64,000 nucleotides of DNA from an uncultured delta proteobacterium (lineage in GTDB: Bacteria > Desulfobacterota > Binatia > UBA9968), in NCBI GenBank assembly GCA_963745835.1, contig CAVUZH010000003.1:192001-256000 (forward strand), read 5' to 3'. This document shows, piece by piece, positions 1 to 64,000 of the stretch. A program made the translations under genes and the position numbers. Below the pieces are notes generated by a model. It worked only from the letters and a program-made list of their open reading frames with translations. It was not told the DNA's origin and ran no database searches. Each line of letters starts with the position of its first letter. Positions within the stretch are counted from its first letter, which is position 1.

Positions 1-901
1 GGAAGGTTTGAGTTTAGTGCCGGTTACAGTCGGACTCTTTGCCATCCCTGAAGTTGTCGATCTATGGATTAAAGGAACCAGTATTGCGGAAAAGAAAATA
101 GGCAAGATCGGCGGTGTGATGCAGGGCGTCAAAGATACATTTGTCTATTTGGGTATCACGGTGCGTTGCAGTCTCATTGGCACAATCATAGGAATCATAC
201 CTGGTTTAGGAACGGGCGTCTCCCAATGGGTGGCTTACGGGCACGCAGTACAAAGCGCGGCGGACAAGAGTAGATTTGGCAACGGAGATGTCCGTGGCGT
301 GCTCGGACCGGGTGCGGCGAACAACTCGGGGATCGGCGGTTCGCTCATTCCAACGCTGGGTTTTGGCATACCTGGAAGCGTCTCCACGGCTATTTTGCTC
401 GGGGCGTTCTTGATCCAAGGAATCGTTCCGGGTCCGAGCATGTTGACTGAAAATTTGGGCCTTACTTTTTCATTCGTTTGGATGATTGTCATCTCCAACG
501 TCATTACGGTTGTGTTGAGTTTCATGTTTCTGAACCAGCTTGTGAAGATCACTTACGTCAAGGGCGCGCTTCTCTTGCCGGCTATCCTGCTACTGGTTTT
601 CCTTGGATCCTACGCCGACTCCAATTCGATGCTCGACATGTTTATGACGATTGTCTTCGGGCTACTCGGATTGACGATGGTCTATCTGGGGTGGCCGCGA
701 CCGCCGTTAATTTTGGGTCTGGTTTTGGGCACGCTCATCGAACGAAACTTTCTAATATCGTATGAACTTCATGGCTTGGGTTTGTTTCTCAAACCCATTG
801 TCGTGGGCACGTTCATTCTCGGCTTTGGCAGTTTGATGTTGTCTTCTTATCGCCGCCGGACGGGGAAATCGGAGAGTGGGCGTGTTTCACAGAGCGCTTG
901 A
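1..901 (+). CDS. tctA: Tripartite tricarboxylate transporter large permease TctA (5'-truncated by window edge)
   Basis: Frame open from position 2; motifs GLFAIPEV, GIIPGLG, AANNS, IPTLGFGIPGS, GIVPGP, PPLILGLVLG; multi-TM. Confidence 0.9.
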   Translation, partial: EGLSLVPVTVGLFAIPEVVDLWIKGTSIAEKKIGKIGGVMQGVKDTFVYLGITVRCSLIGTIIGIIPGLGTGVSQWVAYGHAVQSAADKSRFGNGDVRGVLGPGAANNSGIGGSLIPTLGFGIPGSVSTAILLGAFLIQGIVPGPSMLTENLGLTFSFVWMIVISNVITVVLSFMFLNQLVKITYVKGALLLPAILLLVFLGSYADSNSMLDMFMTIVFGLLGLTMVYLGWPRPPLILGLVLGTLIERNFLISYELHGLGLFLKPIVVGTFILGFGSLMLSSYRRRTGKSESGRVSQSA

Positions 902-1427
902 TCTAGTCTTTGCCTGTTTCGTTGCGCTAGTGATTCTCTGGTTCGTTTGGGAGGCTAGGGATTGGTCATTTCACTCACGGCTATTTCCTTGGTCGGTGGG
1001 TATTACTGTTCTGATTCTGGCATTGGCCCAAGTAGCTCTCTCGGTGCGCAACTTTCAGTTTGGTTCATCAAAAGACAATGTTGAGTTGAAGGTGAGAGCT
1101 CAAGATCATCAGGCGGCCGAGGTCGAGCCCTCTGAAGTATGGCGCCTGGTGACCATTGGAGGTTGGATCGCAGTGTTTTTCTTGGGAATTTGGCTGTTCG
1201 GGTTCCGCTTGGGAAGTCTGATTCTTACAATCGCTTTTTTAAAAGTCGCCGCCAAGGAAGGTTATAGAAAATGCTTGATCCTTGGGCTGGTCAATTATCT
1301 TTTTTTCGTGATCATTTTCGACTTCGCATTGGGAGTCCCTCTTCTCGAAGGCGCTATAGCCCAATGGTTAGGAATTGAATCTCTGGACGGTTTTGTTCTA
1401 AAAGAGTTGCGCAACCTATGGACATGA
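876..1427 (+). CDS. tctB: TctB-family small permease
   Basis: About 4 TM segments, SRLFP motif, overlaps tctA end; GTG at 882 after GGAG may be the true start. Confidence 0.75.
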   Translation: MGVFHRALDLVFACFVALVILWFVWEARDWSFHSRLFPWSVGITVLILALAQVALSVRNFQFGSSKDNVELKVRAQDHQAAEVEPSEVWRLVTIGGWIAVFFLGIWLFGFRLGSLILTIAFLKVAAKEGYRKCLILGLVNYLFFVIIFDFALGVPLLEGAIAQWLGIESLDGFVLKELRNLWT

Positions 1428-1557
1428 ATTTATAGCTTCCCGGGTCGGTGTTAGCCGCCCTGCGACAGGTAATTGACGTATAGGGTCTGCACCCAGGCAT
1501 CACAATGCTCTTGTTCTGAGTTCGGAAAACACGCATTAGAGAAAGGAACAATTCACA

Positions 1558-2397
1558 ATGATTATTGCAGACAATTCTGAATGGTACCGAATGATCACAC
1601 AAAATGACCATGGCGATCTCGCCGGGCAGTTTGCTGCCCATTGGGGAAATCAAAAATTTGCACGCCTAAAGCCCTATGGGTCAATGGTGCTGGCGGCTGA
1701 GGCCCATGACAACGGCTGGTGGGATTGGGACGTATTTCCATCTGTGGATGAACAAGGCGCTCCCATACCTTTTACTCGAACGCCACGAGAATTCAGATCG
1801 ACCTTCTACGGCAAAGGCATCGACAACGTGATCTCTCGAGACCTTTATGCAGGATTGATCGTCAGCATGCACGGCGTGGGTCTCACAAAAAAGCGTTATG
1901 GAACGATGCCGACAATGGTGGAGCGTCAAGACGAATACTCTCAGCAGTTCGTAAAAGACCGCGAACCTGATCACGATCAGATGCTGGCAAAGCTAAAACA
2001 GATGGAACAGTATGTCGGCGCAACGGATCAGGAACAAATATGGTTGAACTATCTGATGATGCAGGTGTTCGATCGGCTGTCACTCTTTTTCTGTTCGAAC
2101 TACGACATTACAGCTGTGCCGGAGACCGGTGCTCACACAGCTGGCAAAGGTTATTATGGCCCTTCGATCAAACCAACCCCGGTGAAATTGGGCGAGGACG
2201 AGGTCGATCTAAAGTTGCGTGTTCTCGATCGCAACAACGTGCTCGTAGAACCCTATCCGTTTGATCAGTCGCCGTTGCGAGTCAGCGTTCGGGGAAAACT
2301 AATTCCGTGTGTCGCCTACCGATGCCAGGAGGAATTCAGAGAGACCTACGCCAAAGCACAGCGGGAGCAGTTTGAGTTCACTCTTAGAGCGGCGTGA
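1558..2397 (+). CDS. DUF3891 family protein
   Basis: Signature ITQNDHGDLAGQFAAHWGN...AHDNGW, later VSMH and FDRLSLFFC, C-terminal VEPYPF. Confidence 0.8.
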   Translation: MIIADNSEWYRMITQNDHGDLAGQFAAHWGNQKFARLKPYGSMVLAAEAHDNGWWDWDVFPSVDEQGAPIPFTRTPREFRSTFYGKGIDNVISRDLYAGLIVSMHGVGLTKKRYGTMPTMVERQDEYSQQFVKDREPDHDQMLAKLKQMEQYVGATDQEQIWLNYLMMQVFDRLSLFFCSNYDITAVPETGAHTAGKGYYGPSIKPTPVKLGEDEVDLKLRVLDRNNVLVEPYPFDQSPLRVSVRGKLIPCVAYRCQEEFRETYAKAQREQFEFTLRAA

Positions 2398-2482
2398 TCA
2401 TCATGGACGTTTGCTGATCGCAGCCGCCTATCTCCAGGGGTGCGTTGCAGGCTGATAGCGACTGTCGCTAGGAAAAACAGCG

Positions 2483-4786
2483 ATGCCATATATTGGTTCA
2501 AGAACTAAACGCAAAGAAGACATCAGGCTGCTACGCGGCAGCGGCAAGTATGTTGGCGATATCCAGCGCGTTGGAATGGTTCACGCGACTATCTTGCGGA
2601 GCACTCAGGCGCATGCGCGTATCACAAAAATTGATGCAACCGCCGCCTTTAAGCTGCCCGGTGTTATAGGTGTTCTTACTGCGGCTGATATGCCGGGATT
2701 GAAAACAATTCCGATGCGTACCGGTGTCATTCCAGGCCTGGAACGCTCGCAGCAAACTCCAATCGCGACGGACAAGGTGCGCTACGTTGGCGACCCTGTT
2801 GCAGTGGTGGTTTCGGACAGCCGTTACATTGCCGAGGATGCGCTCGAGCTTATCGACGTTGAATACCAGGCCCTCGGCGTTGTCACGGACGCGCGCCAGA
2901 GCATGCAACCGGGAGCTCCCCAACTGCATGACGCGACGCCAAACAACGTCGCTGCCAACTTTCAGGTAAATGTCGGCGACGCCGACACGGCTTTCGACGG
3001 TTGTGATCTGGTATTTGAAGAAGACTTTTCTACTCAGCGCCACTCCGCAGTGCCTCTGGAAAACCGGGGTTTAGTCGCGGAGTGGGACGAGGGGCGGGGA
3101 CTTCTAACAATGTGGGGGCCGACCAAGATGACCCACACCAACTGGCGTATTCTCTCCGATCTCATCGGCCTGCCGCAGAGCTGTATCCACTTTATCGAGC
3201 CGGAAGTGGGCGGCGGCTTCGGTGCCCGGGGTGAATTCTATCCCGAAGACTTCCTGATCCCGTTCGCCGCCATACATTTCCGAAGGCCGGTCTGCTGGAT
3301 CGAGGACCGTTCGGAAAATCTAAAAACGATGAATCAGTCGCGGCAGCAGAACCATCGGGTCAAGATCGGCGTCAAAAACGATGGCACCATCATGGCCATG
3401 GATGCCGAGATTCTCTTCGATATGGGTGCTTACACCCGCACCCATGGCGGCGTTCCTGCCATTGCCGCGTCTGCGATGCTGCGCGGCCCATTTCGTATCA
3501 AAAACTTTCGCGCTAACGTTTTTTGTGTGCTGACCAACAAAACCCCGGTCGGCACTTACCGCAGTCCTGGACGCTATGAGGCGAATTTCGTGCGTGAGAG
3601 GCTTGCCGATATCATTGCCCACCGATTAAGGTTGGACCCAGCGGACGTAAGGCGGCGCAATCTAATTCGTCGTGAAGAGATGCCCTACGACTTGGGCAAG
3701 CATCCCTTTCACTACATGGTCTACGATACCGGAGATTTTATCGCCCAGTTCGATCTGGCATTAGATCGTTTCGGATACGATAAACTCCAGAAGACCTGCG
3801 CTGCCGCCAAGCAAGAAGGCCGAGCCGTGGGAGTCGGTATAGGCTGCTTCGTCGAAACCAGCGGCATTGGACCGTGGGAGTATGCTCGAGTCGAGATCGA
3901 CAATGGCGGCAAAGTCCTGCTGTACTCCGGTTGCAACTCCGTTGGTCAAGGCATTGCCACGGCGCTCAGCCAGATCGTCGCCGATGAACTGCATTGTTCA
4001 ATCGATGACGTGAGCGTGGTTCACGGCGACACCGCGAAAGTTCCGTACGGCAACGGTAGTAACGCCAGCCGCTCTACCGTCATGGCAGGCAGCGCCGCGG
4101 TCGGCGCCTCGCGCAAAGTGAAAGACAAGCTCTTTCGCTTAGCCTCTTCGAGTCTAGAAATCGACGTAGCCGACCTTATTCTCCGGGACGGTAGAGTGGT
4201 TGCAGTGGGCGCACCGGACCGTTCGCTTGGCTTTGACGACCTCGCGCGCATGGCATTGCCCGGTCCGGCGCTTAGGAATGGAATAACACCTGGTATCTCG
4301 GAAGAAGATTTCTTCGCTACTGACAAAAGACCATTTCCTTACGGCCTGCATATCACAACCGTTGAAGTCGATAAGGAAACCGGCCAGATAAAAATTCTCA
4401 ACTATTTTGTCACTGAAGACGTCGGACGAAAAATCAATCCGATGATCATCGAAGGGCAAATGGCAGGCGGTCTGGCGCAAGGTATCGGCGGAGCAATGTT
4501 GGAGGAATTTGTTTACAGCGAAGATGGTCAGCCTTTGGCAACTAGCTTTATGGATTACCTGTTGCCCACAGCAATGGAAATGCCCAAAGCACAGTTCATC
4601 TCAACAGAAGAATTTCCAAGTCCCCACAATCCGCTGGGCGTGAAAGGGGCCGGCGAAGGCGGCATCACCGCAGCTGGGGCAGCATTAGCGAACGCCGTGT
4701 CGAACGCGTTGGGTGTCGAAGTGAAAAAGTTACCGCTGAAGCCTGACTATGTTTTGGAATTAATCAAGCGAAGTCGTGTAGTATGA
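2483..4786 (+). CDS. Xanthine dehydrogenase family molybdopterin-binding subunit (CoxL/CutL-like, not form I CODH)
   Basis: 767 aa; RKEDIRLLRG, VGGGFGARG, loop TYRSPGR, INPMIIEGQMAGGLAQGIG, GVKGAGEGG. Confidence 0.9.
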   Translation: MPYIGSRTKRKEDIRLLRGSGKYVGDIQRVGMVHATILRSTQAHARITKIDATAAFKLPGVIGVLTAADMPGLKTIPMRTGVIPGLERSQQTPIATDKVRYVGDPVAVVVSDSRYIAEDALELIDVEYQALGVVTDARQSMQPGAPQLHDATPNNVAANFQVNVGDADTAFDGCDLVFEEDFSTQRHSAVPLENRGLVAEWDEGRGLLTMWGPTKMTHTNWRILSDLIGLPQSCIHFIEPEVGGGFGARGEFYPEDFLIPFAAIHFRRPVCWIEDRSENLKTMNQSRQQNHRVKIGVKNDGTIMAMDAEILFDMGAYTRTHGGVPAIAASAMLRGPFRIKNFRANVFCVLTNKTPVGTYRSPGRYEANFVRERLADIIAHRLRLDPADVRRRNLIRREEMPYDLGKHPFHYMVYDTGDFIAQFDLALDRFGYDKLQKTCAAAKQEGRAVGVGIGCFVETSGIGPWEYARVEIDNGGKVLLYSGCNSVGQGIATALSQIVADELHCSIDDVSVVHGDTAKVPYGNGSNASRSTVMAGSAAVGASRKVKDKLFRLASSSLEIDVADLILRDGRVVAVGAPDRSLGFDDLARMALPGPALRNGITPGISEEDFFATDKRPFPYGLHITTVEVDKETGQIKILNYFVTEDVGRKINPMIIEGQMAGGLAQGIGGAMLEEFVYSEDGQPLATSFMDYLLPTAMEMPKAQFISTEEFPSPHNPLGVKGAGEGGITAAGAALANAVSNALGVEVKKLPLKPDYVLELIKRSRVV

Positions 4787-5099
4787 CATCAGGTTTTAAA
4801 CATGCGGCAAATTTTTTATGACTATTATCCCTAATCCGACATTATTCGAATCCCGCGAGGCCAGCGAGCCCTACAGCCGTGGGCAATGGGATAGTGCCTT
4901 AAAGGCCGCCCCGCATTCCCCTAAAGGTGATGTTTGGTACGTCGGGGCCTTGGAGCCAACTGCGTGCTCGACTGCCCACGACTTCCAGTCTCGTCATCCT
5001 CGCTCACTCCTGACAACGCTCAACTATTGTCGGATTAGGGTTATGTCTTGGTTCATTTGCCATACATCGTTCTAGCTGCGAGGAAACCGCCCACGGCCT

Positions 5100-6080
5100 A
5101 TGCCGGAAAACGAGTTGAAATCAATGGATATAATTGATGTGCACGCCCATCTTTACCCGGAAGGCAGTTTCACCGAGGTGCTCAAGAACGATAGCGAATT
5201 CGAGCTGGTCGAAAACCCGCGGGGCCAATCGCTGGTCTACCGCGGTAGCCATGTTATGTCGATGCCCGTGGGGCAGGCTGATATAGCGTTGCGTTTGGCA
5301 TCGATGGATGAAGCGGGCATCGGTATGGCCATACTTTCGGTGGGTGCATTGAATATCGGCTGGGCACGCGCGCGCGCAGCGGCTGCGGCGCATATTGTCA
5401 ATGATGGTCTCGCTGCGGTTTGTCGCCAATATCCAGGGCGGTTCCGGTTTGTCGCAGTGTTGCCGTGCGCGAACGAAGCAGAGATGAAAAGCGAGCTCGA
5501 TCGCGCTCAAGATCTGGGCGCTGCGGGTGTCGGTATAGCAACCAACATCGGCGAGTTTCAACTGCAAGCGCCGGAGATCCGCCACTTTTGGCGTGAAATG
5601 AATCGCCGCAAGCTGATGGTGCTGGTGCATCCAACCTGTCCCTGCGACGCGCCGCAGAATGATCCGGGAACGTTTCTCTCGGTAGGCTACCCTGCCGAGA
5701 CCGCCATGGCAGCCACCAAACTGGCGCTGGCTGGTGTGTTGGCCGAGTGCCCTGACGCCAAAATAGTGTGGTCGCACTTAGGCGGTAGTTTGCCGATGAT
5801 TTTGGACCGCATTGATCGTGGCTATCAGCGGTACTCCAGTTGTCCTCATCCCCCTGGATACTACTTGCGTCGTTGTTACTTTGACACTGCATGCGCTCAC
5901 GGTCCTGCGTTTGAATGCGCGCGGGCAACCTGGGGTGGCGGCGCCCTGGTGTTCGGCACCGATGTTCCCCACGTGCCGAATACAGAAAAAGAAACGATTA
6001 GGGCTTTGGAAGCCTGTCAATGGTCGGATACCGAACTGCGAGATATCTATGGTGGCACGGTAAGGAGATTAATGATTTGA
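5100..6080 (+). CDS. Amidohydrolase_2 family metal-dependent hydrolase/decarboxylase
   Basis: IDVHAH, LVHP, SHLGG, YFDT, FGTDVPH motifs. Confidence 0.85.
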   Translation: MPENELKSMDIIDVHAHLYPEGSFTEVLKNDSEFELVENPRGQSLVYRGSHVMSMPVGQADIALRLASMDEAGIGMAILSVGALNIGWARARAAAAAHIVNDGLAAVCRQYPGRFRFVAVLPCANEAEMKSELDRAQDLGAAGVGIATNIGEFQLQAPEIRHFWREMNRRKLMVLVHPTCPCDAPQNDPGTFLSVGYPAETAMAATKLALAGVLAECPDAKIVWSHLGGSLPMILDRIDRGYQRYSSCPHPPGYYLRRCYFDTACAHGPAFECARATWGGGALVFGTDVPHVPNTEKETIRALEACQWSDTELRDIYGGTVRRLMI

Positions 6081-6209
6081 CGGATTTTTTATCTATAGTT
6101 TGGGAGTTCAGCCGCAATTCCGGTGCTCATCGGAACTCTGTAGGTTATCTTTTTACGAAGGTGGTAAGAGCTCTAACGGTGGCCTTAAACAAGGCGGGGA
6201 GAAGATAAA

Positions 6210-7052
6210 ATGATGGTATGCCCTTTTGATGAGAATCGTCTACTGCTCATTTTGCAAGTCGACCATTCCAAGGTTACCGGTTGGTTCGCCGCCCATTGGG
6301 GCAACGATAACTTTGCGCGGCCAAGCCCGTACGCGGCAATGGTGTTAGCAGCTCAGGAACATGACACTGGTTGGTGGGATTGGGAGATCAAACCGCAGCT
6401 CAACAGCGAAGGTTTACCGCCGGACTATATCGGCAGCATCAAACATCTGGGCGGGAAAGTTTGGCTCGATTTTTATCGCCACGGAATACTGCGCCTCGCC
6501 CAGCAGGATCCCTTCGCTGGTTACATCGTTTCCTTACATGCGGACGGTTTGCTGACACAAGGCCGTGGTCTATTGCCTTATATGCCGGACTACGGGATCT
6601 ATCCGGAGGTGGCAGAATTTCTCAGCGAACAGGAGAGTTATCGCGCCGAGTTGATGAAGCTACTGAAAGCCTCGGCGGAGTACTCTGACTTTGTCTCAGA
6701 TGAGCAGTTATGGACCAACTTCAAACTTATGGAAGTCTACGATCAGATGGGACAGTTTGTCTGTAACCGCTATCCCTTAAACAGCACGATTCGCAAGAAC
6801 GGTCCCAGTAATACAATGAGTAATGTTCCTACTCCGACCAAACCAGGCAGCGCAGACACGATTCTGAACTTCACCATAAAAGATGAAAGCCGGGCCACGG
6901 TCGAGCCTTACCCGTTTGACATGGATCCGCTCCTCGTCTCCTTCCAGGGCCGTCTGATACCCAAACGCTCCTATGGAACACAGGAAGAATTTCTTCAGGA
7001 ATATTATCGCGCTGAGCGGCTCGCGATTAACTACTCGCTATACTCGCGGTAA
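6210..7052 (+). CDS. DUF3891 family protein (paralog of 1558..2397)
   Basis: QVDHSKVTGWFAAHWGN...EHDTGWWDWE, VSLH, VEPYPF. Confidence 0.8.
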   Translation: MMVCPFDENRLLLILQVDHSKVTGWFAAHWGNDNFARPSPYAAMVLAAQEHDTGWWDWEIKPQLNSEGLPPDYIGSIKHLGGKVWLDFYRHGILRLAQQDPFAGYIVSLHADGLLTQGRGLLPYMPDYGIYPEVAEFLSEQESYRAELMKLLKASAEYSDFVSDEQLWTNFKLMEVYDQMGQFVCNRYPLNSTIRKNGPSNTMSNVPTPTKPGSADTILNFTIKDESRATVEPYPFDMDPLLVSFQGRLIPKRSYGTQEEFLQEYYRAERLAINYSLYSR

Positions 7053-7082
7053 CGGACGTCGCGTTCGAAGGAGGAACTCACT

Positions 7083-8129
7083 TTGTTTCGAGCATCCAAT
7101 CCGACAATGCGCACCATCTTTTTTATCGCTGTCGCTCTATGGCCTATTCATTTGCCCGGAGAAAGCTTCGGTCAACCGACACCGACCTACAAGATTAAAC
7201 TGGCTACCTCAACCGCCGGGTTGGATTTCGCGCCGATCTGGATCGCGCAGCGGAAGGGCTATTTCAAAGAAGAAGGAATTGAATTCGAACACATCTTGAC
7301 CACCGGTGGAGCGGTTACCATGGCGGCGCTGATCAACGGCGATGTGCAGTTCGCGTCAACCGCAGCATCGGATGTTCTCGTCGCCCGGTCCAAGGGCGAC
7401 CGGTTGTTAGCCCTAGGTATTTTTCCCGCGTCATTGGAGTGGCACATCGCCACCACCAACAAATTTTTGGAGTCGCGGGGATTAAGCAAGGGCAAGGTCG
7501 AAAAGATGACGGTGCAACAGAAAGTTCAGATGTTGAAGGGAACTACCATTGGCGCCGCAACCGTTGGCGGGGCACCAGCGCAAGTTGTCCGATACATTCT
7601 TCGGCAGAACAATCTAAAACCGGACTCTGACGTGCGGTTTGCTGCTGTAGGAGCTGGCACCGCGCGCGTCGGCGCTCTCCGCCAAGGTCAGGTCGAAATG
7701 ATCGTGGGTGGGATACCCGACACCGAACAGCCGGAGCTTGAAGGCTGGGGAATGACCTACATACGGATCGGGCATGAGATCGATATCTTCAAGGACTATC
7801 CGCACGAGTCGATTCATGCCACCGAAGCTTATCTCAAGAGCAATACTGACTCGACTCGAGCGCTGCTGCGCGCGGTCGTGCGTGGTAACAACCTGATCCT
7901 CGACAACCCCTCAGAATCCGACGAAATCTTGGTAAAGCACTTTCCCAAAATTAGTCCGTCAGTTCTTCGAACCGTTATGGCGCGGAGTCGCGCGACGTTC
8001 CGACGAGATATGAAGATGACCAAGTCCGGATGGGATAATATGCAAAAAGTTTTCGTTTCCGTAGGCCTGCTTAAGAGTGATCTGAATACCACGGAAGGCG
8101 AATTCTGGACGAACAAATACTTACCATAA
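7083..8129 (+). CDS. ABC transporter substrate-binding protein, NMT1/SsuA/THI5-like
   Basis: Signal peptide; APIWIAQRKGYFKEEGIE; AGGAGG precedes the TTG start; followed by permease and ATPase. Confidence 0.85.
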   Translation: MFRASNPTMRTIFFIAVALWPIHLPGESFGQPTPTYKIKLATSTAGLDFAPIWIAQRKGYFKEEGIEFEHILTTGGAVTMAALINGDVQFASTAASDVLVARSKGDRLLALGIFPASLEWHIATTNKFLESRGLSKGKVEKMTVQQKVQMLKGTTIGAATVGGAPAQVVRYILRQNNLKPDSDVRFAAVGAGTARVGALRQGQVEMIVGGIPDTEQPELEGWGMTYIRIGHEIDIFKDYPHESIHATEAYLKSNTDSTRALLRAVVRGNNLILDNPSESDEILVKHFPKISPSVLRTVMARSRATFRRDMKMTKSGWDNMQKVFVSVGLLKSDLNTTEGEFWTNKYLP

Positions 8130-8165
8130 CGAGCCCGCCACCTGCCGGGATCAATCAGCTAGACC

Positions 8166-9023
8166 ATGGACGTGGAAGACAGCACGCGAAACAATTCAAG
8201 CCGAGAAGCCGCCACTACATTTCACCCCGAATTACAAAAAAGCACCTTGATCCACAGCCCGGGCTTTCTCGTGCTACTTCCCGGTTTGATCACGGTGATC
8301 GGTTGGGAAATTCTGGCGTGGCGCTGGCCCATCGTAGCCAAACTGGTAAGTCGCCCTAGTGATGTGACGCGGGGCATCGTTCATGTTGTTTGGACGGGCG
8401 AGATCTGGCAACACCTCGAAGCGACACTCACCGAAATGGCGGTGGGTTATTTAATCGGTGCGCTCAGTGGCGTGAGCCTGGGCTTCCTATTCGGGCGTGT
8501 GAAACTTCTGGGCGAGATTTTCAACCCGTACATTTCTCTTTTCAACGGTATACCAAAAGTCGCGTTGGCTCCGGTGTTTGTGATCTGGTTTGGTATCGGC
8601 CTGATGTCAAAGATCGCGATTATCATGACCATGGTATTCTTCGTCGTATTTATAAATACTTTCGCAGGGCTTCGATCGATTAATGAGGAGTTCGTCTCGA
8701 TTACTCGCATTATGGGCGCTTCGCGCTGGCAAGTTGTACGTGAGGTTTTTTTGCCGGCGACCCTGCCATTCATTCTTGTCGGCCTACGGGCAGGCATACC
8801 CTTTTCCGTTATCGGCGCCGTTGTCGGTGAATTCATTGCCGCAACCAAAGGACTTGGGTATTTCATCAATTATCACCAGGGCACGTTTGACACCAATGGA
8901 ATCTTTGTTGGTGTCGCCATTCTAGCGGGGCTTGTAGTCGTGCTCGATGGCCTCCTTTCGATAGTAGAGCGTCGGCTGCTTAAGTGGCGGCCTGAGGTTG
9001 AAGCAAAAAATGTCAGCGCTTAA
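8166..9023 (+). CDS. ABC transporter permease (SsuC/TauC-like)
   Basis: IPKVALAPVFVIWFGIG, MGASRWQV, GAVVGEFIAATKGLG. Confidence 0.9.
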   Translation: MDVEDSTRNNSSREAATTFHPELQKSTLIHSPGFLVLLPGLITVIGWEILAWRWPIVAKLVSRPSDVTRGIVHVVWTGEIWQHLEATLTEMAVGYLIGALSGVSLGFLFGRVKLLGEIFNPYISLFNGIPKVALAPVFVIWFGIGLMSKIAIIMTMVFFVVFINTFAGLRSINEEFVSITRIMGASRWQVVREVFLPATLPFILVGLRAGIPFSVIGAVVGEFIAATKGLGYFINYHQGTFDTNGIFVGVAILAGLVVVLDGLLSIVERRLLKWRPEVEAKNVSA

Positions 9024-9088
9024 TCATCTCAAAAAGCCTCTTGTTTGCCGAAGGGACTAGTCTAGCTCCAATGCGGTAATGTATTCAG

Positions 9089-9859
9089 ATGGATCCAATT
9101 ATCGAGCTTTCCAAAGTCACAAAAACCTATCGGTCCAAAGGTAAGGCGGTACTGGCTCTCAAGGATGTAAATCTTCCGGTGGAACGGGGCTCGTTTACGA
9201 CGCTAATCGGACCCAGCGGCTGCGGCAAAAGCACACTACTTAAAATCATTGCGGGTATTGCGTTGCCCTATGAAGGACGCATGCGCTACAAGGATCGGGA
9301 AATCACTTCGATCAACACCGATATTGGCTTTGTTACTCAAGACAGCAATCTCTTCCCCTGGCTGACGCTCATCCAGAACGTCGAGCTTGCACTCAAGATT
9401 CGCGGCGTTGCACGGGATCAGAGAAAAAGAACCGCGCAAAAATATATCGACACCATGCAGCTCAGCGGTTTCGAGAGCCACTACCCCTTCGAACTGTCCG
9501 GCGGAATGCAGAAACGGGGTTCGATTATCCGAACATTAATATATGATCCGGAAATCATTTTGATGGATGAACCCTTCGGCCCGCTAGACGCGCAAACGCG
9601 GATGGTCTTGCAAGACGAATTATTGCGAATTTGGGATTCAAACAAAAAAACTATTCTTTTTGTTACCCATGATTTAACCGAGGCTATCGCGCTGTCAGAT
9701 AAAGTAGTCCTGTTTACCGGCCGTCCCGGCACGGTGAAGCGAGTGTTCGATGTGCCGTTAGCGCGGCCCCGAAACGTTTTTGAAATTCACAATGAAAAAG
9801 GGTTCAATGAGATTTACCATGAGATCTGGCAATACTTCAAAAACGAAATCACCATATAA
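9089..9859 (+). CDS. ABC transporter ATP-binding protein (SsuB/TauB-like)
   Basis: Walker A GPSGCGKST, signature LSGGMQKR, Walker B ILMDEPF, VTHD. Confidence 0.95.
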   Translation: MDPIIELSKVTKTYRSKGKAVLALKDVNLPVERGSFTTLIGPSGCGKSTLLKIIAGIALPYEGRMRYKDREITSINTDIGFVTQDSNLFPWLTLIQNVELALKIRGVARDQRKRTAQKYIDTMQLSGFESHYPFELSGGMQKRGSIIRTLIYDPEIILMDEPFGPLDAQTRMVLQDELLRIWDSNKKTILFVTHDLTEAIALSDKVVLFTGRPGTVKRVFDVPLARPRNVFEIHNEKGFNEIYHEIWQYFKNEITI

Positions 9860-9872
9860 AGGATAGAAAGCT

Positions 9873-10190
9873 ATGTGGTACATCGTACTCTCGCGTTCAA
9901 AGCCTGAAATGGAAGACGATAAGCAAAATCACTATGACGAGCATCGTCTCTGGCTCGAGGAACAGCATAAAAACGGCAGGTTGTTGTTTTCAGGCCCGAC
10001 CACCGATGGAGCCTATGGCATCTACATTATGCTCGCGGCAAGTCTTGACGAAGCTCGATCGATCGCGGCCCAAGACTCCCACCACCGTCGCGGAATCCGC
10101 ACTATGGAAGTGCTCGAATGGGATCCGCGCCGGGCATTCCGTATGAAGCATACTATTGCGGACGTTGAAAAAATGGCGCGAGGCGAGTAG
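9873..10190 (+). CDS. YciI family protein
   Basis: EHRLWL...GRLLFSGP...G..I...SLDEARSIAAQD pattern, 105 aa. Confidence 0.75.
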   Translation: MWYIVLSRSKPEMEDDKQNHYDEHRLWLEEQHKNGRLLFSGPTTDGAYGIYIMLAASLDEARSIAAQDSHHRRGIRTMEVLEWDPRRAFRMKHTIADVEKMARGE

Positions 10191-10399
10191 TCATCAAGCT
10201 CGCAGTGTATCGTTTCGTGCGTTATCAAGTTCGATTCTCGTAAATCGCTGCTATAGGTCGAGACCGTTAGCGCCGGTTATTTCAGGCCTAACTGAGTGAT
10301 GTCTTTTTTCCGTTGACAGCAGGCATGGGCGGGCGGATATTTCATGTCGTCCCCGTGGCTGGTGGATTTTTGTAGTAACGAGTAGCGAAAGGAGAATCT

Positions 10400-11815
10400 A
10401 TGCACGATCTCAGAAGTTTCATTGCGTCGGCCGAAAAGTCCGCAGAATTGTTGCGCGTTGACCGCGAGACCGATCCGTTGACCGAAATGGGGGTGCTCTT
10501 CGGCGAGACCGAGCAGCCGCTGATCTTTGAGAATGTGCGCGGATATCCGGGCTGGCAGGTCTGCGGAGAGTTGGTAACTAGTCGCGCGGCCCAGGCGTTG
10601 GCGTTTCAGGTCGAACGCTCTCAGGTCGTGCCCGAACTAGCGCGAAGAATGCAATCGGCCGCTTTGCCGGGTCGAAACGTGAATACGGGACCTGTTAAGG
10701 AGCGAATTCTGACCGGCCACGATGTGGATTTACGCAAACTCCCGGTCGTCGTGCATTCCCAAGAGGATGGCGGTCCTTATATCGGCTCGGCGATGTGCGT
10801 AACAAAGGATCCGGACACCGGCATCCAAAACGTCGCGATGCTGCGGATGCAAATTCAGGATCGCAACCGCACCGGCACGGCCTTCGCCCCGAGGCATTCC
10901 TGGATGCATTACCAGAAATATGAAGCGAGAAACGAACCTATGCCGATGGCCGCCGTCATCGGACATCACCCCATACTCGATCTCGCAACAAACAGCAGCG
11001 TGCCTTACGGTGTCGATGAATTTCAAGTGGCCGGCTCACTACTTCAGGAGCCGCTTGAAATGGTACGTTGCGAAACCGTCGACCTCATGGTGCCGGCGCA
11101 CGCCGAAATCGTAATCGAAGGTTTGATACCTCCGGGCATCCGCGAAGACGAGGGTCCTTTCGGAGAGTTTCAATGCTACTACCTGACCCGAACACGCAAG
11201 TGCCCCATCTTCGACGTCAAAGCCATCACGATGCGGCGCGACGCGCTCTACCGACACATCCAGGCTACACCTTCCACCGTCGAGCATCAGGCTTTGGTCG
11301 CCGTGCCGATGGAGGCCCATCTCTGGCAGCGCATCAAGGATGTTGATGGATACATTGATTTGAAAGATGTTCATGTTCCTCCCTGGGGCGCCTGCTTTGT
11401 GGTGCTGGTCAAATTCACGCCTCGTCTGGAGGAACAGGCCAAGAGCGTTTTGATGGCGGCGCTTTCCAGCTCCTACGCCCATCCAAAAATTGCCATAGCG
11501 CTCGACGACGACATCGATCTAACCGATCCGCGTGATGTCTTCTGGGCGGTCGCGACACGAGTGGATCCGGCGCGTGATCTGCTGCAAATCCCGTATGCGC
11601 GGATGCATTCTCTCGATCCCTCGGGAAAACTGGTGACCGCGCCGGGAGCAGGGCATCAAAGGGTCGGGGGAAAGTTAGGCATCGATGCCACCAAGCCGCC
11701 CACATGCCGGCCGAAGGACCGATATGACTGGGAGCGCGTTCTGCCTATGGGCCACGGCAACATCAGCCTTCAGGAAGTGCTGGGCGCTCTTGGGTCCAAA
11801 GGAGCGTTGCGATGA
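10400..11815 (+). CDS. UbiD-family (prFMN-dependent) decarboxylase
   Basis: DLRSFI start, DGGPYI, VPAHAEIVIEG, EGPFGEF, DDDID, WAVATRVDP, KLGIDATK; RBS AAGGAG. Confidence 0.92.
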   Translation: MHDLRSFIASAEKSAELLRVDRETDPLTEMGVLFGETEQPLIFENVRGYPGWQVCGELVTSRAAQALAFQVERSQVVPELARRMQSAALPGRNVNTGPVKERILTGHDVDLRKLPVVVHSQEDGGPYIGSAMCVTKDPDTGIQNVAMLRMQIQDRNRTGTAFAPRHSWMHYQKYEARNEPMPMAAVIGHHPILDLATNSSVPYGVDEFQVAGSLLQEPLEMVRCETVDLMVPAHAEIVIEGLIPPGIREDEGPFGEFQCYYLTRTRKCPIFDVKAITMRRDALYRHIQATPSTVEHQALVAVPMEAHLWQRIKDVDGYIDLKDVHVPPWGACFVVLVKFTPRLEEQAKSVLMAALSSSYAHPKIAIALDDDIDLTDPRDVFWAVATRVDPARDLLQIPYARMHSLDPSGKLVTAPGAGHQRVGGKLGIDATKPPTCRPKDRYDWERVLPMGHGNISLQEVLGALGSKGALR

Positions 11816-12777
11816 AGAAGTTAGCTCGGGTTTTTCTAGTGGCGCTCTTTTTCGGCGGCGCCTCGGCCCATGCCATCGCGCGAGATTTTGTAGTCGGATT
11901 CAGCGTGCTTTCAGCCAGCGCGGCTCAGCTTTGGGTCGCCCACGACGCGGGCATCTTTAATAAGCACGGCTTGAACGTAAAACCGATCTTTGTACAGGGC
12001 GGAACTCGGACCACGCAGGCTTTGTTGGCGGGCGATCTTGACGTCGCCTACGTGGCGCCTCCGGGAATTATTAGTGCGGTTGCTGGTGGGGCTCAACTCG
12101 TGTTTGTAACAGGGATATACCGAACGCTTCCGTATATGATCTATGGAGCTACCGGGATCAGCACGCCTGCGCAGCTTCGTGGTAAGCGCGTGGGGATCAC
12201 GACGTTCGGTGACTTGTCTGATTTTGGCACGCGCTTCGGACTCAGGGCGATCGGGTTGGACCCTGATAAGGACGTAAGCCTGGTTCAGATGGGCGGACAG
12301 CCCATCCGGATGGCAGCGTTACAGTCCGGTGCGGTGGCCGCCACGATTCTCAATCCGCCCTATACCTTTCATGCGCGGAAGCTGGGTCTTCCGTTGCTCA
12401 TCGACCTGATCGGCAAGGTTGAATTTGCCAGCACCTCGCACGCGATCCGGAGAGTCGACCTGGAACGGCGGCGCGAAGAAATGCAGCGCTTTGTCGATGC
12501 CGTGGTGGAAGGGAATCGCTACTTCATGACGCATAAGTCGGAGAGCGTAAAATCCATGGCGCGCTACCTGCGCACGTCGGATATTACTTCGCTCGAAGAG
12601 AGCTATGATATCTACGCCAAGCGCATCATGTCGGACACGCCGGTGCCTTCTCAGTCTGCCTTTCGTGCTGCCATCGAGTATGTGGCCCGCGATTTTCCGT
12701 CGGCGGCGAAACTTCGGCCTGAAGACGTCTACGATACGTCTCTGGTGCAGTCGGCAGTGGCGCGCTTGGGGCGATAA
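11812..12777 (+). CDS. ABC transporter substrate-binding protein, NMT1/SsuA-like
   Basis: Signal peptide; LWVAHDAGIFNKHGLNV, LRGKRVGI, GLDPDKDV; ATGA overlap with ubiD. Confidence 0.85.
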   Translation: MKKLARVFLVALFFGGASAHAIARDFVVGFSVLSASAAQLWVAHDAGIFNKHGLNVKPIFVQGGTRTTQALLAGDLDVAYVAPPGIISAVAGGAQLVFVTGIYRTLPYMIYGATGISTPAQLRGKRVGITTFGDLSDFGTRFGLRAIGLDPDKDVSLVQMGGQPIRMAALQSGAVAATILNPPYTFHARKLGLPLLIDLIGKVEFASTSHAIRRVDLERRREEMQRFVDAVVEGNRYFMTHKSESVKSMARYLRTSDITSLEESYDIYAKRIMSDTPVPSQSAFRAAIEYVARDFPSAAKLRPEDVYDTSLVQSAVARLGR

Positions 12778-13419
12778 TCGCGATAGCCGATTTATCGAGT
12801 AATCGAAGCGTACACTAAGAAGCTCAGCATCTGTTAGTTTGACCCGAGCGATTATCAATCGGTGTGTAAAAGGAATTTTGGTCGGTGGCCATTCCTGTTC
12901 GGATTACGTCCCGAAATTACATTTTGGCGTCCCAGCTGGGGTGCATCAGGTTTTCGAAAAAACTCAGCTCCCCCATCATGGTCTTTCGGATCAGGCGGAT
13001 GGCACCGACCTAGAATGTAAGCCGCTCGATGCGGGCGCCTCAGCCGATACTCGAGAGGAAGGCCACTCCAGCACGTACGATGTCGGCTAGTGTGTCGAGT
13101 GTTCGCTGCGAAATCATAGCGCGTCGTCAGCCGCTTTTAGTTCTCCACCACTGTTTTGACCACAATGTCTAGGGTTGTGCCGCAATGCTTGATCGGAAAA
13201 CCTTCGCACTTTTAACGCCTCTGCCCGACTGTACGCATCCATCATTGTGACAATGACTTTTGCGTGCGGACCTGCTCCATTTTTTCCACTGCAGCAACGA
13301 CGTTGAGCATGTCGTGATTCCGTTAAAGCAGCAATCGATTCACCGAAGAGGACATTGGGAGTTGCGATTTGACACACCATTTTGAGCTGTCCTATAGAAC
13401 GAATTTTATCATTCTGTTC

Positions 13420-14331
13420 TTATCTCCGCCACGGCCAAAAGGAACGTCTGCGCGCAGCTTCCACCTTCGTGTTAGGAGACTCCGTGACATCTTCAGGATT
13501 GGGTTCCGGAAGGCCGTCGCCGTTAAAACGCGCAACAATCACGGTGATGTTGTCCTCGCCGCCTCTTTCTCGGGCCATTCTCACGAGTCCCTGACAGGCC
13601 GCTTTTGGTTCAAACTTTTCTAAATACTCTTTGATCTCCTCGGCATCAACTTTCCCTGAGAGACCATCACTGCATAATACAATCTGGTCGCCCCTCCTTA
13701 GTTCCGTGAATGTAATCGCTACATCAACCTCGCTCTGTATTCCTAAAGCCTGCAGGATAACGTTTCGTTTGGGATGAGTTTTAGCCTCCTCCGGAGTTAA
13801 CGAACCAGAGGCGACCATCTGAGCTACAAGACTTTGATCTTTGGTCATTTGAGAGATAACTCCCTTACGCGCCAAGTAGGCCCGGCTGTCTCCAAGCTGT
13901 GCAAATAAAATGGTGCCGCCGAGAACTGTCGCGGCGGTGAGCGTTGTGCCCATGCCGTTTAGCTCAGTGTTTTTCTGTCCTTGCTGAAAGATAAGTTCGT
14001 TTGCCTCTCGAATAGTTTCGGTTAGCGCGGTAATCAACGATTGCTGGTCCAGGACGGTTTGTTTTCCCAGAGCATCGATAAAGTTTCGTCCAACCGTTTC
14101 GACTGCCATCCGGCTTGCCACTTCTCCTGCTTGAGCTCCACCCATGCCATCTGCAACAATGAACATGGTTCCATTCTGGGGGATGATGCCGTTTAACTCA
14201 GCGGGATTCTGGTTGGCAAAGTCGCTGGTCGGACTTGCGATCAGAAAGCTGTCTTCATTGTTGGTACGGACCAAGCCGACATCGCTCAATCCATAGCTAT
14301 CTACTACGACGGCTAAGCTTGAGTTGCTCAT
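13420..14331 (-). CDS. pppA: PP2C-family Ser/Thr phosphatase (T6SS PppA/Stp1-like)
   Basis: VRTNNED, VADGMGG, GMGTT, GDSRAY, LCSDGL, GGEDNIT; overlaps the tssL stop. Confidence 0.9.
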   Translation of the reverse strand: MSNSSLAVVVDSYGLSDVGLVRTNNEDSFLIASPTSDFANQNPAELNGIIPQNGTMFIVADGMGGAQAGEVASRMAVETVGRNFIDALGKQTVLDQQSLITALTETIREANELIFQQGQKNTELNGMGTTLTAATVLGGTILFAQLGDSRAYLARKGVISQMTKDQSLVAQMVASGSLTPEEAKTHPKRNVILQALGIQSEVDVAITFTELRRGDQIVLCSDGLSGKVDAEEIKEYLEKFEPKAACQGLVRMARERGGEDNITVIVARFNGDGLPEPNPEDVTESPNTKVEAARRRSFWPWRR

Positions 14332-15536
14332 TTTCTTACGGTGATCTCCACGCGGCGATTTTGACTCCGCCCTTGTTCAGTTTCATTGGTAGCCAGGGGT
14401 TTCGTGCTGCCAAGCCCATGAGCGGAAATTTGAGCACTGCGAAAACCGGAGCGGGTAAACGCCTCGGCCACAGTGCGCGCGCGGTCTTCAGATAATTTAC
14501 GATTACGCGGTTCGTCTGCCTCTCTTTCCCTGCTGGCATGGCCCTCTATTCTAACGACTTTGTCAGGCGCATAGCGCTTCACCGTCATAACGATATCATC
14601 GATCTGTGCACGAGCCTGGGCGTTCAACTGCGCGTTGCCGGCGGTAAAAAGTAGTGTATCGAGGGTAATCAGAACACCTTCCGGTTGCTCAACAGCGCGC
14701 ACGCCCCTGCGCCTCAGCTCTTCAACTAGCGAACCGGACCAAGGCTTTTTGATTGCTGCGGGTGCCGGGGGAGCCTGTTCGACTCTGGCGATTTTGGCGA
14801 TCAACTGATCGGCTTGATACCTGAGGAGAACGAAATACGCGATGAACAAGACGACCGGCGTGCTTAGGGCCACGACATACCAAAAGAATTTCGCGCGATC
14901 AGGTGCCCGCGCCGCAGTGACGGCTTTCTGATACGCCTCTGGAAATAGCAGGCCATAGTTGCGGCGAATGTCGCCTTGCTTTCCGGATAGTTGATTGTAG
15001 AGCGCTTGCTTTAACTTCTTAACTTCAGACGGTCCGTCGCCAAAAGCATATTGTCCCAGAAAGCCGAGGCTCAAGCACAAGTAATAGATTTCGCGCACGT
15101 CATTGGCATGCGGCGGAAGGTTCTGTAAACGGGCGAAAAATTCTTCGCCGGCGTTAAAGGTTTTGTAATAACTTAACATCAGATGCTGCCAACGGGTCCG
15201 GTGGGGCCATGCCGAAGTCAGAATCATTTCATCGACCCAAGAAAAAACGGCGAAACGTGCTTCGCGGAAATTGTCTGCGGAAATTCCCGCTGTTTTGACT
15301 CGCTCCTCTTGGGCGGTTGCGAGCGCGAGAATCTTCTCACGCAGCTCATTTTGATCCGGCGGTTGTTTGTCACAGGAGGACTTGAAAAAGATTACGAAAG
15401 CAATGAGATCCGTAAAGATCTCGCGCAGCGGATTGGTGCCTCCGGCCGACGCAACCGGCGGCACGCTGGCGCGGCCGATTCGAGTAATACTGGCGATTCC
15501 CTTGTGAATCCAGGTTGAGGATTGTTGCTCTCCCAT
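14328..15536 (-). CDS. tssL: TssL/DotU with C-terminal OmpA peptidoglycan-binding domain
   Basis: DotU motifs VDEMIL, AGEEFF, EIYYLCLSLGFLG; one TM; OmpA motifs IEGH, LSEDRA, NRRVEI. Confidence 0.92.
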   Translation of the reverse strand: MGEQQSSTWIHKGIASITRIGRASVPPVASAGGTNPLREIFTDLIAFVIFFKSSCDKQPPDQNELREKILALATAQEERVKTAGISADNFREARFAVFSWVDEMILTSAWPHRTRWQHLMLSYYKTFNAGEEFFARLQNLPPHANDVREIYYLCLSLGFLGQYAFGDGPSEVKKLKQALYNQLSGKQGDIRRNYGLLFPEAYQKAVTAARAPDRAKFFWYVVALSTPVVLFIAYFVLLRYQADQLIAKIARVEQAPPAPAAIKKPWSGSLVEELRRRGVRAVEQPEGVLITLDTLLFTAGNAQLNAQARAQIDDIVMTVKRYAPDKVVRIEGHASREREADEPRNRKLSEDRARTVAEAFTRSGFRSAQISAHGLGSTKPLATNETEQGRSQNRRVEITVRK

Positions 15537-15640
15537 GTAACTTCAGCTAGCCAGACGCAAAGCTCTTCTCAAACGACTTTGCGTAAAATTCTTCAGTCTT
15601 CGTGTGTCCGGTTAATTGATCGCTGCAGATGAACTTACGA

Positions 15641-16435
15641 TCAAGCGAATTCAACGTTTCTGATTTCCAGTAGCGAGCGTTCGTCTCCATCAATCAGAAA
15701 GGTCCGCTGACCTTTGCCGAGATTGGTTTCTTCCCCGACATTCTCCCAAACTGTCATTCGTCCGAGTTTAACGGGATCTTCAGCATGATCACTCGAACCG
15801 TAATATTGTACGGGTATGAAAACATCAATTGTTTGTTGCTCGCGCAGTTCAAGCTTGCCCGGAATCCAAAGAAGGTCTCTTAGAGTTCGCGGCGGCCGAA
15901 TCTCGAGCCGGACAATATCTTCGAGCGCCAGCCACAGATAATCAGCTCGGATGATGACCTCCAAAAAAGGAGCTATGAGATCGTCGCCATCCTTGAAATC
16001 GTCGAAATGGGTCTCATCAATTTGACCGCCTAAGCTCTTCCTGAGATCACTGCTCTCTTTAAGCGAACTTTCCGCTTCATCGAAGTGCTGCTGAATTATC
16101 TCCGTAAGCGCTTTCAGATGTAACGCCGTATAGGGTGGCGGTTCAGACAAAAACTTTGGTTGGCGGCTCTGCCCTTGAAATAGTTGACGACGGCTAGCTT
16201 CCGCCCGGAGAATACCCCGATAAATTTCTATGCCAAGTTCGACCGTAGCATCGCCACTAACCTGAGCCACAGCATCGAGCTGGCGTTCAGCTCGCTGGAA
16301 ATCACCCATGAAACACAATAATTCAAAAAGGAAGATTCGGTTACGCAGGTCGAGCGGATTCGCCTTAACATCTGCGGTGAGTTGGCTGATGGCTCCCTGC
16401 AGATCGCCGTTGTCGAAGAGCTGCTTTGCATCCAT
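15641..16435 (-). CDS. tagJ: T6SS accessory protein TagJ (ImpE/SciE)
   Basis: VKANP...LFELLCFMGDFQRAERQL, DGDD..APFLE, LRDLLWIP, LGRMTVW, GKGQR. Confidence 0.9.
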   Translation of the reverse strand: MDAKQLFDNGDLQGAISQLTADVKANPLDLRNRIFLFELLCFMGDFQRAERQLDAVAQVSGDATVELGIEIYRGILRAEASRRQLFQGQSRQPKFLSEPPPYTALHLKALTEIIQQHFDEAESSLKESSDLRKSLGGQIDETHFDDFKDGDDLIAPFLEVIIRADYLWLALEDIVRLEIRPPRTLRDLLWIPGKLELREQQTIDVFIPVQYYGSSDHAEDPVKLGRMTVWENVGEETNLGKGQRTFLIDGDERSLLEIRNVEFA

Positions 16436-16553
16436 AATTGGTTAACCTCCAAGCTCTCTGTATCTTGAAGCGTTTGACTCCTATATCGTCTTAGGACTCC
16501 ATCATGGATTTCATTACGTGCGGTCGCAGCAATTGGGATCGAGCTGCTTAGGC

Positions 16554-18688
16554 TCAAGGCTTTTTAGAGTTGAGTTCTTTTTCAGCCTCCCAGGCTTTCA
16601 TTACTCTGATCCGGAGAGATCGCGCCTCCTTACTCTCCGGAGCTAACCTGAGCGCATGCTCGAGCTCAATCATGGCTTCACTGTACTTCCCTTGTTCCCA
16701 AAAAATCGTCGCGGTTCTCAAATTTTCTCTGATATCAGGCGCCCTGGGTTTCTCTATTTGTGGTTTTTGCCGAGGCTCGGCGGGAAGCTCGGGCTCAATG
16801 CTTATCGGATCTTTTACGATAACACTTATCGCCGGGCTCGCGACTCCTTCGTAACTCGCATTCAATTTCACCTGACCACTGCGATGAGCCGTGACCCGGC
16901 CTCTAGAATCAATGGAGGCGATCCGCTCGTCGCTGCTTTGCCAGAGAACTCCATCATTGATGTCGATCTCTTTGCCATCTGAGTACTGCCCTTTTGCCCT
17001 CAGAACAATGCGCTCATTGGCTTGCAGCTCGCGCTTGACTGAAATAACCACAAGCGAGCGAAGACTCGGCGTAGGCGCAGGCACCCGAGTTGGAGTCGGG
17101 TCGTTTGGCTTGTCCGTTTTCACTACAACCGTCACCGGCGGGCTGACTTGTTCTTTGAGCTCGGCGCTAAGCTCCGCTATGCCTTCGTTTTGAGCTTCTG
17201 CCTGGCCTTCGGAAGTTGATGCTAACGACCGAACTATTGCTGCTGTGCCATTTCAATCCGCTTGAGATCTGCTTGCTCGCTTCCGTCGGAGAATCTTCCG
17301 GTAGCAGTAAGGGTCAAGCGTTCTTTAGGAGCGAGATTTCTCCGATCAGAAGTCACGTAGAGAGAGAGCAGTTCAGGTGCAGGGGGAGAAATGGAAGAAG
17401 TTTCTGTAGGAGCAAACGACCGGCTAATAAGCGCCGGGCCGTTGTTCAAGTAAAAGACGGTTCCGAGTACTCCTGCTAATGCCAAAAGGGAGAGTATAAC
17501 AATCGATCGGCGGTAGGTGGAGGCGCGAGGCTTAGGCTGATCGAAGTCGTCGAGTGATATTGCCTGAGTAGGAGCCCACTGCGGGCCGGCTGACTCAAGT
17601 AGTGTTCTTGCATTGGTGGGCTCTATAGGGAGCGGCTCTGGCGGCGGTTCAAATCTTTCAGGCCGCGTTTCGTCTGCCTTCCTAAATGCTTGACCTATCC
17701 GGTCCCATCCCGATCCCGGCTCTTTAACTCTTATACCCGGCTTGCCTCTTAACTGTTCTTCCGCCTTGCGCAATTGCTGGACAACCTCAGCCATGTTGGT
17801 CTGTCGCTTGTGCGGCTCCTTCTCCAAAGCCTGCATGACCGGCCGCTCGACGGCTGCTGGTAGTTCGCGCCGTAGCTTGCGCAGTGGCACCGGCATCTCC
17901 TGCATGTGCTTGATTAACACCGCGCCGGGAGTTGCGGCTGTAAAAGGCACACTGCCACTGAGCATCTCATAAAGAACTACGCCCAAGGCATAGGTGTCCG
18001 TCTTATCACTGACTTCTCCCCCGTCTACCTGTTCGGGCGCCATGTAAGCCGGCGTGCCGACGATCAAACCTGCGCGAGTTATCTGGCTGGCATTCCCGGG
18101 ATCCCGAAGTCTCGCGATACCGAAGTCCATCAGCTTGATCTCTTCCGAAGCGTCTGCTCCAGCAACCATGATGTTGTCCGGCTTGATGTCTCGGTGAATC
18201 ACGCCGGCACGGTGCGCTGCCTCTAATCCGTCGGCGATCTGCAGGCCGAGCCGAGTCGCCCGACCTATCTCTAGAGGACCGTCGCGCCGAATCACATCGC
18301 TGAGCTTCTGACCGCTCAAGTACTCCATGACAATAAACAGCGTGCCATCGTTCGCTTGATCAAAATCATAGAGGATCACGATATTGCGGTGATTCAATGA
18401 AGCTGCGAGCCGCGCCTCGCGACGAAATCGGCTGATAAATGCATCGTCGCTCGCATAATTGCCTAGCAAGAACTTTATCGCGACCTTGCGACCGACGCTG
18501 ACCTGCTCCGCCAGGTAAACGGTTCCCATCCCTCCTTCGCCCAGTTTGCTAAGCACCTGATAGCGGCCTCTGATGACATTGCCTAGGTAAGGATCCTTCT
18601 TTCCGCTAATCCGAAGGATGGCTCCGTCCACTTCGCAGAACTCTGTTTCGTCCCCATAATTCTTACCGCACAACGGACAGTACTTCAT
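16554..18688 (-). CDS. Membrane Ser/Thr kinase: Zn-ribbon, Hanks kinase, TM, 2 Big_2-like Ig domains, TPR-like tail (two indels near 17210-17275)
   Basis: MKYCPLC...FCEVDG; LGEGGMG, HRDIKPDN, DFG, YMAPE; TM IVILSLLALAGVLGTVFYL. Joining frames gives FSDGSEKQISSGLKWHSSNSSVVSIN-EGQAEAQNEG into ORF 16554..17135, whose second repeat is YSDGKEIDINDGVLWQSSDERIASI. Confidence 0.85.
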
Positions 18689-18776
18689 TGCTAATTCTCT
18701 ACCTGCGGGTTATGCATCAATGCCTAGCACAGCTGTCAACAACGTTGACAGAATCTCTCGCCGAAAGAGATGAAAA

Positions 18777-18792
18777 TGCAAAACTCTTGCCC
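18777..18792 (-). promoter_or_regulatory. Putative sigma54 (-24/-12) promoter for the kinase-tagJ-tssL-pppA arm
   Basis: Minus strand GGGCAAGAGTTTTGCA: GG-N10-GC with GGCA and TTGCA, about 90 bp before the ATG at 18688. Confidence 0.5.
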
Positions 18793-19328
18793 GCCGCTCA
18801 TGGTGAGCGGAACTGAGCCGTTCATCGCCACGGTGTTTGCGCGCGCTCGTCAACAGTGACATCAACCAGGGGTGACTTTCAGCTCCAAACAGACCGGCCT
18901 ACAAAAGCATTCGAAAGGGGATTGATTTCTTATTGTTTAGCGACTTATACACCGGAACGGGTGGACTATGTCAAGGCGACACTAGCGAGTTACGCAACGG
19001 TTTGTTGCTAACGAGGTCTCCAGTATTGAGGTGAACGAGGGCAGCTTTGCAGCAGTAGATTACGGTAACAGCAACGCTTTGGTATCGGAATTGGCGAGGA
19101 TTATTTCGAGTATGGTCCAGAAGTTGAATACGACCTCAAGCGCGAGTATTCACCGGATGAAAGCTCTGTCGAACTTACAAGTTGGTTCTGTACTTCGGCT
19201 CAATGCTCACCAGGTGTACTATCGGCGGTTGTAATGATCGCGGTTTCAGCGAAAGCAGTAAAACTAAGCTCAACTCCATGCCGCGCGATCAGAGGACTAA
19301 ATGAGTGTTCCCCGAGCGAGAATCCACC

Positions 19329-19358
19329 TTGACTGCGTTGAACGAGTTTGACTAGAAT
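19329..19358 (+). promoter_or_regulatory. Putative sigma70 promoter for FHA-tssM
   Basis: TTGACT-18 nt-TAGAAT, about 50 bp before the ATG at 19407. Confidence 0.45.
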
Positions 19359-19406
19359 CCCCGACACAGTTACTTAGAGCTGAATCTTCACGTTGTAAGT
19401 GAGCCG

Positions 19407-22400
19407 ATGGCATTTTTTTTGAAACACGTCGAAGGAAGCAAGACTGGCCAGGTCGAATCATTCGATCGAGACATCATCCGCATCGGTCGGCAATCCGACA
19501 ACGATCTCACGTTTGATCCGCAAAGGGATGCGTCCGTTTCGGGATACCATGCAGAAATATCTCGGGAAGGCGAATCTTACTTCGTTAGGGATCTCCAAAG
19601 TCGAAACGGAACCTTCCTCAACTCGCGAAAAATCGATAGCTCTGTTCAACTCGAGGACGGCGATCTCCTGCAGTTCTCCGCCCGGGGGCCGAAAGTAGTT
19701 TTTACCACACGCGATCCCTCGTTTCCGACCCAAAGCGCGTTCAAGGAACCGTCTCGAGGTGCTCCGACAGAAATCTTGGCGCAGCCAAATAACGATGCTC
19801 AGCAAAAACCCGTGAGCAGATCGAGATCGCTGGCGAAGCTGGTTGCTGTCGTTGTTGGGATATCCTGCTTGGCGGCTGCTTTGGCAGCGGGATTTCACTT
19901 CGGTTATCCATGGTGGGCTTTGCTCGCCGCCGGGGCCGGCGTATCGCTCCTGATTGCAGGAGCGTACCTGGTTTGGCGGTTTTGGCGGCACCGCCGAACC
20001 CGCCGGCAAGAAGCGGAAGCGGCGCATCAAGAAAGAGAAGCGAGTCTCGGACGCGGCCGCAAAAACAACTTAGAGGATTTGAAACGCAAATGGACTGAAG
20101 TCGTACGTTCCTTGCGACAGTCGAAGCTTCAGAAAACGGGAGATGATGCACTCGATGCGTTGGCGTGGGTTGCCGTCATCGGCGAGTCAGGTTGTGGAAA
20201 GTCAGCTTTGATAAAAGGTGGGGGGCCGCAATCTTCCGTAGTAACCGTTGGCTCTGAAGGTCCGACACAAAATTGCGATTGGTGGTTTTTTGATAAGCTT
20301 GTGGTTCTTGATGTGGCGGGACAGTATCTGCATCAGGCCAAGCAGAGCGAAACGGCTACCGAATGGCAAGAACTGTTGAACTTGCTCAAAAATAATCGGC
20401 GGCGAGAGCCGATCAACGGCGTTATCGTTGCGGTATCGGCTGATTCGCTGGCTTCAGCCCCGGTTGAGAAGCTCAAGGAACAGGCGGCTCATGCGCGCGA
20501 GCGTCTAGATGAGATTTCTCAATGGCTTGGAGTTAAGTTCCCGGTTTATCTCACGGTTACTAAGTGCGATCTGATAGTTGGCTTCAATGAGTTCTGGGCC
20601 GGACTGCCGGACAAAGCCAATGCCCAGGCTGCCGGCGAGGTGAATCCGGACCCCATCAATCACTCGGATCCGGCGCGATTTTTTGACAGGGCGTTCCATC
20701 GGATCTGTGAGAGGGTCGAGCGTATCCGGCTGGCGCAGATCGTCGAACAAGAGCAGGAAACTGCGGTGCAACGAATGTTTCTCTTTCCGGCTGAACTGAA
20801 GAGCTTGCAAGTCCCGTTGAAAGCTTTTGTAGATGTTCTGTTTCGGCCGAGTTCGTACCGCGACGTTCCTTTCTTGCGAGGATTTTTTCTTACCAGTGGC
20901 CGCCAATCAGGACCAGCGACGTCGCGTCTTTCACGCCTGCTTGGCTCCAGGTATGTTCATCCACAAGCGGCAAGCACAACCCGAGATTTCTTTTTGCGCG
21001 ATCTCTATTCCAAAATCCTTCCTAGCGACCGTAATCTTGCCATTCGCACCGCGGTGGGCCGCGAGCGCCACCGCCTTCGTTGGGCTGCCGGTCTAATCGG
21101 GGTGTTGGCTGTATCGCTGATCCTGTGCATCGCTTTTACAGTGTCGTTTACGAACAATTGGATGGCACTCACTAATTTGGATGTGACACCTTGTACGAGT
21201 TTGGCGGCATTGCGGGTTTCTATTGGAGACGCCTTACGACCGCTCGATAATTGCCGGCAAAACATTTCTTCGCTTGGTGTACAGTCGAAATGGAAACGGA
21301 TTGTCTCTAATTTTGGCCTGAGGCAAACGCCTCGCATCACGACAGCGCTGCAGCAACGATTTCTGCCGGCATTCACTGCCAAGGTCATTAATCCACTTGA
21401 AAAGCATATCGATCAAGCCCTTGCGAAGGGTTCCGGCGCATCTATGGTGGTTGGCGCCATCACCCAACGAGCTCTTCTCATGGCAAGGTGTGAGCAGAGT
21501 AGCTCATGCGGTGATTTGCACAATGCGAATCCGTTGAGTTACCGGGTTATGTTGTCTATAGCTGACCCTGAGTTAAAAGGCGGTGACGTCGAGATCGAAC
21601 GCTTTCGCCGGACCCATGAATCGTATTTGCTTTGGCAATCAGATTCGGACGTGTTCGTTGAAACCCGGCTAAAGGACATCCAAAGAATAAAGGAGTGGTT
21701 AGGTCGGGGTAATCTGAAGGAGGAGTCGATTATCGAGTCCGCTAAAGCACAGTTTCAGCCGGTGCGTGCAACCGCCCTTTGGGGTGTCAGTGTACCGCTG
21801 GAGGTGGAGTCAGCCTACACAGCACGTGCCTGGCAGGAGGGAATCGATCCGCTTATTTCAGGCCTGAAAAAATTGGCTGCCGACCAGGCCGAGGTCAGTG
21901 ATTCGGTGAAAGGATTTGAAGCTAGTTATCGAAGCCGAGCTTTGCGGCAATGGGGAGAATTTTTGTCGGCTTTTTCACAGCCGGAAAGAGTTCCTATCCA
22001 TACCCAGATGAATCGCGAACTGGTCAATTTAGTTTCCGCCGCAGACTCGCCTTACATAAAAGTGATCGACGAGGCTAATGCCAATCTGAGCGTTATTCTC
22101 GGCGATGCCTGGCAGCGTAACGAGCTTCCGGCGTGGGCGTCGACGTTGAAACAATTCGTAGCCCTGAAGACAAAAGTTGCGCACGCCCAGAAATCCGCCA
22201 AGAGCAACGATAAACCTGCAAACGCGGAAACAGAAGCAGGAGGATACCTGGCAATCTACCTGGAAGCGGTCGGGCAGTTGCGAGGCGAAATCACTACCTT
22301 TGAAAAAAGTTTCAAGTCGTCGCAGAAAGCCTTTGAAGAGGGTGAACCGAGCGCCAAAGCGACCCACCCTATCCTGCGTGCGACATGGGCGCTCTCAATG

Positions 22401-22796
22401 TTGCGGAATTCGATTGGCGCTCCGGAAGAAACGGACCGGCTCTTCTGGATGTTGTTGTCACGTCCTCTCTCCTTGGCGTGGCGCGGGATGTTGACGGAAT
22501 CCAGCAAGTACCTTCAGCAACAATGGGAAGGCCTGCTCCTCGAGATTAGAGATTTTGATTCTGGGTCCAAGGGGGGCAAGATCATGAACTTTGTCAATCA
22601 ATCGGCTAACGCCTTTCTGAGTCGGCAGGGCGGGCGCTGGGTCTCGCGAAGGCTTCTCGATCAAAGCTTCCCTTTTACGGAAGGATTCTTGCAATATTTA
22701 TCACGGTTGCGGTTTGACGCACTCAGTCCCACCACTTTTCGCGCCGAACCACCGTTTCGGGCCGAACCACCATTTACAATTGTCCGAAGTTCTTAG
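19407..22796 (+). CDS. tssM: FHA domain-TssM/IcmF fusion
   Basis: FHA motifs IGRQSDND, VSGYHA, SRNGTFLN; 2 TM; ImcF-N motifs GESGCGKS, NCDWWF, RRREPINGVIV, FPVYLTVTKCDL, LRGFFLTS; third TM; helical periplasmic part. Confidence 0.9.
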   Translation: MAFFLKHVEGSKTGQVESFDRDIIRIGRQSDNDLTFDPQRDASVSGYHAEISREGESYFVRDLQSRNGTFLNSRKIDSSVQLEDGDLLQFSARGPKVVFTTRDPSFPTQSAFKEPSRGAPTEILAQPNNDAQQKPVSRSRSLAKLVAVVVGISCLAAALAAGFHFGYPWWALLAAGAGVSLLIAGAYLVWRFWRHRRTRRQEAEAAHQEREASLGRGRKNNLEDLKRKWTEVVRSLRQSKLQKTGDDALDALAWVAVIGESGCGKSALIKGGGPQSSVVTVGSEGPTQNCDWWFFDKLVVLDVAGQYLHQAKQSETATEWQELLNLLKNNRRREPINGVIVAVSADSLASAPVEKLKEQAAHARERLDEISQWLGVKFPVYLTVTKCDLIVGFNEFWAGLPDKANAQAAGEVNPDPINHSDPARFFDRAFHRICERVERIRLAQIVEQEQETAVQRMFLFPAELKSLQVPLKAFVDVLFRPSSYRDVPFLRGFFLTSGRQSGPATSRLSRLLGSRYVHPQAASTTRDFFLRDLYSKILPSDRNLAIRTAVGRERHRLRWAAGLIGVLAVSLILCIAFTVSFTNNWMALTNLDVTPCTSLAALRVSIGDALRPLDNCRQNISSLGVQSKWKRIVSNFGLRQTPRITTALQQRFLPAFTAKVINPLEKHIDQALAKGSGASMVVGAITQRALLMARCEQSSSCGDLHNANPLSYRVMLSIADPELKGGDVEIERFRRTHESYLLWQSDSDVFVETRLKDIQRIKEWLGRGNLKEESIIESAKAQFQPVRATALWGVSVPLEVESAYTARAWQEGIDPLISGLKKLAADQAEVSDSVKGFEASYRSRALRQWGEFLSAFSQPERVPIHTQMNRELVNLVSAADSPYIKVIDEANANLSVILGDAWQRNELPAWASTLKQFVALKTKVAHAQKSAKSNDKPANAETEAGGYLAIYLEAVGQLRGEITTFEKSFKSSQKAFEEGEPSAKATHPILRATWALSMLRNSIGAPEETDRLFWMLLSRPLSLAWRGMLTESSKYLQQQWEGLLLEIRDFDSGSKGGKIMNFVNQSANAFLSRQGGRWVSRRLLDQSFPFTEGFLQYLSRLRFDALSPTTFRAEPPFRAEPPFTIVRSS
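22737..22772 (+). repeat. 18-bp imperfect tandem duplication encoding FRAEPP x2 at the TssM C-terminus
   Basis: TTTCGCGCCGAACCACCG / TTTCGGGCCGAACCACCA. Confidence 0.8.
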
Positions 22797-22813
22797 TTGT
22801 AGGAGTCCATTAG

Positions 22814-24154
22814 ATGAGCCGAGCGAGAAGTGTGGTATGGAGCGAGGGTCTCTTTTTAACACCGCATCTGTTTCAGCAGGCCGACCGTTATTACGAAAGC
22901 CTGCTCAATTTTCGGATAAAACCTCTCGCACCGTACCTCTGGGGAGTATCCGAGTTGGAGGTAGACCGCGCCGGACTGCCCAACGGCTTTTTTACCTTAT
23001 ATAGGTGCAGCGGTATCATGCCTGACGGACTTCCGGTGCAGATTCCTGATGACGATTTAGCTCCCGAAGTTCGGTCGGTCAAAGATCTGTTTCCGGCGTC
23101 AGCGGAGTCACTTGACGTTTACCTGACGATTCCAGCTCGACAGGCGGACTCGATCAATTTTCACCTGGAAAATGGATCGGCTGGTCGAGGACGGCGCTAT
23201 CAAATGGAAACGGTCCGGGTTTCGGATGAAACGACCGAAGGGAACGAGTGTGAAATTCCGGTCGCAAAGAAAAACTTTCAAATTAACTTTGGCGGCGAAT
23301 CACTGGAAGGCAAAGTTTGGCTGAAAATCGCCCAGTTGGGCCGCACCGCTTCGGGGGTAGTCACTCTCAACGACTCGTATATCGCGCCATCCGTCGCGAT
23401 TTCTGCTTCGGACTCTTTGATCGGCATCCTTCACCGTATTCTTGAAGTCCTGGCCGCGAAGAGTACGGGCCTGTCACAACAACGCCGCCATATCACCGAG
23501 TTTGGCTCTTCGGACATTGCCAATTTTTGGCTGCTGCATACGGTGAATTCCTACGTTCCGATTCTAGCGCACTTCAACGCGTCCCCTAATCACCATCCTG
23601 AGCAACTCTATTTGTTCCTGGTGCAACTGGTCGGGCAGCTTAGCACGTTCGCTCTTCAGGCCGACGCGAGAGACGTGCCGCGTTACGATCATGAGAATAT
23701 GTTTGACACGTTCAACGAGTTGGAAACAAAAATTCGGTTTCTTCTTGATACGATAATCCCGGCCAAATACGTCATCATACCATTGGAGAAAACGCCCGAG
23801 CTTTGGTACGTCGGTCAAATCCATGACGATCGCCTGCTGAAGAACGCTCAGTTCTATCTTGCCGCCAATGCTCAGGTGGCGCCCGCGAGATTGATTGAGG
23901 GTGTGCCGTCGCAGTCAAAGATCAGCTCCCCGGATGAGGTCGGCGCGCTCATTGGAAGGGCCGTACCCGGAGTCGTGCTTGCCCACGAACCGATTCCGCC
24001 GAGCTCGATTCCGATAAAACCGGGATTCAAATATTTTCATCTGCATACCCAGGGCCGCTGGTGGGAGACGATTTCTAAGGCGAGAAGATTAGCGTTGTAT
24101 TTGCCGGACGAATTTCCGGAGTTGAAGCTCGAATTGATAGCCGTGAAGGAGTAG
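22814..24154 (+). CDS. tssK: T6SS baseplate subunit TssK
   Basis: VVWSEGLFLTPHLFQQADRY, GIMPDG, HPEQLY, PRYDHEN, LKLELIAV. Confidence 0.95.
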   Translation: MSRARSVVWSEGLFLTPHLFQQADRYYESLLNFRIKPLAPYLWGVSELEVDRAGLPNGFFTLYRCSGIMPDGLPVQIPDDDLAPEVRSVKDLFPASAESLDVYLTIPARQADSINFHLENGSAGRGRRYQMETVRVSDETTEGNECEIPVAKKNFQINFGGESLEGKVWLKIAQLGRTASGVVTLNDSYIAPSVAISASDSLIGILHRILEVLAAKSTGLSQQRRHITEFGSSDIANFWLLHTVNSYVPILAHFNASPNHHPEQLYLFLVQLVGQLSTFALQADARDVPRYDHENMFDTFNELETKIRFLLDTIIPAKYVIIPLEKTPELWYVGQIHDDRLLKNAQFYLAANAQVAPARLIEGVPSQSKISSPDEVGALIGRAVPGVVLAHEPIPPSSIPIKPGFKYFHLHTQGRWWETISKARRLALYLPDEFPELKLELIAVKE

Positions 24155-24330
24155 CCGGCGATGTATCTTATCGCTGAGACTGTGCCGCTAACTAATTGCA
24201 ACCGCCAGTGTAAACAATCGGTACGCTTAGTGTATCTGCTGGTGTACATGCCGGACGTGAAATTTTCCTGATCATCTATTTTTGCGGGTGAGAAACGAGC
24301 GATTTAGTGGATTCTACATTTCGTCATAAC

Positions 24331-24346
24331 TGGCGTAGCGATTGCT
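24331..24346 (+). promoter_or_regulatory. Putative sigma54 promoter upstream of tssA
   Basis: TGGCGTAGCGATTGCT, close to the TGGCAC-N5-TTGCW consensus, about 65 bp before the tssA ATG. Confidence 0.6.
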
Positions 24347-24412
24347 ATTTTCGCAGTTGAGAGTTGAGTTGCTTCGGAGTATGTGACGGAAGTCTATTAA
24401 GGAGACTTTCTT

Positions 24413-25546
24413 ATGCCCTCGTCCGCAGTCTTGGACCTCGAATTTTTGCTTGCACCCATTCCTGGTAATAATCCAGCAGGTGAGTCGGTGCGTTATGCCG
24501 GCGTTTACGACGCCATCCAGGAGGCTCGGCGCGCCGATGACGACCTAAACAAAGGCGATTGGCAGAGGGAAGCGAAAGTCGCCGACTGGCGTGCGGTGAT
24601 CAATATTTCTACAGAAGCCATTGGAACGAAATGCAAGGATTTACAAATCGGTGCGTGGCTGGTGGAAGCTCTTACCAAACGAGACGGCTTCGCAGGTCTA
24701 AACGCGGGTCTTAATTTGTTGCACGAGTTGCACGAGCAGTTCTGGGACGGGCTTTATCCCGAGATCGAAGACGGCGACCTGGAGTTTCGTGCCGGTCCAC
24801 TGAATTGGCTGAATGAAAAATTACCGGCGGCTATCCGGGAAGTCGCCTTGACGGGCGGAAATCCGCCGTACGCGTGGAATCACTGGGACGAATCGCGCAA
24901 GGTGGATAACTTAGGACGGCAAAACCCAGAGGCAATGCAAGCAGCCATTGCGGATGGGAAAATCACCGGTGAGCACTTCGAGAACTCCGTAAAAGCGACG
25001 GAACGCGGGCATTTTGAGAGCGTGTTCGAGGATCTATCTCAAAGCAAAGAACAGTTAAGCCGGCTCGAGAAGACTGTCGACGAAAAGTTCGGACCGGACG
25101 CTCCCAGCTTAATTAAAATAAGAAACGGCATTGATGATTGTCATCAGGTTGTCAGCGGCATTCTCAAAAAGAAGAGAGAGGAAGATCCTACCTATAAGCC
25201 AGAATCCGACAGCACGATGGTAAAGGGGCCGATCTCTTCAACCCCAGAGACTATAGCCATGAATACAGGCAACACCCATGATAACGGAAACCCCGTAGCA
25301 GTATCCGGAAACATCAGTTGGGCCGGGGAGCCGCGCAACCGCGAAGAGGCGTTTCAGCGCTTAGCCGTGCTCGCTGCTTATTTGAAACGGGTTGAAGCCC
25401 AGCATCCGGTTACCTATCTGCTTGAACGCGCCGTACGCTGGACCAAGATGCCCCTGGACCAGTGGCTCGGCGAGGTTGTCAGCAATCAAGACGTGCTCAA
25501 TCAGCTGCGTGACACACTGGGGATTAAGGACCGAGATACCACTTGA
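24413..25546 (+). CDS. tssA: TssA (ImpA_N domain)
   Basis: LLAPIPGNNPAG, YDAIQEARRADD, KDLQIGAWL, FWDGLYP; C-terminal EAQHPVTYLLERAVRW. Confidence 0.93.
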   Translation: MPSSAVLDLEFLLAPIPGNNPAGESVRYAGVYDAIQEARRADDDLNKGDWQREAKVADWRAVINISTEAIGTKCKDLQIGAWLVEALTKRDGFAGLNAGLNLLHELHEQFWDGLYPEIEDGDLEFRAGPLNWLNEKLPAAIREVALTGGNPPYAWNHWDESRKVDNLGRQNPEAMQAAIADGKITGEHFENSVKATERGHFESVFEDLSQSKEQLSRLEKTVDEKFGPDAPSLIKIRNGIDDCHQVVSGILKKKREEDPTYKPESDSTMVKGPISSTPETIAMNTGNTHDNGNPVAVSGNISWAGEPRNREEAFQRLAVLAAYLKRVEAQHPVTYLLERAVRWTKMPLDQWLGEVVSNQDVLNQLRDTLGIKDRDTT

Positions 25547-25670
25547 CACTGCTTGCAAGCCCGGAGTAGTTTCGCGCCAGGTTGTACGGTTGCCGCGAGA
25601 CTTTGACTGATTCCTATTATTGACGGCAGGTCGGCTCCACTGTTGAGCGCAAAAAATTAAGGAGGAGTCT

Positions 25671-26210
25671 ATGGCGAGAGAAAGTATACAAAGCAAGCTG
25701 GGTCGTGTACGACCGCCACGGGTGCACATCACATACGATGTCGAAGTCGGCGACGCTATTCAGCTAAAGGAGCTTCCGTTTGTGGTCGGCGTACTAGCGG
25801 ATTTATCGGGAAGACCCGATGAGGCGCTTCCCCCAGTCAAGGATCGAAAGTTTGTCGAGATCGACCGCGATAACTTCGACGCCGTCTTAAAAGGCATGAA
25901 GCCGCGCTTGGCCTACCGCGTGGATAACAAACTGGCAGACGACGATAGCAAGCTCGGAGTCGAGCTTCGTTTCAACAGCATGGACGATTTTCAGCCGGAG
26001 CAGGTGGTCAATCAAGTCGAGCCTCTGAGAAAGCTGGCTGAGGCGCGGAAAAAACTTTCGGATCTCATGGCCAAGATGGATGGCAATGATCGCTTAGTGG
26101 AACTCATGGACGAAGTTATCCAGAACACGGATGCTCTTCAAAAATTAAGTAAAGAAGCCGGCCCGGCTGTTGCTGAGGGTGAGAAGGACTCCGTTAGCAA
26201 GGAGAAGTAA
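25671..26210 (+). CDS. tssB: Sheath small subunit TssB
   Basis: RVRPPRVHITYDVE, ELPFVVGVLADLSG, FVEIDRDNFD; RBS AAGGAGG. Confidence 0.97.
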   Translation: MARESIQSKLGRVRPPRVHITYDVEVGDAIQLKELPFVVGVLADLSGRPDEALPPVKDRKFVEIDRDNFDAVLKGMKPRLAYRVDNKLADDDSKLGVELRFNSMDDFQPEQVVNQVEPLRKLAEARKKLSDLMAKMDGNDRLVELMDEVIQNTDALQKLSKEAGPAVAEGEKDSVSKEK

Positions 26211-26211
26211 A

Positions 26212-27705
26212 ATGGCAGAAAGAAGTCAAGCAAAAGCTAAGCTGTCCATCGCCGAAGAAGTACAAAAAGAAGGCAGTCTTTTAGATTCAATCGTTGCCGA
26301 AAGTCGGATCGCCCGCAGCGACACCGAGCGCTCCCGGGCCAAGGATCTTATCGGAGAGTTTGTCCAGCAGGTTCTAGATGGCGCTGTGGTCGTCAAGAAG
26401 GACCTTGAAACTGCCATTGCCGCCAGAATCGCCGCGTTGGACGAGGCAATCTCGGCTCAGCTCAATGAAGTCATGCATGCGCCGGAATTTCAGAAGCTCG
26501 AAGGGTCATGGCGCGGGCTTCATTATCTAGTCCACCAGAGTGAGACCGGCACGATGATGAAGATCCGAGTCATGAACATTTCCAAAGACGATCTCCGTAA
26601 AGATCTCGAACGAGCCGCTGAGTTCGATCAGAGCGCTCTTTTCAAAAAGGTTTACGAAGATGAATACGGGACGTTTGGCGGCGCGCCGTTCGGCGCGCTC
26701 ATCGGTGATTATGAGTTTGGCCGGCATCCTCAAGACCTGTCGCTCCTGGAACAGGTTTCGCACGTCGCGGCGGGGGCTCACGCTCCGTTTATCGCCGCTG
26801 CCTCGCCGGGCCTTCTCAATCTCGATAGCTATACCGATCTGACTGGGCCGCGAGATTTGGCGAAAATTTTCGATACCGTGGAGTATGCCAAATGGAAATC
26901 GTTTCGCGAGTCGGAAGACTCGCGATACGTGGGACTCACATTGCCGCGCACCTTGGCGCGGCTTCCTTACGGCCCTGAAACAGTGCCGGTGGAGTCTTTT
27001 AATTTCAAGGAAGAGGTGGATGGCAAGGACCACAGCAAATACCTCTGGAGCAATGCCGCATACTCGTTCGGGGCGCGCTTGACAGATTCTTTTGCCAAGC
27101 ACGGATGGTGTGCCGCGATCCGTGGAGTGGAGGGAGGCGGTCTCGTCGAGGGTTTGCCGACTCATACGTTTAGCACCGACGAAGGCGAAATAGCGTTGAA
27201 GTGTCCCACGGAGATCAGCATTACCGACCGCCGCGAAAAAGAACTTTCGGATCTGGGATTAATTCCGCTCGTGCACTGCAAGGGGACAGATTACGCAGCA
27301 TTTTTTGGTGCCCAGTCCTGCCAGAAGGCAAAGAAATACGACACCGACTCGGCCAATGCTAATGCTCGGCTCTCGACTCAGTTGCAATACATGATGGCCG
27401 TGTCGCGCTTTGCTCATTATCTGAAATCCATGATGCGGGACAAGATCGGCAGCTTCATGTCGCGCACTGATTGTGAAAAATTTCTTAATCGCTGGATCAT
27501 GAATTACGTGACCGAAGATGATAACGCGTCGGCAACAGTCAAAGCGCAATACCCATTACGAGAGGCGCGTGTGGAAGTGGCTGAGGTGCCAGGCAAGCCT
27601 GGTGTCTATCGCGCCATTGCATTCCTGAGGCCTCATTTCCAATTGGATGAGCTAACTGTTTCGTTGCGGTTAGTTGCCGAGTTGCCGGGTTCGGCCAGGA
27701 AGTAA
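26212..27705 (+). CDS. tssC: Sheath large subunit TssC
   Basis: FQKLEGSWRGL, FDQSALFKKVYE, GGGLVEGLP, KCPTEISITDRRE, LRPHFQL; ATG at 26212 after GGAG. Confidence 0.97.
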   Translation: MAERSQAKAKLSIAEEVQKEGSLLDSIVAESRIARSDTERSRAKDLIGEFVQQVLDGAVVVKKDLETAIAARIAALDEAISAQLNEVMHAPEFQKLEGSWRGLHYLVHQSETGTMMKIRVMNISKDDLRKDLERAAEFDQSALFKKVYEDEYGTFGGAPFGALIGDYEFGRHPQDLSLLEQVSHVAAGAHAPFIAAASPGLLNLDSYTDLTGPRDLAKIFDTVEYAKWKSFRESEDSRYVGLTLPRTLARLPYGPETVPVESFNFKEEVDGKDHSKYLWSNAAYSFGARLTDSFAKHGWCAAIRGVEGGGLVEGLPTHTFSTDEGEIALKCPTEISITDRREKELSDLGLIPLVHCKGTDYAAFFGAQSCQKAKKYDTDSANANARLSTQLQYMMAVSRFAHYLKSMMRDKIGSFMSRTDCEKFLNRWIMNYVTEDDNASATVKAQYPLREARVEVAEVPGKPGVYRAIAFLRPHFQLDELTVSLRLVAELPGSARK

Positions 27706-27777
27706 GGCAAGTATAAACCTAACCAGAGGTGGATAGCGGCATAACAACTTTCAACTTTCACGTTTGATGGAGGTTAT

Positions 27778-28266
27778 ATGGCGGCAGTAGATTATTTTCT
27801 GAAACTCAAGGGCATTGATGGAGAGTCAACGGACCACAAGCACAAAGGGGAGATTGATGTAGAGTCTTTCTCGTGGGGCGAGACCAACTCTGGTACACAT
27901 ACGGGCGGCGGTGGAGGAGGTGCCGGCAAAGTTGTTATGCAGGATTTCCATTTTGTGATGAGGGTTAGTAAGGCAAGCCCAAAGCTCATGCTCGCGTGCG
28001 CGACGGGTGAGCACATTGGAGAAGGAACCCTGGTTTGCCGGAAGGCGGGTACAGAGCAGCAAGAATTCCTATCCGTAAAAATGACGGACCTACTAGTTTC
28101 CTCTTACCAGACCGGTGGGTCGGGCGGTAGCGATATTGTTCCTACGGATCAGGTGTCGCTCAACTACTCCAAGATAGAGTTCGAGTATAAAGAGCAGAAA
28201 CCAGACGGTTCGCTCGGCGGAGCTGTTAAGGCCGGCTATGATCTGAAAGCGAATAAGAAAGTGTAA
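27778..28266 (+). CDS. hcp: Hcp tube protein (TssD)
   Basis: DYFLKLKGIDGES..HKGEIDVESFSWG, ASPKLMLACATGEH. Confidence 0.97.
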   Translation: MAAVDYFLKLKGIDGESTDHKHKGEIDVESFSWGETNSGTHTGGGGGGAGKVVMQDFHFVMRVSKASPKLMLACATGEHIGEGTLVCRKAGTEQQEFLSVKMTDLLVSSYQTGGSGGSDIVPTDQVSLNYSKIEFEYKEQKPDGSLGGAVKAGYDLKANKKV

Positions 28267-29167
28267 CGATGTCCGACTCAAATTCGGCGCTGGCGCCAAA
28301 TCAAATCGTCGACTTCGGACAACCCAAAAATCTGGACGCGGGAAGAAACGAGAGCTTCAAGGCAGAGTGCGTTGGCAATTTCTAACCGCGCTAAGGCTAT
28401 CGTTCATCGCGATATAGGAGCGGACCAAACTCGATGGCCAAGGATATTCATCGTTACCGGCCGTGAGCAGTACGATAGCCATTTCCGGGACATCCTATCG
28501 ACTATCGCTGGGGATGGTTTTAGACGAAAGGCTGAAGGCGCTACAGATCGGATAGTGGCTGCAAGCTTGCCGGGTCACGATGAGTAGCACGATAAGGAAT
28601 CATCTAAGTTCTGCAATCTGAGCGCATTGCGGTGATCAGACTTGATCAGTTGTGGAGATCGCTCGGTACGGCGAAATCGACGTTCTAGCGAAACCTTCAT
28701 GTTTACGCCTGGCAGCAAATCGCCTTATCAGTGCAAGGAGATAGCCCAAGTTACCGGTTTTAACGTCGAATTCGAGCGGCAATACAGGATTCGATAGCAT
28801 GTCGGAAGAACAGCTGAGGTCGGCACGAGTACAACCCTTTCCTGATTTGCGCGATAACTGCGGCTCAGACTCGTTACGATCCCGCCATTCAACATTACCA
28901 CTGCGTTGTCGATGATGCGTGCTTTGATAGAACCTATCGAACATGCAAGACTGTCAGGATGATCAATCGGATAGGTTTAGTCCTGTAAAGTATCGACATG
29001 CTGCACCGAAGTATGCATGCTGACAGCTTTGTTGCGATCTTTCTTGGGACTCAAGACCCGGTGTCTGACTCGTGTAGCGTTAGATGGTGCTCGCAGTAGG
29101 CTTTTAAGGTCAAATCTAGTAAGTCTCTGTAACGAGATTCACGATCGGTGTTGATTTCCGCTCCTCC

Positions 29168-29802
29168 ATGAGTTTTTGGTTGAACACTTTCATTCCGCGG
29201 GACATTTTTGGCGCGTACAACTATGTTGCGTGAAGGCGAGTACAGGGGGTTAACGGTTTTGAGTGCAGCACCTTGCTATCTGACCGACCAACGTAATTTC
29301 AGTAATGATCTACGCGCCTCGTCGCGCATGCACTCCTTGGTCAAAGTTGATCTCACAGCTTCGGAGCCCGTTTTAACCCAGCACCACAGATGCGACGATC
29401 TCATTGAATGCGATCCGGTCAGCGGAGAAGTGCTACAACAAGCGGCGCGGTAGCACGTCAAAGATGAACATTCTCTTTGCTGGCGACTACGCCGACTATC
29501 CTGATCCAGATGGACTGTAGATATGGCGATTCGATACTCCCGCGCCGGTCATGGAATCGGCGAGATTGAGTATAAAGGAACAATCGAAATCGATCCCACG
29601 GCGCGCAGCATCGACATCGATCTAATGATTTGTTTGTTCCCCGCCTTTGAAGGATATGCGGCGATCGACGACGGAACCGGGACCGTTCTGTTCCGGCACG
29701 CACCTCCCGCTGGAATACTGAGCTCTTGGACCGCCGCGAGGGGCGAACCGCCGCATCCGGTCACGATTGGACGATGAATCTTTCAGCCAGATCAAACGAT
29801 GA
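29168..29802 (+). CDS. Hypothetical protein, DUF3238-like (multiple indels)
   Basis: Reconstructed across frames: MSFWLNTFIPRDI...CYLTDQRNFSNDLRASSRMHS...EIEYKGTIEID...FPAFEGYA...GANRRIR. The TGA at 29800-29802 overlaps the next ATG. Confidence 0.5.
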
Positions 29803-31381
29803 GCAGTCAACTAACAGCGTATGACAGCGTGCCGTATTCAGGGCATGCGCTGGCGCAAGCCCATCCTGACCGGCTGGCGACGATCGCGACGCTCTTCGGA
29901 ATGAAACCTGCGCCGATTACTCGCGCTCGCGTGCTCGAGCTCGGCTGCGGTGACGGACTCAATCTGACTTCGGTCGCGTTGAGCTTGCCGGAAGCGGAAT
30001 GTGTCGGCATCGATCTGGCCGCGGCAGGAATCCTGCAAGGGGCAGGAGCGCGCGCGGGCGCTTGGTCTTAAAAATCTGGAGCTTCGGCAACTCGACATCA
30101 TGGACGTCGGTGAGAGTCTGGGCCGCTTCGATTTCATCATTGCCCATGGAATCTATTCATGGGTTCCGGAGAAGGTGCGCGATAAGCTCCTGGCGATTTG
30201 CAAGCAGAACCTGGCGGAGAATGGCGTGGCTTACGTGAGCTACAACACCTATCCGGGCGGCCACATGAGGGATATGGCCCGCGAGATGATGCGCTTTCAC
30301 GTAAGCGAGTTTAACGATCCCCAGCAGCGCGTCACTCAGGCTCGCTCTCTGATCAAATTCATCATAGATGCTGGCAGCGAGCCCGATCTCTATCGCATGG
30401 TTCTGCAAAAAGAGCTGGATCGCATCACAGCATTTGCCGATAGCTCGCTCTTCCATGACGACTTATCCGAGTACAACGCGCCAGTTTATTTTTATCAGTT
30501 CGTTGAACACGCTGGGCGTCATGGCTTGAAGTATCTGTCTGAGGCGCACTTTTTTGAGATTCAGACAGGTATTTTCCCCGCCAGAGTAGTGGAAGTGCTA
30601 AACCGCATCTCGGACAGCGCTATCGCCAAAGAGCAATACTTGGATTTCCTGAAGTGCCGCCGCTTCCGGCAGACGTTGCTATGCCATGATGACCAGCCGT
30701 TAGACGATGACCCACGGCCGGAGAAGGTGAATTCATTTTACATCGCCTCGCCTACTCGGCCCGCTGATGCGAACGCTCGACTCGACTCTCGCGAGCAGTT
30801 AACGTTTGCCGGGCCCAAGAACTCATCGCTCCAAACCGATAATCCATTGATCAAAGTAGCAATTTCGGCATTGGGCAAAGCCTGGCCGAAAGCGATCCAT
30901 TTTCAGGAGCTGCTCGCTCAAGCACGAGGATCATGCGAGAGAGGATCTTCATGCGCGACTGCCAACGCTGACGACGATGCACGAACGCTCGGCGAGTTAC
31001 TGTTGAGAGCGTACGCCGGCGGCATTGTCGAATTCAGTCTTGTTCCGCCTCAACTCGTGACAAGTGCAAGTGAAAAACCGAAGGTAAGCGCACTGGCGCG
31101 TCTGCAGAGCCTAGAGGGCACCGAGGTTGTAAACCAGCGTCACTTCAATCTCCGAGTAGAAGATTCGTTAACGCGGCTGCTGCTGCAGTTGTTGGACGGC
31201 AGTCGCGACCGCGATGCATTGCTCGATGATTTAGTGACGCTGGTAAGATCCGGACGCCGCAGCCGTTGAAACAGAGAACGGCGCGATCACCAAGAGTGCC
31301 GAAGAAGTCCGGGGCTTCCTTGCCGCCGAATTGGAAAGAAAACTTGCTGAGCTGGCCGAAATGGGTCTGCTTGTTGCCTAA
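29799..31381 (+). CDS. Class I SAM methyltransferase with MethyTransf_Reg domain, Rickettsia PKMT-like protein-lysine methyltransferase (indels near 30037 and 31255-31295)
   Basis: YDSVPY..HPDRLATIATLFG, VLELGCGDG, FDFIIAHGIYSWVP, GVAYVSYNTYPG, EQYLDFLKCRRFRQTLLC, LLQLLDGSRD; reconstructed end LAELAEMGLLVA*. Confidence 0.8.
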
Positions 31382-31405
31382 TTTATCGGATAAAAGCTGA
31401 ACCGA

Positions 31406-32219
31406 ATGATGCCATCCGACGAAGACACTTCCGCAAAAACAATAAACGTCAAGGTCGAGCTTGCGGGACCCGATTGGCAGCTACAGACAACCATGTCTGT
31501 TCCGACGGAGCCTATTGGCTGAAAGAAATGCTGCCGCTGTTTTTTTCGTTTGCCGATGCCGTGATGAGCACAGCGGCCAACGGCGTAGAACAAACTGGAG
31601 AAAAAATTTCTTGCAAGAAAGGATGCGGCGCCTGTTGCCGGCAACTGGTGCCGATCTCCGAGACCGAGGCGCACTGGATTGGGGAGCTGGTAGATCGTTT
31701 ACCTATTCAAAAGCAAAATGAAATTCGGGACCGCTTCGCCGAGGCCCGGCGCCGGCTCGCCGAAACCGGTTTACTGGAAAAGCTGCTCCATCGCGAAAGT
31801 TGGGCCGAAGGCGAGGGATGGTCCATTGCGATGTCCTATTTTCGTTTGGGGATTGCCTGCCCATTTCTCGAAAACGAAGCCTGCTCTATTCATCCAGACC
31901 GTCCTATCAAATGCCGGGAGTATTTGGTGACCTCGCCGGCCGAGCACTGCCGCGCAGCCCACCGCGGAGAAGATAAGGCCTGGTCGAATTGCCGTTTCAG
32001 ATGTGGACGGCGCTGGCTCGCCTAGAGAATGCTTCACCGAGTAAAGAAAAAATTCGCTGGGTGCCTCTGATACTTGCGTTGGAATGGGCCGACGCTCATG
32101 CGCAAGAGCCGAAGCCGCGTCCCGGACATGAGGTCTTGCGCGAGTTTTTTGATTGCCTTACGGGGAAAGGCGTTTCTCAGGAAAAGATCGACTCAGCAGG
32201 TGAGACTAACTCTGCTTGA
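31406..32219 (+). CDS. YkgJ/CxxCxxCC (FliB-related) cysteine-cluster protein (indels near 31518 and 31955-31985)
   Basis: SCKKGCGACC and CPFLENEACSIHPDRPIKCREY; N-terminus MMPSDEDTSAKTINVKVEL and C-terminus IRWVPLILALEWA lie in adjacent frames. Confidence 0.8.
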
Positions 32220-32331
32220 ATGAAACAAGAACTTGGCAGCCTTGATCGTTTTGAAAGAAAGCATCCTTCACCTTCATTGACAACTTTTTAAGTTTTGCGG
32301 TAGAGCTAGACTCCCCAGATGATTATGACTT

Positions 32332-32824
32332 ATGGCTAGAATTGATAGCGACGTGAACATCGTTCCGTCGATCCTCGACCGGCTGCTCGACGATGAACCG
32401 GAAATCTCCACTGAGCCGGCTACGAGCCGAGTCAAGGGTTTTCGCTCCTTAGAACGATCCGTGGCTCGTGACCTCGAAGCGCTTCTCAACTCACGGCAGG
32501 AAACCTTAAAGGAATTGCCCAGCGAGTTCAAAGAAGTAAACCGCTCGTTGCTGACGTACGGGCTGCCTGATTTCACCTCGTTCAGCTTACTAACCCAAGA
32601 CGATCGGCTTCGGATCAGGCGATCAGTCGAAGACGCAATCAACACGTTTGAGCCGCGGCTGTTGCGGGTGCGCGTAGCGTCTGGAAGCGCCGCGGGAGCA
32701 CGATCGCGGCCTGCGTTTTCGCATCGATGCCTTTTTGCGGGTAGATCCGTCGCCGGAACCTGTGACCTTCGATGCGGTGTTGCAGATGAACACTCAACAG
32801 TACGTGATTCAGCGGGAGCAGTAA
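32332..32824 (+). CDS. tssE: Baseplate subunit TssE (1-nt insertion near 32680)
   Basis: PSILDRLLDD, VARDLEALLNSR, YGLPD, FEPRL; the shifted frame continues LEAPREHDRGLRFRIDAFLRVDPSPEPVTFDAVL to TAA 32822-32824. Confidence 0.9.
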
Positions 32825-34644
32825 TGGCTGACGATCTTATTACCTACTATGAGAGAGAGCTCAGCTTTCTTCGGCAAATGGGAGCCGAGTTCGCTGCCAA
32901 ATACCCTAAGATCGCTGCCCGCTTACTCCTTGAAGCGGACGCGTCGGAAGATCCTCATGTTGAGCGCCTGATTCAGGCGTTTGCCTTTCTTGCCGCGCGC
33001 GTCCATCACAAGATCGACGATGACTTCCCAGAGGTGACTGAAGCTCTACTGAACGTGCTTTACCCTCATTATCTGGCGCCGATTCCCTCGATGTCGGTGG
33101 TCCAGTTTGTTCTTGATCCGGAGCAAGGAAAGCTTACGAGCGGATACGCGGTTGCGAAAGGCTCTACTCTTTACTCACATCCTGTCGATGGTGCGCCATG
33201 CAGGTTCCGCACCTGTTATCCCGTTACGTTGTGGCCGGTTCAGATCGAGACAGCGAGTCTCGAACCGGTAGACTCACGCTTGGGTGTTTTTCCGAGAGCG
33301 GCACTCGGATTAATACGGCTCGAGATCCGCTGCTTGAGCGGCATCAAGTTTGCCCAGCTAGAGCTTGACCGGCTTCGTTTTTTTCTGCACGGGGAAGGCG
33401 CGCTGACTTATGCGTTGTACGAACTGCTCTTTAACAACGTGATAGAAGTGCGCATCCCGTCCAGCAAACCCAACGAAAGCTCCAAGGATATTTCGCTGCC
33501 GGCCAGCAGCGTAGGTCCGGTCGGATTTGGCGCCGATGAAGGAATCCTGCCTTACGGTGCGCGATCGTTCCTGGGATACCGGCTGCTGCAAGAGTATTTC
33601 AGTTTCCCGGAAAAATTTTTATTTTTCGAGCTCACCGGACTCAATCGTGCGGCGCAGAGTCGACTTGACGATCGGATGGAAATTCGGATCTTGCTCAATC
33701 GAATGCCGCGCTTGGAGCAACCGGTTACACGAGATACATTTCGCTTGGGTTGCACGCCGATTGTGAACTTGTTTTCCCAAACCGCCGAGCCTATCCGCCT
33801 GAGCCACACAGGCACCGAGTACCAGGTGTTTCCCGATATTCGAAGACAAAATGCCACCGAGGTCTATTCCATTGACTCGGTGACCAGCGTTTCTCCCGGT
33901 TCCGATGAGGTGGTCGAATTCGAGCCCTTCTACTCCTTCAAGCATGGAGTTGAACGGGAGCACCAGCAGGCCTTCTGGTATGCCGCGCGCAAGCCGTCTC
34001 CGAAAAAAGGGGATAACGGCACCGACGTGCATCTGGCGTTCGTCAATCTTGATTTCCGGCCCACCCTTCCGGCCGTGGACACGTTGATCATTCACACCAC
34101 ATGCAGCAATCGGGATCTTCCGGGGAAGCTGCCGTTCGGGGGCGACCGCGGTGAGTTCGAGCTCGAGGGAGCGGCGCCGCTATCGCGCATTCGTTGTCTG
34201 CGCAAGCCGACCGAGACTCTGCGCGCGCCGTTACGCCGGGGGACCCAGTGGCGGATCATCTCGCATCTCGGCCTCAATTATCTTTCGCTCTGCGACGGAA
34301 GTCTCGAAGCGTTGAAAGAAATCCTAAAGATCTATGATTTCGCCGATTCATCGTCTGTACGACAGCAAATCAACGGCATTATGCTCTTGACCAGCAAACA
34401 AGTCGTCGGCCGACCGCGCTCGATGCCGTGGAATGGTTTCTGTCGCGGGCTGGAAGTAACGGTCGAGTTCGATGAAGAAAAATTTGTCGGCGGTGGAGTC
34501 TTTTTGTTTGCAGCCGTGTTGGAAAATTTTTTTGGCTTATACACTTCGCTAAATTCATTTACTCAGCTCGTTGCCAAATCTCGACAACGCGAGGAGCCCC
34601 TTAAGCGATGGCCACCGAGAGCCGGAGAGCAGATCCTTCTTTAG
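32824..34644 (+). CDS. tssF: Baseplate subunit TssF
   Basis: MADDLITYYERELSFLR, DPHVERLIQAFAFL, YRLLQEYFSFPEKF, LGCTPIVNLF, WRIISHLGLNYLSL. Confidence 0.96.
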   Translation: MADDLITYYERELSFLRQMGAEFAAKYPKIAARLLLEADASEDPHVERLIQAFAFLAARVHHKIDDDFPEVTEALLNVLYPHYLAPIPSMSVVQFVLDPEQGKLTSGYAVAKGSTLYSHPVDGAPCRFRTCYPVTLWPVQIETASLEPVDSRLGVFPRAALGLIRLEIRCLSGIKFAQLELDRLRFFLHGEGALTYALYELLFNNVIEVRIPSSKPNESSKDISLPASSVGPVGFGADEGILPYGARSFLGYRLLQEYFSFPEKFLFFELTGLNRAAQSRLDDRMEIRILLNRMPRLEQPVTRDTFRLGCTPIVNLFSQTAEPIRLSHTGTEYQVFPDIRRQNATEVYSIDSVTSVSPGSDEVVEFEPFYSFKHGVEREHQQAFWYAARKPSPKKGDNGTDVHLAFVNLDFRPTLPAVDTLIIHTTCSNRDLPGKLPFGGDRGEFELEGAAPLSRIRCLRKPTETLRAPLRRGTQWRIISHLGLNYLSLCDGSLEALKEILKIYDFADSSSVRQQINGIMLLTSKQVVGRPRSMPWNGFCRGLEVTVEFDEEKFVGGGVFLFAAVLENFFGLYTSLNSFTQLVAKSRQREEPLKRWPPRAGEQILL

Positions 34645-35699
34645 AGCACGTACTGTTCGAAGAGGGATATCGGTTCGATTTTTTTCAGGCGGTGCGCGTC
34701 CTGGAGCGCCTCTATTCCGCGCGACTGCCTGTCGGACGCAGTTCCATACCTGCCAAGGAGGCGGTGCGCTTCCGGTCGCTTCTTTCTCTCAGCTTTCCCC
34801 CCAGCTCGATTTACGATGTTGCTTATCCCGACAACGGCGATAGTCCACCCGAGATGGTCGTGGCGTTTATGGGCTTGTTCGGTTTAGCGGGAGTGCTGCC
34901 GCGCCATTACACCGAGCTTCTGCTCGAGCGGGTGCGCCAGAAAGATTTCGCCCTGCGCGATTTTCTCGATCTCTTCAACCACCGGATGATCTCACTCTTT
35001 TATCGCGCCTGGGAGAAATATCGTTTTCCGGTGGCATACGAGCGTTCCCGTTTGTCCTCGGACGCTCATTATGATCCGTTCTCGTTTTCGCTATTCAATC
35101 TGATTGGAATGGGAACGGACGGGCTTCGAGGCAAGCTCAAATCCGGCGATGAACCTCTGCTGTATTACAGTGGCTTGATAGCCCAACAGCCGCGTTCGGC
35201 CTGCGCGCTCCAAGCTATGCTGGGTGACTATTTCAACGTGCCGCTGATCATCAAGCAATTTATCGGCGCTTGGCTCCGTGTTGATGATGAGAATCGCACC
35301 AGGCTTGGCCGTGGTGACTCCAATAACGAGCTTGGCACCACGACGATGCTCGGCTCTAAGTGCTGGGACCAACAAGCGGGCTTCACTTTAGCCGTCGGCC
35401 CGCTCAAGTTTCAGCAGTTTCGCGAATTTCTTCCTTGCGAGACTGGATTTAATTCATTGGTCGAACTGACTCGTTTTTTTGTCGGTTTAACGCTTGATTT
35501 TGATGTCCAATTGGTTTTACAAGCAGCTGAAGTACCGGGCTGTCGTTTGACCAGGCCAGGGCCGGAAGCGCTCCGACTCGGCTGGTCGAGCTGGCTAAAG
35601 ACAAAAGAGTTTTCTTGCGATGCCGCAGAGGCGGTTCTAGGACGCCATTTAACGCGCATGCAAAAATTATCTGGCCACCCTTCGCAGGCAACGCTATAG
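34608..35699 (+). CDS. tssG: Baseplate subunit TssG
   Basis: FDFFQAVRVLE, GVLPRHYTE, DFLDLFNHR, YRAWEKYR, LGWSSWL. Confidence 0.95.
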   Translation: MATESRRADPSLEHVLFEEGYRFDFFQAVRVLERLYSARLPVGRSSIPAKEAVRFRSLLSLSFPPSSIYDVAYPDNGDSPPEMVVAFMGLFGLAGVLPRHYTELLLERVRQKDFALRDFLDLFNHRMISLFYRAWEKYRFPVAYERSRLSSDAHYDPFSFSLFNLIGMGTDGLRGKLKSGDEPLLYYSGLIAQQPRSACALQAMLGDYFNVPLIIKQFIGAWLRVDDENRTRLGRGDSNNELGTTTMLGSKCWDQQAGFTLAVGPLKFQQFREFLPCETGFNSLVELTRFFVGLTLDFDVQLVLQAAEVPGCRLTRPGPEALRLGWSSWLKTKEFSCDAAEAVLGRHLTRMQKLSGHPSQATL

Positions 35700-35712
35700 G
35701 AGGCAGGCCCCC

Positions 35713-38382
35713 ATGAACGTTAATCTCAAATCTCTTATCGGTAAATTAAACAATACAGGCCGCCAGGCGCTCGAAAGCGCCGCAGGTTTGTGCGTGACTC
35801 GTACTCATTATGATATTGACATCGAGCATCTGTTGCTCAAGCTCGTCGAAGCCGAGAATACCGACATCCAGAAAATCCTTCGACACTATGAAGTCGATCA
35901 AGCTAGGCTCACGCGCGATCTAACTCGCGCGCTCGACCGGTTGAAAACCGGCAACGCGCGCACACCGGCGTTCTCGCCGAGAATTCCCCGGCTCATCACC
36001 GAAGCGTGGAATCTAGCCTCGATCGATTTCGGCGCGGCTAAGGTTCGCTCAGGCCATCTGCTCCTGGCAATGCTCAGCGAAGAAAACCTGGGCCGGCTGA
36101 CGAGGGATGCATCGCCCGAGCTGCAAAAAGTTTCGGTTGAAGAACTGCACAAGCATTTCGCCGATCTCACGGCAGGAACTGCTGAGGATGAAATCACATC
36201 TCCGACAAGCCCGGAGACCGCCGAGCCGGGTATGGGCGGTCCGACGAAGACGCCTTCGCTCGATCAGTTCACTATCGATTTGACTGACCGAGCGCGCAAG
36301 GGTCAAATCGATCCGGTGCTAGGCCGCGACTTCGAGATCCGGCAGATGGTCGATATTCTTACTCGCCGGCGACAGAACAATCCGATCCTGACGGGCGAAG
36401 CCGGTGTGGGAAAGACCGCGGTTGTCGAGGGGCTGGCGCTGCGGATTGCCGCGGGTGATGTGCCGCCGCCGCTTAAAAACGTCGCTTTGAAGTCTCTCGA
36501 TCTGACTTTGTTGCAGGCAGGGGCGGGCGTAAAAGGAGAGTTCGAAAATCGCCTCAAATCGGTTATCGAGGAAGTCAAAGCATCGGGGCAACCGATCATT
36601 CTTTTTATCGATGAAGCGCATACGATGATCGGCGCCGGCGGACAAGCGGGCCAAGGCGATGCGGCTAATATCTTGAAGCCGGCTCTGGCGAGAGGCGAAC
36701 TGCGCACCATTGCGGCGACGACTTGGTCGGAATACAAAAAATATTTCGAGAAGGACGCTGCTTTAGCAAGACGATTTCAGGTCGTGAAAGTCGATGAGCC
36801 CACCGAGGAGCAGGCAGTGGCGATGCTGCGCGGCCTGATGAGCACCCTCGAAAGTCATCACAACGTTCGGATTCTCGACGAGGCGATGGATGCAGCCGTG
36901 CGACTATCGCATCGCTACATCACCGGCAGGCAGTTGCCCGACAAGGCGGTGAGTGTGCTCGATACCAGTTCGGCGCGAGTGGCCTTGGGCCAGATGACGA
37001 CACCGCCGGCACTTGAAGACTGTCATCGCCGCATGGCCCACCTTGACACCGAGATGGGAATCCTTGAACGGGAATCTCTCACCGGCGGAAGCATGAACGA
37101 GCGCATCGACGCTCTGACCAAGGAGAAGGCTCAGATCGAAAGTCGTTTAGCTGAGCTCAACAACCGCTGGAACGAGGAAAAAAAGCGCGTCGAAGAGTTG
37201 CGCGGGCTTAGGGGAAAACTCGAGGCCCATGCGGCGGCAAGCAAACAAGCGGGCAATGGCAAAACAGACGGAAAGCTGTCTCCTGAGGAAGTTAAGCAGG
37301 CGCAGGGTGAGATCGCGCGACTCAACGATGAGTTAAGCAAGATTCAAGGCGACAGCCCCCTCATGCAGGTTTGCGTCGATGCCCAGGCCGTTGCCGAAGT
37401 AGTCTCGGGTTGGACGGGAATTCCCGTCGGCAAAGTCATGAAAGACGAGATCCAGACAGTGCTATCGCTCAAAGACCGGTTGGAGGAGCGCATAATCGGC
37501 CAGTCCCATGCGCTCGAAGCGATCGCCCAGCGCATTCGCACGGCGCGCGCGAAACTGGAAGATCCACGGCGGCCCATCGGCGTATTCATGCTCGTTGGGC
37601 CCAGCGGTGTTGGCAAGACCGAAACCGCCCTGGCGTTGGCGGACACGTTGTTTGGCGGCGAGCGCAATGTGGTTGTCATCAACATGTCTGAATACCAAGA
37701 AGGCCACACGGTCTCAGGTCTGAAGGGCTCGCCGCCGGGATACGTCGGCTACGGCGAAGGCGGAGTGCTGACGGAGGCGGTCAGGCGAAAGCCTTACTCA
37801 GTCGTGCTGCTCGATGAGATGGAGAAGGCGCACACCGATGTCATGGAGCTTTTCTATCAGGTCTTTGACAAAGGCATGTTGGAGGACGGCGAAGGCAGGG
37901 AAATCGATTTCAAGAACACCTTGATTCTCATGACCTCCAATGCCGGCACCGAGACGATCGCGAAGCTCTGTGCCGACCCGGATACCAAACCGGAACCGGA
38001 CGCGCTCGCCGACGCTCTGCGTCCTGACCTGCTCAAAGTCTTCAAGCCGGCGTTCCTGGGGCGAGCGATCATCGTTCCTTATTATCCGATTGCCGACGAC
38101 ATCATGAAGAAGATCATCGAGCTGCAGCTCGGAAGAATTCAAAAGCGGCTTTTCGAAAATCATCGGGCACAGTTTTCCTACGATCCAACTTTGGTCGACG
38201 AGGTCGCGCGCCGCTGCACCGAGGTCGAGAGCGGCGCGCGCAATGTCGATCATATTCTCACGCGCACCTTGTTGCCGGAAATATCGAAAGAGTTTCTGGC
38301 GAAGATGGCCGCTGGTGAGGGAATCAGCAGGGTACACGTATCAGTTGGCGGTCAGGGCGGTTTTCAGTACCAGATTGCATGA
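35713..38382 (+). CDS. tssH: ClpV AAA+ ATPase (TssH)
   Basis: NLKSLIGKLN, RRRQNNPILTGEAGVGKT, second Walker A GPSGVGKT, GYGEGGVLTEAVRR. Confidence 0.97.
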   Translation: MNVNLKSLIGKLNNTGRQALESAAGLCVTRTHYDIDIEHLLLKLVEAENTDIQKILRHYEVDQARLTRDLTRALDRLKTGNARTPAFSPRIPRLITEAWNLASIDFGAAKVRSGHLLLAMLSEENLGRLTRDASPELQKVSVEELHKHFADLTAGTAEDEITSPTSPETAEPGMGGPTKTPSLDQFTIDLTDRARKGQIDPVLGRDFEIRQMVDILTRRRQNNPILTGEAGVGKTAVVEGLALRIAAGDVPPPLKNVALKSLDLTLLQAGAGVKGEFENRLKSVIEEVKASGQPIILFIDEAHTMIGAGGQAGQGDAANILKPALARGELRTIAATTWSEYKKYFEKDAALARRFQVVKVDEPTEEQAVAMLRGLMSTLESHHNVRILDEAMDAAVRLSHRYITGRQLPDKAVSVLDTSSARVALGQMTTPPALEDCHRRMAHLDTEMGILERESLTGGSMNERIDALTKEKAQIESRLAELNNRWNEEKKRVEELRGLRGKLEAHAAASKQAGNGKTDGKLSPEEVKQAQGEIARLNDELSKIQGDSPLMQVCVDAQAVAEVVSGWTGIPVGKVMKDEIQTVLSLKDRLEERIIGQSHALEAIAQRIRTARAKLEDPRRPIGVFMLVGPSGVGKTETALALADTLFGGERNVVVINMSEYQEGHTVSGLKGSPPGYVGYGEGGVLTEAVRRKPYSVVLLDEMEKAHTDVMELFYQVFDKGMLEDGEGREIDFKNTLILMTSNAGTETIAKLCADPDTKPEPDALADALRPDLLKVFKPAFLGRAIIVPYYPIADDIMKKIIELQLGRIQKRLFENHRAQFSYDPTLVDEVARRCTEVESGARNVDHILTRTLLPEISKEFLAKMAAGEGISRVHVSVGGQGGFQYQIA

Positions 38383-38447
38383 AGGTCTTTCATGCGGCGC
38401 ACGATTCGCAGTTTTAGGGTCATGTCCTCGAGCTTGAGGGCGCAGTC

Positions 38448-40613
38448 ATGAATTACACTCAACAAGATCGGGCGATGGCGGTTACTACTCCGCTGGGCGC
38501 GGATAAGCTGTTGCTGCTGTCGTTCACCGGTCAAGAGGCGATCTCTCGGCTGTTCGATTTTCAACTGGATCTCACGGCCGAAAATGAGGTCGACGTCGCT
38601 TTTGACAAACTCCTAGGCCAGAAGATTACCACCAGGCTTGATTTACCGGACGGCGAGAAGCGCTACTTCAGCGGCATCTGTAATCGTGTGAGCCAGGGCG
38701 AACGAGACGAGATTTTTACTCGATATCGAATGGAAGTCGTGCCTCAGTTCTGGCTGCTGACGAAAAGGGCGCAGAGCCGGATTTTCCAGCAGATGACCGT
38801 GCCGGACATTCTCAAAAAAGTATTAACCGGGCTCGATGTGACTTATGAGATCCAGGGCAGCTTTCATCCGCGCGATTTTTGCGTCCAGTACCGCGAGACC
38901 GACTTTAACTTCGCCAGCCGGCTGATGGAAGAAGAGGGGATCTTTTATTTCTTTAAGCACAATTCGGAAGGCCACCAGCTGGTGGTGGCGAACACGCCGC
39001 AGAGCCATCCCGACTTGCCAACCCAGAGCAAGATTATTTATGAAGAGGTCCAAGACGGCAATCGGGAAGAAGACCGAATTTATGACTGGGAAAAAGTGCA
39101 GGAGTGGCGCTCGGGAAAGTATGTCTTGTGGGATCATTGCTTCGAGCTGCCGCACAAACATCTGGAAGCCGAAGCCAATATTCTCGACGCTGTTCAGGTC
39201 GGAAAGGTTAGTCACAAGTTCAAAGTCGGTGGCAACGATAAGCTCGAGATCTACGATTATCCAGGCGAGTACGCCCAGCGCTTTGACGGCATCCAACCGG
39301 GCGGCGGCGATCGCGCCGGCGATTTGCAGAAGATTTTTCAAGATAACCGGCGGACTACAGACATCCGCATACAGGAAGAAGCCCTGCCCGGATTAACCAT
39401 CCAGGGCGGCAGCAATTGCCGGCAGTTTGTCAGCGGCTACAAGTTTACCCTGCAAAGGCATTTCAACGCCGACGGCGACTACGTGATCACAAACGTGACT
39501 CATTCGGCACGCCAGGCGGGCGACTATCGGTCGAACGGCGGCGATTTTCATTACAGTAACAGTTTTAGCTGCATACCGGCGGCGTTACCGTTCCGGCCGC
39601 AGCGATTGACTCCGAAACCGGTGGTGCAGGGAACTCAAACGGCGGTCGTCGTGGGTCCGGCGGGCGAAGAGATTTTCACCGATAAATACGGCCGGGTTAA
39701 AGTTCAGTTTCACTGGGACCGTCAAGGAAAGAATGACGCGAACAGTTCCTGCTGGGTGCGCGTGGGAACGCCGTTGGCGGGAAAGCAGTGGGGCATGGTC
39801 CACATCCCGCGCATCGAGCAGGAAGTCATCGTTGACTTTCTCGAAGGCGATCCCGATCAGCCGATCATCATCGGCAGCGTTTACAATGCGAAGGAGATGC
39901 CGCCGTACGCGCTGCCCGATAACAAGACCCAGACAGGGATCAAGAGCCGCAGCAGTCTCGGCGGAACACCCGACAATTTCAACGAGATCCGTTTCGAGGA
40001 CAAAAAAGGACAAGAGCAAGTCTATATCCACGCCGAAAAGAACGAAGACATCGTCGTCGAGAATGACAAGACGGAAAACGTCGGCCACGATGAAACGATC
40101 ACGATCAGTAATGATCGCACCGAAACCGTCATGGGCCACGAAACTTTGTCCGTGGCCAAAAACAGAACCCGCACGGTGAGTCAGAACGAGATTGTGACTG
40201 TGGCGTTAACGCGCACACACACGGTCGGCATCAATGAAATGATCAATATCGGCGCGGCGCAGGAAGTGACGGTAGGCGCAATGCGCGCCTTAACGGTTGG
40301 GATCAATCAGGCGACGACTATCGGCAAGAATCTAAGCGAGAATATTGGCAGTGACCAGAGTGTTGATGTCGGCAAAAACTTGACGGAAAAAATTGGGACT
40401 AACCAGACCACATCGGTCGGCAAGAACCTGACGATAACTGCCGGCGATCAGATTGTTATCAAAACCGGCCAGTCCAGCATCACGATGAAGAAGGATGGAA
40501 CGATTACGATTGCCGGCAAGGACATTACGGTTAACGCATCCGGCAAGATTTTTGAGAAAGCAACTGGCAACATCGTCTTAAAGGGTCAAAAAATTTTGGA
40601 GAACGTAAAATGA
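38448..40613 (+). CDS. vgrG: VgrG spike protein (TssI), no toxin extension
   Basis: CVQYRETDFNFASRLMEEEGI, YDYPG, DKYGRVKVQFHWDR, IPRIEQEVIVDFLEGDPDQP, gp5-like beta-helix repeats. Confidence 0.97.
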   Translation: MNYTQQDRAMAVTTPLGADKLLLLSFTGQEAISRLFDFQLDLTAENEVDVAFDKLLGQKITTRLDLPDGEKRYFSGICNRVSQGERDEIFTRYRMEVVPQFWLLTKRAQSRIFQQMTVPDILKKVLTGLDVTYEIQGSFHPRDFCVQYRETDFNFASRLMEEEGIFYFFKHNSEGHQLVVANTPQSHPDLPTQSKIIYEEVQDGNREEDRIYDWEKVQEWRSGKYVLWDHCFELPHKHLEAEANILDAVQVGKVSHKFKVGGNDKLEIYDYPGEYAQRFDGIQPGGGDRAGDLQKIFQDNRRTTDIRIQEEALPGLTIQGGSNCRQFVSGYKFTLQRHFNADGDYVITNVTHSARQAGDYRSNGGDFHYSNSFSCIPAALPFRPQRLTPKPVVQGTQTAVVVGPAGEEIFTDKYGRVKVQFHWDRQGKNDANSSCWVRVGTPLAGKQWGMVHIPRIEQEVIVDFLEGDPDQPIIIGSVYNAKEMPPYALPDNKTQTGIKSRSSLGGTPDNFNEIRFEDKKGQEQVYIHAEKNEDIVVENDKTENVGHDETITISNDRTETVMGHETLSVAKNRTRTVSQNEIVTVALTRTHTVGINEMINIGAAQEVTVGAMRALTVGINQATTIGKNLSENIGSDQSVDVGKNLTEKIGTNQTTSVGKNLTITAGDQIVIKTGQSSITMKKDGTITIAGKDITVNASGKIFEKATGNIVLKGQKILENVK

Positions 40614-41149
40614 AGAACCGGGTCATTAGAAACGCTGTGTACAGCCAGAAGAACCGAATTGAGCCAATGGATCAAGCGAGAACGTCTACTCTTTTGGAAC
40701 TCATCACCGAAGGAAGATCGCCAATGCAAATCCAGTCGGCGGAGTTATTGTTGGAAAATTTGCGGGTTTCGACGCTGCGGGAGATCCGCTAGTCAATTTT
40801 GTCGCCGATATCGATCTGCAGAGATATCGTCGCACGTTCCATGATCGCGCTCAGAGAAGACCAAGTAGGATCTGACGTTGTTCTCGCTTTTGAACATGGC
40901 GACTTAGCAAAGCCCATTGTCACGGGTCCCTTTGGCAGCGCGAAGATCCTCGTTCGCAAAAACTAGTTGTGGCAGAAGCTCGACGGAGAGCGTATAACTC
41001 TAACCGCTCAGAAAGAAATAGTTCTCCGTTGCGGCAAGGCGAGTATCACGCTGACTCAAGCAGGCAAAGTTCTCATTCGAGGAGCTTATCTTTCCAGTCA
41101 TTCATCAGGTGTGAACAGGATCAAAGGCGGTTCTGTCCAAATCAACTAG
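40610..41149 (+). CDS. DUF6484-family VgrG/gp5-like spike accessory protein (several indels)
   Basis: Reconstructed ARSMIALREDQVGSDVVLAFEHGDLAKPIVTG...DGERITLTAQKEIVLRCGKASITLTQAGKVLIRGAYLSSHSSGVNRIKGGSVQIN*. Confidence 0.8.
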
Positions 41150-41258
41150 CTGAGACGCTTGACGTTTTATTGCAGTCAAGCGCAGAAAACGCAAATCGTC
41201 GGCAGAGCCGGACCACCCATGACGGCGATAGATCCGCTTCTCAGTTGCACTTGCACCG

Positions 41259-42532
41259 ATGAGCTTTACTGAGAGTGAGACTTCTACTGTTATCAAGGCG
41301 ATAATTGAGCAGCACGCGGACGAGGCCGCTTTTCTGTGGACCGTGCGAGATCGAGCTGTGCTTTCATCCAGCTACTCTCTTAAAGATACTTTCAGCCTTA
41401 GATGAACGAGTTGAAGCACATCTCGATGGCCTGCGTGTCGCCGGTCCGTTTGGCTGGGAGGCCTGTGAACAGGCTTTGGATCAAGCGGAACCTGGATGTG
41501 TGTTCCCGGCTACGGTGCTGGCGTTTGATAGTGGCGATGCTGAACGGATTCGCCGAGTTTTGCAAATAGCTTGTTTGTCGCCCGAGTTGCAGCGGGGACT
41601 CATTTCGGGTCTTGGATGGTTACCTTTTAGCAAGATCGAGGCAGACCTAAACGATATCCTTGTTTCTGAACTTCCGGAGATGCGCTGTATAGCCATTGCA
41701 GCTTTTGCTGCGCACCGTCGGGATCCTGGTGAGCCGTTAATGCAAGCACTATCTGATCCGAATGCTCGATTGCGGGCACGAGCACTCAAAGCTTGCGGAG
41801 AACTAGGGAAGGCGGATTTCTTGCCTCTGATTTTGAAGTCCATTTCAGATCAAGACGAGAGTGCCGTTTTTTTGCGGCCTGGTCTGCAGCTCGCCTTGGA
41901 GATCGATCGCAGCAAGTTGCTCAGACACTGAAAGAGATCGCATTTGGCGACGAGTGAGTATGCGGAACGGGCGTTAGACATTGCTCTGAGGATTATGAAT
42001 TTTCAAGACGCAAAAAGCTGGTATCAACACCTCAAGAGAGAACCTGCTCAACTCCGTACAGCAATAGATGCAGCCGGAATTATCGGAGTCCCAGAATTCG
42101 TAACAGACTTGATTGATTTCATGAAGCATCCAGCCGATTGCGCGGCTTGCCGGGCAATCGTTCTCGATGATTACGGGGGTGAATCTCGCCTACGAGAATC
42201 TGAGCGGAGATAAGCCAGAGGATTTTGACGCTGGACCAACAGAAGATCCCGAAGATGAAAATGTGGCAATGGATCCGGATGAGAATTTACCGTGGCCTGA
42301 CGCGGCGTTAGTGACAAAGTGGTGGAATCAGCATCGGCCGAAGTTCCAAGCTGGCAGACGATATCTCAGAGGCAAGGAAATCGCCACTCAATCACTTCGC
42401 GAGGTCTTGATCGAAGGAAATCAGCGCGAGCGTGCCGTGGCAGTTTTGGAGTTAGCTGTTAAAAAGCCGGCAGAGCGTTTGTTCGAAGTCCGGGCTCGGG
42501 CAGCATTCCAATTCGAGGCATTGAGGCTCTAG
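41259..42532 (+). CDS. TIGR02270-family HEAT-repeat protein (several indels)
   Basis: IIEQHADEAAFLW...LDERVEAHLDGLRVAG; C-terminal GPTEDPEDENVAMDPDENLPWPD...WW...GRRYLRG. Confidence 0.85.
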
Positions 42533-42585
42533 AACTTTTGGACGAGTGAAGAAGAACATTACTTGCTAAATCGGCTTAGCATAGG

Positions 42586-43974
42586 ATGGCGTGCATGAAT
42601 CATATCAAGCCGTATGACGAGCTGCCTTACAAATGCCTTCCGATCGAATGGACGGCGCCCGAGCGACTTGCGCTCGCTTCCATTCTGCATGGAGGCCCGC
42701 GACCCTCGCTCGACACATACAGAGTGCTTGAGCTTGGATGTGGAAATGGAGCGAATCTATTGCCGCTGGCGTATTATCGGAGGCACGCAACTTTTGTCGG
42801 TCTAGACGGCGCTCTTACCCAGATTGAAATCGCCGATGCTCGCAAATCAGCACTGGAGTTATCCAACATCGAATTTATTCACTCGAATTTCTTTACAGCA
42901 GCCCAGAGACTCTGGGGTCAGTTCGACTTCATTATCGCTCACGGCATCTTTTCATGGGTAACCAACGACGTCCGTGATGCTCTGCTAGAGCTCTGCGCAC
43001 AACACCTTCGCCCCGGTGGTCTGCTCTACCTGAATTATAATACAAGACCGGGCTGGAACGTGCGTGGCATGGTAAGGGAGTTTCTTCTCGCGCAGACAGC
43101 CGGGACGACAAGCCTCCAAATGCGAGCTCAGGCCGCCCAGGATGTTGCAGCCAAAATCGTTTCGTCCCTGACGATAGCTGAACATCCTTACTCGCAACTG
43201 ATGGCTAACGAGTTTCGATTTGTTTGTGAGAATCATGTGTCCTATGTCGCGCACGAATACCTCGCGTCCGAAAACCATCCCTATTGGAGAAGCAAATTCC
43301 TGGGATTGGCGCGAGCCTATGGACTTGAGTATGTGACCGACGCAGACTTCTGTTATAGCTCGGGGCGACTTCCTGAAGACTTGGTATCACGACTCAGTGA
43401 AGAGCAGATTGCAGGACGTACGCTCGATGATACCGTGGACCTGCTGTGCTATCGACAACTGCACTCTCCAATCCTGACGCATAGCCCATTGACATTGCGA
43501 CCTCCGAGCATCGAGGAGTTCGCGAACCTAATCGTCGCTTCGTGTCTCGTACCCTGTGCCTCGAACAATACTGAGAACCCAATGTTCCAACATCCGTCCG
43601 GCTATCAGGTTGAAGCAAAGACGGTAGATATGGCGACTGCACTCAGCGGGTTACAGTCGCTGTGGCCACGAGGCCTCCGTATAGGTACTTTATTCCCAGA
43701 TGTGAGGGGGATCATCGATGATCTGAAGCTTCTACAGCGGAACGGACTCATCGAACTGCGTTGCATTGAGCCCGGCGAGTTTAGTGTCGGTCGGACGCCG
43801 CTAAACAGATTGGAGAGCCGGTGGGGCGATTATGTTACGTCTCCCATATCACACACCGGAAGCTGTCCCGAAGCGAGTTTGGAAGCCGATCCTGTTGATA
43901 TGAACGCTAACTCGCAAGTCAGGTCTCTGGAGCGGACAGCGCAACAATCTCTTGTCTCTTCATGTCGCCGCTAA
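42586..43974 (+). CDS. Second PKMT-like class I SAM methyltransferase with MethyTransf_Reg-like domain
   Basis: PYDELPY..APERLALASILHG, VLELGCGNGANL, FDFIIAHGIFSWV, LYLNYNTRPGW, YVAHEYL. Confidence 0.82.
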   Translation: MACMNHIKPYDELPYKCLPIEWTAPERLALASILHGGPRPSLDTYRVLELGCGNGANLLPLAYYRRHATFVGLDGALTQIEIADARKSALELSNIEFIHSNFFTAAQRLWGQFDFIIAHGIFSWVTNDVRDALLELCAQHLRPGGLLYLNYNTRPGWNVRGMVREFLLAQTAGTTSLQMRAQAAQDVAAKIVSSLTIAEHPYSQLMANEFRFVCENHVSYVAHEYLASENHPYWRSKFLGLARAYGLEYVTDADFCYSSGRLPEDLVSRLSEEQIAGRTLDDTVDLLCYRQLHSPILTHSPLTLRPPSIEEFANLIVASCLVPCASNNTENPMFQHPSGYQVEAKTVDMATALSGLQSLWPRGLRIGTLFPDVRGIIDDLKLLQRNGLIELRCIEPGEFSVGRTPLNRLESRWGDYVTSPISHTGSCPEASLEADPVDMNANSQVRSLERTAQQSLVSSCRR

Positions 43975-43985
43975 GGTAAAGAAGA

Positions 43986-45012
43986 ATGTGGGCCGTAACA
44001 AATCGTACTCCTTATAAAGTTGGGCGTGTTTGGGGGCGTGACAAGGACGGTGTCCACGAGTGGATTGTGGCCGTCAAGGGCACTTTCGACATCAAGCCTG
44101 ATGGCAGTCTCAGGCTTGCCGATGAGCAACTCGAACCATTGCTGCTGCCGGAGTATAACGGCGAGCCAGGTGTATCGAGCCTGCGCTACGACGCTGATCT
44201 TGTTGCACCAAAGCCCACAACGGATGTGGTGGTCAATGGCACGGCATATGCGCCAAAAGGACACCCGAGCACAGACTTTCTCGTTTCGGTTCGCGTAGCT
44301 CGGATCCAAAAGACGATTCGAGTCAGAGGTCACAGCGAGGATGGAAGCGGGGGCTGTTCGGTCTCGAACCATCGGCTCGGAACCGATCACTAAACTTCCG
44401 ATCATCTATGAGCGCGCTTACGGTGGATACGATCAAACGGATCCTGATCCGAAAAAGCAACGCATAGATTTGCGAAATCCGGTGGGCTGCGGCGTAGTCG
44501 GCGAAATCAAAAAATCGAATTGGTCAGCATTACCCAATTTCGAATACCCCAAAGGAAAGCTAGAAAAGGCCGGCCCTGCCGGCTTTGGCGCCATCGACAG
44601 CTATTGGTCGCCGCGACACGAACTGCAGGGCACATACGACAAAGCTTGGCAGAAGGATCGTTACCCACTTTTGCCTAATGATTGGGATCCACATTCCCTG
44701 TTGTGTTCGCCCCCAGACCAGCGCCCCAAAAAACACCTGCATGGCGGCGAACTCGTCGAACTAGAGAATCTGACACCGAACGGCAAGCTCCGCTTTACCC
44801 TGCCGACGGCTTACCTACGTTTCCTGACGCACATCGACAATCGCACTGAAGAACACGAGCGTCGGCTGGCCACGGTGATCATCGAGCCCGATTATCCACG
44901 CCTGATCATGGTGTGGCAGTCCGTGCTGGCGGTTCGTAATGACGGCGATTATCTCGATGAGACCGTCGTGACTGAGAACGAATATTTCGGAAGGCTGGCA
45001 TCGAATGGCTAG
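43986..45012 (+). CDS. DUF2169 T6SS effector adaptor (indels near 44335-44380)
   Basis: VAVKGTFDI, DADLVAPKPTTDV, YERAYGG, RNPVGCG, PAGFGAID..WSPR, LHGGELVELENL, TVIIEPD. Confidence 0.88.
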
Positions 45013-46073
45013 TTCGATTCAGATCGTCGGAATTGGCGCGCGGACGCCCCTCGGTGATGCGGCCACCGCCGCGGCCGCCGTTCGAGCAGGACTGACGGGG
45101 CTCGGCCAGCATCCCTTCATGTTGGATCGCGACGCCGTTCCTATCCCCGGCCGCCCTCGTCGCGGAGCTCGATCTGACCGACATGGGTCCCAAGCGCCTG
45201 CTCGCATTGGCCGAACCCGCGCTGCGCGACGCTTGCGCGTCGCTCGACTCCGGCAGGTCGGTTCGACAGCGGTTGCCTGTTTTCCTGGGACTGCCGGCGC
45301 TCCGGCCCGGATTCACCGAAAAGTATGCCGAGGCCGTGCGAACCGGATTGGCTCGACTGGACGGGCTCCCGGCGGACCTCGCTGAAATCACGGTTTTCTC
45401 CCATGGGCACGCGGCGGGAGTATCGGCCTTGGCGGCAGGGTTCGAGCATCTCCACAACTCCACGTTCGAGGTGTGCCTCGTCGGAGGTGTGGACAGCTAT
45501 TTCCACGCCGACACGGTGGACTGGCTCCTCGCGAATCGCCAACTGGCCGGCGCGGTCTCGCGTTCCGGTTTTGTGCCAGGTGAAGGAGCGGCGTTTTGTT
45601 TGCTGGCCACCGACAAAGGTCTCAACCGTCTTGGTCTGAAGCCCATGGCGCGCGTGCGTGCGGTGGCCGTCGGTAAAGAAACGAAGTTGATCAAGACAAC
45701 GGACCTGTGCCTCGGCGAAGGTCTAAGCGCAACCGTGAGAGACGCGGTGAGTGGTCTGCGACTTCCCGATGAAAGGATCAACGAAATCTATTGCGACATC
45801 AACGGCGAACGCTACCGCAGCGAAGAGTGGGGATTTGTCTGCCTGCGCTTGGCACAGTACTTCGACGATGCGACAACGTATCATTCGCCGGCCGAATGCT
45901 TGGGCGATATGGGCGCCGCCTCGGGACCGTTCTTTGCGATCCTGGCATGCCAGGCCTTTGCGCGCCGTTACTCCAGAGGACCGCGCGTCATGTTGTGGGC
46001 GAGTTCGGAAGGTGGCCAACGAGGTGTCGCGGTGTTAGAGGATTCGACGGCGGGACTGAAAGAAAGGAATTAA
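45005..46073 (+). CDS. Thiolase/ketoacyl-synthase-like T6SS accessory protein, PRK06147-type (indels near 45150-45180)
   Basis: IVGIGARTPLG...AAVRAG, LVGGVDSY, GFVPGEGAA, CDINGERYRSEEWG, GDMGAASG. Confidence 0.85.
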
Positions 46074-46074
46074 G

Positions 46075-46898
46075 GTGCCAAGTGTAGCCATCCATCCGCC
46101 GAAGACGCCGGTCCATAAAGGCAGCCACACGATCGCAAAAGCCACCATTCCAAACATCTGCAAGATGCCGGGGCCGCCGGCGCCGTTCGTGCCCGCCCCG
46201 CTGCCGAACATCGCCAAGTCGGAACTCTCGCCGAAAGATTACTCGACGACGGTCAAGATCGAAGGCAATACGGTCGCGATCAGAGGTTCGACGTTTGAAA
46301 GCATCGGCGATATGGCCAGCAAAGGCACCGGGGGTGGCTTGATCTCGGCCAATTTCACGGACCGGCCAAGTTCATCGCCCCCGGTTCGATGACCGTCAAG
46401 ATCGAGGGGAAGAACGTCCATTTGCTTGGCGACTCGATGCTCAACAATCTGGGGCCGAGCGGCAGCCCGCCGAACACGGGCGCGACCATGATGGGTGCGG
46501 ATCATGCGGACCTGTCGATGGAATCGAGGTGCAAGAAGGCACGCGAAAGAAGCGGAAGACTGGCGAATGAATTCAGGCACGGCCTGGACCAGCCGATGAG
46601 AAGCCGGCAATCGTGCAGTGCTGTCGATACGAATGGCAGATTGAGTACAGGGGTGAGAGGTTCCAGCTACCTCTGGTGAGTGACCTCGCAAAACAGTTTC
46701 CGTCTCCGCATAACCACAAATGTGCTGAATTGACGGCCATTTCCAGAATATCAGCATGCATGGACTGGAGACGGTGCGGGATGCGTTATCACAACAGTCA
46801 ATGTGCGAAGACCAGGTCATGAAGATCACAACACAAAGGAACCGGCCTGCCCGGGGTGCAAACCGCTGCTGGAGGCCTTAGGCATCATCAGATGTTGA
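46075..46898 (+). CDS. PAAR-like (DUF4150) effector with C-terminal YwqJ-like deaminase toxin domain (multiple indels)
   Basis: N-terminal PNICKMPGPPAPFVPAPLPNIA, TVKIEG x2, LGDSMLNN; C-terminus across frames HNHKCAELTAIS...VITTVNVRRPGHEDHNTKEPACPGCKPLLEALGI. Confidence 0.7.
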
Positions 46899-46914
46899 GG
46901 CCCGGAGAGCTCAG

Positions 46915-47407
46915 ATGGATATTTGGAAGGACTTGACGACCAGAGAAATGCAGGCTTATGGAGCCTTATGTCTGCATCGCTTTTGCAAAGCCACAGGATC
47001 AACATCGATCCATTGATGAACTGATCGACCATCTTCTCTCAATGCTGGTCTCCTATCCCTTGGACAAGTGGGAACGCCGAGGAGCGCGCCTGCACTTGAA
47101 CAGGTAGAGGCTGGGATCCGCTTCCGGCATCTCTGAACGACCAGCTTCCCGAAGAACTTCGGAAAGACTTCGCCCGGTTCGTCGAAGACGTTGTGGATAT
47201 CGGCTTCTGCGATATGTATGGGGCCCCCACGACCAAATCGCTGAAGTATTTATAAAAAGCTTGACGTTTCTGGACGAACACGGGATTGAGCGTCCAGACG
47301 TGGCCGAACTCTTTAAGAATCGCACCCCGAGAGGGGGGACCGCTCCGGACTTGGGAGAAGTATTCTCTCAGGAACGATACGAGCAGGTGAGAGCGTTGTT
47401 CCGATAA
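46915..47407 (+). CDS. Probable immunity protein (multiple indels; missed by the ORF track)
   Basis: GGAG RBS at 46904, ATG 17 bp after the toxin stop; reconstructed MDIWKDLTTREMQAYGALCLHRFCK...IDELIDHLL...GRGWDPLP...VVDIGFCDMYGAPT...LDEHGIERPD...YEQVRALFR*. Confidence 0.55.
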
Positions 47408-47512
47408 CGTGACCTGGCACGTCGATCCAATAGGCTGCCCCACACATGTTGTCGATCTATGGAATGCCTGTCCGGTGTGACTTGTCTCGTTGCGGAGGCG
47501 AACCGATAGACC

Positions 47513-47830
47513 GTGCGTGCCAACCCATACGACGAGCTACCCTACAAATCGCTCCCCATCGAATGGACCGCACCCGAACGCCTTGCGGTGGCTTCGCTCC
47601 TTCATGGGGGTCCCCGAGCGCCGGTGGAGACCTATCGGGTTCTGGATCTGGGCTGCGGCAACGGTGCGAACGTCGTACGGCTAGCGTACTATCGGAGACA
47701 GGCCGCCTTTGTGGGTTGACGGTGCAGCGAGCCAGATCGAACTCGCGAACTTTTGGAAGTCGGCTCTGGACCTCTCCAACATCGAGTTCATCCACACGGA
47801 TTTCCGCACTTGCCCAACTCGTCTGGGGTC
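47513..47830 (+). pseudogene. 5' fragment of a third PKMT-like methyltransferase, truncated by a transposase element
   Basis: 51 of 64 residues identical by manual count to the N-terminus of 42586..43974; similarity ends at the W-G-Q codons. Confidence 0.85.
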
Positions 47831-48120
47831 AAATCTTTATCTATAATTTTAGACTCGACTAATCTTCTCATTTCGTGTTAAGAGTTGATCATGGCCCGGC
47901 CCTTGAGAATCTTTTATCCCAATGCGGTTTATCATGTTACCTGTCGAGGTAACGATAGAAAGAATATCTTCGAGACGATAGGGATCGGCGAGTGTTCCTG
48001 AAACACCTCCAGAATTCAAGAGAGATCTACGGCGTCAAGGTTCAAGCCTACGTGTTGATGAGCAATCATTTCCACTTGATCCTGGAGACGCCGAAGGCCA
48101 ATCTTTCCGAGTTTATGTGC
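47825..48120 (+). mobile_element. Truncated Y1/RAYT transposase copy with its leader
   Basis: Leader GGGGTCAAATCTTTA; ATG 47891 MARPLRIFYPNAVYHVTCRGN...YVLMSNHFHLILETPKANLS, then breaks off. Confidence 0.8.
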
Positions 48121-48133
48121 TTCTGGGCAATCA

Positions 48134-49186
48134 GGGTCAAATCTTTACATATGATTTAGCTAGACTGATTCTTTCGTGGGCTTGCTATGGGTTGGTCATG
48201 GCACGGCCCTTAAGAATTCTTTATCCCAATGCTTTTTATCACGTTACCTGTCGAGGGAACGATAGAAAGAAGATTTTCGAGACGATCGCGACCGGCGAGC
48301 GTTCCTAGAAAAGCTAAATACCTCAAGGGAAATCTATGGCGTTAATGTTCAAGCATACGTGCTGATGAGCAATCATTTCCATTTAATTGTAGAGACGCCC
48401 AAGGCCAACCTCTCCGACTTCATGAGGCATTTTAATATTGCATATACCGGCGCCTATAATCGCCGACACAAGAGAGTAGGACATCTATATCAAGGGAGAT
48501 ACAAAGCCATATTGGTGGATAAAGACAGCTACCTGTTGGAATTGAGCCGCTATCTTCATTTGAATCCAGTTAGAATCAAAAGCTCTCGAGAGCGCAGCTA
48601 TCAGGAGCAGATCAAAACCCTGGAAGGATACACCTGGAGTAGTTTAGGCGGTTATATAGACACCAAGAAGAAGGTTCCTTGGATCACTTATGATCAAGTG
48701 CTAAATCAGGTCGGCGGTTCCCGAACCAAATACAAGGAGTTTGTCAAAGAGGGCATGAAAAGTGGCTATCGGACACCATGGGACAAAGTGGAGGGGCAGA
48801 TGGTTTTGGGAGATAAGAGATTCTTACAGAAGCTCAAGGGCAAATGGGAGAAAGCGGCATCGCGACGCGAGCAGCCATCGGCGAGAGCGTTCTCCGCAGT
48901 TGACTCTGAAGCGGTGATACGAGCGGCAAGTGCATATTTCAAGATCGGGCGAGAGGAACTGAGCAAGAAACGAACTCGTTATCGAGACGAGCGCAGCGTT
49001 GTGATGAATTTGATGTATCGCCTAAGCGCGATTAGTCAGGCGGAGATTGGACGGACACTAGGAGGTCTAGACTACACCGCTGTGAGTCGGGAACGCAAAA
49101 GACTGCGAGATAAAATAGCGGTCGATCAGAAGCTCAGACGAGCGATGGAAAATTTGGAAACTAAATTAGGCACCTAACATTTGACC
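48134..49186 (+). mobile_element. REP-associated tyrosine transposase (RAYT, Y1 HUH) with C-terminal HTH; CDS 48198..49177, indel near 48278
   Basis: MARPLR..YHVTCRGN, HUH motif NHFHL, GHLYQGRYKA, YLHLNPVR, YTWSS, HTH SQAEIGRTLGGLDYTAVS; flanked by inverted GGTCAAAT (48135) / ATTTGACC (49179). Confidence 0.85.
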
Positions 49187-49377
49187 AGCGACGGTCTTCT
49201 AGATAGCGCATAAATCAGACTACTGAAGCAGCAATGCTGAGAGCAGTCGGAATACTGGAAGGCGGTCATCAAAAAATTTCGACGAGTGATGAGCTAACTT
49301 TCGAGTGAAGGCTTTGCCGCTAGTACTCATATTGGCTATTTGATCTCACGGCATCAACGAGCGTCGGTTAGTTCTCC

Positions 49378-49560
49378 ATGACTGATCCGGGTTTTAAGAT
49401 TTCATTCATTTTCTTTGCCCTGGCCGTGATCTTTTTGGTTGTCTCGGTTAGAGATTATTCAAGAAACAAAGGTAAAACAAATCCGGCGCGGCAAACCTGG
49501 CTCAGAGTTTCTTTTATCTTTGCTGCGGTCGGAATTGTGCTCGCTTTGATGCACATCTGA
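49378..49560 (+). CDS. Small two-TM membrane protein
   Basis: 60 aa with two hydrophobic segments around a basic loop. Confidence 0.55.
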   Translation: MTDPGFKISFIFFALAVIFLVVSVRDYSRNKGKTNPARQTWLRVSFIFAAVGIVLALMHI

Positions 49561-49652
49561 GAACGAAGGGAAATCCATCGTGCTTTGGTCTGGTTTGCCT
49601 TGACACGTCAGGCCGCATCTAAACGGTCTGGCATGGAAGCGAAGGACGTCAG

Positions 49653-50231
49653 ATGAAGATCTCGCTCAAGACTTTCCATCAATCTAGATTGTGTTTGCGG
49701 ATTCTGCTCGTGACCGCGATACTGACTAGCTGCACTCCTGCCGTACCGCGAACCTTGCCGCCGGAGAGCTACAACGGGCCGACGGCGGAGCAACCGTTAT
49801 TCCAAAAAGGAGATTTCTGGATCTACGAAGCGGGTAACGCGGCGCGTACGAAGTCGACGGGATTATACCCAAACCTGAACTTCCCGCTTTGGATTGGCAA
49901 AACTTGGAGCTATGAAACCGAGGTCCGGAGGGCCCATTTGCCGCCAAGCAGTATGGGTTCCCCTTTGCGTGGACAGGTCGATTGCGCTGTAAAGGCGGTC
50001 GACAAACTAACCGTCAGGGCGGGAACGTTCGAGGCATTTCGATGCGAATGCGATTGCGAACTTTTGATTGGTGAAGGGCAATACCAGTCGGGCTGCGGCA
50101 CGTGGACGATTTGGTACGCGCCGGATGTTAAAAACGTGATCCAAACAAAAACGGCGAGCACCTCTAGTTCGGTCGAATTGATCCAGTATAAAATCTCCCG
50201 TGCCAGTGCGGGTACAAAAATGGCTCCTTGA
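49653..50231 (+). CDS. Predicted lipoprotein, beta-rich
   Basis: Lipobox LTSC; LTVRAGTFEAFR...TIWYAPDVK motif. Confidence 0.65.
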   Translation: MKISLKTFHQSRLCLRILLVTAILTSCTPAVPRTLPPESYNGPTAEQPLFQKGDFWIYEAGNAARTKSTGLYPNLNFPLWIGKTWSYETEVRRAHLPPSSMGSPLRGQVDCAVKAVDKLTVRAGTFEAFRCECDCELLIGEGQYQSGCGTWTIWYAPDVKNVIQTKTASTSSSVELIQYKISRASAGTKMAP

Positions 50232-50447
50232 TTACGAAAATTGATCTCTCACTTACGAACGTTAAACGTTGTCAAATGATCTGGTTGATCTTTAGTAAGC
50301 CATTTAAGTACTGTAGGCACATTAGGTGGTCTAACCGTTTTCGCTTTTCCCGATACTGATGATGTCCCATGGTACGCCACTAACGATTAACAATGCTGCA
50401 TCTTCTCCCCTAAATTCGACTCGCAACAATACTTAGAGGATTTCCCA

Positions 50448-51256
50448 ATGACGCAGTCAAGAATTCCAGGTCCCTTGGGCCAAACGCCTGACGCAGACAC
50501 GCTCGAAGCGCGATCCATAGGATTATCGTTGCGGCCGGGTCGGCGTGCGCCCCAGGCCGACAGCCCGCCAGGCCCTGTGGGGCTACATATTTGGAGCGCG
50601 CCGATATTCGCTGCGCCGGGCGCCGTAGCAAAGGTGACAAATACCGGATCCGGCGGCAAGGCGTTGATCGTAGTCGGCACTGGTCATGACGATCTCAAGA
50701 GAGACGTCCGCTATCCGGACGACAAGCACTTCACCCAGGCGATTCTCGAGTTCTTCGCTCCGCATACCAAGGGATGACTGTGACGATCAAGCACGTGAAC
50801 AGCGCGAAAGAGATGAAACACCTTATCGCGGAAGGATCGTGGGAACTCGTCGCATACTTCGGGCATGGCGTGGTCAACCAGATGGCGCTTGAACCGAAAG
50901 AAGGCGGCGCGCGGCTGTCAAAGGATGAATTGGTCACAGCTTTGAAACAAGCCAAACCCAGCCGCGTTCTTCTCATGGGCTGCAAGGCGGGGTGGACTGG
51001 CCTCGGCCGGCAAATCTCGACCGAGCTGCCGGGCGTAACGGTCGGCGCGACCTTTGAATCGCTCGACGTCACCTGGGAGCAGGGGAAGCCCAAGGACGGC
51101 GACTTTTACAACCGGCTGAATCCGAGCGAGGAATTCACGATCTACAAGGACGGGTTTCAGCTGGACAACGGGCAAAAGGCAAAATGGCGCAAGCGCGAGC
51201 AAGTTGACAAACTCGATCCCAATGGCGACCCTCTGGGCGAGCGGGTCGCACAATGA
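50448..51256 (+). CDS. Hypothetical protein with caspase/CHAT-like His-Cys dyad (one gene with an indel near 50772, or two coupled ORFs)
   Basis: N-terminal RIPGPLG...PPGPVG; C-terminal VAYFGHG...VLLMGC; adding one G in AAGGGATG joins the two ORFs. Confidence 0.5.
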
Positions 51257-51529
51257 ATGGCATCGCCTTGGCCGATAATTACGAACGGCGAAACTTTGAA
51301 CCCCAATACCAGCTAACGCGTGCTTCTAGAAGTGATCGTATACTAACGGTGCCCTTGTGCGTGCCAAGATAATCCACCTTGGCTTAACGTATCTGAAGGA
51401 ATCCGGTAGCAACTTTAGACACGGCATTATGTCCGAGTAGCCGGTGTCGACACCGACTTCTTGACCGCCGCAGATGATTGCACCGGGAAATTGGTGAATC
51501 GCTGATATCATCAGATGTGAGGGCGGCGC

Positions 51530-52005
51530 ATGTGAGGACCTTAACGCCGGATGTTTTGAATGCTTTTGCTGGAAGTCCCAGTGAGGTGACTGTCACGGGT
51601 CCGAAGAGCTTTCTGCGGGCCGCTGGCGCCGACAATAATCCATTTGGTCGTTGGTGGTTCGCTGCAGAGACCCTCCTCGGGATGAACGAGTCCTTTGAAC
51701 GGATTCCATTGCCTCCGGGACAACGAAGGGAAGCGCTTCTCGGCCGAATCCGGGCGGCTACTGCAATATCGGTGGACTGGAACACGCTAAGCGAGTTCTG
51801 GATGATGCAGCTGCCAAAAGGCGAAGAGTTGAGTGGCTACACCGGACCCACCAGCCCGCAGGCGGTTTTTTCCGTTAAGCATGCGCTGCACAACGCCAAT
51901 CTCGTGCTGGCCGGTGGCGCGATCCAATATTATTTCCCGGTCATAAATCCGCTCTGGGTGAGACGTTTGGATCCTTCCTCGACCTCTAATAGAACCTCAT
52001 ACTGA
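51530..52005 (+). CDS. Hypothetical protein, possible TNT/ART-like toxin fold
   Basis: FLRAAG...GRWW...AISVDWN...G.TSPQ...GGAIQYYFP; GTG start assumed. Confidence 0.45.
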
Positions 52006-52246
52006 GATTGAGAAACCAGAATGGCTGAGACGATGAGATTATAAAAAATGTCATCGTGTTCATAATGCTCATCAAAAAATATGTAGGTGCAATCCATTAG
52101 CGAAGACAGCTACCAGTCTACTCCACAAGACTCTGATGAAATATGAGAAGACTAATCCCGAGACGGTAGTTCAGAAAATGAATAACTGTCGTTGTGTGTA
52201 TCACGTTGGCAACAGGTCGAATGCAAAAAAGCACTTGAGTCAATTG

Positions 52247-53041
52247 CTATGAGCATTCGTAAGGCACAAGCCGAAGCCTGACGTCAGGGTGTCGATTGAC
52301 TGCATAGACCAAATCGGCCCAATGTAGCTTGCCTATAACGAGCTGGACCTGCGTCTCCTGCCGCGCGAGTGCGACGGCGAGTGCTGTTTGGAGAGCCAGA
52401 AAGCTTCGTTCCGGGATAATACCTGTGTGCCAGAGGTTCAAACGCGTTACCTCTTCCTGGAGCAGCTTGGCAACTTCTATTTTATTTGTCTCCCTATCTG
52501 TACTCCCGGGCTCTTTTCCGAGTTCAACCGCTTTGCCGGCAGATTTGCCCAGCTCTTTTACGACCCAGCCTGCCAAATCATTTAAAAACTTCACTTCAAA
52601 ACCATAGACGAACAGGTTTTTTTGACTGGCCAAGATCCATCTCGACTGGATCCGATCGCTGCGGGGCACCTCTGAAACCGCGATAGATGCGGGTTTATCA
52701 AACGTTCCGGCAAAATAAAATCCTTCAACGACCACAGCGGGGACGCCGTTTTCGGCGATGCTAAGGACGGTGGAAACGATGCTTTCCTGACATGCAGCAA
52801 CCTTGCCCATGTCCTGAATTTCGCGCCGTTTTGGATCGGGATGTTCATGGATCTGAAGAATTACATGGACGGTCACTGGGAATTCACTCAACCGTTGCTT
52901 CGAGACAATGCCCCTGGACTCAATCACTGTCCCTGCTTTCAGAGGCGTTGCGGTGGCGCTGGAGCGTCCGGTCAGAAGCAAAACTAGAAGAAGGAGTACG
53001 GCTCTGGAACTGAACGCTATATTGAGGGCGATCACGTTCAT
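52247..53041 (-). CDS. Secreted hypothetical protein
   Basis: 264 aa, GGAGG RBS, N-terminal signal peptide. Confidence 0.65.
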   Translation of the reverse strand: MNVIALNIAFSSRAVLLLLVLLLTGRSSATATPLKAGTVIESRGIVSKQRLSEFPVTVHVILQIHEHPDPKRREIQDMGKVAACQESIVSTVLSIAENGVPAVVVEGFYFAGTFDKPASIAVSEVPRSDRIQSRWILASQKNLFVYGFEVKFLNDLAGWVVKELGKSAGKAVELGKEPGSTDRETNKIEVAKLLQEEVTRLNLWHTGIIPERSFLALQTALAVALARQETQVQLVIGKLHWADLVYAVNRHPDVRLRLVPYECS

Positions 53042-53105
53042 AAAACCTCCGAAGGCGTCATCCGCCTAAACGCGTGTTGTATAGATACGCCGCAGAGTGG
53101 AGTAC

Positions 53106-53121
53106 AGCAACCGGGAGGCCT
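53106..53121 (-). promoter_or_regulatory. Possible sigma54 promoter for 52247..53041
   Basis: Minus strand AGGCCTCCCGGTTGCT, GG-N10-GC with TTGCT, 65 bp upstream of the ATG. Confidence 0.3.
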
Positions 53122-53357
53122 CTTGCTAAGACGCTTATAAATCCGAGAAATGTCAGAATATAAAACTCCGCAAGGCGGGGTGTCTTCTCGACGCCGCGGG
53201 TGGACGTTTGATCTCTAATTCACCGGAATGATCTTACCTTGTCCGTTCCACGATGAATCTGCCGCCAGATGATCTCATTCGGTGGCGTATCTCGCTGTGT
53301 GCAACTCGCATTAAGTGCTTTTCTTGACTGGTGAACTGTGCTACATGCCAGGCTGTC

Positions 53358-54128
53358 ATGGCACAGGAAAACCTACGGGAAACGTTGGGGCTCGAACAAG
53401 TTGTGGAACTTCGCGAAAAAACGGAGAAGATTTCGAGATCCTTGCTGGGGCAGCTTAGAGATTACTTGGACACGCTACGGCCCTTGTTGGCGCCTGCGCG
53501 CGTGTTTGGCAAGCACGTGCGGTCACCGTTGCGGGAAGATGTTCCCGACGCGGAGAGTGCTGTCAAAAAGTTATGCGAGAAATTTAACGGAATCTGCGCC
53601 AAGCCATTTTCCTTGCCACCTAATTTGGGCAATGACGCGGTAGCGGATCTGGACGGTCGCCTGGAGCTCTATCCTTGGGAATATACCCATGAGGCGAAGG
53701 ACCACGATCAAACCAAAACTATCACGGTATCCTCACCGGTAAGGCACGTACTCACGTACAAATCCTCCTATTCGCTCTCGCAGATCAGATTGGCAGTTTC
53801 CGGAAAAGGGGACCGACGACAAGACGATATTCGGGAGTTTCTAGTCGCCGCATTAGCGATGCAGGCTGCTCTTGATAAGTTCCCCGGGCTTGTGCGGCTT
53901 TTGGAAGAATTGCGCTACCATGTTCAAGTCGAGAAAAACCCGGCTCTCGGCGACCTTCCTCTCGTGGTGATTAGCTCGTCGGTTCCTTCCTTCCGCCCGT
54001 CTGATCAAGTGGTTTTGGCTACGACCAGATTATCCGGTGTACCGGCATTTATCGAGCTCATCGATCTGGACTCAATTCACCGGCTGCAAGATCCGTTGAA
54101 ATCTCGACTAGAGGAAGCGCTACGCTAA
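53358..54128 (+). CDS. Cytoplasmic hypothetical protein
   Basis: Intact 256-aa ORF with natural composition; no signal peptide or recognised domain. Confidence 0.7.
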   Translation: MAQENLRETLGLEQVVELREKTEKISRSLLGQLRDYLDTLRPLLAPARVFGKHVRSPLREDVPDAESAVKKLCEKFNGICAKPFSLPPNLGNDAVADLDGRLELYPWEYTHEAKDHDQTKTITVSSPVRHVLTYKSSYSLSQIRLAVSGKGDRRQDDIREFLVAALAMQAALDKFPGLVRLLEELRYHVQVEKNPALGDLPLVVISSSVPSFRPSDQVVLATTRLSGVPAFIELIDLDSIHRLQDPLKSRLEEALR

Positions 54129-54442
54129 ACTTCACACGCTTCCTGAGCTTCGCATTGGCACAGCCTGTGAATCAATAAATTCTTTCCCCCGAAAAGATGG
54201 TTGTTTAGGACATCTAGCTGACTATGATTGGTTTCGTCCTATCTGTGACTTGTAGGGCGTTGGCTATATCACTGATATCACAATCTGGTTGGAGCTCTGA
54301 ACTTGCTCGGCTTGATGAAATCAGCACGATAATTGCGTAGCAAACTCCTATGTATGTTGATGTAGCTTTTGCATTTAGTTGGTACACGGCTTCCGCGCAT
54401 GGGCGCATGCTAGCTGGTTACGATTGCTGCAGGAATGGACTT

Positions 54443-56342
54443 ATGAAGTATTGCCGTATGCGAAAGAAAATATCCGGACGATGTCTCGGCTGTGAGCATG
54501 ATGGCGTCACACTCAAGACTACGGCAGTAGTAGAAGATCCTCTTTTAGGAAAGACAATCAGGGGCAAATACCGGGTTGTAAAAAAACTGGGTGCCGGTGG
54601 AATGGGCGCGGTCTATCTTGCGGAGCAATTAAGTATAGGCAGAAGAGTCGCGCTCAAAGTACTCCAACGGGAATTTGCAATGAATGATGAATTCATTAAG
54701 CGTTTTCATCAGGAAGCGCGACTTGTCGGCAGCCTTAACCATCGACATGTCATTACAATTTATGACTTCGATCAGGCCGACGACGGTAGCCTGTTCATCG
54801 CAATGGAATACGTCGAAGGTCGTAACCTAAAAAGTATCATTCATGAAGGTCCGCTAAAGCTTTCTCGAGCTCTGCGGTTTGCCGTGCAAATCGCTGAGGG
54901 ACTCAGCGCCGCTCACCGCGCTGGCGTAATCCACCGCGATATCAAACCTGAAAACATCATGATCCTGCAGGGACTGGAAGAAGTGAGAGTCATGGACTTT
55001 GGGATCTCTCGGCTTCGGGATACAGAAACGCTAGATCGACTTACACGACCGGGGATGATCATGGGGACGCCGGCGTACATGGCACCCGAGCAGATTGAAG
55101 GGCATGAAGTCGATGAAAAGTCGGACATCTACGCGTTCGGTGTCGTACTCTATGAGATGCTCACGCGGCGAAACTCCATTTAAAGCGCCTACACCTACCG
55201 CTCTCCTGATGAAGCATATTAAAGAGTTGCCGGTGCCATTACGGCAACTTCGCGCGGATGTGCCGGGCGGGGTCGAGCATTTGGTAATGCAGACTCTGGA
55301 GAAGCAGCCGGAGCGGCGGCAAAGCGCTATGGAAGAGATCGCATCGAGCTTCGCAGAATTGAACGAGTGTTTAAAGATGAGGTTCCTCAAACACTCATTA
55401 TTCCTGCGCCTGGACAGATGAGAAAGAGAGGTCTCGTGTTGGCTGGCAGTATCGTGCTCACGGTCGTCGTTGCTGGCTCGGTTGGTGTGATCGGGAAACG
55501 GTTCTATGGGGAGGTCCCGTCGTCGACTTCTTCGGTGCGGATCCGTTCCTTGCTCGTGCGAGCGCACAAGACCGAGCTCGAACCTGGCGAACGCGTAATA
55601 TTAAAAGCCTGGGCGCACTATAGCGACGGAAGCGAAAGGGAAGTTGACCAAGAGATTCATTGGATGAGTACTAACCCGTCGGTAGCAGCTATCATTGCCA
55701 ATGGTGAAATGCAAGCTGGTGAGCCAGGAGAGAGTGAAATTAGTGCGCGATTGGGCGACATCACAGCGCCAGGCGTAAAAGTGTTGGTCAAAGGCTCTCA
55801 GACTCTTCCTCTGCCAGCTCGCGTGGTTGCCTTGATTGGTTACGGCTATCCACGAGCGCTTCACGTCAATGAGAGAAAAACGCTAAGCATTACAGCTAAA
55901 TTTTCTGATGGGACGGAGAGAAAGCTGACTGAAGGAGTGCAATGGGAGAGCAGCGATCCAACCGTTCTGAATGTTAATCCGGAAGGCGAGGTCGAAGGTT
56001 TGAAAAACGGAACGGCCACACTTGCTGCCAGGTAAAAGATTTCAGATCGGAGCCAGTATCAATCGAGGTCAGCGCTAAAGAGACAAAGTCTAGACCCACT
56101 CCGCGGGCGAAGCCTCGCCACGACTCGAGCCTCCTCAGGGGGGCATGCCATTTCAGCCGCCCTCCGCCCAACGATTGACCGAAGCGCCCGCAGCACCATT
56201 GCCCCCACCTCGGACGGAACCTCCAGAAGAAGTCGTCCGACCCCATGCGCTGGCTGCTAAAGAACCCGTCGAGGTGCCCACCGCTCCATTGCCGGACACA
56301 AGCAAAATCATCTCTGACTATATTCGCGGGAGAGAGGGATAG
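54443..56342 (+). CDS. Second membrane Ser/Thr kinase: Zn-ribbon, kinase, TM, 2 Big_2-like Ig domains, Pro-rich tail (several indels)
   Basis: MKYC...[28 protein letters not shown]; [24 protein letters not shown]; repeats [18 protein letters not shown] and [18 protein letters not shown]; paralog of 16554..18688. Confidence 0.85.
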
Positions 56343-56498
56343 GAGTAAGTCGCGTCGATAGTTTGGTGTCCTTGAAATCGCAAGTCGTCAAGGTGTGACT
56401 GGCGGTTGCTGCTCGACGCGAAATTCAGAAATCTGCTGCCGCTCTCGAGGCTTGGGTGAAAGCGTTAAGCGAATTGTTTTATCGGTCACACAACAAGA

Positions 56499-57036
56499 CT
56501 ACCGAGTGAGCTTGATATCGAGATGAATTTCAGTAGCCTGTTTGATTTCAACCTCGCCCTCGTAAGGCGTGAAACCTGGCTTCCTAGCTTCCACTTTGTG
56601 CTGCCCCACTGGATAGCCCACCGGCTCGGAAGACCCGGAATCGGCGTCAATTTTCACCAGATGGCCGTCGACGAAGACTGCGGCATCGGATGGCTCGATC
56701 TTGACGGTGATGGACCCGGCGGGAACGACTGGATATCCGCTGAAGTAAAGTGAACCGCTTGCATCTTTGCCGGTGAAGGGCTGACGGTTAGGAATACGAC
56801 TGGGGGTAGACAATCACGGTATGATAGGGGTCGTATACCGGACGCCGTGCCCGTTGTGACCCGAACTGAAATACAAGGCGGCCGCGGGAGAATTTTTCCT
56901 TTGCGATGGGTTCAAGACCGCGCGAAACAAACTCTTGTCCCGGTCGAACGATGATCAGGTCCTGTGCCAGAGCGGGGAAGGAGAATAGGCCACTCAAAAA
57001 CAACTGCGTGACGCCTGATAATACCGCGTTCTTCAT
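56499..57036 (-). CDS. Secreted PEGA-domain protein (indel near 56800)
   Basis: Signal peptide ending ALA-Q; GSITVKIEPSDAAVFVDG...GQHKVEARKPGF. Confidence 0.75.
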
Positions 57037-57050
57037 GACCTACCCTGAAC

Positions 57051-58127
57051 TTACTTGATCAGCGATTTTGAAATCCAGCCGCTTTTACCGTCTTCCGTTT
57101 GGATATAGTACCAGTCTTTCTCCTCCGCATTGATGGCAAGCTTGGTTCCTTCTTTTATTGTCGCTACGACTTTGCCCTGCGCTCCGGGCGCATCACGGAG
57201 ATTGGCTGTCTTGACCTTAACGACCGCGGCGGATGAGAGATCCGCTGCCGGAGTAGGGGCGGCAGTTTGTTTCGCGATCGCCGTTGGTTGGTTGGTGATT
57301 GCAGCGGGCGGAGCGGTTACGGCTTGGACAGCGCCGTGGCGGTAGTAAGTGCTTGGAGTTTTTTTCGAGATCTCCTGAACGGCATTCAGAATTGCAACCC
57401 GTATAGCTTTTTCGACCGGAGTCTTCTGCCAGACCCCGAGCCCTGCTCCACCGATAACGTGACCTCCCAAGCCTCCTAGCAAGCCACCTAAATTGAAGTC
57501 ATTTGCCTTGCCTTCGACAGTGCTGGAAAAAAGTAAGCGAGAGGTTTTTGCATCCACTATTTGGACAACAATTGCTACATGACTCTGCTGCACGCTACCG
57601 AGTGCGCCGCCGATAACGGCGCCCGGCAATCCGAAGCCGCCTAACAGAGTCCCGGCACTAGCTCCGGCAGAACCGGGTTCAAACTCCGTCACTGATCCTT
57701 TGATCAAGAGATCGGCGCCCTCGATCTGACCAATTGACGGCGCCGTTTCTTTTCTAACACGCCCGGTAGCGCCGAGGTCCTGTTCCATGAGAACATCTTG
57801 TAAACTCTGACGGTCGACGACGATAAAACGATTCGACTGAAGTAGACCGTCGTTCAGCATATCGGCCATACCGTCGCCGATTTCCGCAGTATACCAACCC
57901 GTTCTCCTGCTATATCCTCCACCTCCCTTGGCAGATTTGTCCGCAAATCGATAGACAGCAACACGCGCCTTGGGCCCGTCATAGGATTCGAGTTGAACCT
58001 GATCAATGTTTTGTTCGTTCCTCGAAACAACCTCTGCTGTCGGTTGACCGGGATTCTGCGTCATCTGTTGCGTCGCAGCACAGCCGGAGATCACCAATGA
58101 TAAAGAAGCAGCGAAAAGCCGATTCAT
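57051..58127 (-). CDS. CsgG/HfaB-family lipoprotein with C-terminal bacterial SH3 domain
   Basis: Lipobox ISGC; RVAVYRF, GMADML, RFIVVDRQSL..VLMEQDL, GADLLIKGSVTEFE; SH3b ANLRDAPG...WYYI..GKSGWI. Confidence 0.85.
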   Translation of the reverse strand: MNRLFAASLSLVISGCAATQQMTQNPGQPTAEVVSRNEQNIDQVQLESYDGPKARVAVYRFADKSAKGGGGYSRRTGWYTAEIGDGMADMLNDGLLQSNRFIVVDRQSLQDVLMEQDLGATGRVRKETAPSIGQIEGADLLIKGSVTEFEPGSAGASAGTLLGGFGLPGAVIGGALGSVQQSHVAIVVQIVDAKTSRLLFSSTVEGKANDFNLGGLLGGLGGHVIGGAGLGVWQKTPVEKAIRVAILNAVQEISKKTPSTYYRHGAVQAVTAPPAAITNQPTAIAKQTAAPTPAADLSSAAVVKVKTANLRDAPGAQGKVVATIKEGTKLAINAEEKDWYYIQTEDGKSGWISKSLIK

Positions 58128-58605
58128 GGAACACCTCCTGGATTACGCATGCACAAACTTTTAGTCGTCACGGCCTCCGAGCCTGTTGAAGATTCGCGGC
58201 TGACCTATAGCGGTCCTACGCAAGAAACGTGCATTGATGGAGATAGAAAGGCGGTAACCCCTCTAGAAGTCGTGCTGCAATCCGGAAGCGGCGGATTTAT
58301 TCGCAGATTGCAGAAAAGATTCGGCTAGTGGTCTGCTAAGCGGTTCGCAGCAGGAAAGAGAAGATTACAGGGAGTGTGACGTTTAGATACAGGGCGGTAT
58401 CCAAAGTTTACATACAGCTCGAGTCGGTTTACACATGAGGGCGTTCAGCCGTGGGTTTTAAAACCGTCTCGACCTGGTGGAAACTTTTGGAGCGCGAAAC
58501 AAAAATTGTATGGCTTTAGCTGTGGGCTGACTGACATTACTGCTCGTCAATTAGATTGGCGAGGCGAGTCGCGCTAGTCGATGAGGCAACAAAAAAGCGA
58601 GTCGC

Positions 58606-59451
58606 TCATGATTCCAGTGATTTCAATTTCTGCTTCGCCTGGGTCGCTTCCGGTGTCTGCGCGTACTTCTCGACGACTTCCTGGAGAAGTAATCGTGCAT
58701 TTGTTTTTTCGCCCAACTCGGCAAAGGCGTAAGCTTGCTTCAAAAGCGCTGCCGGAAGTTTTGCTGCTTCGGGATACCTCGTGCGTACTGCGTCAAATTC
58801 GATAATTGCCTGGTCAAACTCTCTCAACGCATAATGACTTTCGCCGATCCAGTATTGAGCGTTGCCCGCAAGGGTGCTTTTAGGGTGCTTTTTTTGAAAG
58901 TCTTTGAAACGCGCGATGGCGACTCGGTAATCCCGCTTTTCTAAATTTCGCCAGGCAACTTCGTAGTCTCTCCTAATCGTTTCATTTTCCGCAGAGGCCA
59001 TCTCAGTTGCCTCTGCCGGCAATTGTAAGCCTTTACTCGCTTCTTTTAACTCGTCTTCACGCAGCTGCAGCTGTTCTCCCTGAGCTTTAAACCCTTCTGC
59101 CAGCTTGGCAAGTCTCGCTTCGAGATCCTTTACCCGCTGATCGCCCTCACGGCTGGTATGGTCGATCTGCCGGCCGACTTGATGGCGAGTTTCTTCAATC
59201 AATTCTTTCAAACTGCTGATTTCTCTTTGCACCTGCTGCAGATTGGCTCCAGTATCCGCAAGGCTGGCTCGGGTCGCGTCGATCTCTTTTTGCTGATTGA
59301 CATTGTCACTCTGAATGCGACGCTGTTCTCGCTCGAGCACCTCCACTCGTTCCGGTTGTACGCAGGCAGAAACACCTGCAACTGTGAGGGTCGCGGTGAG
59401 CATAACACGGACTCTAAAACGCTTAAGCGGGTCGGAATATCTTAAATACAT
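58606..59451 (-). CDS. cpoB: Tol-Pal associated CpoB/YbgF
   Basis: Lipobox VSAC, coiled coil, TPR HPKSTLAGNAQYWIGES..AIIEF..PAALLK; directly after pal. Confidence 0.88.
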   Translation of the reverse strand: MYLRYSDPLKRFRVRVMLTATLTVAGVSACVQPERVEVLEREQRRIQSDNVNQQKEIDATRASLADTGANLQQVQREISSLKELIEETRHQVGRQIDHTSREGDQRVKDLEARLAKLAEGFKAQGEQLQLREDELKEASKGLQLPAEATEMASAENETIRRDYEVAWRNLEKRDYRVAIARFKDFQKKHPKSTLAGNAQYWIGESHYALREFDQAIIEFDAVRTRYPEAAKLPAALLKQAYAFAELGEKTNARLLLQEVVEKYAQTPEATQAKQKLKSLES

Positions 59452-59461
59452 ACTGACCTTC

Positions 59462-60091
59462 TCAAGAGGCAGGGCGGGATGGAACCACGACAAAACGAAC
59501 TCGCCGATTTTGCTGCCAACAGCTCTCATTGCTAACGATGCAAGCCGGGATCTCTTCACCATAGCTGATGGTCGATATGCGATCGGGTGTTATTCCAAGA
59601 GTCACAAGGTAATCTCGAGTGGCTTGGGCTCGTTTGGCTGCGAGGGCCAAATTGTATTCACTGGTTCCCCGTTCGTCACAGTGGCCTTCGACCTCTATCC
59701 TCGTCGACGCATTCCCCTTCAGCCATTCAGCATTACTCCTAAGAGTATCGCGCGCTTCAGCCGTGAGGTCGTGCCTGTCAAACTCAAATAGCACATCCTT
59801 GAGGGGACTGGATGCCGCCGTCTTCGTGGGTTTTCCGTCTTTCAGCTGTTCCAAGCTCGAGGGCGACGTTGCCGGCGGTTTCTCAACTTTGGACTGGTTC
59901 GCAGTCGAACCGGACGACAAGTTCGACTCGCGCGTTGCATCAGCCCGCCCCTCACCTGAAGGTTGAGAGGAAGAGGGATTAGCGGCGCCGGCCAAACCAG
60001 CATCAGGCTTCGCGCTGGACGAACCACAAGCCGTGGCTGCAGCAATGACAGCACTCAAGAAGATGTAGCCGACGATCTTGTAGTAGAACAT
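59462..60091 (-). CDS. pal: Peptidoglycan-associated lipoprotein Pal
   Basis: Lipobox ATAC; VLFEFDR, IEVEGHCDERGTSEYNLAL, TISYGEE.P, NRR. Confidence 0.92.
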   Translation of the reverse strand: MFYYKIVGYIFLSAVIAAATACGSSSAKPDAGLAGAANPSSSQPSGEGRADATRESNLSSGSTANQSKVEKPPATSPSSLEQLKDGKPTKTAASSPLKDVLFEFDRHDLTAEARDTLRSNAEWLKGNASTRIEVEGHCDERGTSEYNLALAAKRAQATRDYLVTLGITPDRISTISYGEEIPACIVSNESCWQQNRRVRFVVVPSRPAS

Positions 60092-60218
60092 TACCAACTC
60101 CCTTCAGCCAGAAGTTATTCTACAGGAAGGATAGCCGCCGATTTAGCATTTAGGCCAAAAGCTGTCAATCAATGAGTTGCTTGTCATCTAACTGAAATTT
60201 TGCTGATCGATCGGCTGA

Positions 60219-61065
60219 TCAACGCCTTTGCTCACCGCGCCGTTGTTGACTTTCGTCACGGCGTGCGTTGTCGATCTCTTCCTCGAGCCGGAGACCTATC
60301 CATTCGCTTGTAGAAATGATTTTGGCCACATCCGGTTCACGGCTGGAGAGAAGGAGAAGAGCCGCTTCCATTTGCTTGCGGATTTCTCCACTCGGGTCCC
60401 AAAATTTGCCTTGTGGACTAGTATAAACTACCGACTCTAAATCACCACGGAGAGCGGTTAACGCCGAGCTGAGCTCTTTCGCGCCTTGAGCGGGATTACC
60501 CGCCGCCTTTTGCTTGATCGCATTCTCGGCCGCAAGTTTTCTAATCTCATCCAACAGAACACCATCAGCTCCACTGCGTTTTGAGCTGGCTCTCTGCTTC
60601 TTTGGTTAAATCGAATGAAATTCCTCGTTCCGCCACTAGAACAAGCATTCGTTTCGGTGCGACGCCTTGGGTCAAGGCGTATGAAACGTCTTTAAGCGTA
60701 AATGGATTTTTCGGAACTGGCGGGATGGGTTGCCGCAGCAAAGTTAAGCCGAGATAAAGCCTTGCCAAATGGTCTTCGCTCGACTGTGATAGAGCTTTCT
60801 CAAGACTCTCTTTACTTTGGGAAAAATCACCTAGGGTGTACTGAGCCCGTCCGAGATATGTCCAGATACTTTGTCGGAAAGCGACCGATGCCACTTGGTA
60901 ATTGGAATCTTGCTCTGCGACACGTTGAAATTGATTCACCGCAGTAGCAGCATCGCCTCTGATGAGTGCTTGTCGTCCCGATGTGAATTGTCCCTGTGTG
61001 TTGAACGCACCACAGGCAGTCGAAAAAAGCAGAAAGCAGATGCGCAAGAGGTTAACGCTGCTCAT
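60219..61065 (-). CDS. TPR-repeat lipoprotein (indel near 60570)
   Basis: Lipobox STAC; TPR WTYLGRAQYTLG...ARLYLGL; the frame switch joins it to ORF 60219..60554. Confidence 0.7.
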
Positions 61066-61136
61066 CTGTAAATATTGTCATTAGCGACTCGACTCATCAT
61101 GGCAGCATGCCGCGCTTGCCGGATTTGCATACAGAA

Positions 61137-62012
61137 TCATCTTGCACCGCCCTTTGTCTCACGAAAGATCCTGGTGAAGCCGATGACTTTGATACTGATG
61201 TCGAAGATGCCATCTTTCCTCGCCGGCAGAGGCGGCGACGGCTTATGCACGAACGGAACTCGTTGGCCGGGAGATATCTCCTTCTCGATCCTAAAATATT
61301 CCGCTCTACCGGGATCATCGCGCCCGGGATGAAAATCGTTGTTCCAACGCCATGAATAGAGAACCTGCAGATCGACTCCGTAGACTCCCTGGGAAGATCT
61401 ATTTACCAGTTCGCCCGAAACCTCGCCGTCTTGGATCGCGATTTTTTCCAGTGCTAAGACTTGATCGGCTGTTTCTTTCAGTTGGGAAGGAAGTTCGATC
61501 ACCTTCGGCGCGGAAGCATCGGGCTTACCCGATAAGATCGCTTTCTGCTCAGCTTTTGCAGTCGCCTCTGGTTTCCCTTGTGCGTCGCCGCTCTTGGGCG
61601 CTTGTTTGTCAGTGGTCGTATCAGCCTTGGTCGGAGGCTTAGCCATCTCGCCGGGCTCGGTCTTGCGCTGCTCCTTTGCTAATCCATCCGGCTTTGCCTT
61701 TTCGGCTTTGAGCCGATTGATTCTACTGATGACGGATGCGTATTCGAGGGACCGGATCACTTCCGGCCCTGCACCTAGCTTGCTGAACTTAAGCTTCAAA
61801 TCATCGGTGAGCTCAAAATCTATCCCACGTCCTTTGATCAGGTCTTCCATTCGTTTTTGTGCCACACCTCCGTTTAACAGGTTCTCAATGTCCGAGCGCG
61901 ACAGTTCTTGCGCGAATCCGGGCGAAGACAACCCAAGGACAATCAACCAACCAACTACGATGGACAGCTTTACAACCGTTTTCGAGCGGTAATTGCCTGG
62001 TAATTCTTTCAT
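61137..62012 (-). CDS. Secreted protein: helical N-domain, Lys/Ala/Pro linker, Ig-like C-domain
   Basis: Signal peptide ending GFA-Q; C-terminal VSGELVNRS...EISPGQRVPF. Confidence 0.7.
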   Translation of the reverse strand: MKELPGNYRSKTVVKLSIVVGWLIVLGLSSPGFAQELSRSDIENLLNGGVAQKRMEDLIKGRGIDFELTDDLKLKFSKLGAGPEVIRSLEYASVISRINRLKAEKAKPDGLAKEQRKTEPGEMAKPPTKADTTTDKQAPKSGDAQGKPEATAKAEQKAILSGKPDASAPKVIELPSQLKETADQVLALEKIAIQDGEVSGELVNRSSQGVYGVDLQVLYSWRWNNDFHPGRDDPGRAEYFRIEKEISPGQRVPFVHKPSPPLPARKDGIFDISIKVIGFTRIFRETKGGAR

Positions 62013-62465
62013 ATGTCTATAAGCGAAAAATTGTCGACCGGGATGATCTGGTGCTGCGGCGAGCTGCGCAATCGAAAACAGAGAGTATTGTCGACATCAC
62101 ATTGGGAGTTTGTTGATTACTTGCGGGAAACGATTCGTTCCTCCGAAGCTATTCTTAGATCCCCTTTTTAGACTCATCATCATAGTTCCATGTAACAACT
62201 GCTCAGTGCTTGTGCTTAGCATAGGCGGGTGTACGTGGGCAAATCGTTTTTGCGAACGGAACGAGTCACGCAAACCGAAGCTACTAGAGTCACCGTACCA
62301 CCGACCCAGCAAATTAGCCTTTCAAAGGTGCCGGGACTCTTTAGTCCAAATTCGAATTCTCGAAGATAAGCGAGTTGTAGCAAGTTCGGTTCCAGTGAAA
62401 TTTGCAGCTAGCGGTCGGGATAGTGTAAGACTAAATCAAAACCGAAAGTATGAGGCGGCAATTTT

Positions 62466-63362
62466 ATGGCAATACGCATGGGTACGTCGGAACATGGCGG
62501 CACTTTCTACACCCAGGGAGCGGCATTCGCGGAGTTGTTCAATCGCGGCAGGGTCGAAGACAAGTGCATCGTCAAAACAACCGAAGCCAGCATTCACAAT
62601 GCGGAGCAACTGGACAGAGGCGAGCTAGAATTCGGTTTCATGGCTTCGAATTGGATCGGCCGAGCAAAAGATGGTGCGGCGCCATTCACACGCGAGATTG
62701 ACCTGCGCATGGTTGCGCCCGCGAATGTCGGGCCGATGTTTTTTGTCAAGCGCGCCGACTCGCCGATCCAAAGCATCGCGGAGTTCAAAGGTAAGCGCAT
62801 CGCTATCGGCACCAAGGGAAGCGGCATGGAACAACATGTGCAAACGATGTTCGCTGTGCTCGGAATCAAGTTAGACAGCTTCACGCCAGTGAATATGAGT
62901 TTCGCCGAAGGCGCTGATGAATTGATCGCCGGCAACATCGATGCGCAGTTCCAGCCACCCATTCCCAATCGTGTTATGACCGATCTGAGCCTGCGCGCCG
63001 ACATTCGCGTCATCCCTTATGCGCCTGGTCAACTGCCTAGGGTTGTCGGCGAAGTTCCATTCTACCGAAGCGTCATTATTGAAAAGGATGCGTTCCGGGG
63101 AGTGGTGGAAGATATCGCGCAGCTCGGGGTGGTCAATGTTTTGGTGACACATGCGCGGACGTCTGAAAGCATCGTTCACGACATGGCGCGGGCCATCGTT
63201 GATAATCTGGATAATCTGCCAAACATGAATCGCCTCTTCAGAGGCCTTAAAAGCCTGTTCGAGCCGCTCCGGATCGAGGGTCGCGCGGCGCTGGAATTCG
63301 GCGGCGTGCCGTTACATCCCGGAGCAATAAGAGCCTACACAGAAGCAGGTTGGTTGAAATAA
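62466..63362 (+). CDS. TAXI-family TRAP transporter solute-binding protein
   Basis: GTSEHGGTFY, SIHNA, FKGKRIAIGTKGSG, GNIDA, VPLHPGA..Y.E.G. Confidence 0.85.
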   Translation: MAIRMGTSEHGGTFYTQGAAFAELFNRGRVEDKCIVKTTEASIHNAEQLDRGELEFGFMASNWIGRAKDGAAPFTREIDLRMVAPANVGPMFFVKRADSPIQSIAEFKGKRIAIGTKGSGMEQHVQTMFAVLGIKLDSFTPVNMSFAEGADELIAGNIDAQFQPPIPNRVMTDLSLRADIRVIPYAPGQLPRVVGEVPFYRSVIIEKDAFRGVVEDIAQLGVVNVLVTHARTSESIVHDMARAIVDNLDNLPNMNRLFRGLKSLFEPLRIEGRAALEFGGVPLHPGAIRAYTEAGWLK

Positions 63363-63421
63363 CCGCCGACGAGATCCACCCCAAGTAGACGCATCGGTTG
63401 AGTGAATCCTCGCGTCGGCGG
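63363..63421. repeat. Imperfect inverted repeat/hairpin after the TAXI gene
   Basis: CCGCCGACG ... CGTCGGCGG with partial inner pairing. Confidence 0.35.
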
Positions 63422-63558
63422 CATCCCTCCGTTATTTTCATTCTAAGCTAACAGCGCGTTGCCTTGGCCAGATAACGCTTTCTCTGTAAGAGTAAACAAG
63501 AAGCGACAGAAACTCTCGTATCCGGTCATAACTCAGATGGAATCAGCAGCAGCAGGAG

Positions 63559-64000
63559 ATGGATCGCAATCTTATTTTTATAGCGGGGGCAAGCGGATAC
63601 ATCGGTGGACGCTTGCTGATGGTTCTGGAAGCAAAAGGCTACCGAGTCCGCTGCCTCGCGCGTCGTCCTGAGTATCTCCGGCCCCGTATCGGCCAGGCCA
63701 CCGAAGTTGTTGCCGGGGATGTCTTTGCCCCTGAAACTCTCGACGCCGCTTTGGGCGGCGTGGATCAGGCCTATTATCTCGTTCATTCCATGGGGAGCGC
63801 CGAGTCTTTCGAGAAACAGGACCGGATCGCCGCGCGCAACTTTGCCGCTTCCGCGCGGCGCGCTGGAGTACGTCGAATCATATACCTCGGTGGTTTGGGA
63901 AGCGGCGATGCGCTTTCCCCTCATTTGCGTAGCCGTCAAGAAGTCGGCAACATCTTGCGCGACGCCGGAGTACCAGTCATCGAATTGCGCGCTTCTATCG
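63559..64000 (+). CDS. YbjT-like atypical SDR/NAD(P)-binding protein (runs off the window)
   Basis: IFIAGASGYIGGRL, VRCLARR, AYYLVHSM, DRIAARNF, RIIYLGGLG, HLRSRQEVG, ELRASI. Confidence 0.88.
   Translation, partial: MDRNLIFIAGASGYIGGRLLMVLEAKGYRVRCLARRPEYLRPRIGQATEVVAGDVFAPETLDAALGGVDQAYYLVHSMGSAESFEKQDRIAARNFAASARRAGVRRIIYLGGLGSGDALSPHLRSRQEVGNILRDAGVPVIELRASI

Follow-up and report, generated by a model that had tools for sequence, protein, structure and literature searches.

The window analysed here, a stretch of 64,000 nucleotides, comes from a soil bacterium with a 7.28-Mb genome and carries, between 13.4 and 46.7 kb, the sole type VI secretion system (T6SS) cluster found in that genome. 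The core T6SS genes that were sought were all identified in the cluster except TssJ. The genes outside the segments described further below are as follows.

13420..14331, minus strand, PP2C phosphatase (PppA-like) of the T6SS cluster (Pfam PP2C_2, E 7.8e-20)
14328..15536, minus strand, TssL with DotU and OmpA domains (Pfam DotU, E 1.1e-40; OmpA, E 2.4e-18)
15641..16435, minus strand, ImpE/TagJ-like protein (Pfam ImpE, E 7.5e-36)
17234..18688, minus strand, Ser/Thr kinase (PpkA-like; Pfam Pkinase, E 3.1e-52)
19407..22796, plus strand, FHA domain-TssM fusion, IcmF-related (Pfam FHA, E 3.5e-19; IcmF-related_N, E 2.8e-66)
22814..24154, plus strand, TssK (Pfam T6SS_VasE, E 8.5e-129)
24413..25546, plus strand, TssA (Pfam ImpA_N, E 8.5e-37)
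25671..26210, plus strand, TssB (Pfam T6SS_VipA, E 1.9e-60)
26170..27705, plus strand, TssC (Pfam VipB, E 8.9e-141; VipB_2, E 6.6e-50)
27778..28266, plus strand, Hcp (Pfam T6SS_HCP, E 7.7e-40)
32332..32821, plus strand, TssE (Pfam GPW_gp25; the TssE of genome G001 aligns in two frames)
32824..34644, plus strand, TssF (Pfam T6SS_TssF, E 5.3e-236)
34608..35699, plus strand, TssG (Pfam T6SS_TssG, E 2.7e-108)
35713..38382, plus strand, ClpV (Pfam AAA_2, AAA_lid_9 and ClpB_D2-small)
48359..49177, plus strand, IS200-like Y1 transposase fragment that includes a DnaA-C HTH (Pfam Y1_Tnp, E 1.3e-6; Bac_DnaA_C, E 2.4e-6), lying at the T6SS island edge

Two methyltransferase genes (MT1 and MT2), a CxxCxxCC gene and an MT2-like remnant all lie inside this cluster on the plus strand, where the initial annotation had placed them. 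Across the whole genome, PF10119 matched MT1 and MT2 only, and the two proteins share 29% identity over 301 residues. MT1 is located between hcp and tssE, as had been claimed, with one further gene separating it from hcp.

29165..29777, plus strand, gene between hcp and MT1 (64% identity to the G005 protein, tblastn)
29799..31381, plus strand, MT1, full-length PKMT1/PKMT2-type protein-lysine methyltransferase (Pfam, PDB profile)
31406..32219, plus strand, YkgJ-type CxxCxxCC cysteine-cluster protein (Pfam PF03692, E 1.1e-7)

MT1 consists of a class I methyltransferase core with PF10119 (E 2.4e-20) and PF21782 (E 4.3e-14), the latter being the PKMT C-terminal winged helix, and has the four-domain architecture of Rickettsia PKMT1/2. 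Its orthologue in G001 is an intact protein of 526 aa with 96% identity, and the gene order from hcp through MT1 to tssE is preserved in the related genomes G001, G005 and G022. The gene that precedes MT1 matched nothing in Pfam or NCBIfam and its Atlas scores were all <0.9; its G005 homologue is an intact 234-aa ORF, and homologues also follow hcp at loci L051 and L052. The CxxCxxCC protein has an intact 270-aa homologue in G022 (locus L048), which is T6SS-linked and matched no model in an NCBIfam scan. The label 'Flagellin N-methylase' on such proteins stems from automatic cluster names only. The initial annotation had counted FliB in this family; in the available text of the FliB paper, the motif of FliB is given as CX4CX3CC and called only 'similar' to PF03692, and FliB is said to contain no recognised domain, so that the proposed link is weaker than had been stated.

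MT2 lies in the spike cassette, in agreement with the initial annotation, and is an intact 462-aa ORF flanked by genes for a TIGR02270 HEAT protein and a DUF2169 protein.

38448..40613, plus strand, VgrG (Pfam Phage_GPD, E 2.9e-84; Gp5_trimer_C; Phage_base_V)
40610..41149, plus strand, TvpC-like DUF6484 protein (Pfam DUF6484, E 6e-11 on the piece 40799-40966)
41259..42532, plus strand, TIGR02270-family HEAT-repeat protein (Pfam HEAT_2)
42586..43974, plus strand, MT2, intact PKMT-family methyltransferase (Pfam Methyltransf_25, E 5e-15; PF10119, E 1.6e-7)
43986..45012, plus strand, TvpA (DUF2169) PAAR chaperone (Pfam DUF2169, E 1.5e-27 and 1.4e-48)
45005..46073, plus strand, TvpD (PRK06147, ketoacyl-synthase-like; Pfam ketoacyl-synt)
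46075..46679, plus strand, PAAR-like (DUF4150-type) domain of the spike effector, with a putative C-terminal toxin part (Pfam Tox-PAAR-like, E 2e-9)
47522..47825, plus strand, remnant of a second MT2-type gene, ~100 codons (tblastn against MT2)

The cassette, in the order VgrG-TvpC-TIGR02270-MT2-TvpA-TvpD-PAAR-toxin, is a class II Tvp system, a recently defined type comprising TvpC, TvpA, TvpD and a DUF4150 PAAR protein, to which MT2 is a rare add-on. Intact homologues of the TvpC-like protein lie between vgrG and the methyltransferase gene in relatives, and the L023 homologues of the TIGR02270-family protein (intact; TIGR02270, E 3.2e-123) and of TvpD (NF004798, E 2.8e-57) support these assignments. 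At L023, 69 bases separate the end of TvpC from the methyltransferase gene, and the longest TvpA frame overlaps the end of the latter. The third methyltransferase copy is present after the PAAR-like effector gene as had been noted, but it is a dead fragment rather than a working gene: it spans only MT2 residues 8-109 (tblastn identity of 78% over residues 8-72 and 62% over 73-109), contains one frame change and is followed by the IS200-like transposase gene. It had been described as lying behind an effector/immunity pair; in the interval that separates it from the PAAR-like gene, no immunity gene was identified.

Many of these genes are interrupted in the assembly. Two +1 insertions, at 30036 and 31254, split MT1 across three frames, and the gene upstream of it is broken by +1 insertions at 29436, 29468, 29538 and 29721. 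The CxxCxxCC gene is spread over three frames, with switches near 31517, 31952 and 31979, and TssE is pushed into the TssF frame by a +1 insertion at 32679 that G001, G005 and the public contigs lack. In the cassette, the TvpC-like gene is in three frame pieces, the TIGR02270 gene in four, and TvpA, TvpD and the PAAR-like gene in two each, the last with a change near 46333-46392. Such breaks, amounting to at least 19 single-base differences that disturb the reading frame across 29.2-32.7 kb and 40.6-46.7 kb, might reflect true mutations, with the T6SS accessory genes being pseudogenes in the source genome, as the truncated methyltransferase copy and the transposase fragment at the island end would also suggest. 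We regard such decay as very unlikely. Compared with two relatives, the unpaired indels inside genes of the 29.2-38.4 kb region are all +1 in the window, with the single exception of a base that the CxxC gene lacks at 31517. The non-coding stretches of this region also contain unpaired indels, of both signs. Public contigs from independent short-read runs, one of them 99.4% identical over 707 bases, lack the inserted bases at nine positions (29215, 29721, 29786, 30036, 31253, 31956, 31982, 32679 and 38386). The source genome is an assembly of 25 contigs with 9.3% contamination, and the long core genes ClpV, VgrG, TssF and TssC are intact. The single-base insertions, as checked in 29.2-38.4 kb, are thus probably assembly errors.

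MT1 and MT2 are members of the Rickettsia PKMT1/PKMT2 family of SAM-dependent protein-lysine methyltransferases, which bears out the assignment in the initial annotation. In searches against the PDB, the MT1 profile matched PKMT1 (5dnk) over its full length (E 5.5e-131, profile positions 6-525) and PKMT2 (5doo) with E 9.5e-116, and the MT2 profile matched PKMT1 over residues 4-318 (E 4.2e-64). MT2 has three of the Rickettsia PKMT1/2 domains but lacks the C-terminal winged helix; its PKMT core begins at residue 8, leaving no N-terminal extension. An AF2 model of MT2 (pLDDT 70) retrieved PKMT1/2 as the best folds in Foldseek (E 6.7e-26, ~408 aligned columns, TMq 0.58). Asp102 and His146 of PKMT1, described as binding AdoMet in the available text of PMC11784438, align with invariant D72/H116 in 15 MT1-type sequences, and with D74 (invariant) and H119 (kept in at least 90%) in 14 MT2-type sequences. 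Because these AdoMet-contacting residues are conserved, both enzymes are probably catalytically active.

The association with T6SS genes is conserved and specific to certain PKMT clades. For MT2 relatives, 26/38 species genomes, drawn from six or more phyla, have VgrG, Tvp, PAAR-like or T6SS-immunity genes beside them: 24 loci gave tblastn matches to VgrG, DUF2169, TvpD, PAAR-like or TIGR02270 genes, and at another two the gene immediately upstream is a PAAR-like fragment or encodes a TsiV immunity protein. Where at least 5 kb was present on each side, the tblastn count was 16/23 loci. MT1 relatives adjoin T6SS or CxxC genes on 27 of 78 metagenome contigs (T6SS genes at 23 loci, a CxxC gene alone at four more), and the remaining 51 loci, most of them on short contigs, showed no T6SS gene. 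By comparison, T6SS or Tvp genes were found within 10 kb of 0/20 other PKMT-family genes, a control set drawn from one order (Burkholderiales-type genomes around Variovorax). The proposal in the initial annotation depended on close homologues being enriched beside T6SS genes, and this strong enrichment upholds it on that point. Among 41 relatives (including G000), PF10119 was found in four of the five that have a T6SS sheath gene and in 0/36 of those lacking one.

The arrangements themselves vary. Just before tssE, G022 has a CxxC gene, a CxxC::DUF7059::MTS fusion and then MT1. The run after hcp at L052 comprises an uncharacterised gene, a DUF7059-MTS-DUF7782 enzyme, a tandem array of three PKMTs and then a CxxC gene. 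The majority of class II Tvp cassettes have no methyltransferase and function without it; none of 18 Burkholderiales TvpD regions contained one, so the enzyme is not required for loading as such. The recurrence of PKMT-family genes with T6SS genes in many unrelated bacteria suggests an undescribed accessory function of the T6SS, and literature searches found no published T6SS methylation module, as the initial annotation had supposed.

Linkage could also arise by co-transfer, the methyltransferases being passengers of a mobile T6SS island that act on an unrelated target such as an envelope protein or a small molecule. The tree of the MT2 clade mixes phyla, indicating that the cassette moves horizontally; G+C is 0.59 at 44-46 kb against ~0.53 around it; a transposase gene flanks the island; and some members of the MT2 clade stand alone, seven of them in non-T6SS contexts (L016, L021, L022, L028, L029, L031 and L034) and another beside a transposase (L006). 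We nevertheless consider this most unlikely, since two PKMT clades, DUF7059-MTS and CxxC proteins each recur in T6SS loci of differing architecture, MT2 keeps its place in tightly packed operons across phyla and in at least three gene orders, and background PKMT genes were not T6SS-linked (0/20).

By analogy with characterised relatives, the enzymes may methylate lysines of T6SS proteins in the cytoplasm of the producer before these are expelled, the reading that we favour and whose probability we put at about even. PKMT1/PKMT2 modify OmpB and KmtA modifies AtaA, targets that are destined for export, and the proposed modification would parallel these cases. MT1 and MT2 would then act inside the producer rather than in prey. 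The targets of MT1 would be Hcp, VgrG or both, those of MT2 the PAAR-like tip or the complex that loads it, and the modification may protect the projectile, tune its surface or license loading. That the substrate is a T6SS protein, and which one, is what we infer; the observations of the initial annotation are confirmed and its interpretation is partly supported. Counting against this reading are the MT2-type genes without detectable T6SS neighbours, the 51 MT1-type loci that showed no T6SS gene, the many class II Tvp cassettes lacking a methyltransferase, the frame breaks in MT1 and most cassette genes of the assembly, and loci L122 and L064, where a PKMT gene lies 3' of VgrG, a DUF4123 adaptor and two small ORFs, the usual place of a cargo effector.

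These two loci favour the main rival, in which the methyltransferases are themselves cargo, loaded on the VgrG/PAAR spike via adaptors and delivered into bacterial or eukaryotic prey, whose proteins they would methylate. An effector role is compatible with the fold, as the next-best match to the MT2 model after PKMT1/2 is Rv2067c, described in the available literature as an H3K79 lysine methyltransferase secreted by M. tuberculosis. MT2 also sits among the adaptor genes of a vgrG island, and an immunity gene might be dispensable if the target were solely eukaryotic. We still judge this role unlikely. A comparison of 17 cassettes showed conservation of the N-terminal PAAR-like domain but not of the toxin region at the C-terminus, and MT2 belongs to the constant part while the toxin domains and the genes downstream of them vary. 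It evolves at the rate of the chaperones, with median pairwise identities of 0.51 for MT2, 0.54 for TvpA and 0.51 for TvpD, and its distances follow those of TvpA (Pearson 0.74) and TvpD (0.84). The absence of an N-terminal extension in MT2 and the placement of MT1, which shares the hcp-tssE interval of the core operon with a Cys-cluster protein, a position unusual for an effector, point the same way, as does size: an enzyme of 46-60 kDa exceeds the Hcp lumen.

Methylation of T6SS proteins in the producer could alternatively concern non-secreted components, namely the sheath, baseplate, ClpV, TssA or Tvp chaperones, and so govern how the machine is assembled, fired or recycled, adding a second post-translational switch. 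The PpkA/PppA/FHA phosphorylation pathway is a means of post-translational T6SS control, and the presence of PpkA, PppA and FHA-TssM indicates that the cluster is already under such control. At eight metagenome loci (L054, L055, L056, L058, L072, L100, L101 and L117) a PKMT gene lies beside TssB-/TssC-like tblastn matches of 32-41% identity; Pfam scans of two of them, L056 and L101, revealed one fused VipA-VipB-like ORF of 522-540 aa, and G022 has a second VipB-like gene on its T6SS contig. Such a regulatory role seems distinctly unlikely to us, because the characterised enzymes PKMT1, PKMT2 and KmtA have exported surface proteins as substrates and modify many lysines in them, with no regulatory single-site case described in the available text of these studies, and because the methyltransferase genes adjoin hcp or vgrG more often than sheath genes.

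The T6SS cluster of the window is the only one found in the source genome (7.28 Mb in 25 contigs, 97% complete, 9.3% contamination), and no PF10119 genes other than MT1 and MT2 were detected in it. A canonical core comprising TssA, B, C, E, F, G, K, L, M, Hcp, VgrG and ClpV was identified in the window; no TssJ was identified there, a Big_2 protein at 16554–17135 being a candidate only. ORF, Pfam and tblastn annotation of the window agreed with the initial annotation in the placing, strand and kind of the genes. Three homologous methyltransferase genes had been counted, of which MT1 and MT2 stand, whereas the third copy is a truncated remnant. The features are arranged as follows.

13.4–18.7 kb, minus strand: PppA-like PP2C, TssL, ImpE/TagJ and PpkA-like kinase
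19.4–28.3 kb, plus strand: FHA-TssM, TssK, TssA, TssB, TssC and Hcp, in sequence
about 29165–29777, plus strand: gene of unknown kind, between Hcp and MT1
29799–31381, plus strand: MT1, PKMT-family methyltransferase
31406–32219, plus strand: CxxCxxCC protein (PF03692/YkgJ-type)
ending at 40613, plus strand: TssE, TssF, TssG, ClpV and VgrG, in sequence
40610–41149, plus strand: TvpC-like DUF6484 gene
41259–42532, plus strand: TIGR02270 HEAT protein
42586–43974, plus strand: MT2, PKMT-family methyltransferase
ending at 46679, plus strand: DUF2169 TvpA, PRK06147-type TvpD and PAAR-like effector, in sequence
47522–47825, plus strand: MT2-like remnant, 100 codons
48359–49177: truncated IS200-like Y1 transposase fused to a DnaA C-terminal HTH, at the T6SS island end

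The G+C content falls to 0.48 at the island end, by the IS200-like transposase. At 54350–56035 and 56499–60097 lie a second Ser/Thr kinase gene and then Big_2 domain ORFs, with a CsgG-like/PEGA/TPR/OmpA group on the minus strand.

Nine genes of the cluster (MT1, the CxxC gene, TssE, the gene between Hcp and MT1, TvpC, TIGR02270, TvpA, TvpD and the PAAR-like gene) are each spread over two to four reading frames. Alignment of 29.2–38.4 kb with two same-genus relatives revealed extra single bases inside genes at 29436, 29468, 29538, 29721, 30036, 31254, 31952, 31979 and 32679, and a further one at 38386 between clpV and vgrG; the sole unpaired genic indel of the other kind in this region is a base missing at 31517. 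None of the extra bases lies in a homopolymer, and the non-coding stretches of the aligned region carry unpaired indels of both signs. Contigs from independent public short-read runs lack bases 29215, 29721, 29786, 30036, 31253, 31956, 31982, 32679 and 38386, one such contig being 707 bases long with 4 differences from the window; the spike cassette (40.4–48 kb) had almost no cover in the four runs compared, so that the comparison bears on the breaks upstream of it. An intact MT1 orthologue of 526 aa, 96% identical, is present in the relative G001. We read the extra bases at 29.2–38.4 kb as probable assembly errors, arising where a long-read metagenome assembly is variable and poorly polished, and genuine decay of the methylation genes in the window appears very unlikely. 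The single-base insertions cluster in the accessory parts of the T6SS (29000–47000), where gene calls of the source genome will be fragmented. The MT2-type gene of Caballeronia hypogeia (L037, 10001–11259) also aligns in two frames, reflecting a frameshift or a sequencing error.

Both methyltransferases contain a class I SAM-dependent core (Pfam Methyltransf_25/12/31 matches) whose glycine-rich motif, LELGCG.G.N, is invariant in 15 MT1-type and 14 MT2-type sequences. The core is followed by the PF10119 regulatory (dimerisation) domain, which beats the curated cut-off in both proteins (E 2.4e-20 in MT1 and 1.6e-7 in MT2). A C-terminal winged helix (PF21782, E 4.3e-14) completes MT1; it is shortened in the window by a frame break, and only 2 of the 120 MT1 homologues listed lack it. 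When compared with the PDB, the MT1-type profile (15 sequences) matched Rickettsia prowazekii PKMT1 (5dnk) end to end with an E value of 5.5e-131 and R. typhi PKMT2 (5doo) with 9.5e-116, and the MT2-type profile (14 sequences) matched PKMT1 with 4.2e-64, limited to residues 4–318. PKMT1/2 were also the best folds for the AlphaFold2 model of MT2 (mean pLDDT 70, pTM 0.65), at E 6.7e-26 over about 408 columns. MT2 is a shortened paralogue, because its Pfam scan gave no PF21782 match and the last 65 residues of the model (398–462) fall below pLDDT 50. MT1 shares the four-part architecture of PKMT1/PKMT2 in a full-length alignment; MT2 has in common with them the parts for AdoMet binding and dimerisation and the middle part, but no recognisable C-terminal winged helix. 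Asp102 and His146, named in the main text of Inoue et al. (PMC11784438) as AdoMet hydrogen-bond partners in RpPKMT1, correspond to D72/H116 in MT1 and D74/H119 in MT2. These positions show either no variation or at least 90% conservation, and both enzymes are therefore probably active. At the level of sequence comparison, the PKMT1/PKMT2-type membership proposed in the initial annotation is secure, and lysine methylation of a protein substrate is the predicted, unproven function. Small-molecule methylation was rejected, as every characterised relative encountered acts on protein lysines. A search for longer homologues found, as the sole fused form of MT2, a distant 1164-aa TPR fusion, which is weak evidence that no informative MT2 fusion exists.

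A genome-neighbourhood survey, proposed in the initial annotation, showed that PKMT clades are linked to T6SS genes. Among 41 relatives, which include the source genome and as kin are not independent, PF10119 was found in 4/5 with a T6SS sheath gene and in 0/36 without one. MT1 lies between hcp and tssE in three relatives (G001, G005 and G022), and 23 of 78 metagenome loci with MT1 relatives (36–78% identity) carry T6SS genes, with 4 more carrying the CxxC gene alone; the remaining 51 contigs are mostly short. VgrG, TvpA, TvpD, PAAR-like or TIGR02270 genes accompany the MT2 relative in 24 of 38 species-representative loci, and T6SS/Tvp genes do so in 16 of the 23 loci with at least 5 kb on both sides. 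Of the 14 remaining MT2 loci, 10 were scanned with Pfam: immediately upstream of the methyltransferase, L010 has a PAAR-like fragment and L026 a TsiV immunity gene; seven loci lie in plainly unrelated contexts, and one adjoins a transposase. In the order around Variovorax, 22 of 301 genomes gave a PKMT-family match with an E value no higher than 1e-40, and the MT2-clade match is confined to the centre genome. None of 20 other PKMT-family genes from this order has T6SS/Tvp genes within 10 kb, and the linkage therefore belongs to particular clades rather than to the whole PKMT family. The association seen in the window is real and conserved, and the reading of the methyltransferases as passenger genes is highly improbable. 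Hosts of the MT2 clade include Gammaproteobacteria, Burkholderiales, Myxococcota, Planctomycetota, Acidobacteriota and Nitrospirota. These are mixed in the tree (FastTree, SH-like support only; 14/116 loci with ORFs below 380 or above 700 aa excluded), and the cassette therefore moves between phyla.

The surroundings of MT2 correspond to a class II Tvp system, which consists of VgrG, DUF6484, DUF2169, PRK06147 and a DUF4150-toxin, and for which Monlezun et al. 2026 (PMC13373197) take P. aeruginosa PA0095–PA0099 as the model. The window has the same genes in the same order (vgrG, DUF6484 TvpC, DUF2169 TvpA, ketoacyl-synt TvpD and Tox-PAAR-like by Pfam, most of them frame-broken), and an NF004798 match on the TvpD orthologue of the MT2 cassette L023 supports the PRK06147 assignment. 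In contrast to the published system, the cassette here gains a PKMT-family gene, beside TvpA or the TIGR02270 HEAT protein; 'methyltransferase' and 'TIGR02270' have no mention in the main text of that paper. A TIGR02270-like gene occurs in 13 of 18 Burkholderiales TvpD regions of class II Tvp (L152–L168 listed) and an MT2 gene in none of the 18. The HEAT protein is therefore frequent among class II cassettes, and the methyltransferase is a rare add-on in one sub-lineage, which extends the system published in 2026. The HEAT protein may be a further Tvp component. Liu et al. 2020 proposed PRK06147 as an adaptor and reported TIGR02270 fused to PRK06147 in 3.8% of cases, two such fusions being listed in their tables. 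The module joins two known kinds, a T6SS accessory cassette and a PKMT, in a new variant form.

Within the methyltransferase-linked sub-lineage, MT2 is conserved to a similar degree as the adaptors (median identity 0.51 for MT2, 0.54 for TvpA and 0.51 for TvpD), and its distances track those of TvpA (Pearson 0.74) and TvpD (0.84). The PAAR-like N-domain is likewise conserved in these cassettes, and the C-terminal toxin regions differ. An immunity function of MT2 was rejected, since MT2 is constant while the toxins vary. The gene order takes at least three forms, VgrG-TvpC-MT-TvpA-TvpD-PAAR, TvpA-TvpD-PAAR-x-MT-TIGR02270 and, in the window, TIGR02270-MT-TvpA; the remnant behind the window's effector recalls the second. 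Seven PAAR-like columns hold lysine in at least 80% of 17 methyltransferase-linked sequences, and 4 of them hold it in 0/9 sequences from cassettes without the methyltransferase. The PAAR-like domains of the two groups are only 32–43% identical and represent different lineages, and these columns are thus candidate sites only and not evidence. Numbered as in L023, the candidate lysines of the PAAR-like domain are K8, K28, K46, K81 and K111. Complex prediction for MT2 and the TIGR02270 protein of L023 gave a score of 0.01 (mark 0.32), which is uninformative on binding.

The CxxC protein between MT1 and tssE has the cysteine spacing CKKGCGACC (CxxCxxCC). The initial annotation had linked this family to the flagellin lysine methylase FliB, and 'Flagellin N-methylase' is the automatic name of PF03692 protein clusters. 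The link did not carry over to the window protein, which is not filed as FliB: its spacing differs from the CX4CX3CC motif of Salmonella FliB, and the intact homologue scanned had no NCBIfam match. No flagellar genes were noted among the window ORFs scanned. FliB, as described in PMC8598068, carries a [4Fe-4S] cluster and no recognised domain. It offers a parallel in that lysine methylation of an exported filament protein depends on this Cys-cluster protein, but it stands alone in that account, whereas the CxxC protein accompanies a Rossmann-fold methyltransferase. In G022, a 270-aa CxxC protein, an 806-aa CxxC::DUF7059::MTS (HemK/PrmC-like) fusion and MT1 lie in a row before tssE. Locus L052 carries hcp, the counterpart of the window's gene between Hcp and MT1, a DUF7059-MTS-DUF7782 enzyme and three PKMTs in tandem along with a CxxC protein, and in L090 and L060 a PKMT and the same MTS-type enzyme adjoin Hcp, VgrG, TssA or TssM. 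Members of this HemK/PrmC/PrmA-like family lie at L048:11857–14277 (the G022 locus, fused to the CxxCxxCC domain), L052:1110–2588, L090:4387–5931 and L060:5146–6651; no copy was found in the source genome. In L056 (8424–9992) and L101 (8404–10026), one sheath-like ORF of 522–540 aa beside the PKMT joins a partial VipA (TssB) to a VipB (TssC) N-domain and stands apart from the normal tssB/tssC pair; six further loci (L054, L055, L058, L072, L100 and L117) have TssB-/TssC-like tblastn matches beside the PKMT. Several methyl-group-handling enzyme families thus recur in differently designed T6SS loci. The protein encoded after hcp and ahead of the methyltransferase genes (~234 aa; window 29165–29777, L050:8800–9504 and L052:323–1036) is conserved in the relatives G001 and G005 and in two metagenome loci. 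Pfam and NCBIfam gave no match to this protein, and its Atlas scores did not exceed 0.85; it could be a methylation partner or substrate.

We propose that MT1 and MT2 are cytoplasmic accessory enzymes that would methylate lysines of T6SS proteins before firing, with Hcp and/or VgrG as the putative substrate of MT1 and the PAAR-like tip or its loading complex as that of MT2. The reading draws on the parallel with PKMT1/2 and KmtA, by which exported proteins are methylated at multiple sites, on the methyltransferase genes adjoining hcp and vgrG, and on the place of MT2 in the part of its cassette that serves delivery and stays constant. We give the reading even chances; its substrates and purpose are inferred. 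KmtA ('OM PKMT A') of Acinetobacter sp. Tol 5 resembles MT1 and MT2 as a PKMT-family enzyme of an environmental bacterium and multiply methylates one exported fibre protein (Inoue et al. 2024, PMC11784438). The main text of that paper describes the family as widespread in Gram-negative bacteria and ties it to trimeric autotransporters, with no mention of T6SS or type VI. MT1 and MT2, unlike PKMT1/PKMT2, sit in a T6SS operon and not by an autotransporter gene.

The alternative that the methyltransferases are themselves secreted effectors draws on the DUF4123-linked loci and on the next-best fold to the MT2 model, Rv2067c (PDB 8hkr; E 4.2e-11, TMq 0.43). This is reported to be a secreted H3K79 lysine methyltransferase of M. 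tuberculosis, so a PKMT-like fold can serve as an injected effector, but it is unrelated to T6SS and shares 15% identity with MT2. Against an effector role stand the constancy of MT2, the missing N-terminal extension and the core-operon position; we regard this role as unlikely.

PpkA, PppA and Fha, encoded inside T6SS clusters, exert post-translational control of the T6SS by phosphorylation and have a known regulatory role. The window has the corresponding genes, and its methyltransferases would represent methylation rather than phosphorylation; regulation of non-secreted T6SS parts by these enzymes seems rather improbable. To date, the known accessory proteins of the T6SS comprise chaperones, adaptors and regulators that act through phosphorylation. 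The initial annotation knew of no described T6SS methylation module, and full-text literature searches (T6SS lysine methylation, PKMT, DUF2169, vgrG1b cluster and TIGR02270) likewise found none; the word 'methyltransferase' does not occur in the main text of any of the three T6SS papers closest to the subject, and a Rhizobium etli paper mentions a T6SS module with a small fragment resembling an O-methyltransferase, which is unrelated.

Beyond pre-firing methylation by MT1 and MT2, a dedicated T6SS methylation system is conceivable, although we hold this wider proposal only tentatively. PKMT-type enzymes, often with a DUF7059-MTS methyltransferase and a YkgJ-type Cys-cluster (possibly Fe-S) partner, would give the Hcp tube, VgrG spike and PAAR tip a coat of methyl-lysines ahead of firing. 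Inside prey this coat would tune the projectile or shield it, from proteases or lysine-directed tagging for instance, and one lineage of the system would have been incorporated into the Tvp cassette as a licensing step. If true, conserved enzymes that covalently modify the T6SS machine or projectile would add a new layer of T6SS biology, and the little-studied, widespread bacterial PKMT family would gain a second cellular context beside autotransporter adhesins. The MT2 cassette occurs in culturable, non-pathogenic soil bacteria, namely Variovorax brevis (strain J22R133, locus L038), Rhizobacter spp. (among them Root1238, locus L032) and Caballeronia hypogeia, which makes the question directly testable. 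Contigs of a soil metatranscriptome (X15), whose library may contain DNA, match parts of MT1, tssE/F, clpV and vgrG at 94–99% identity.
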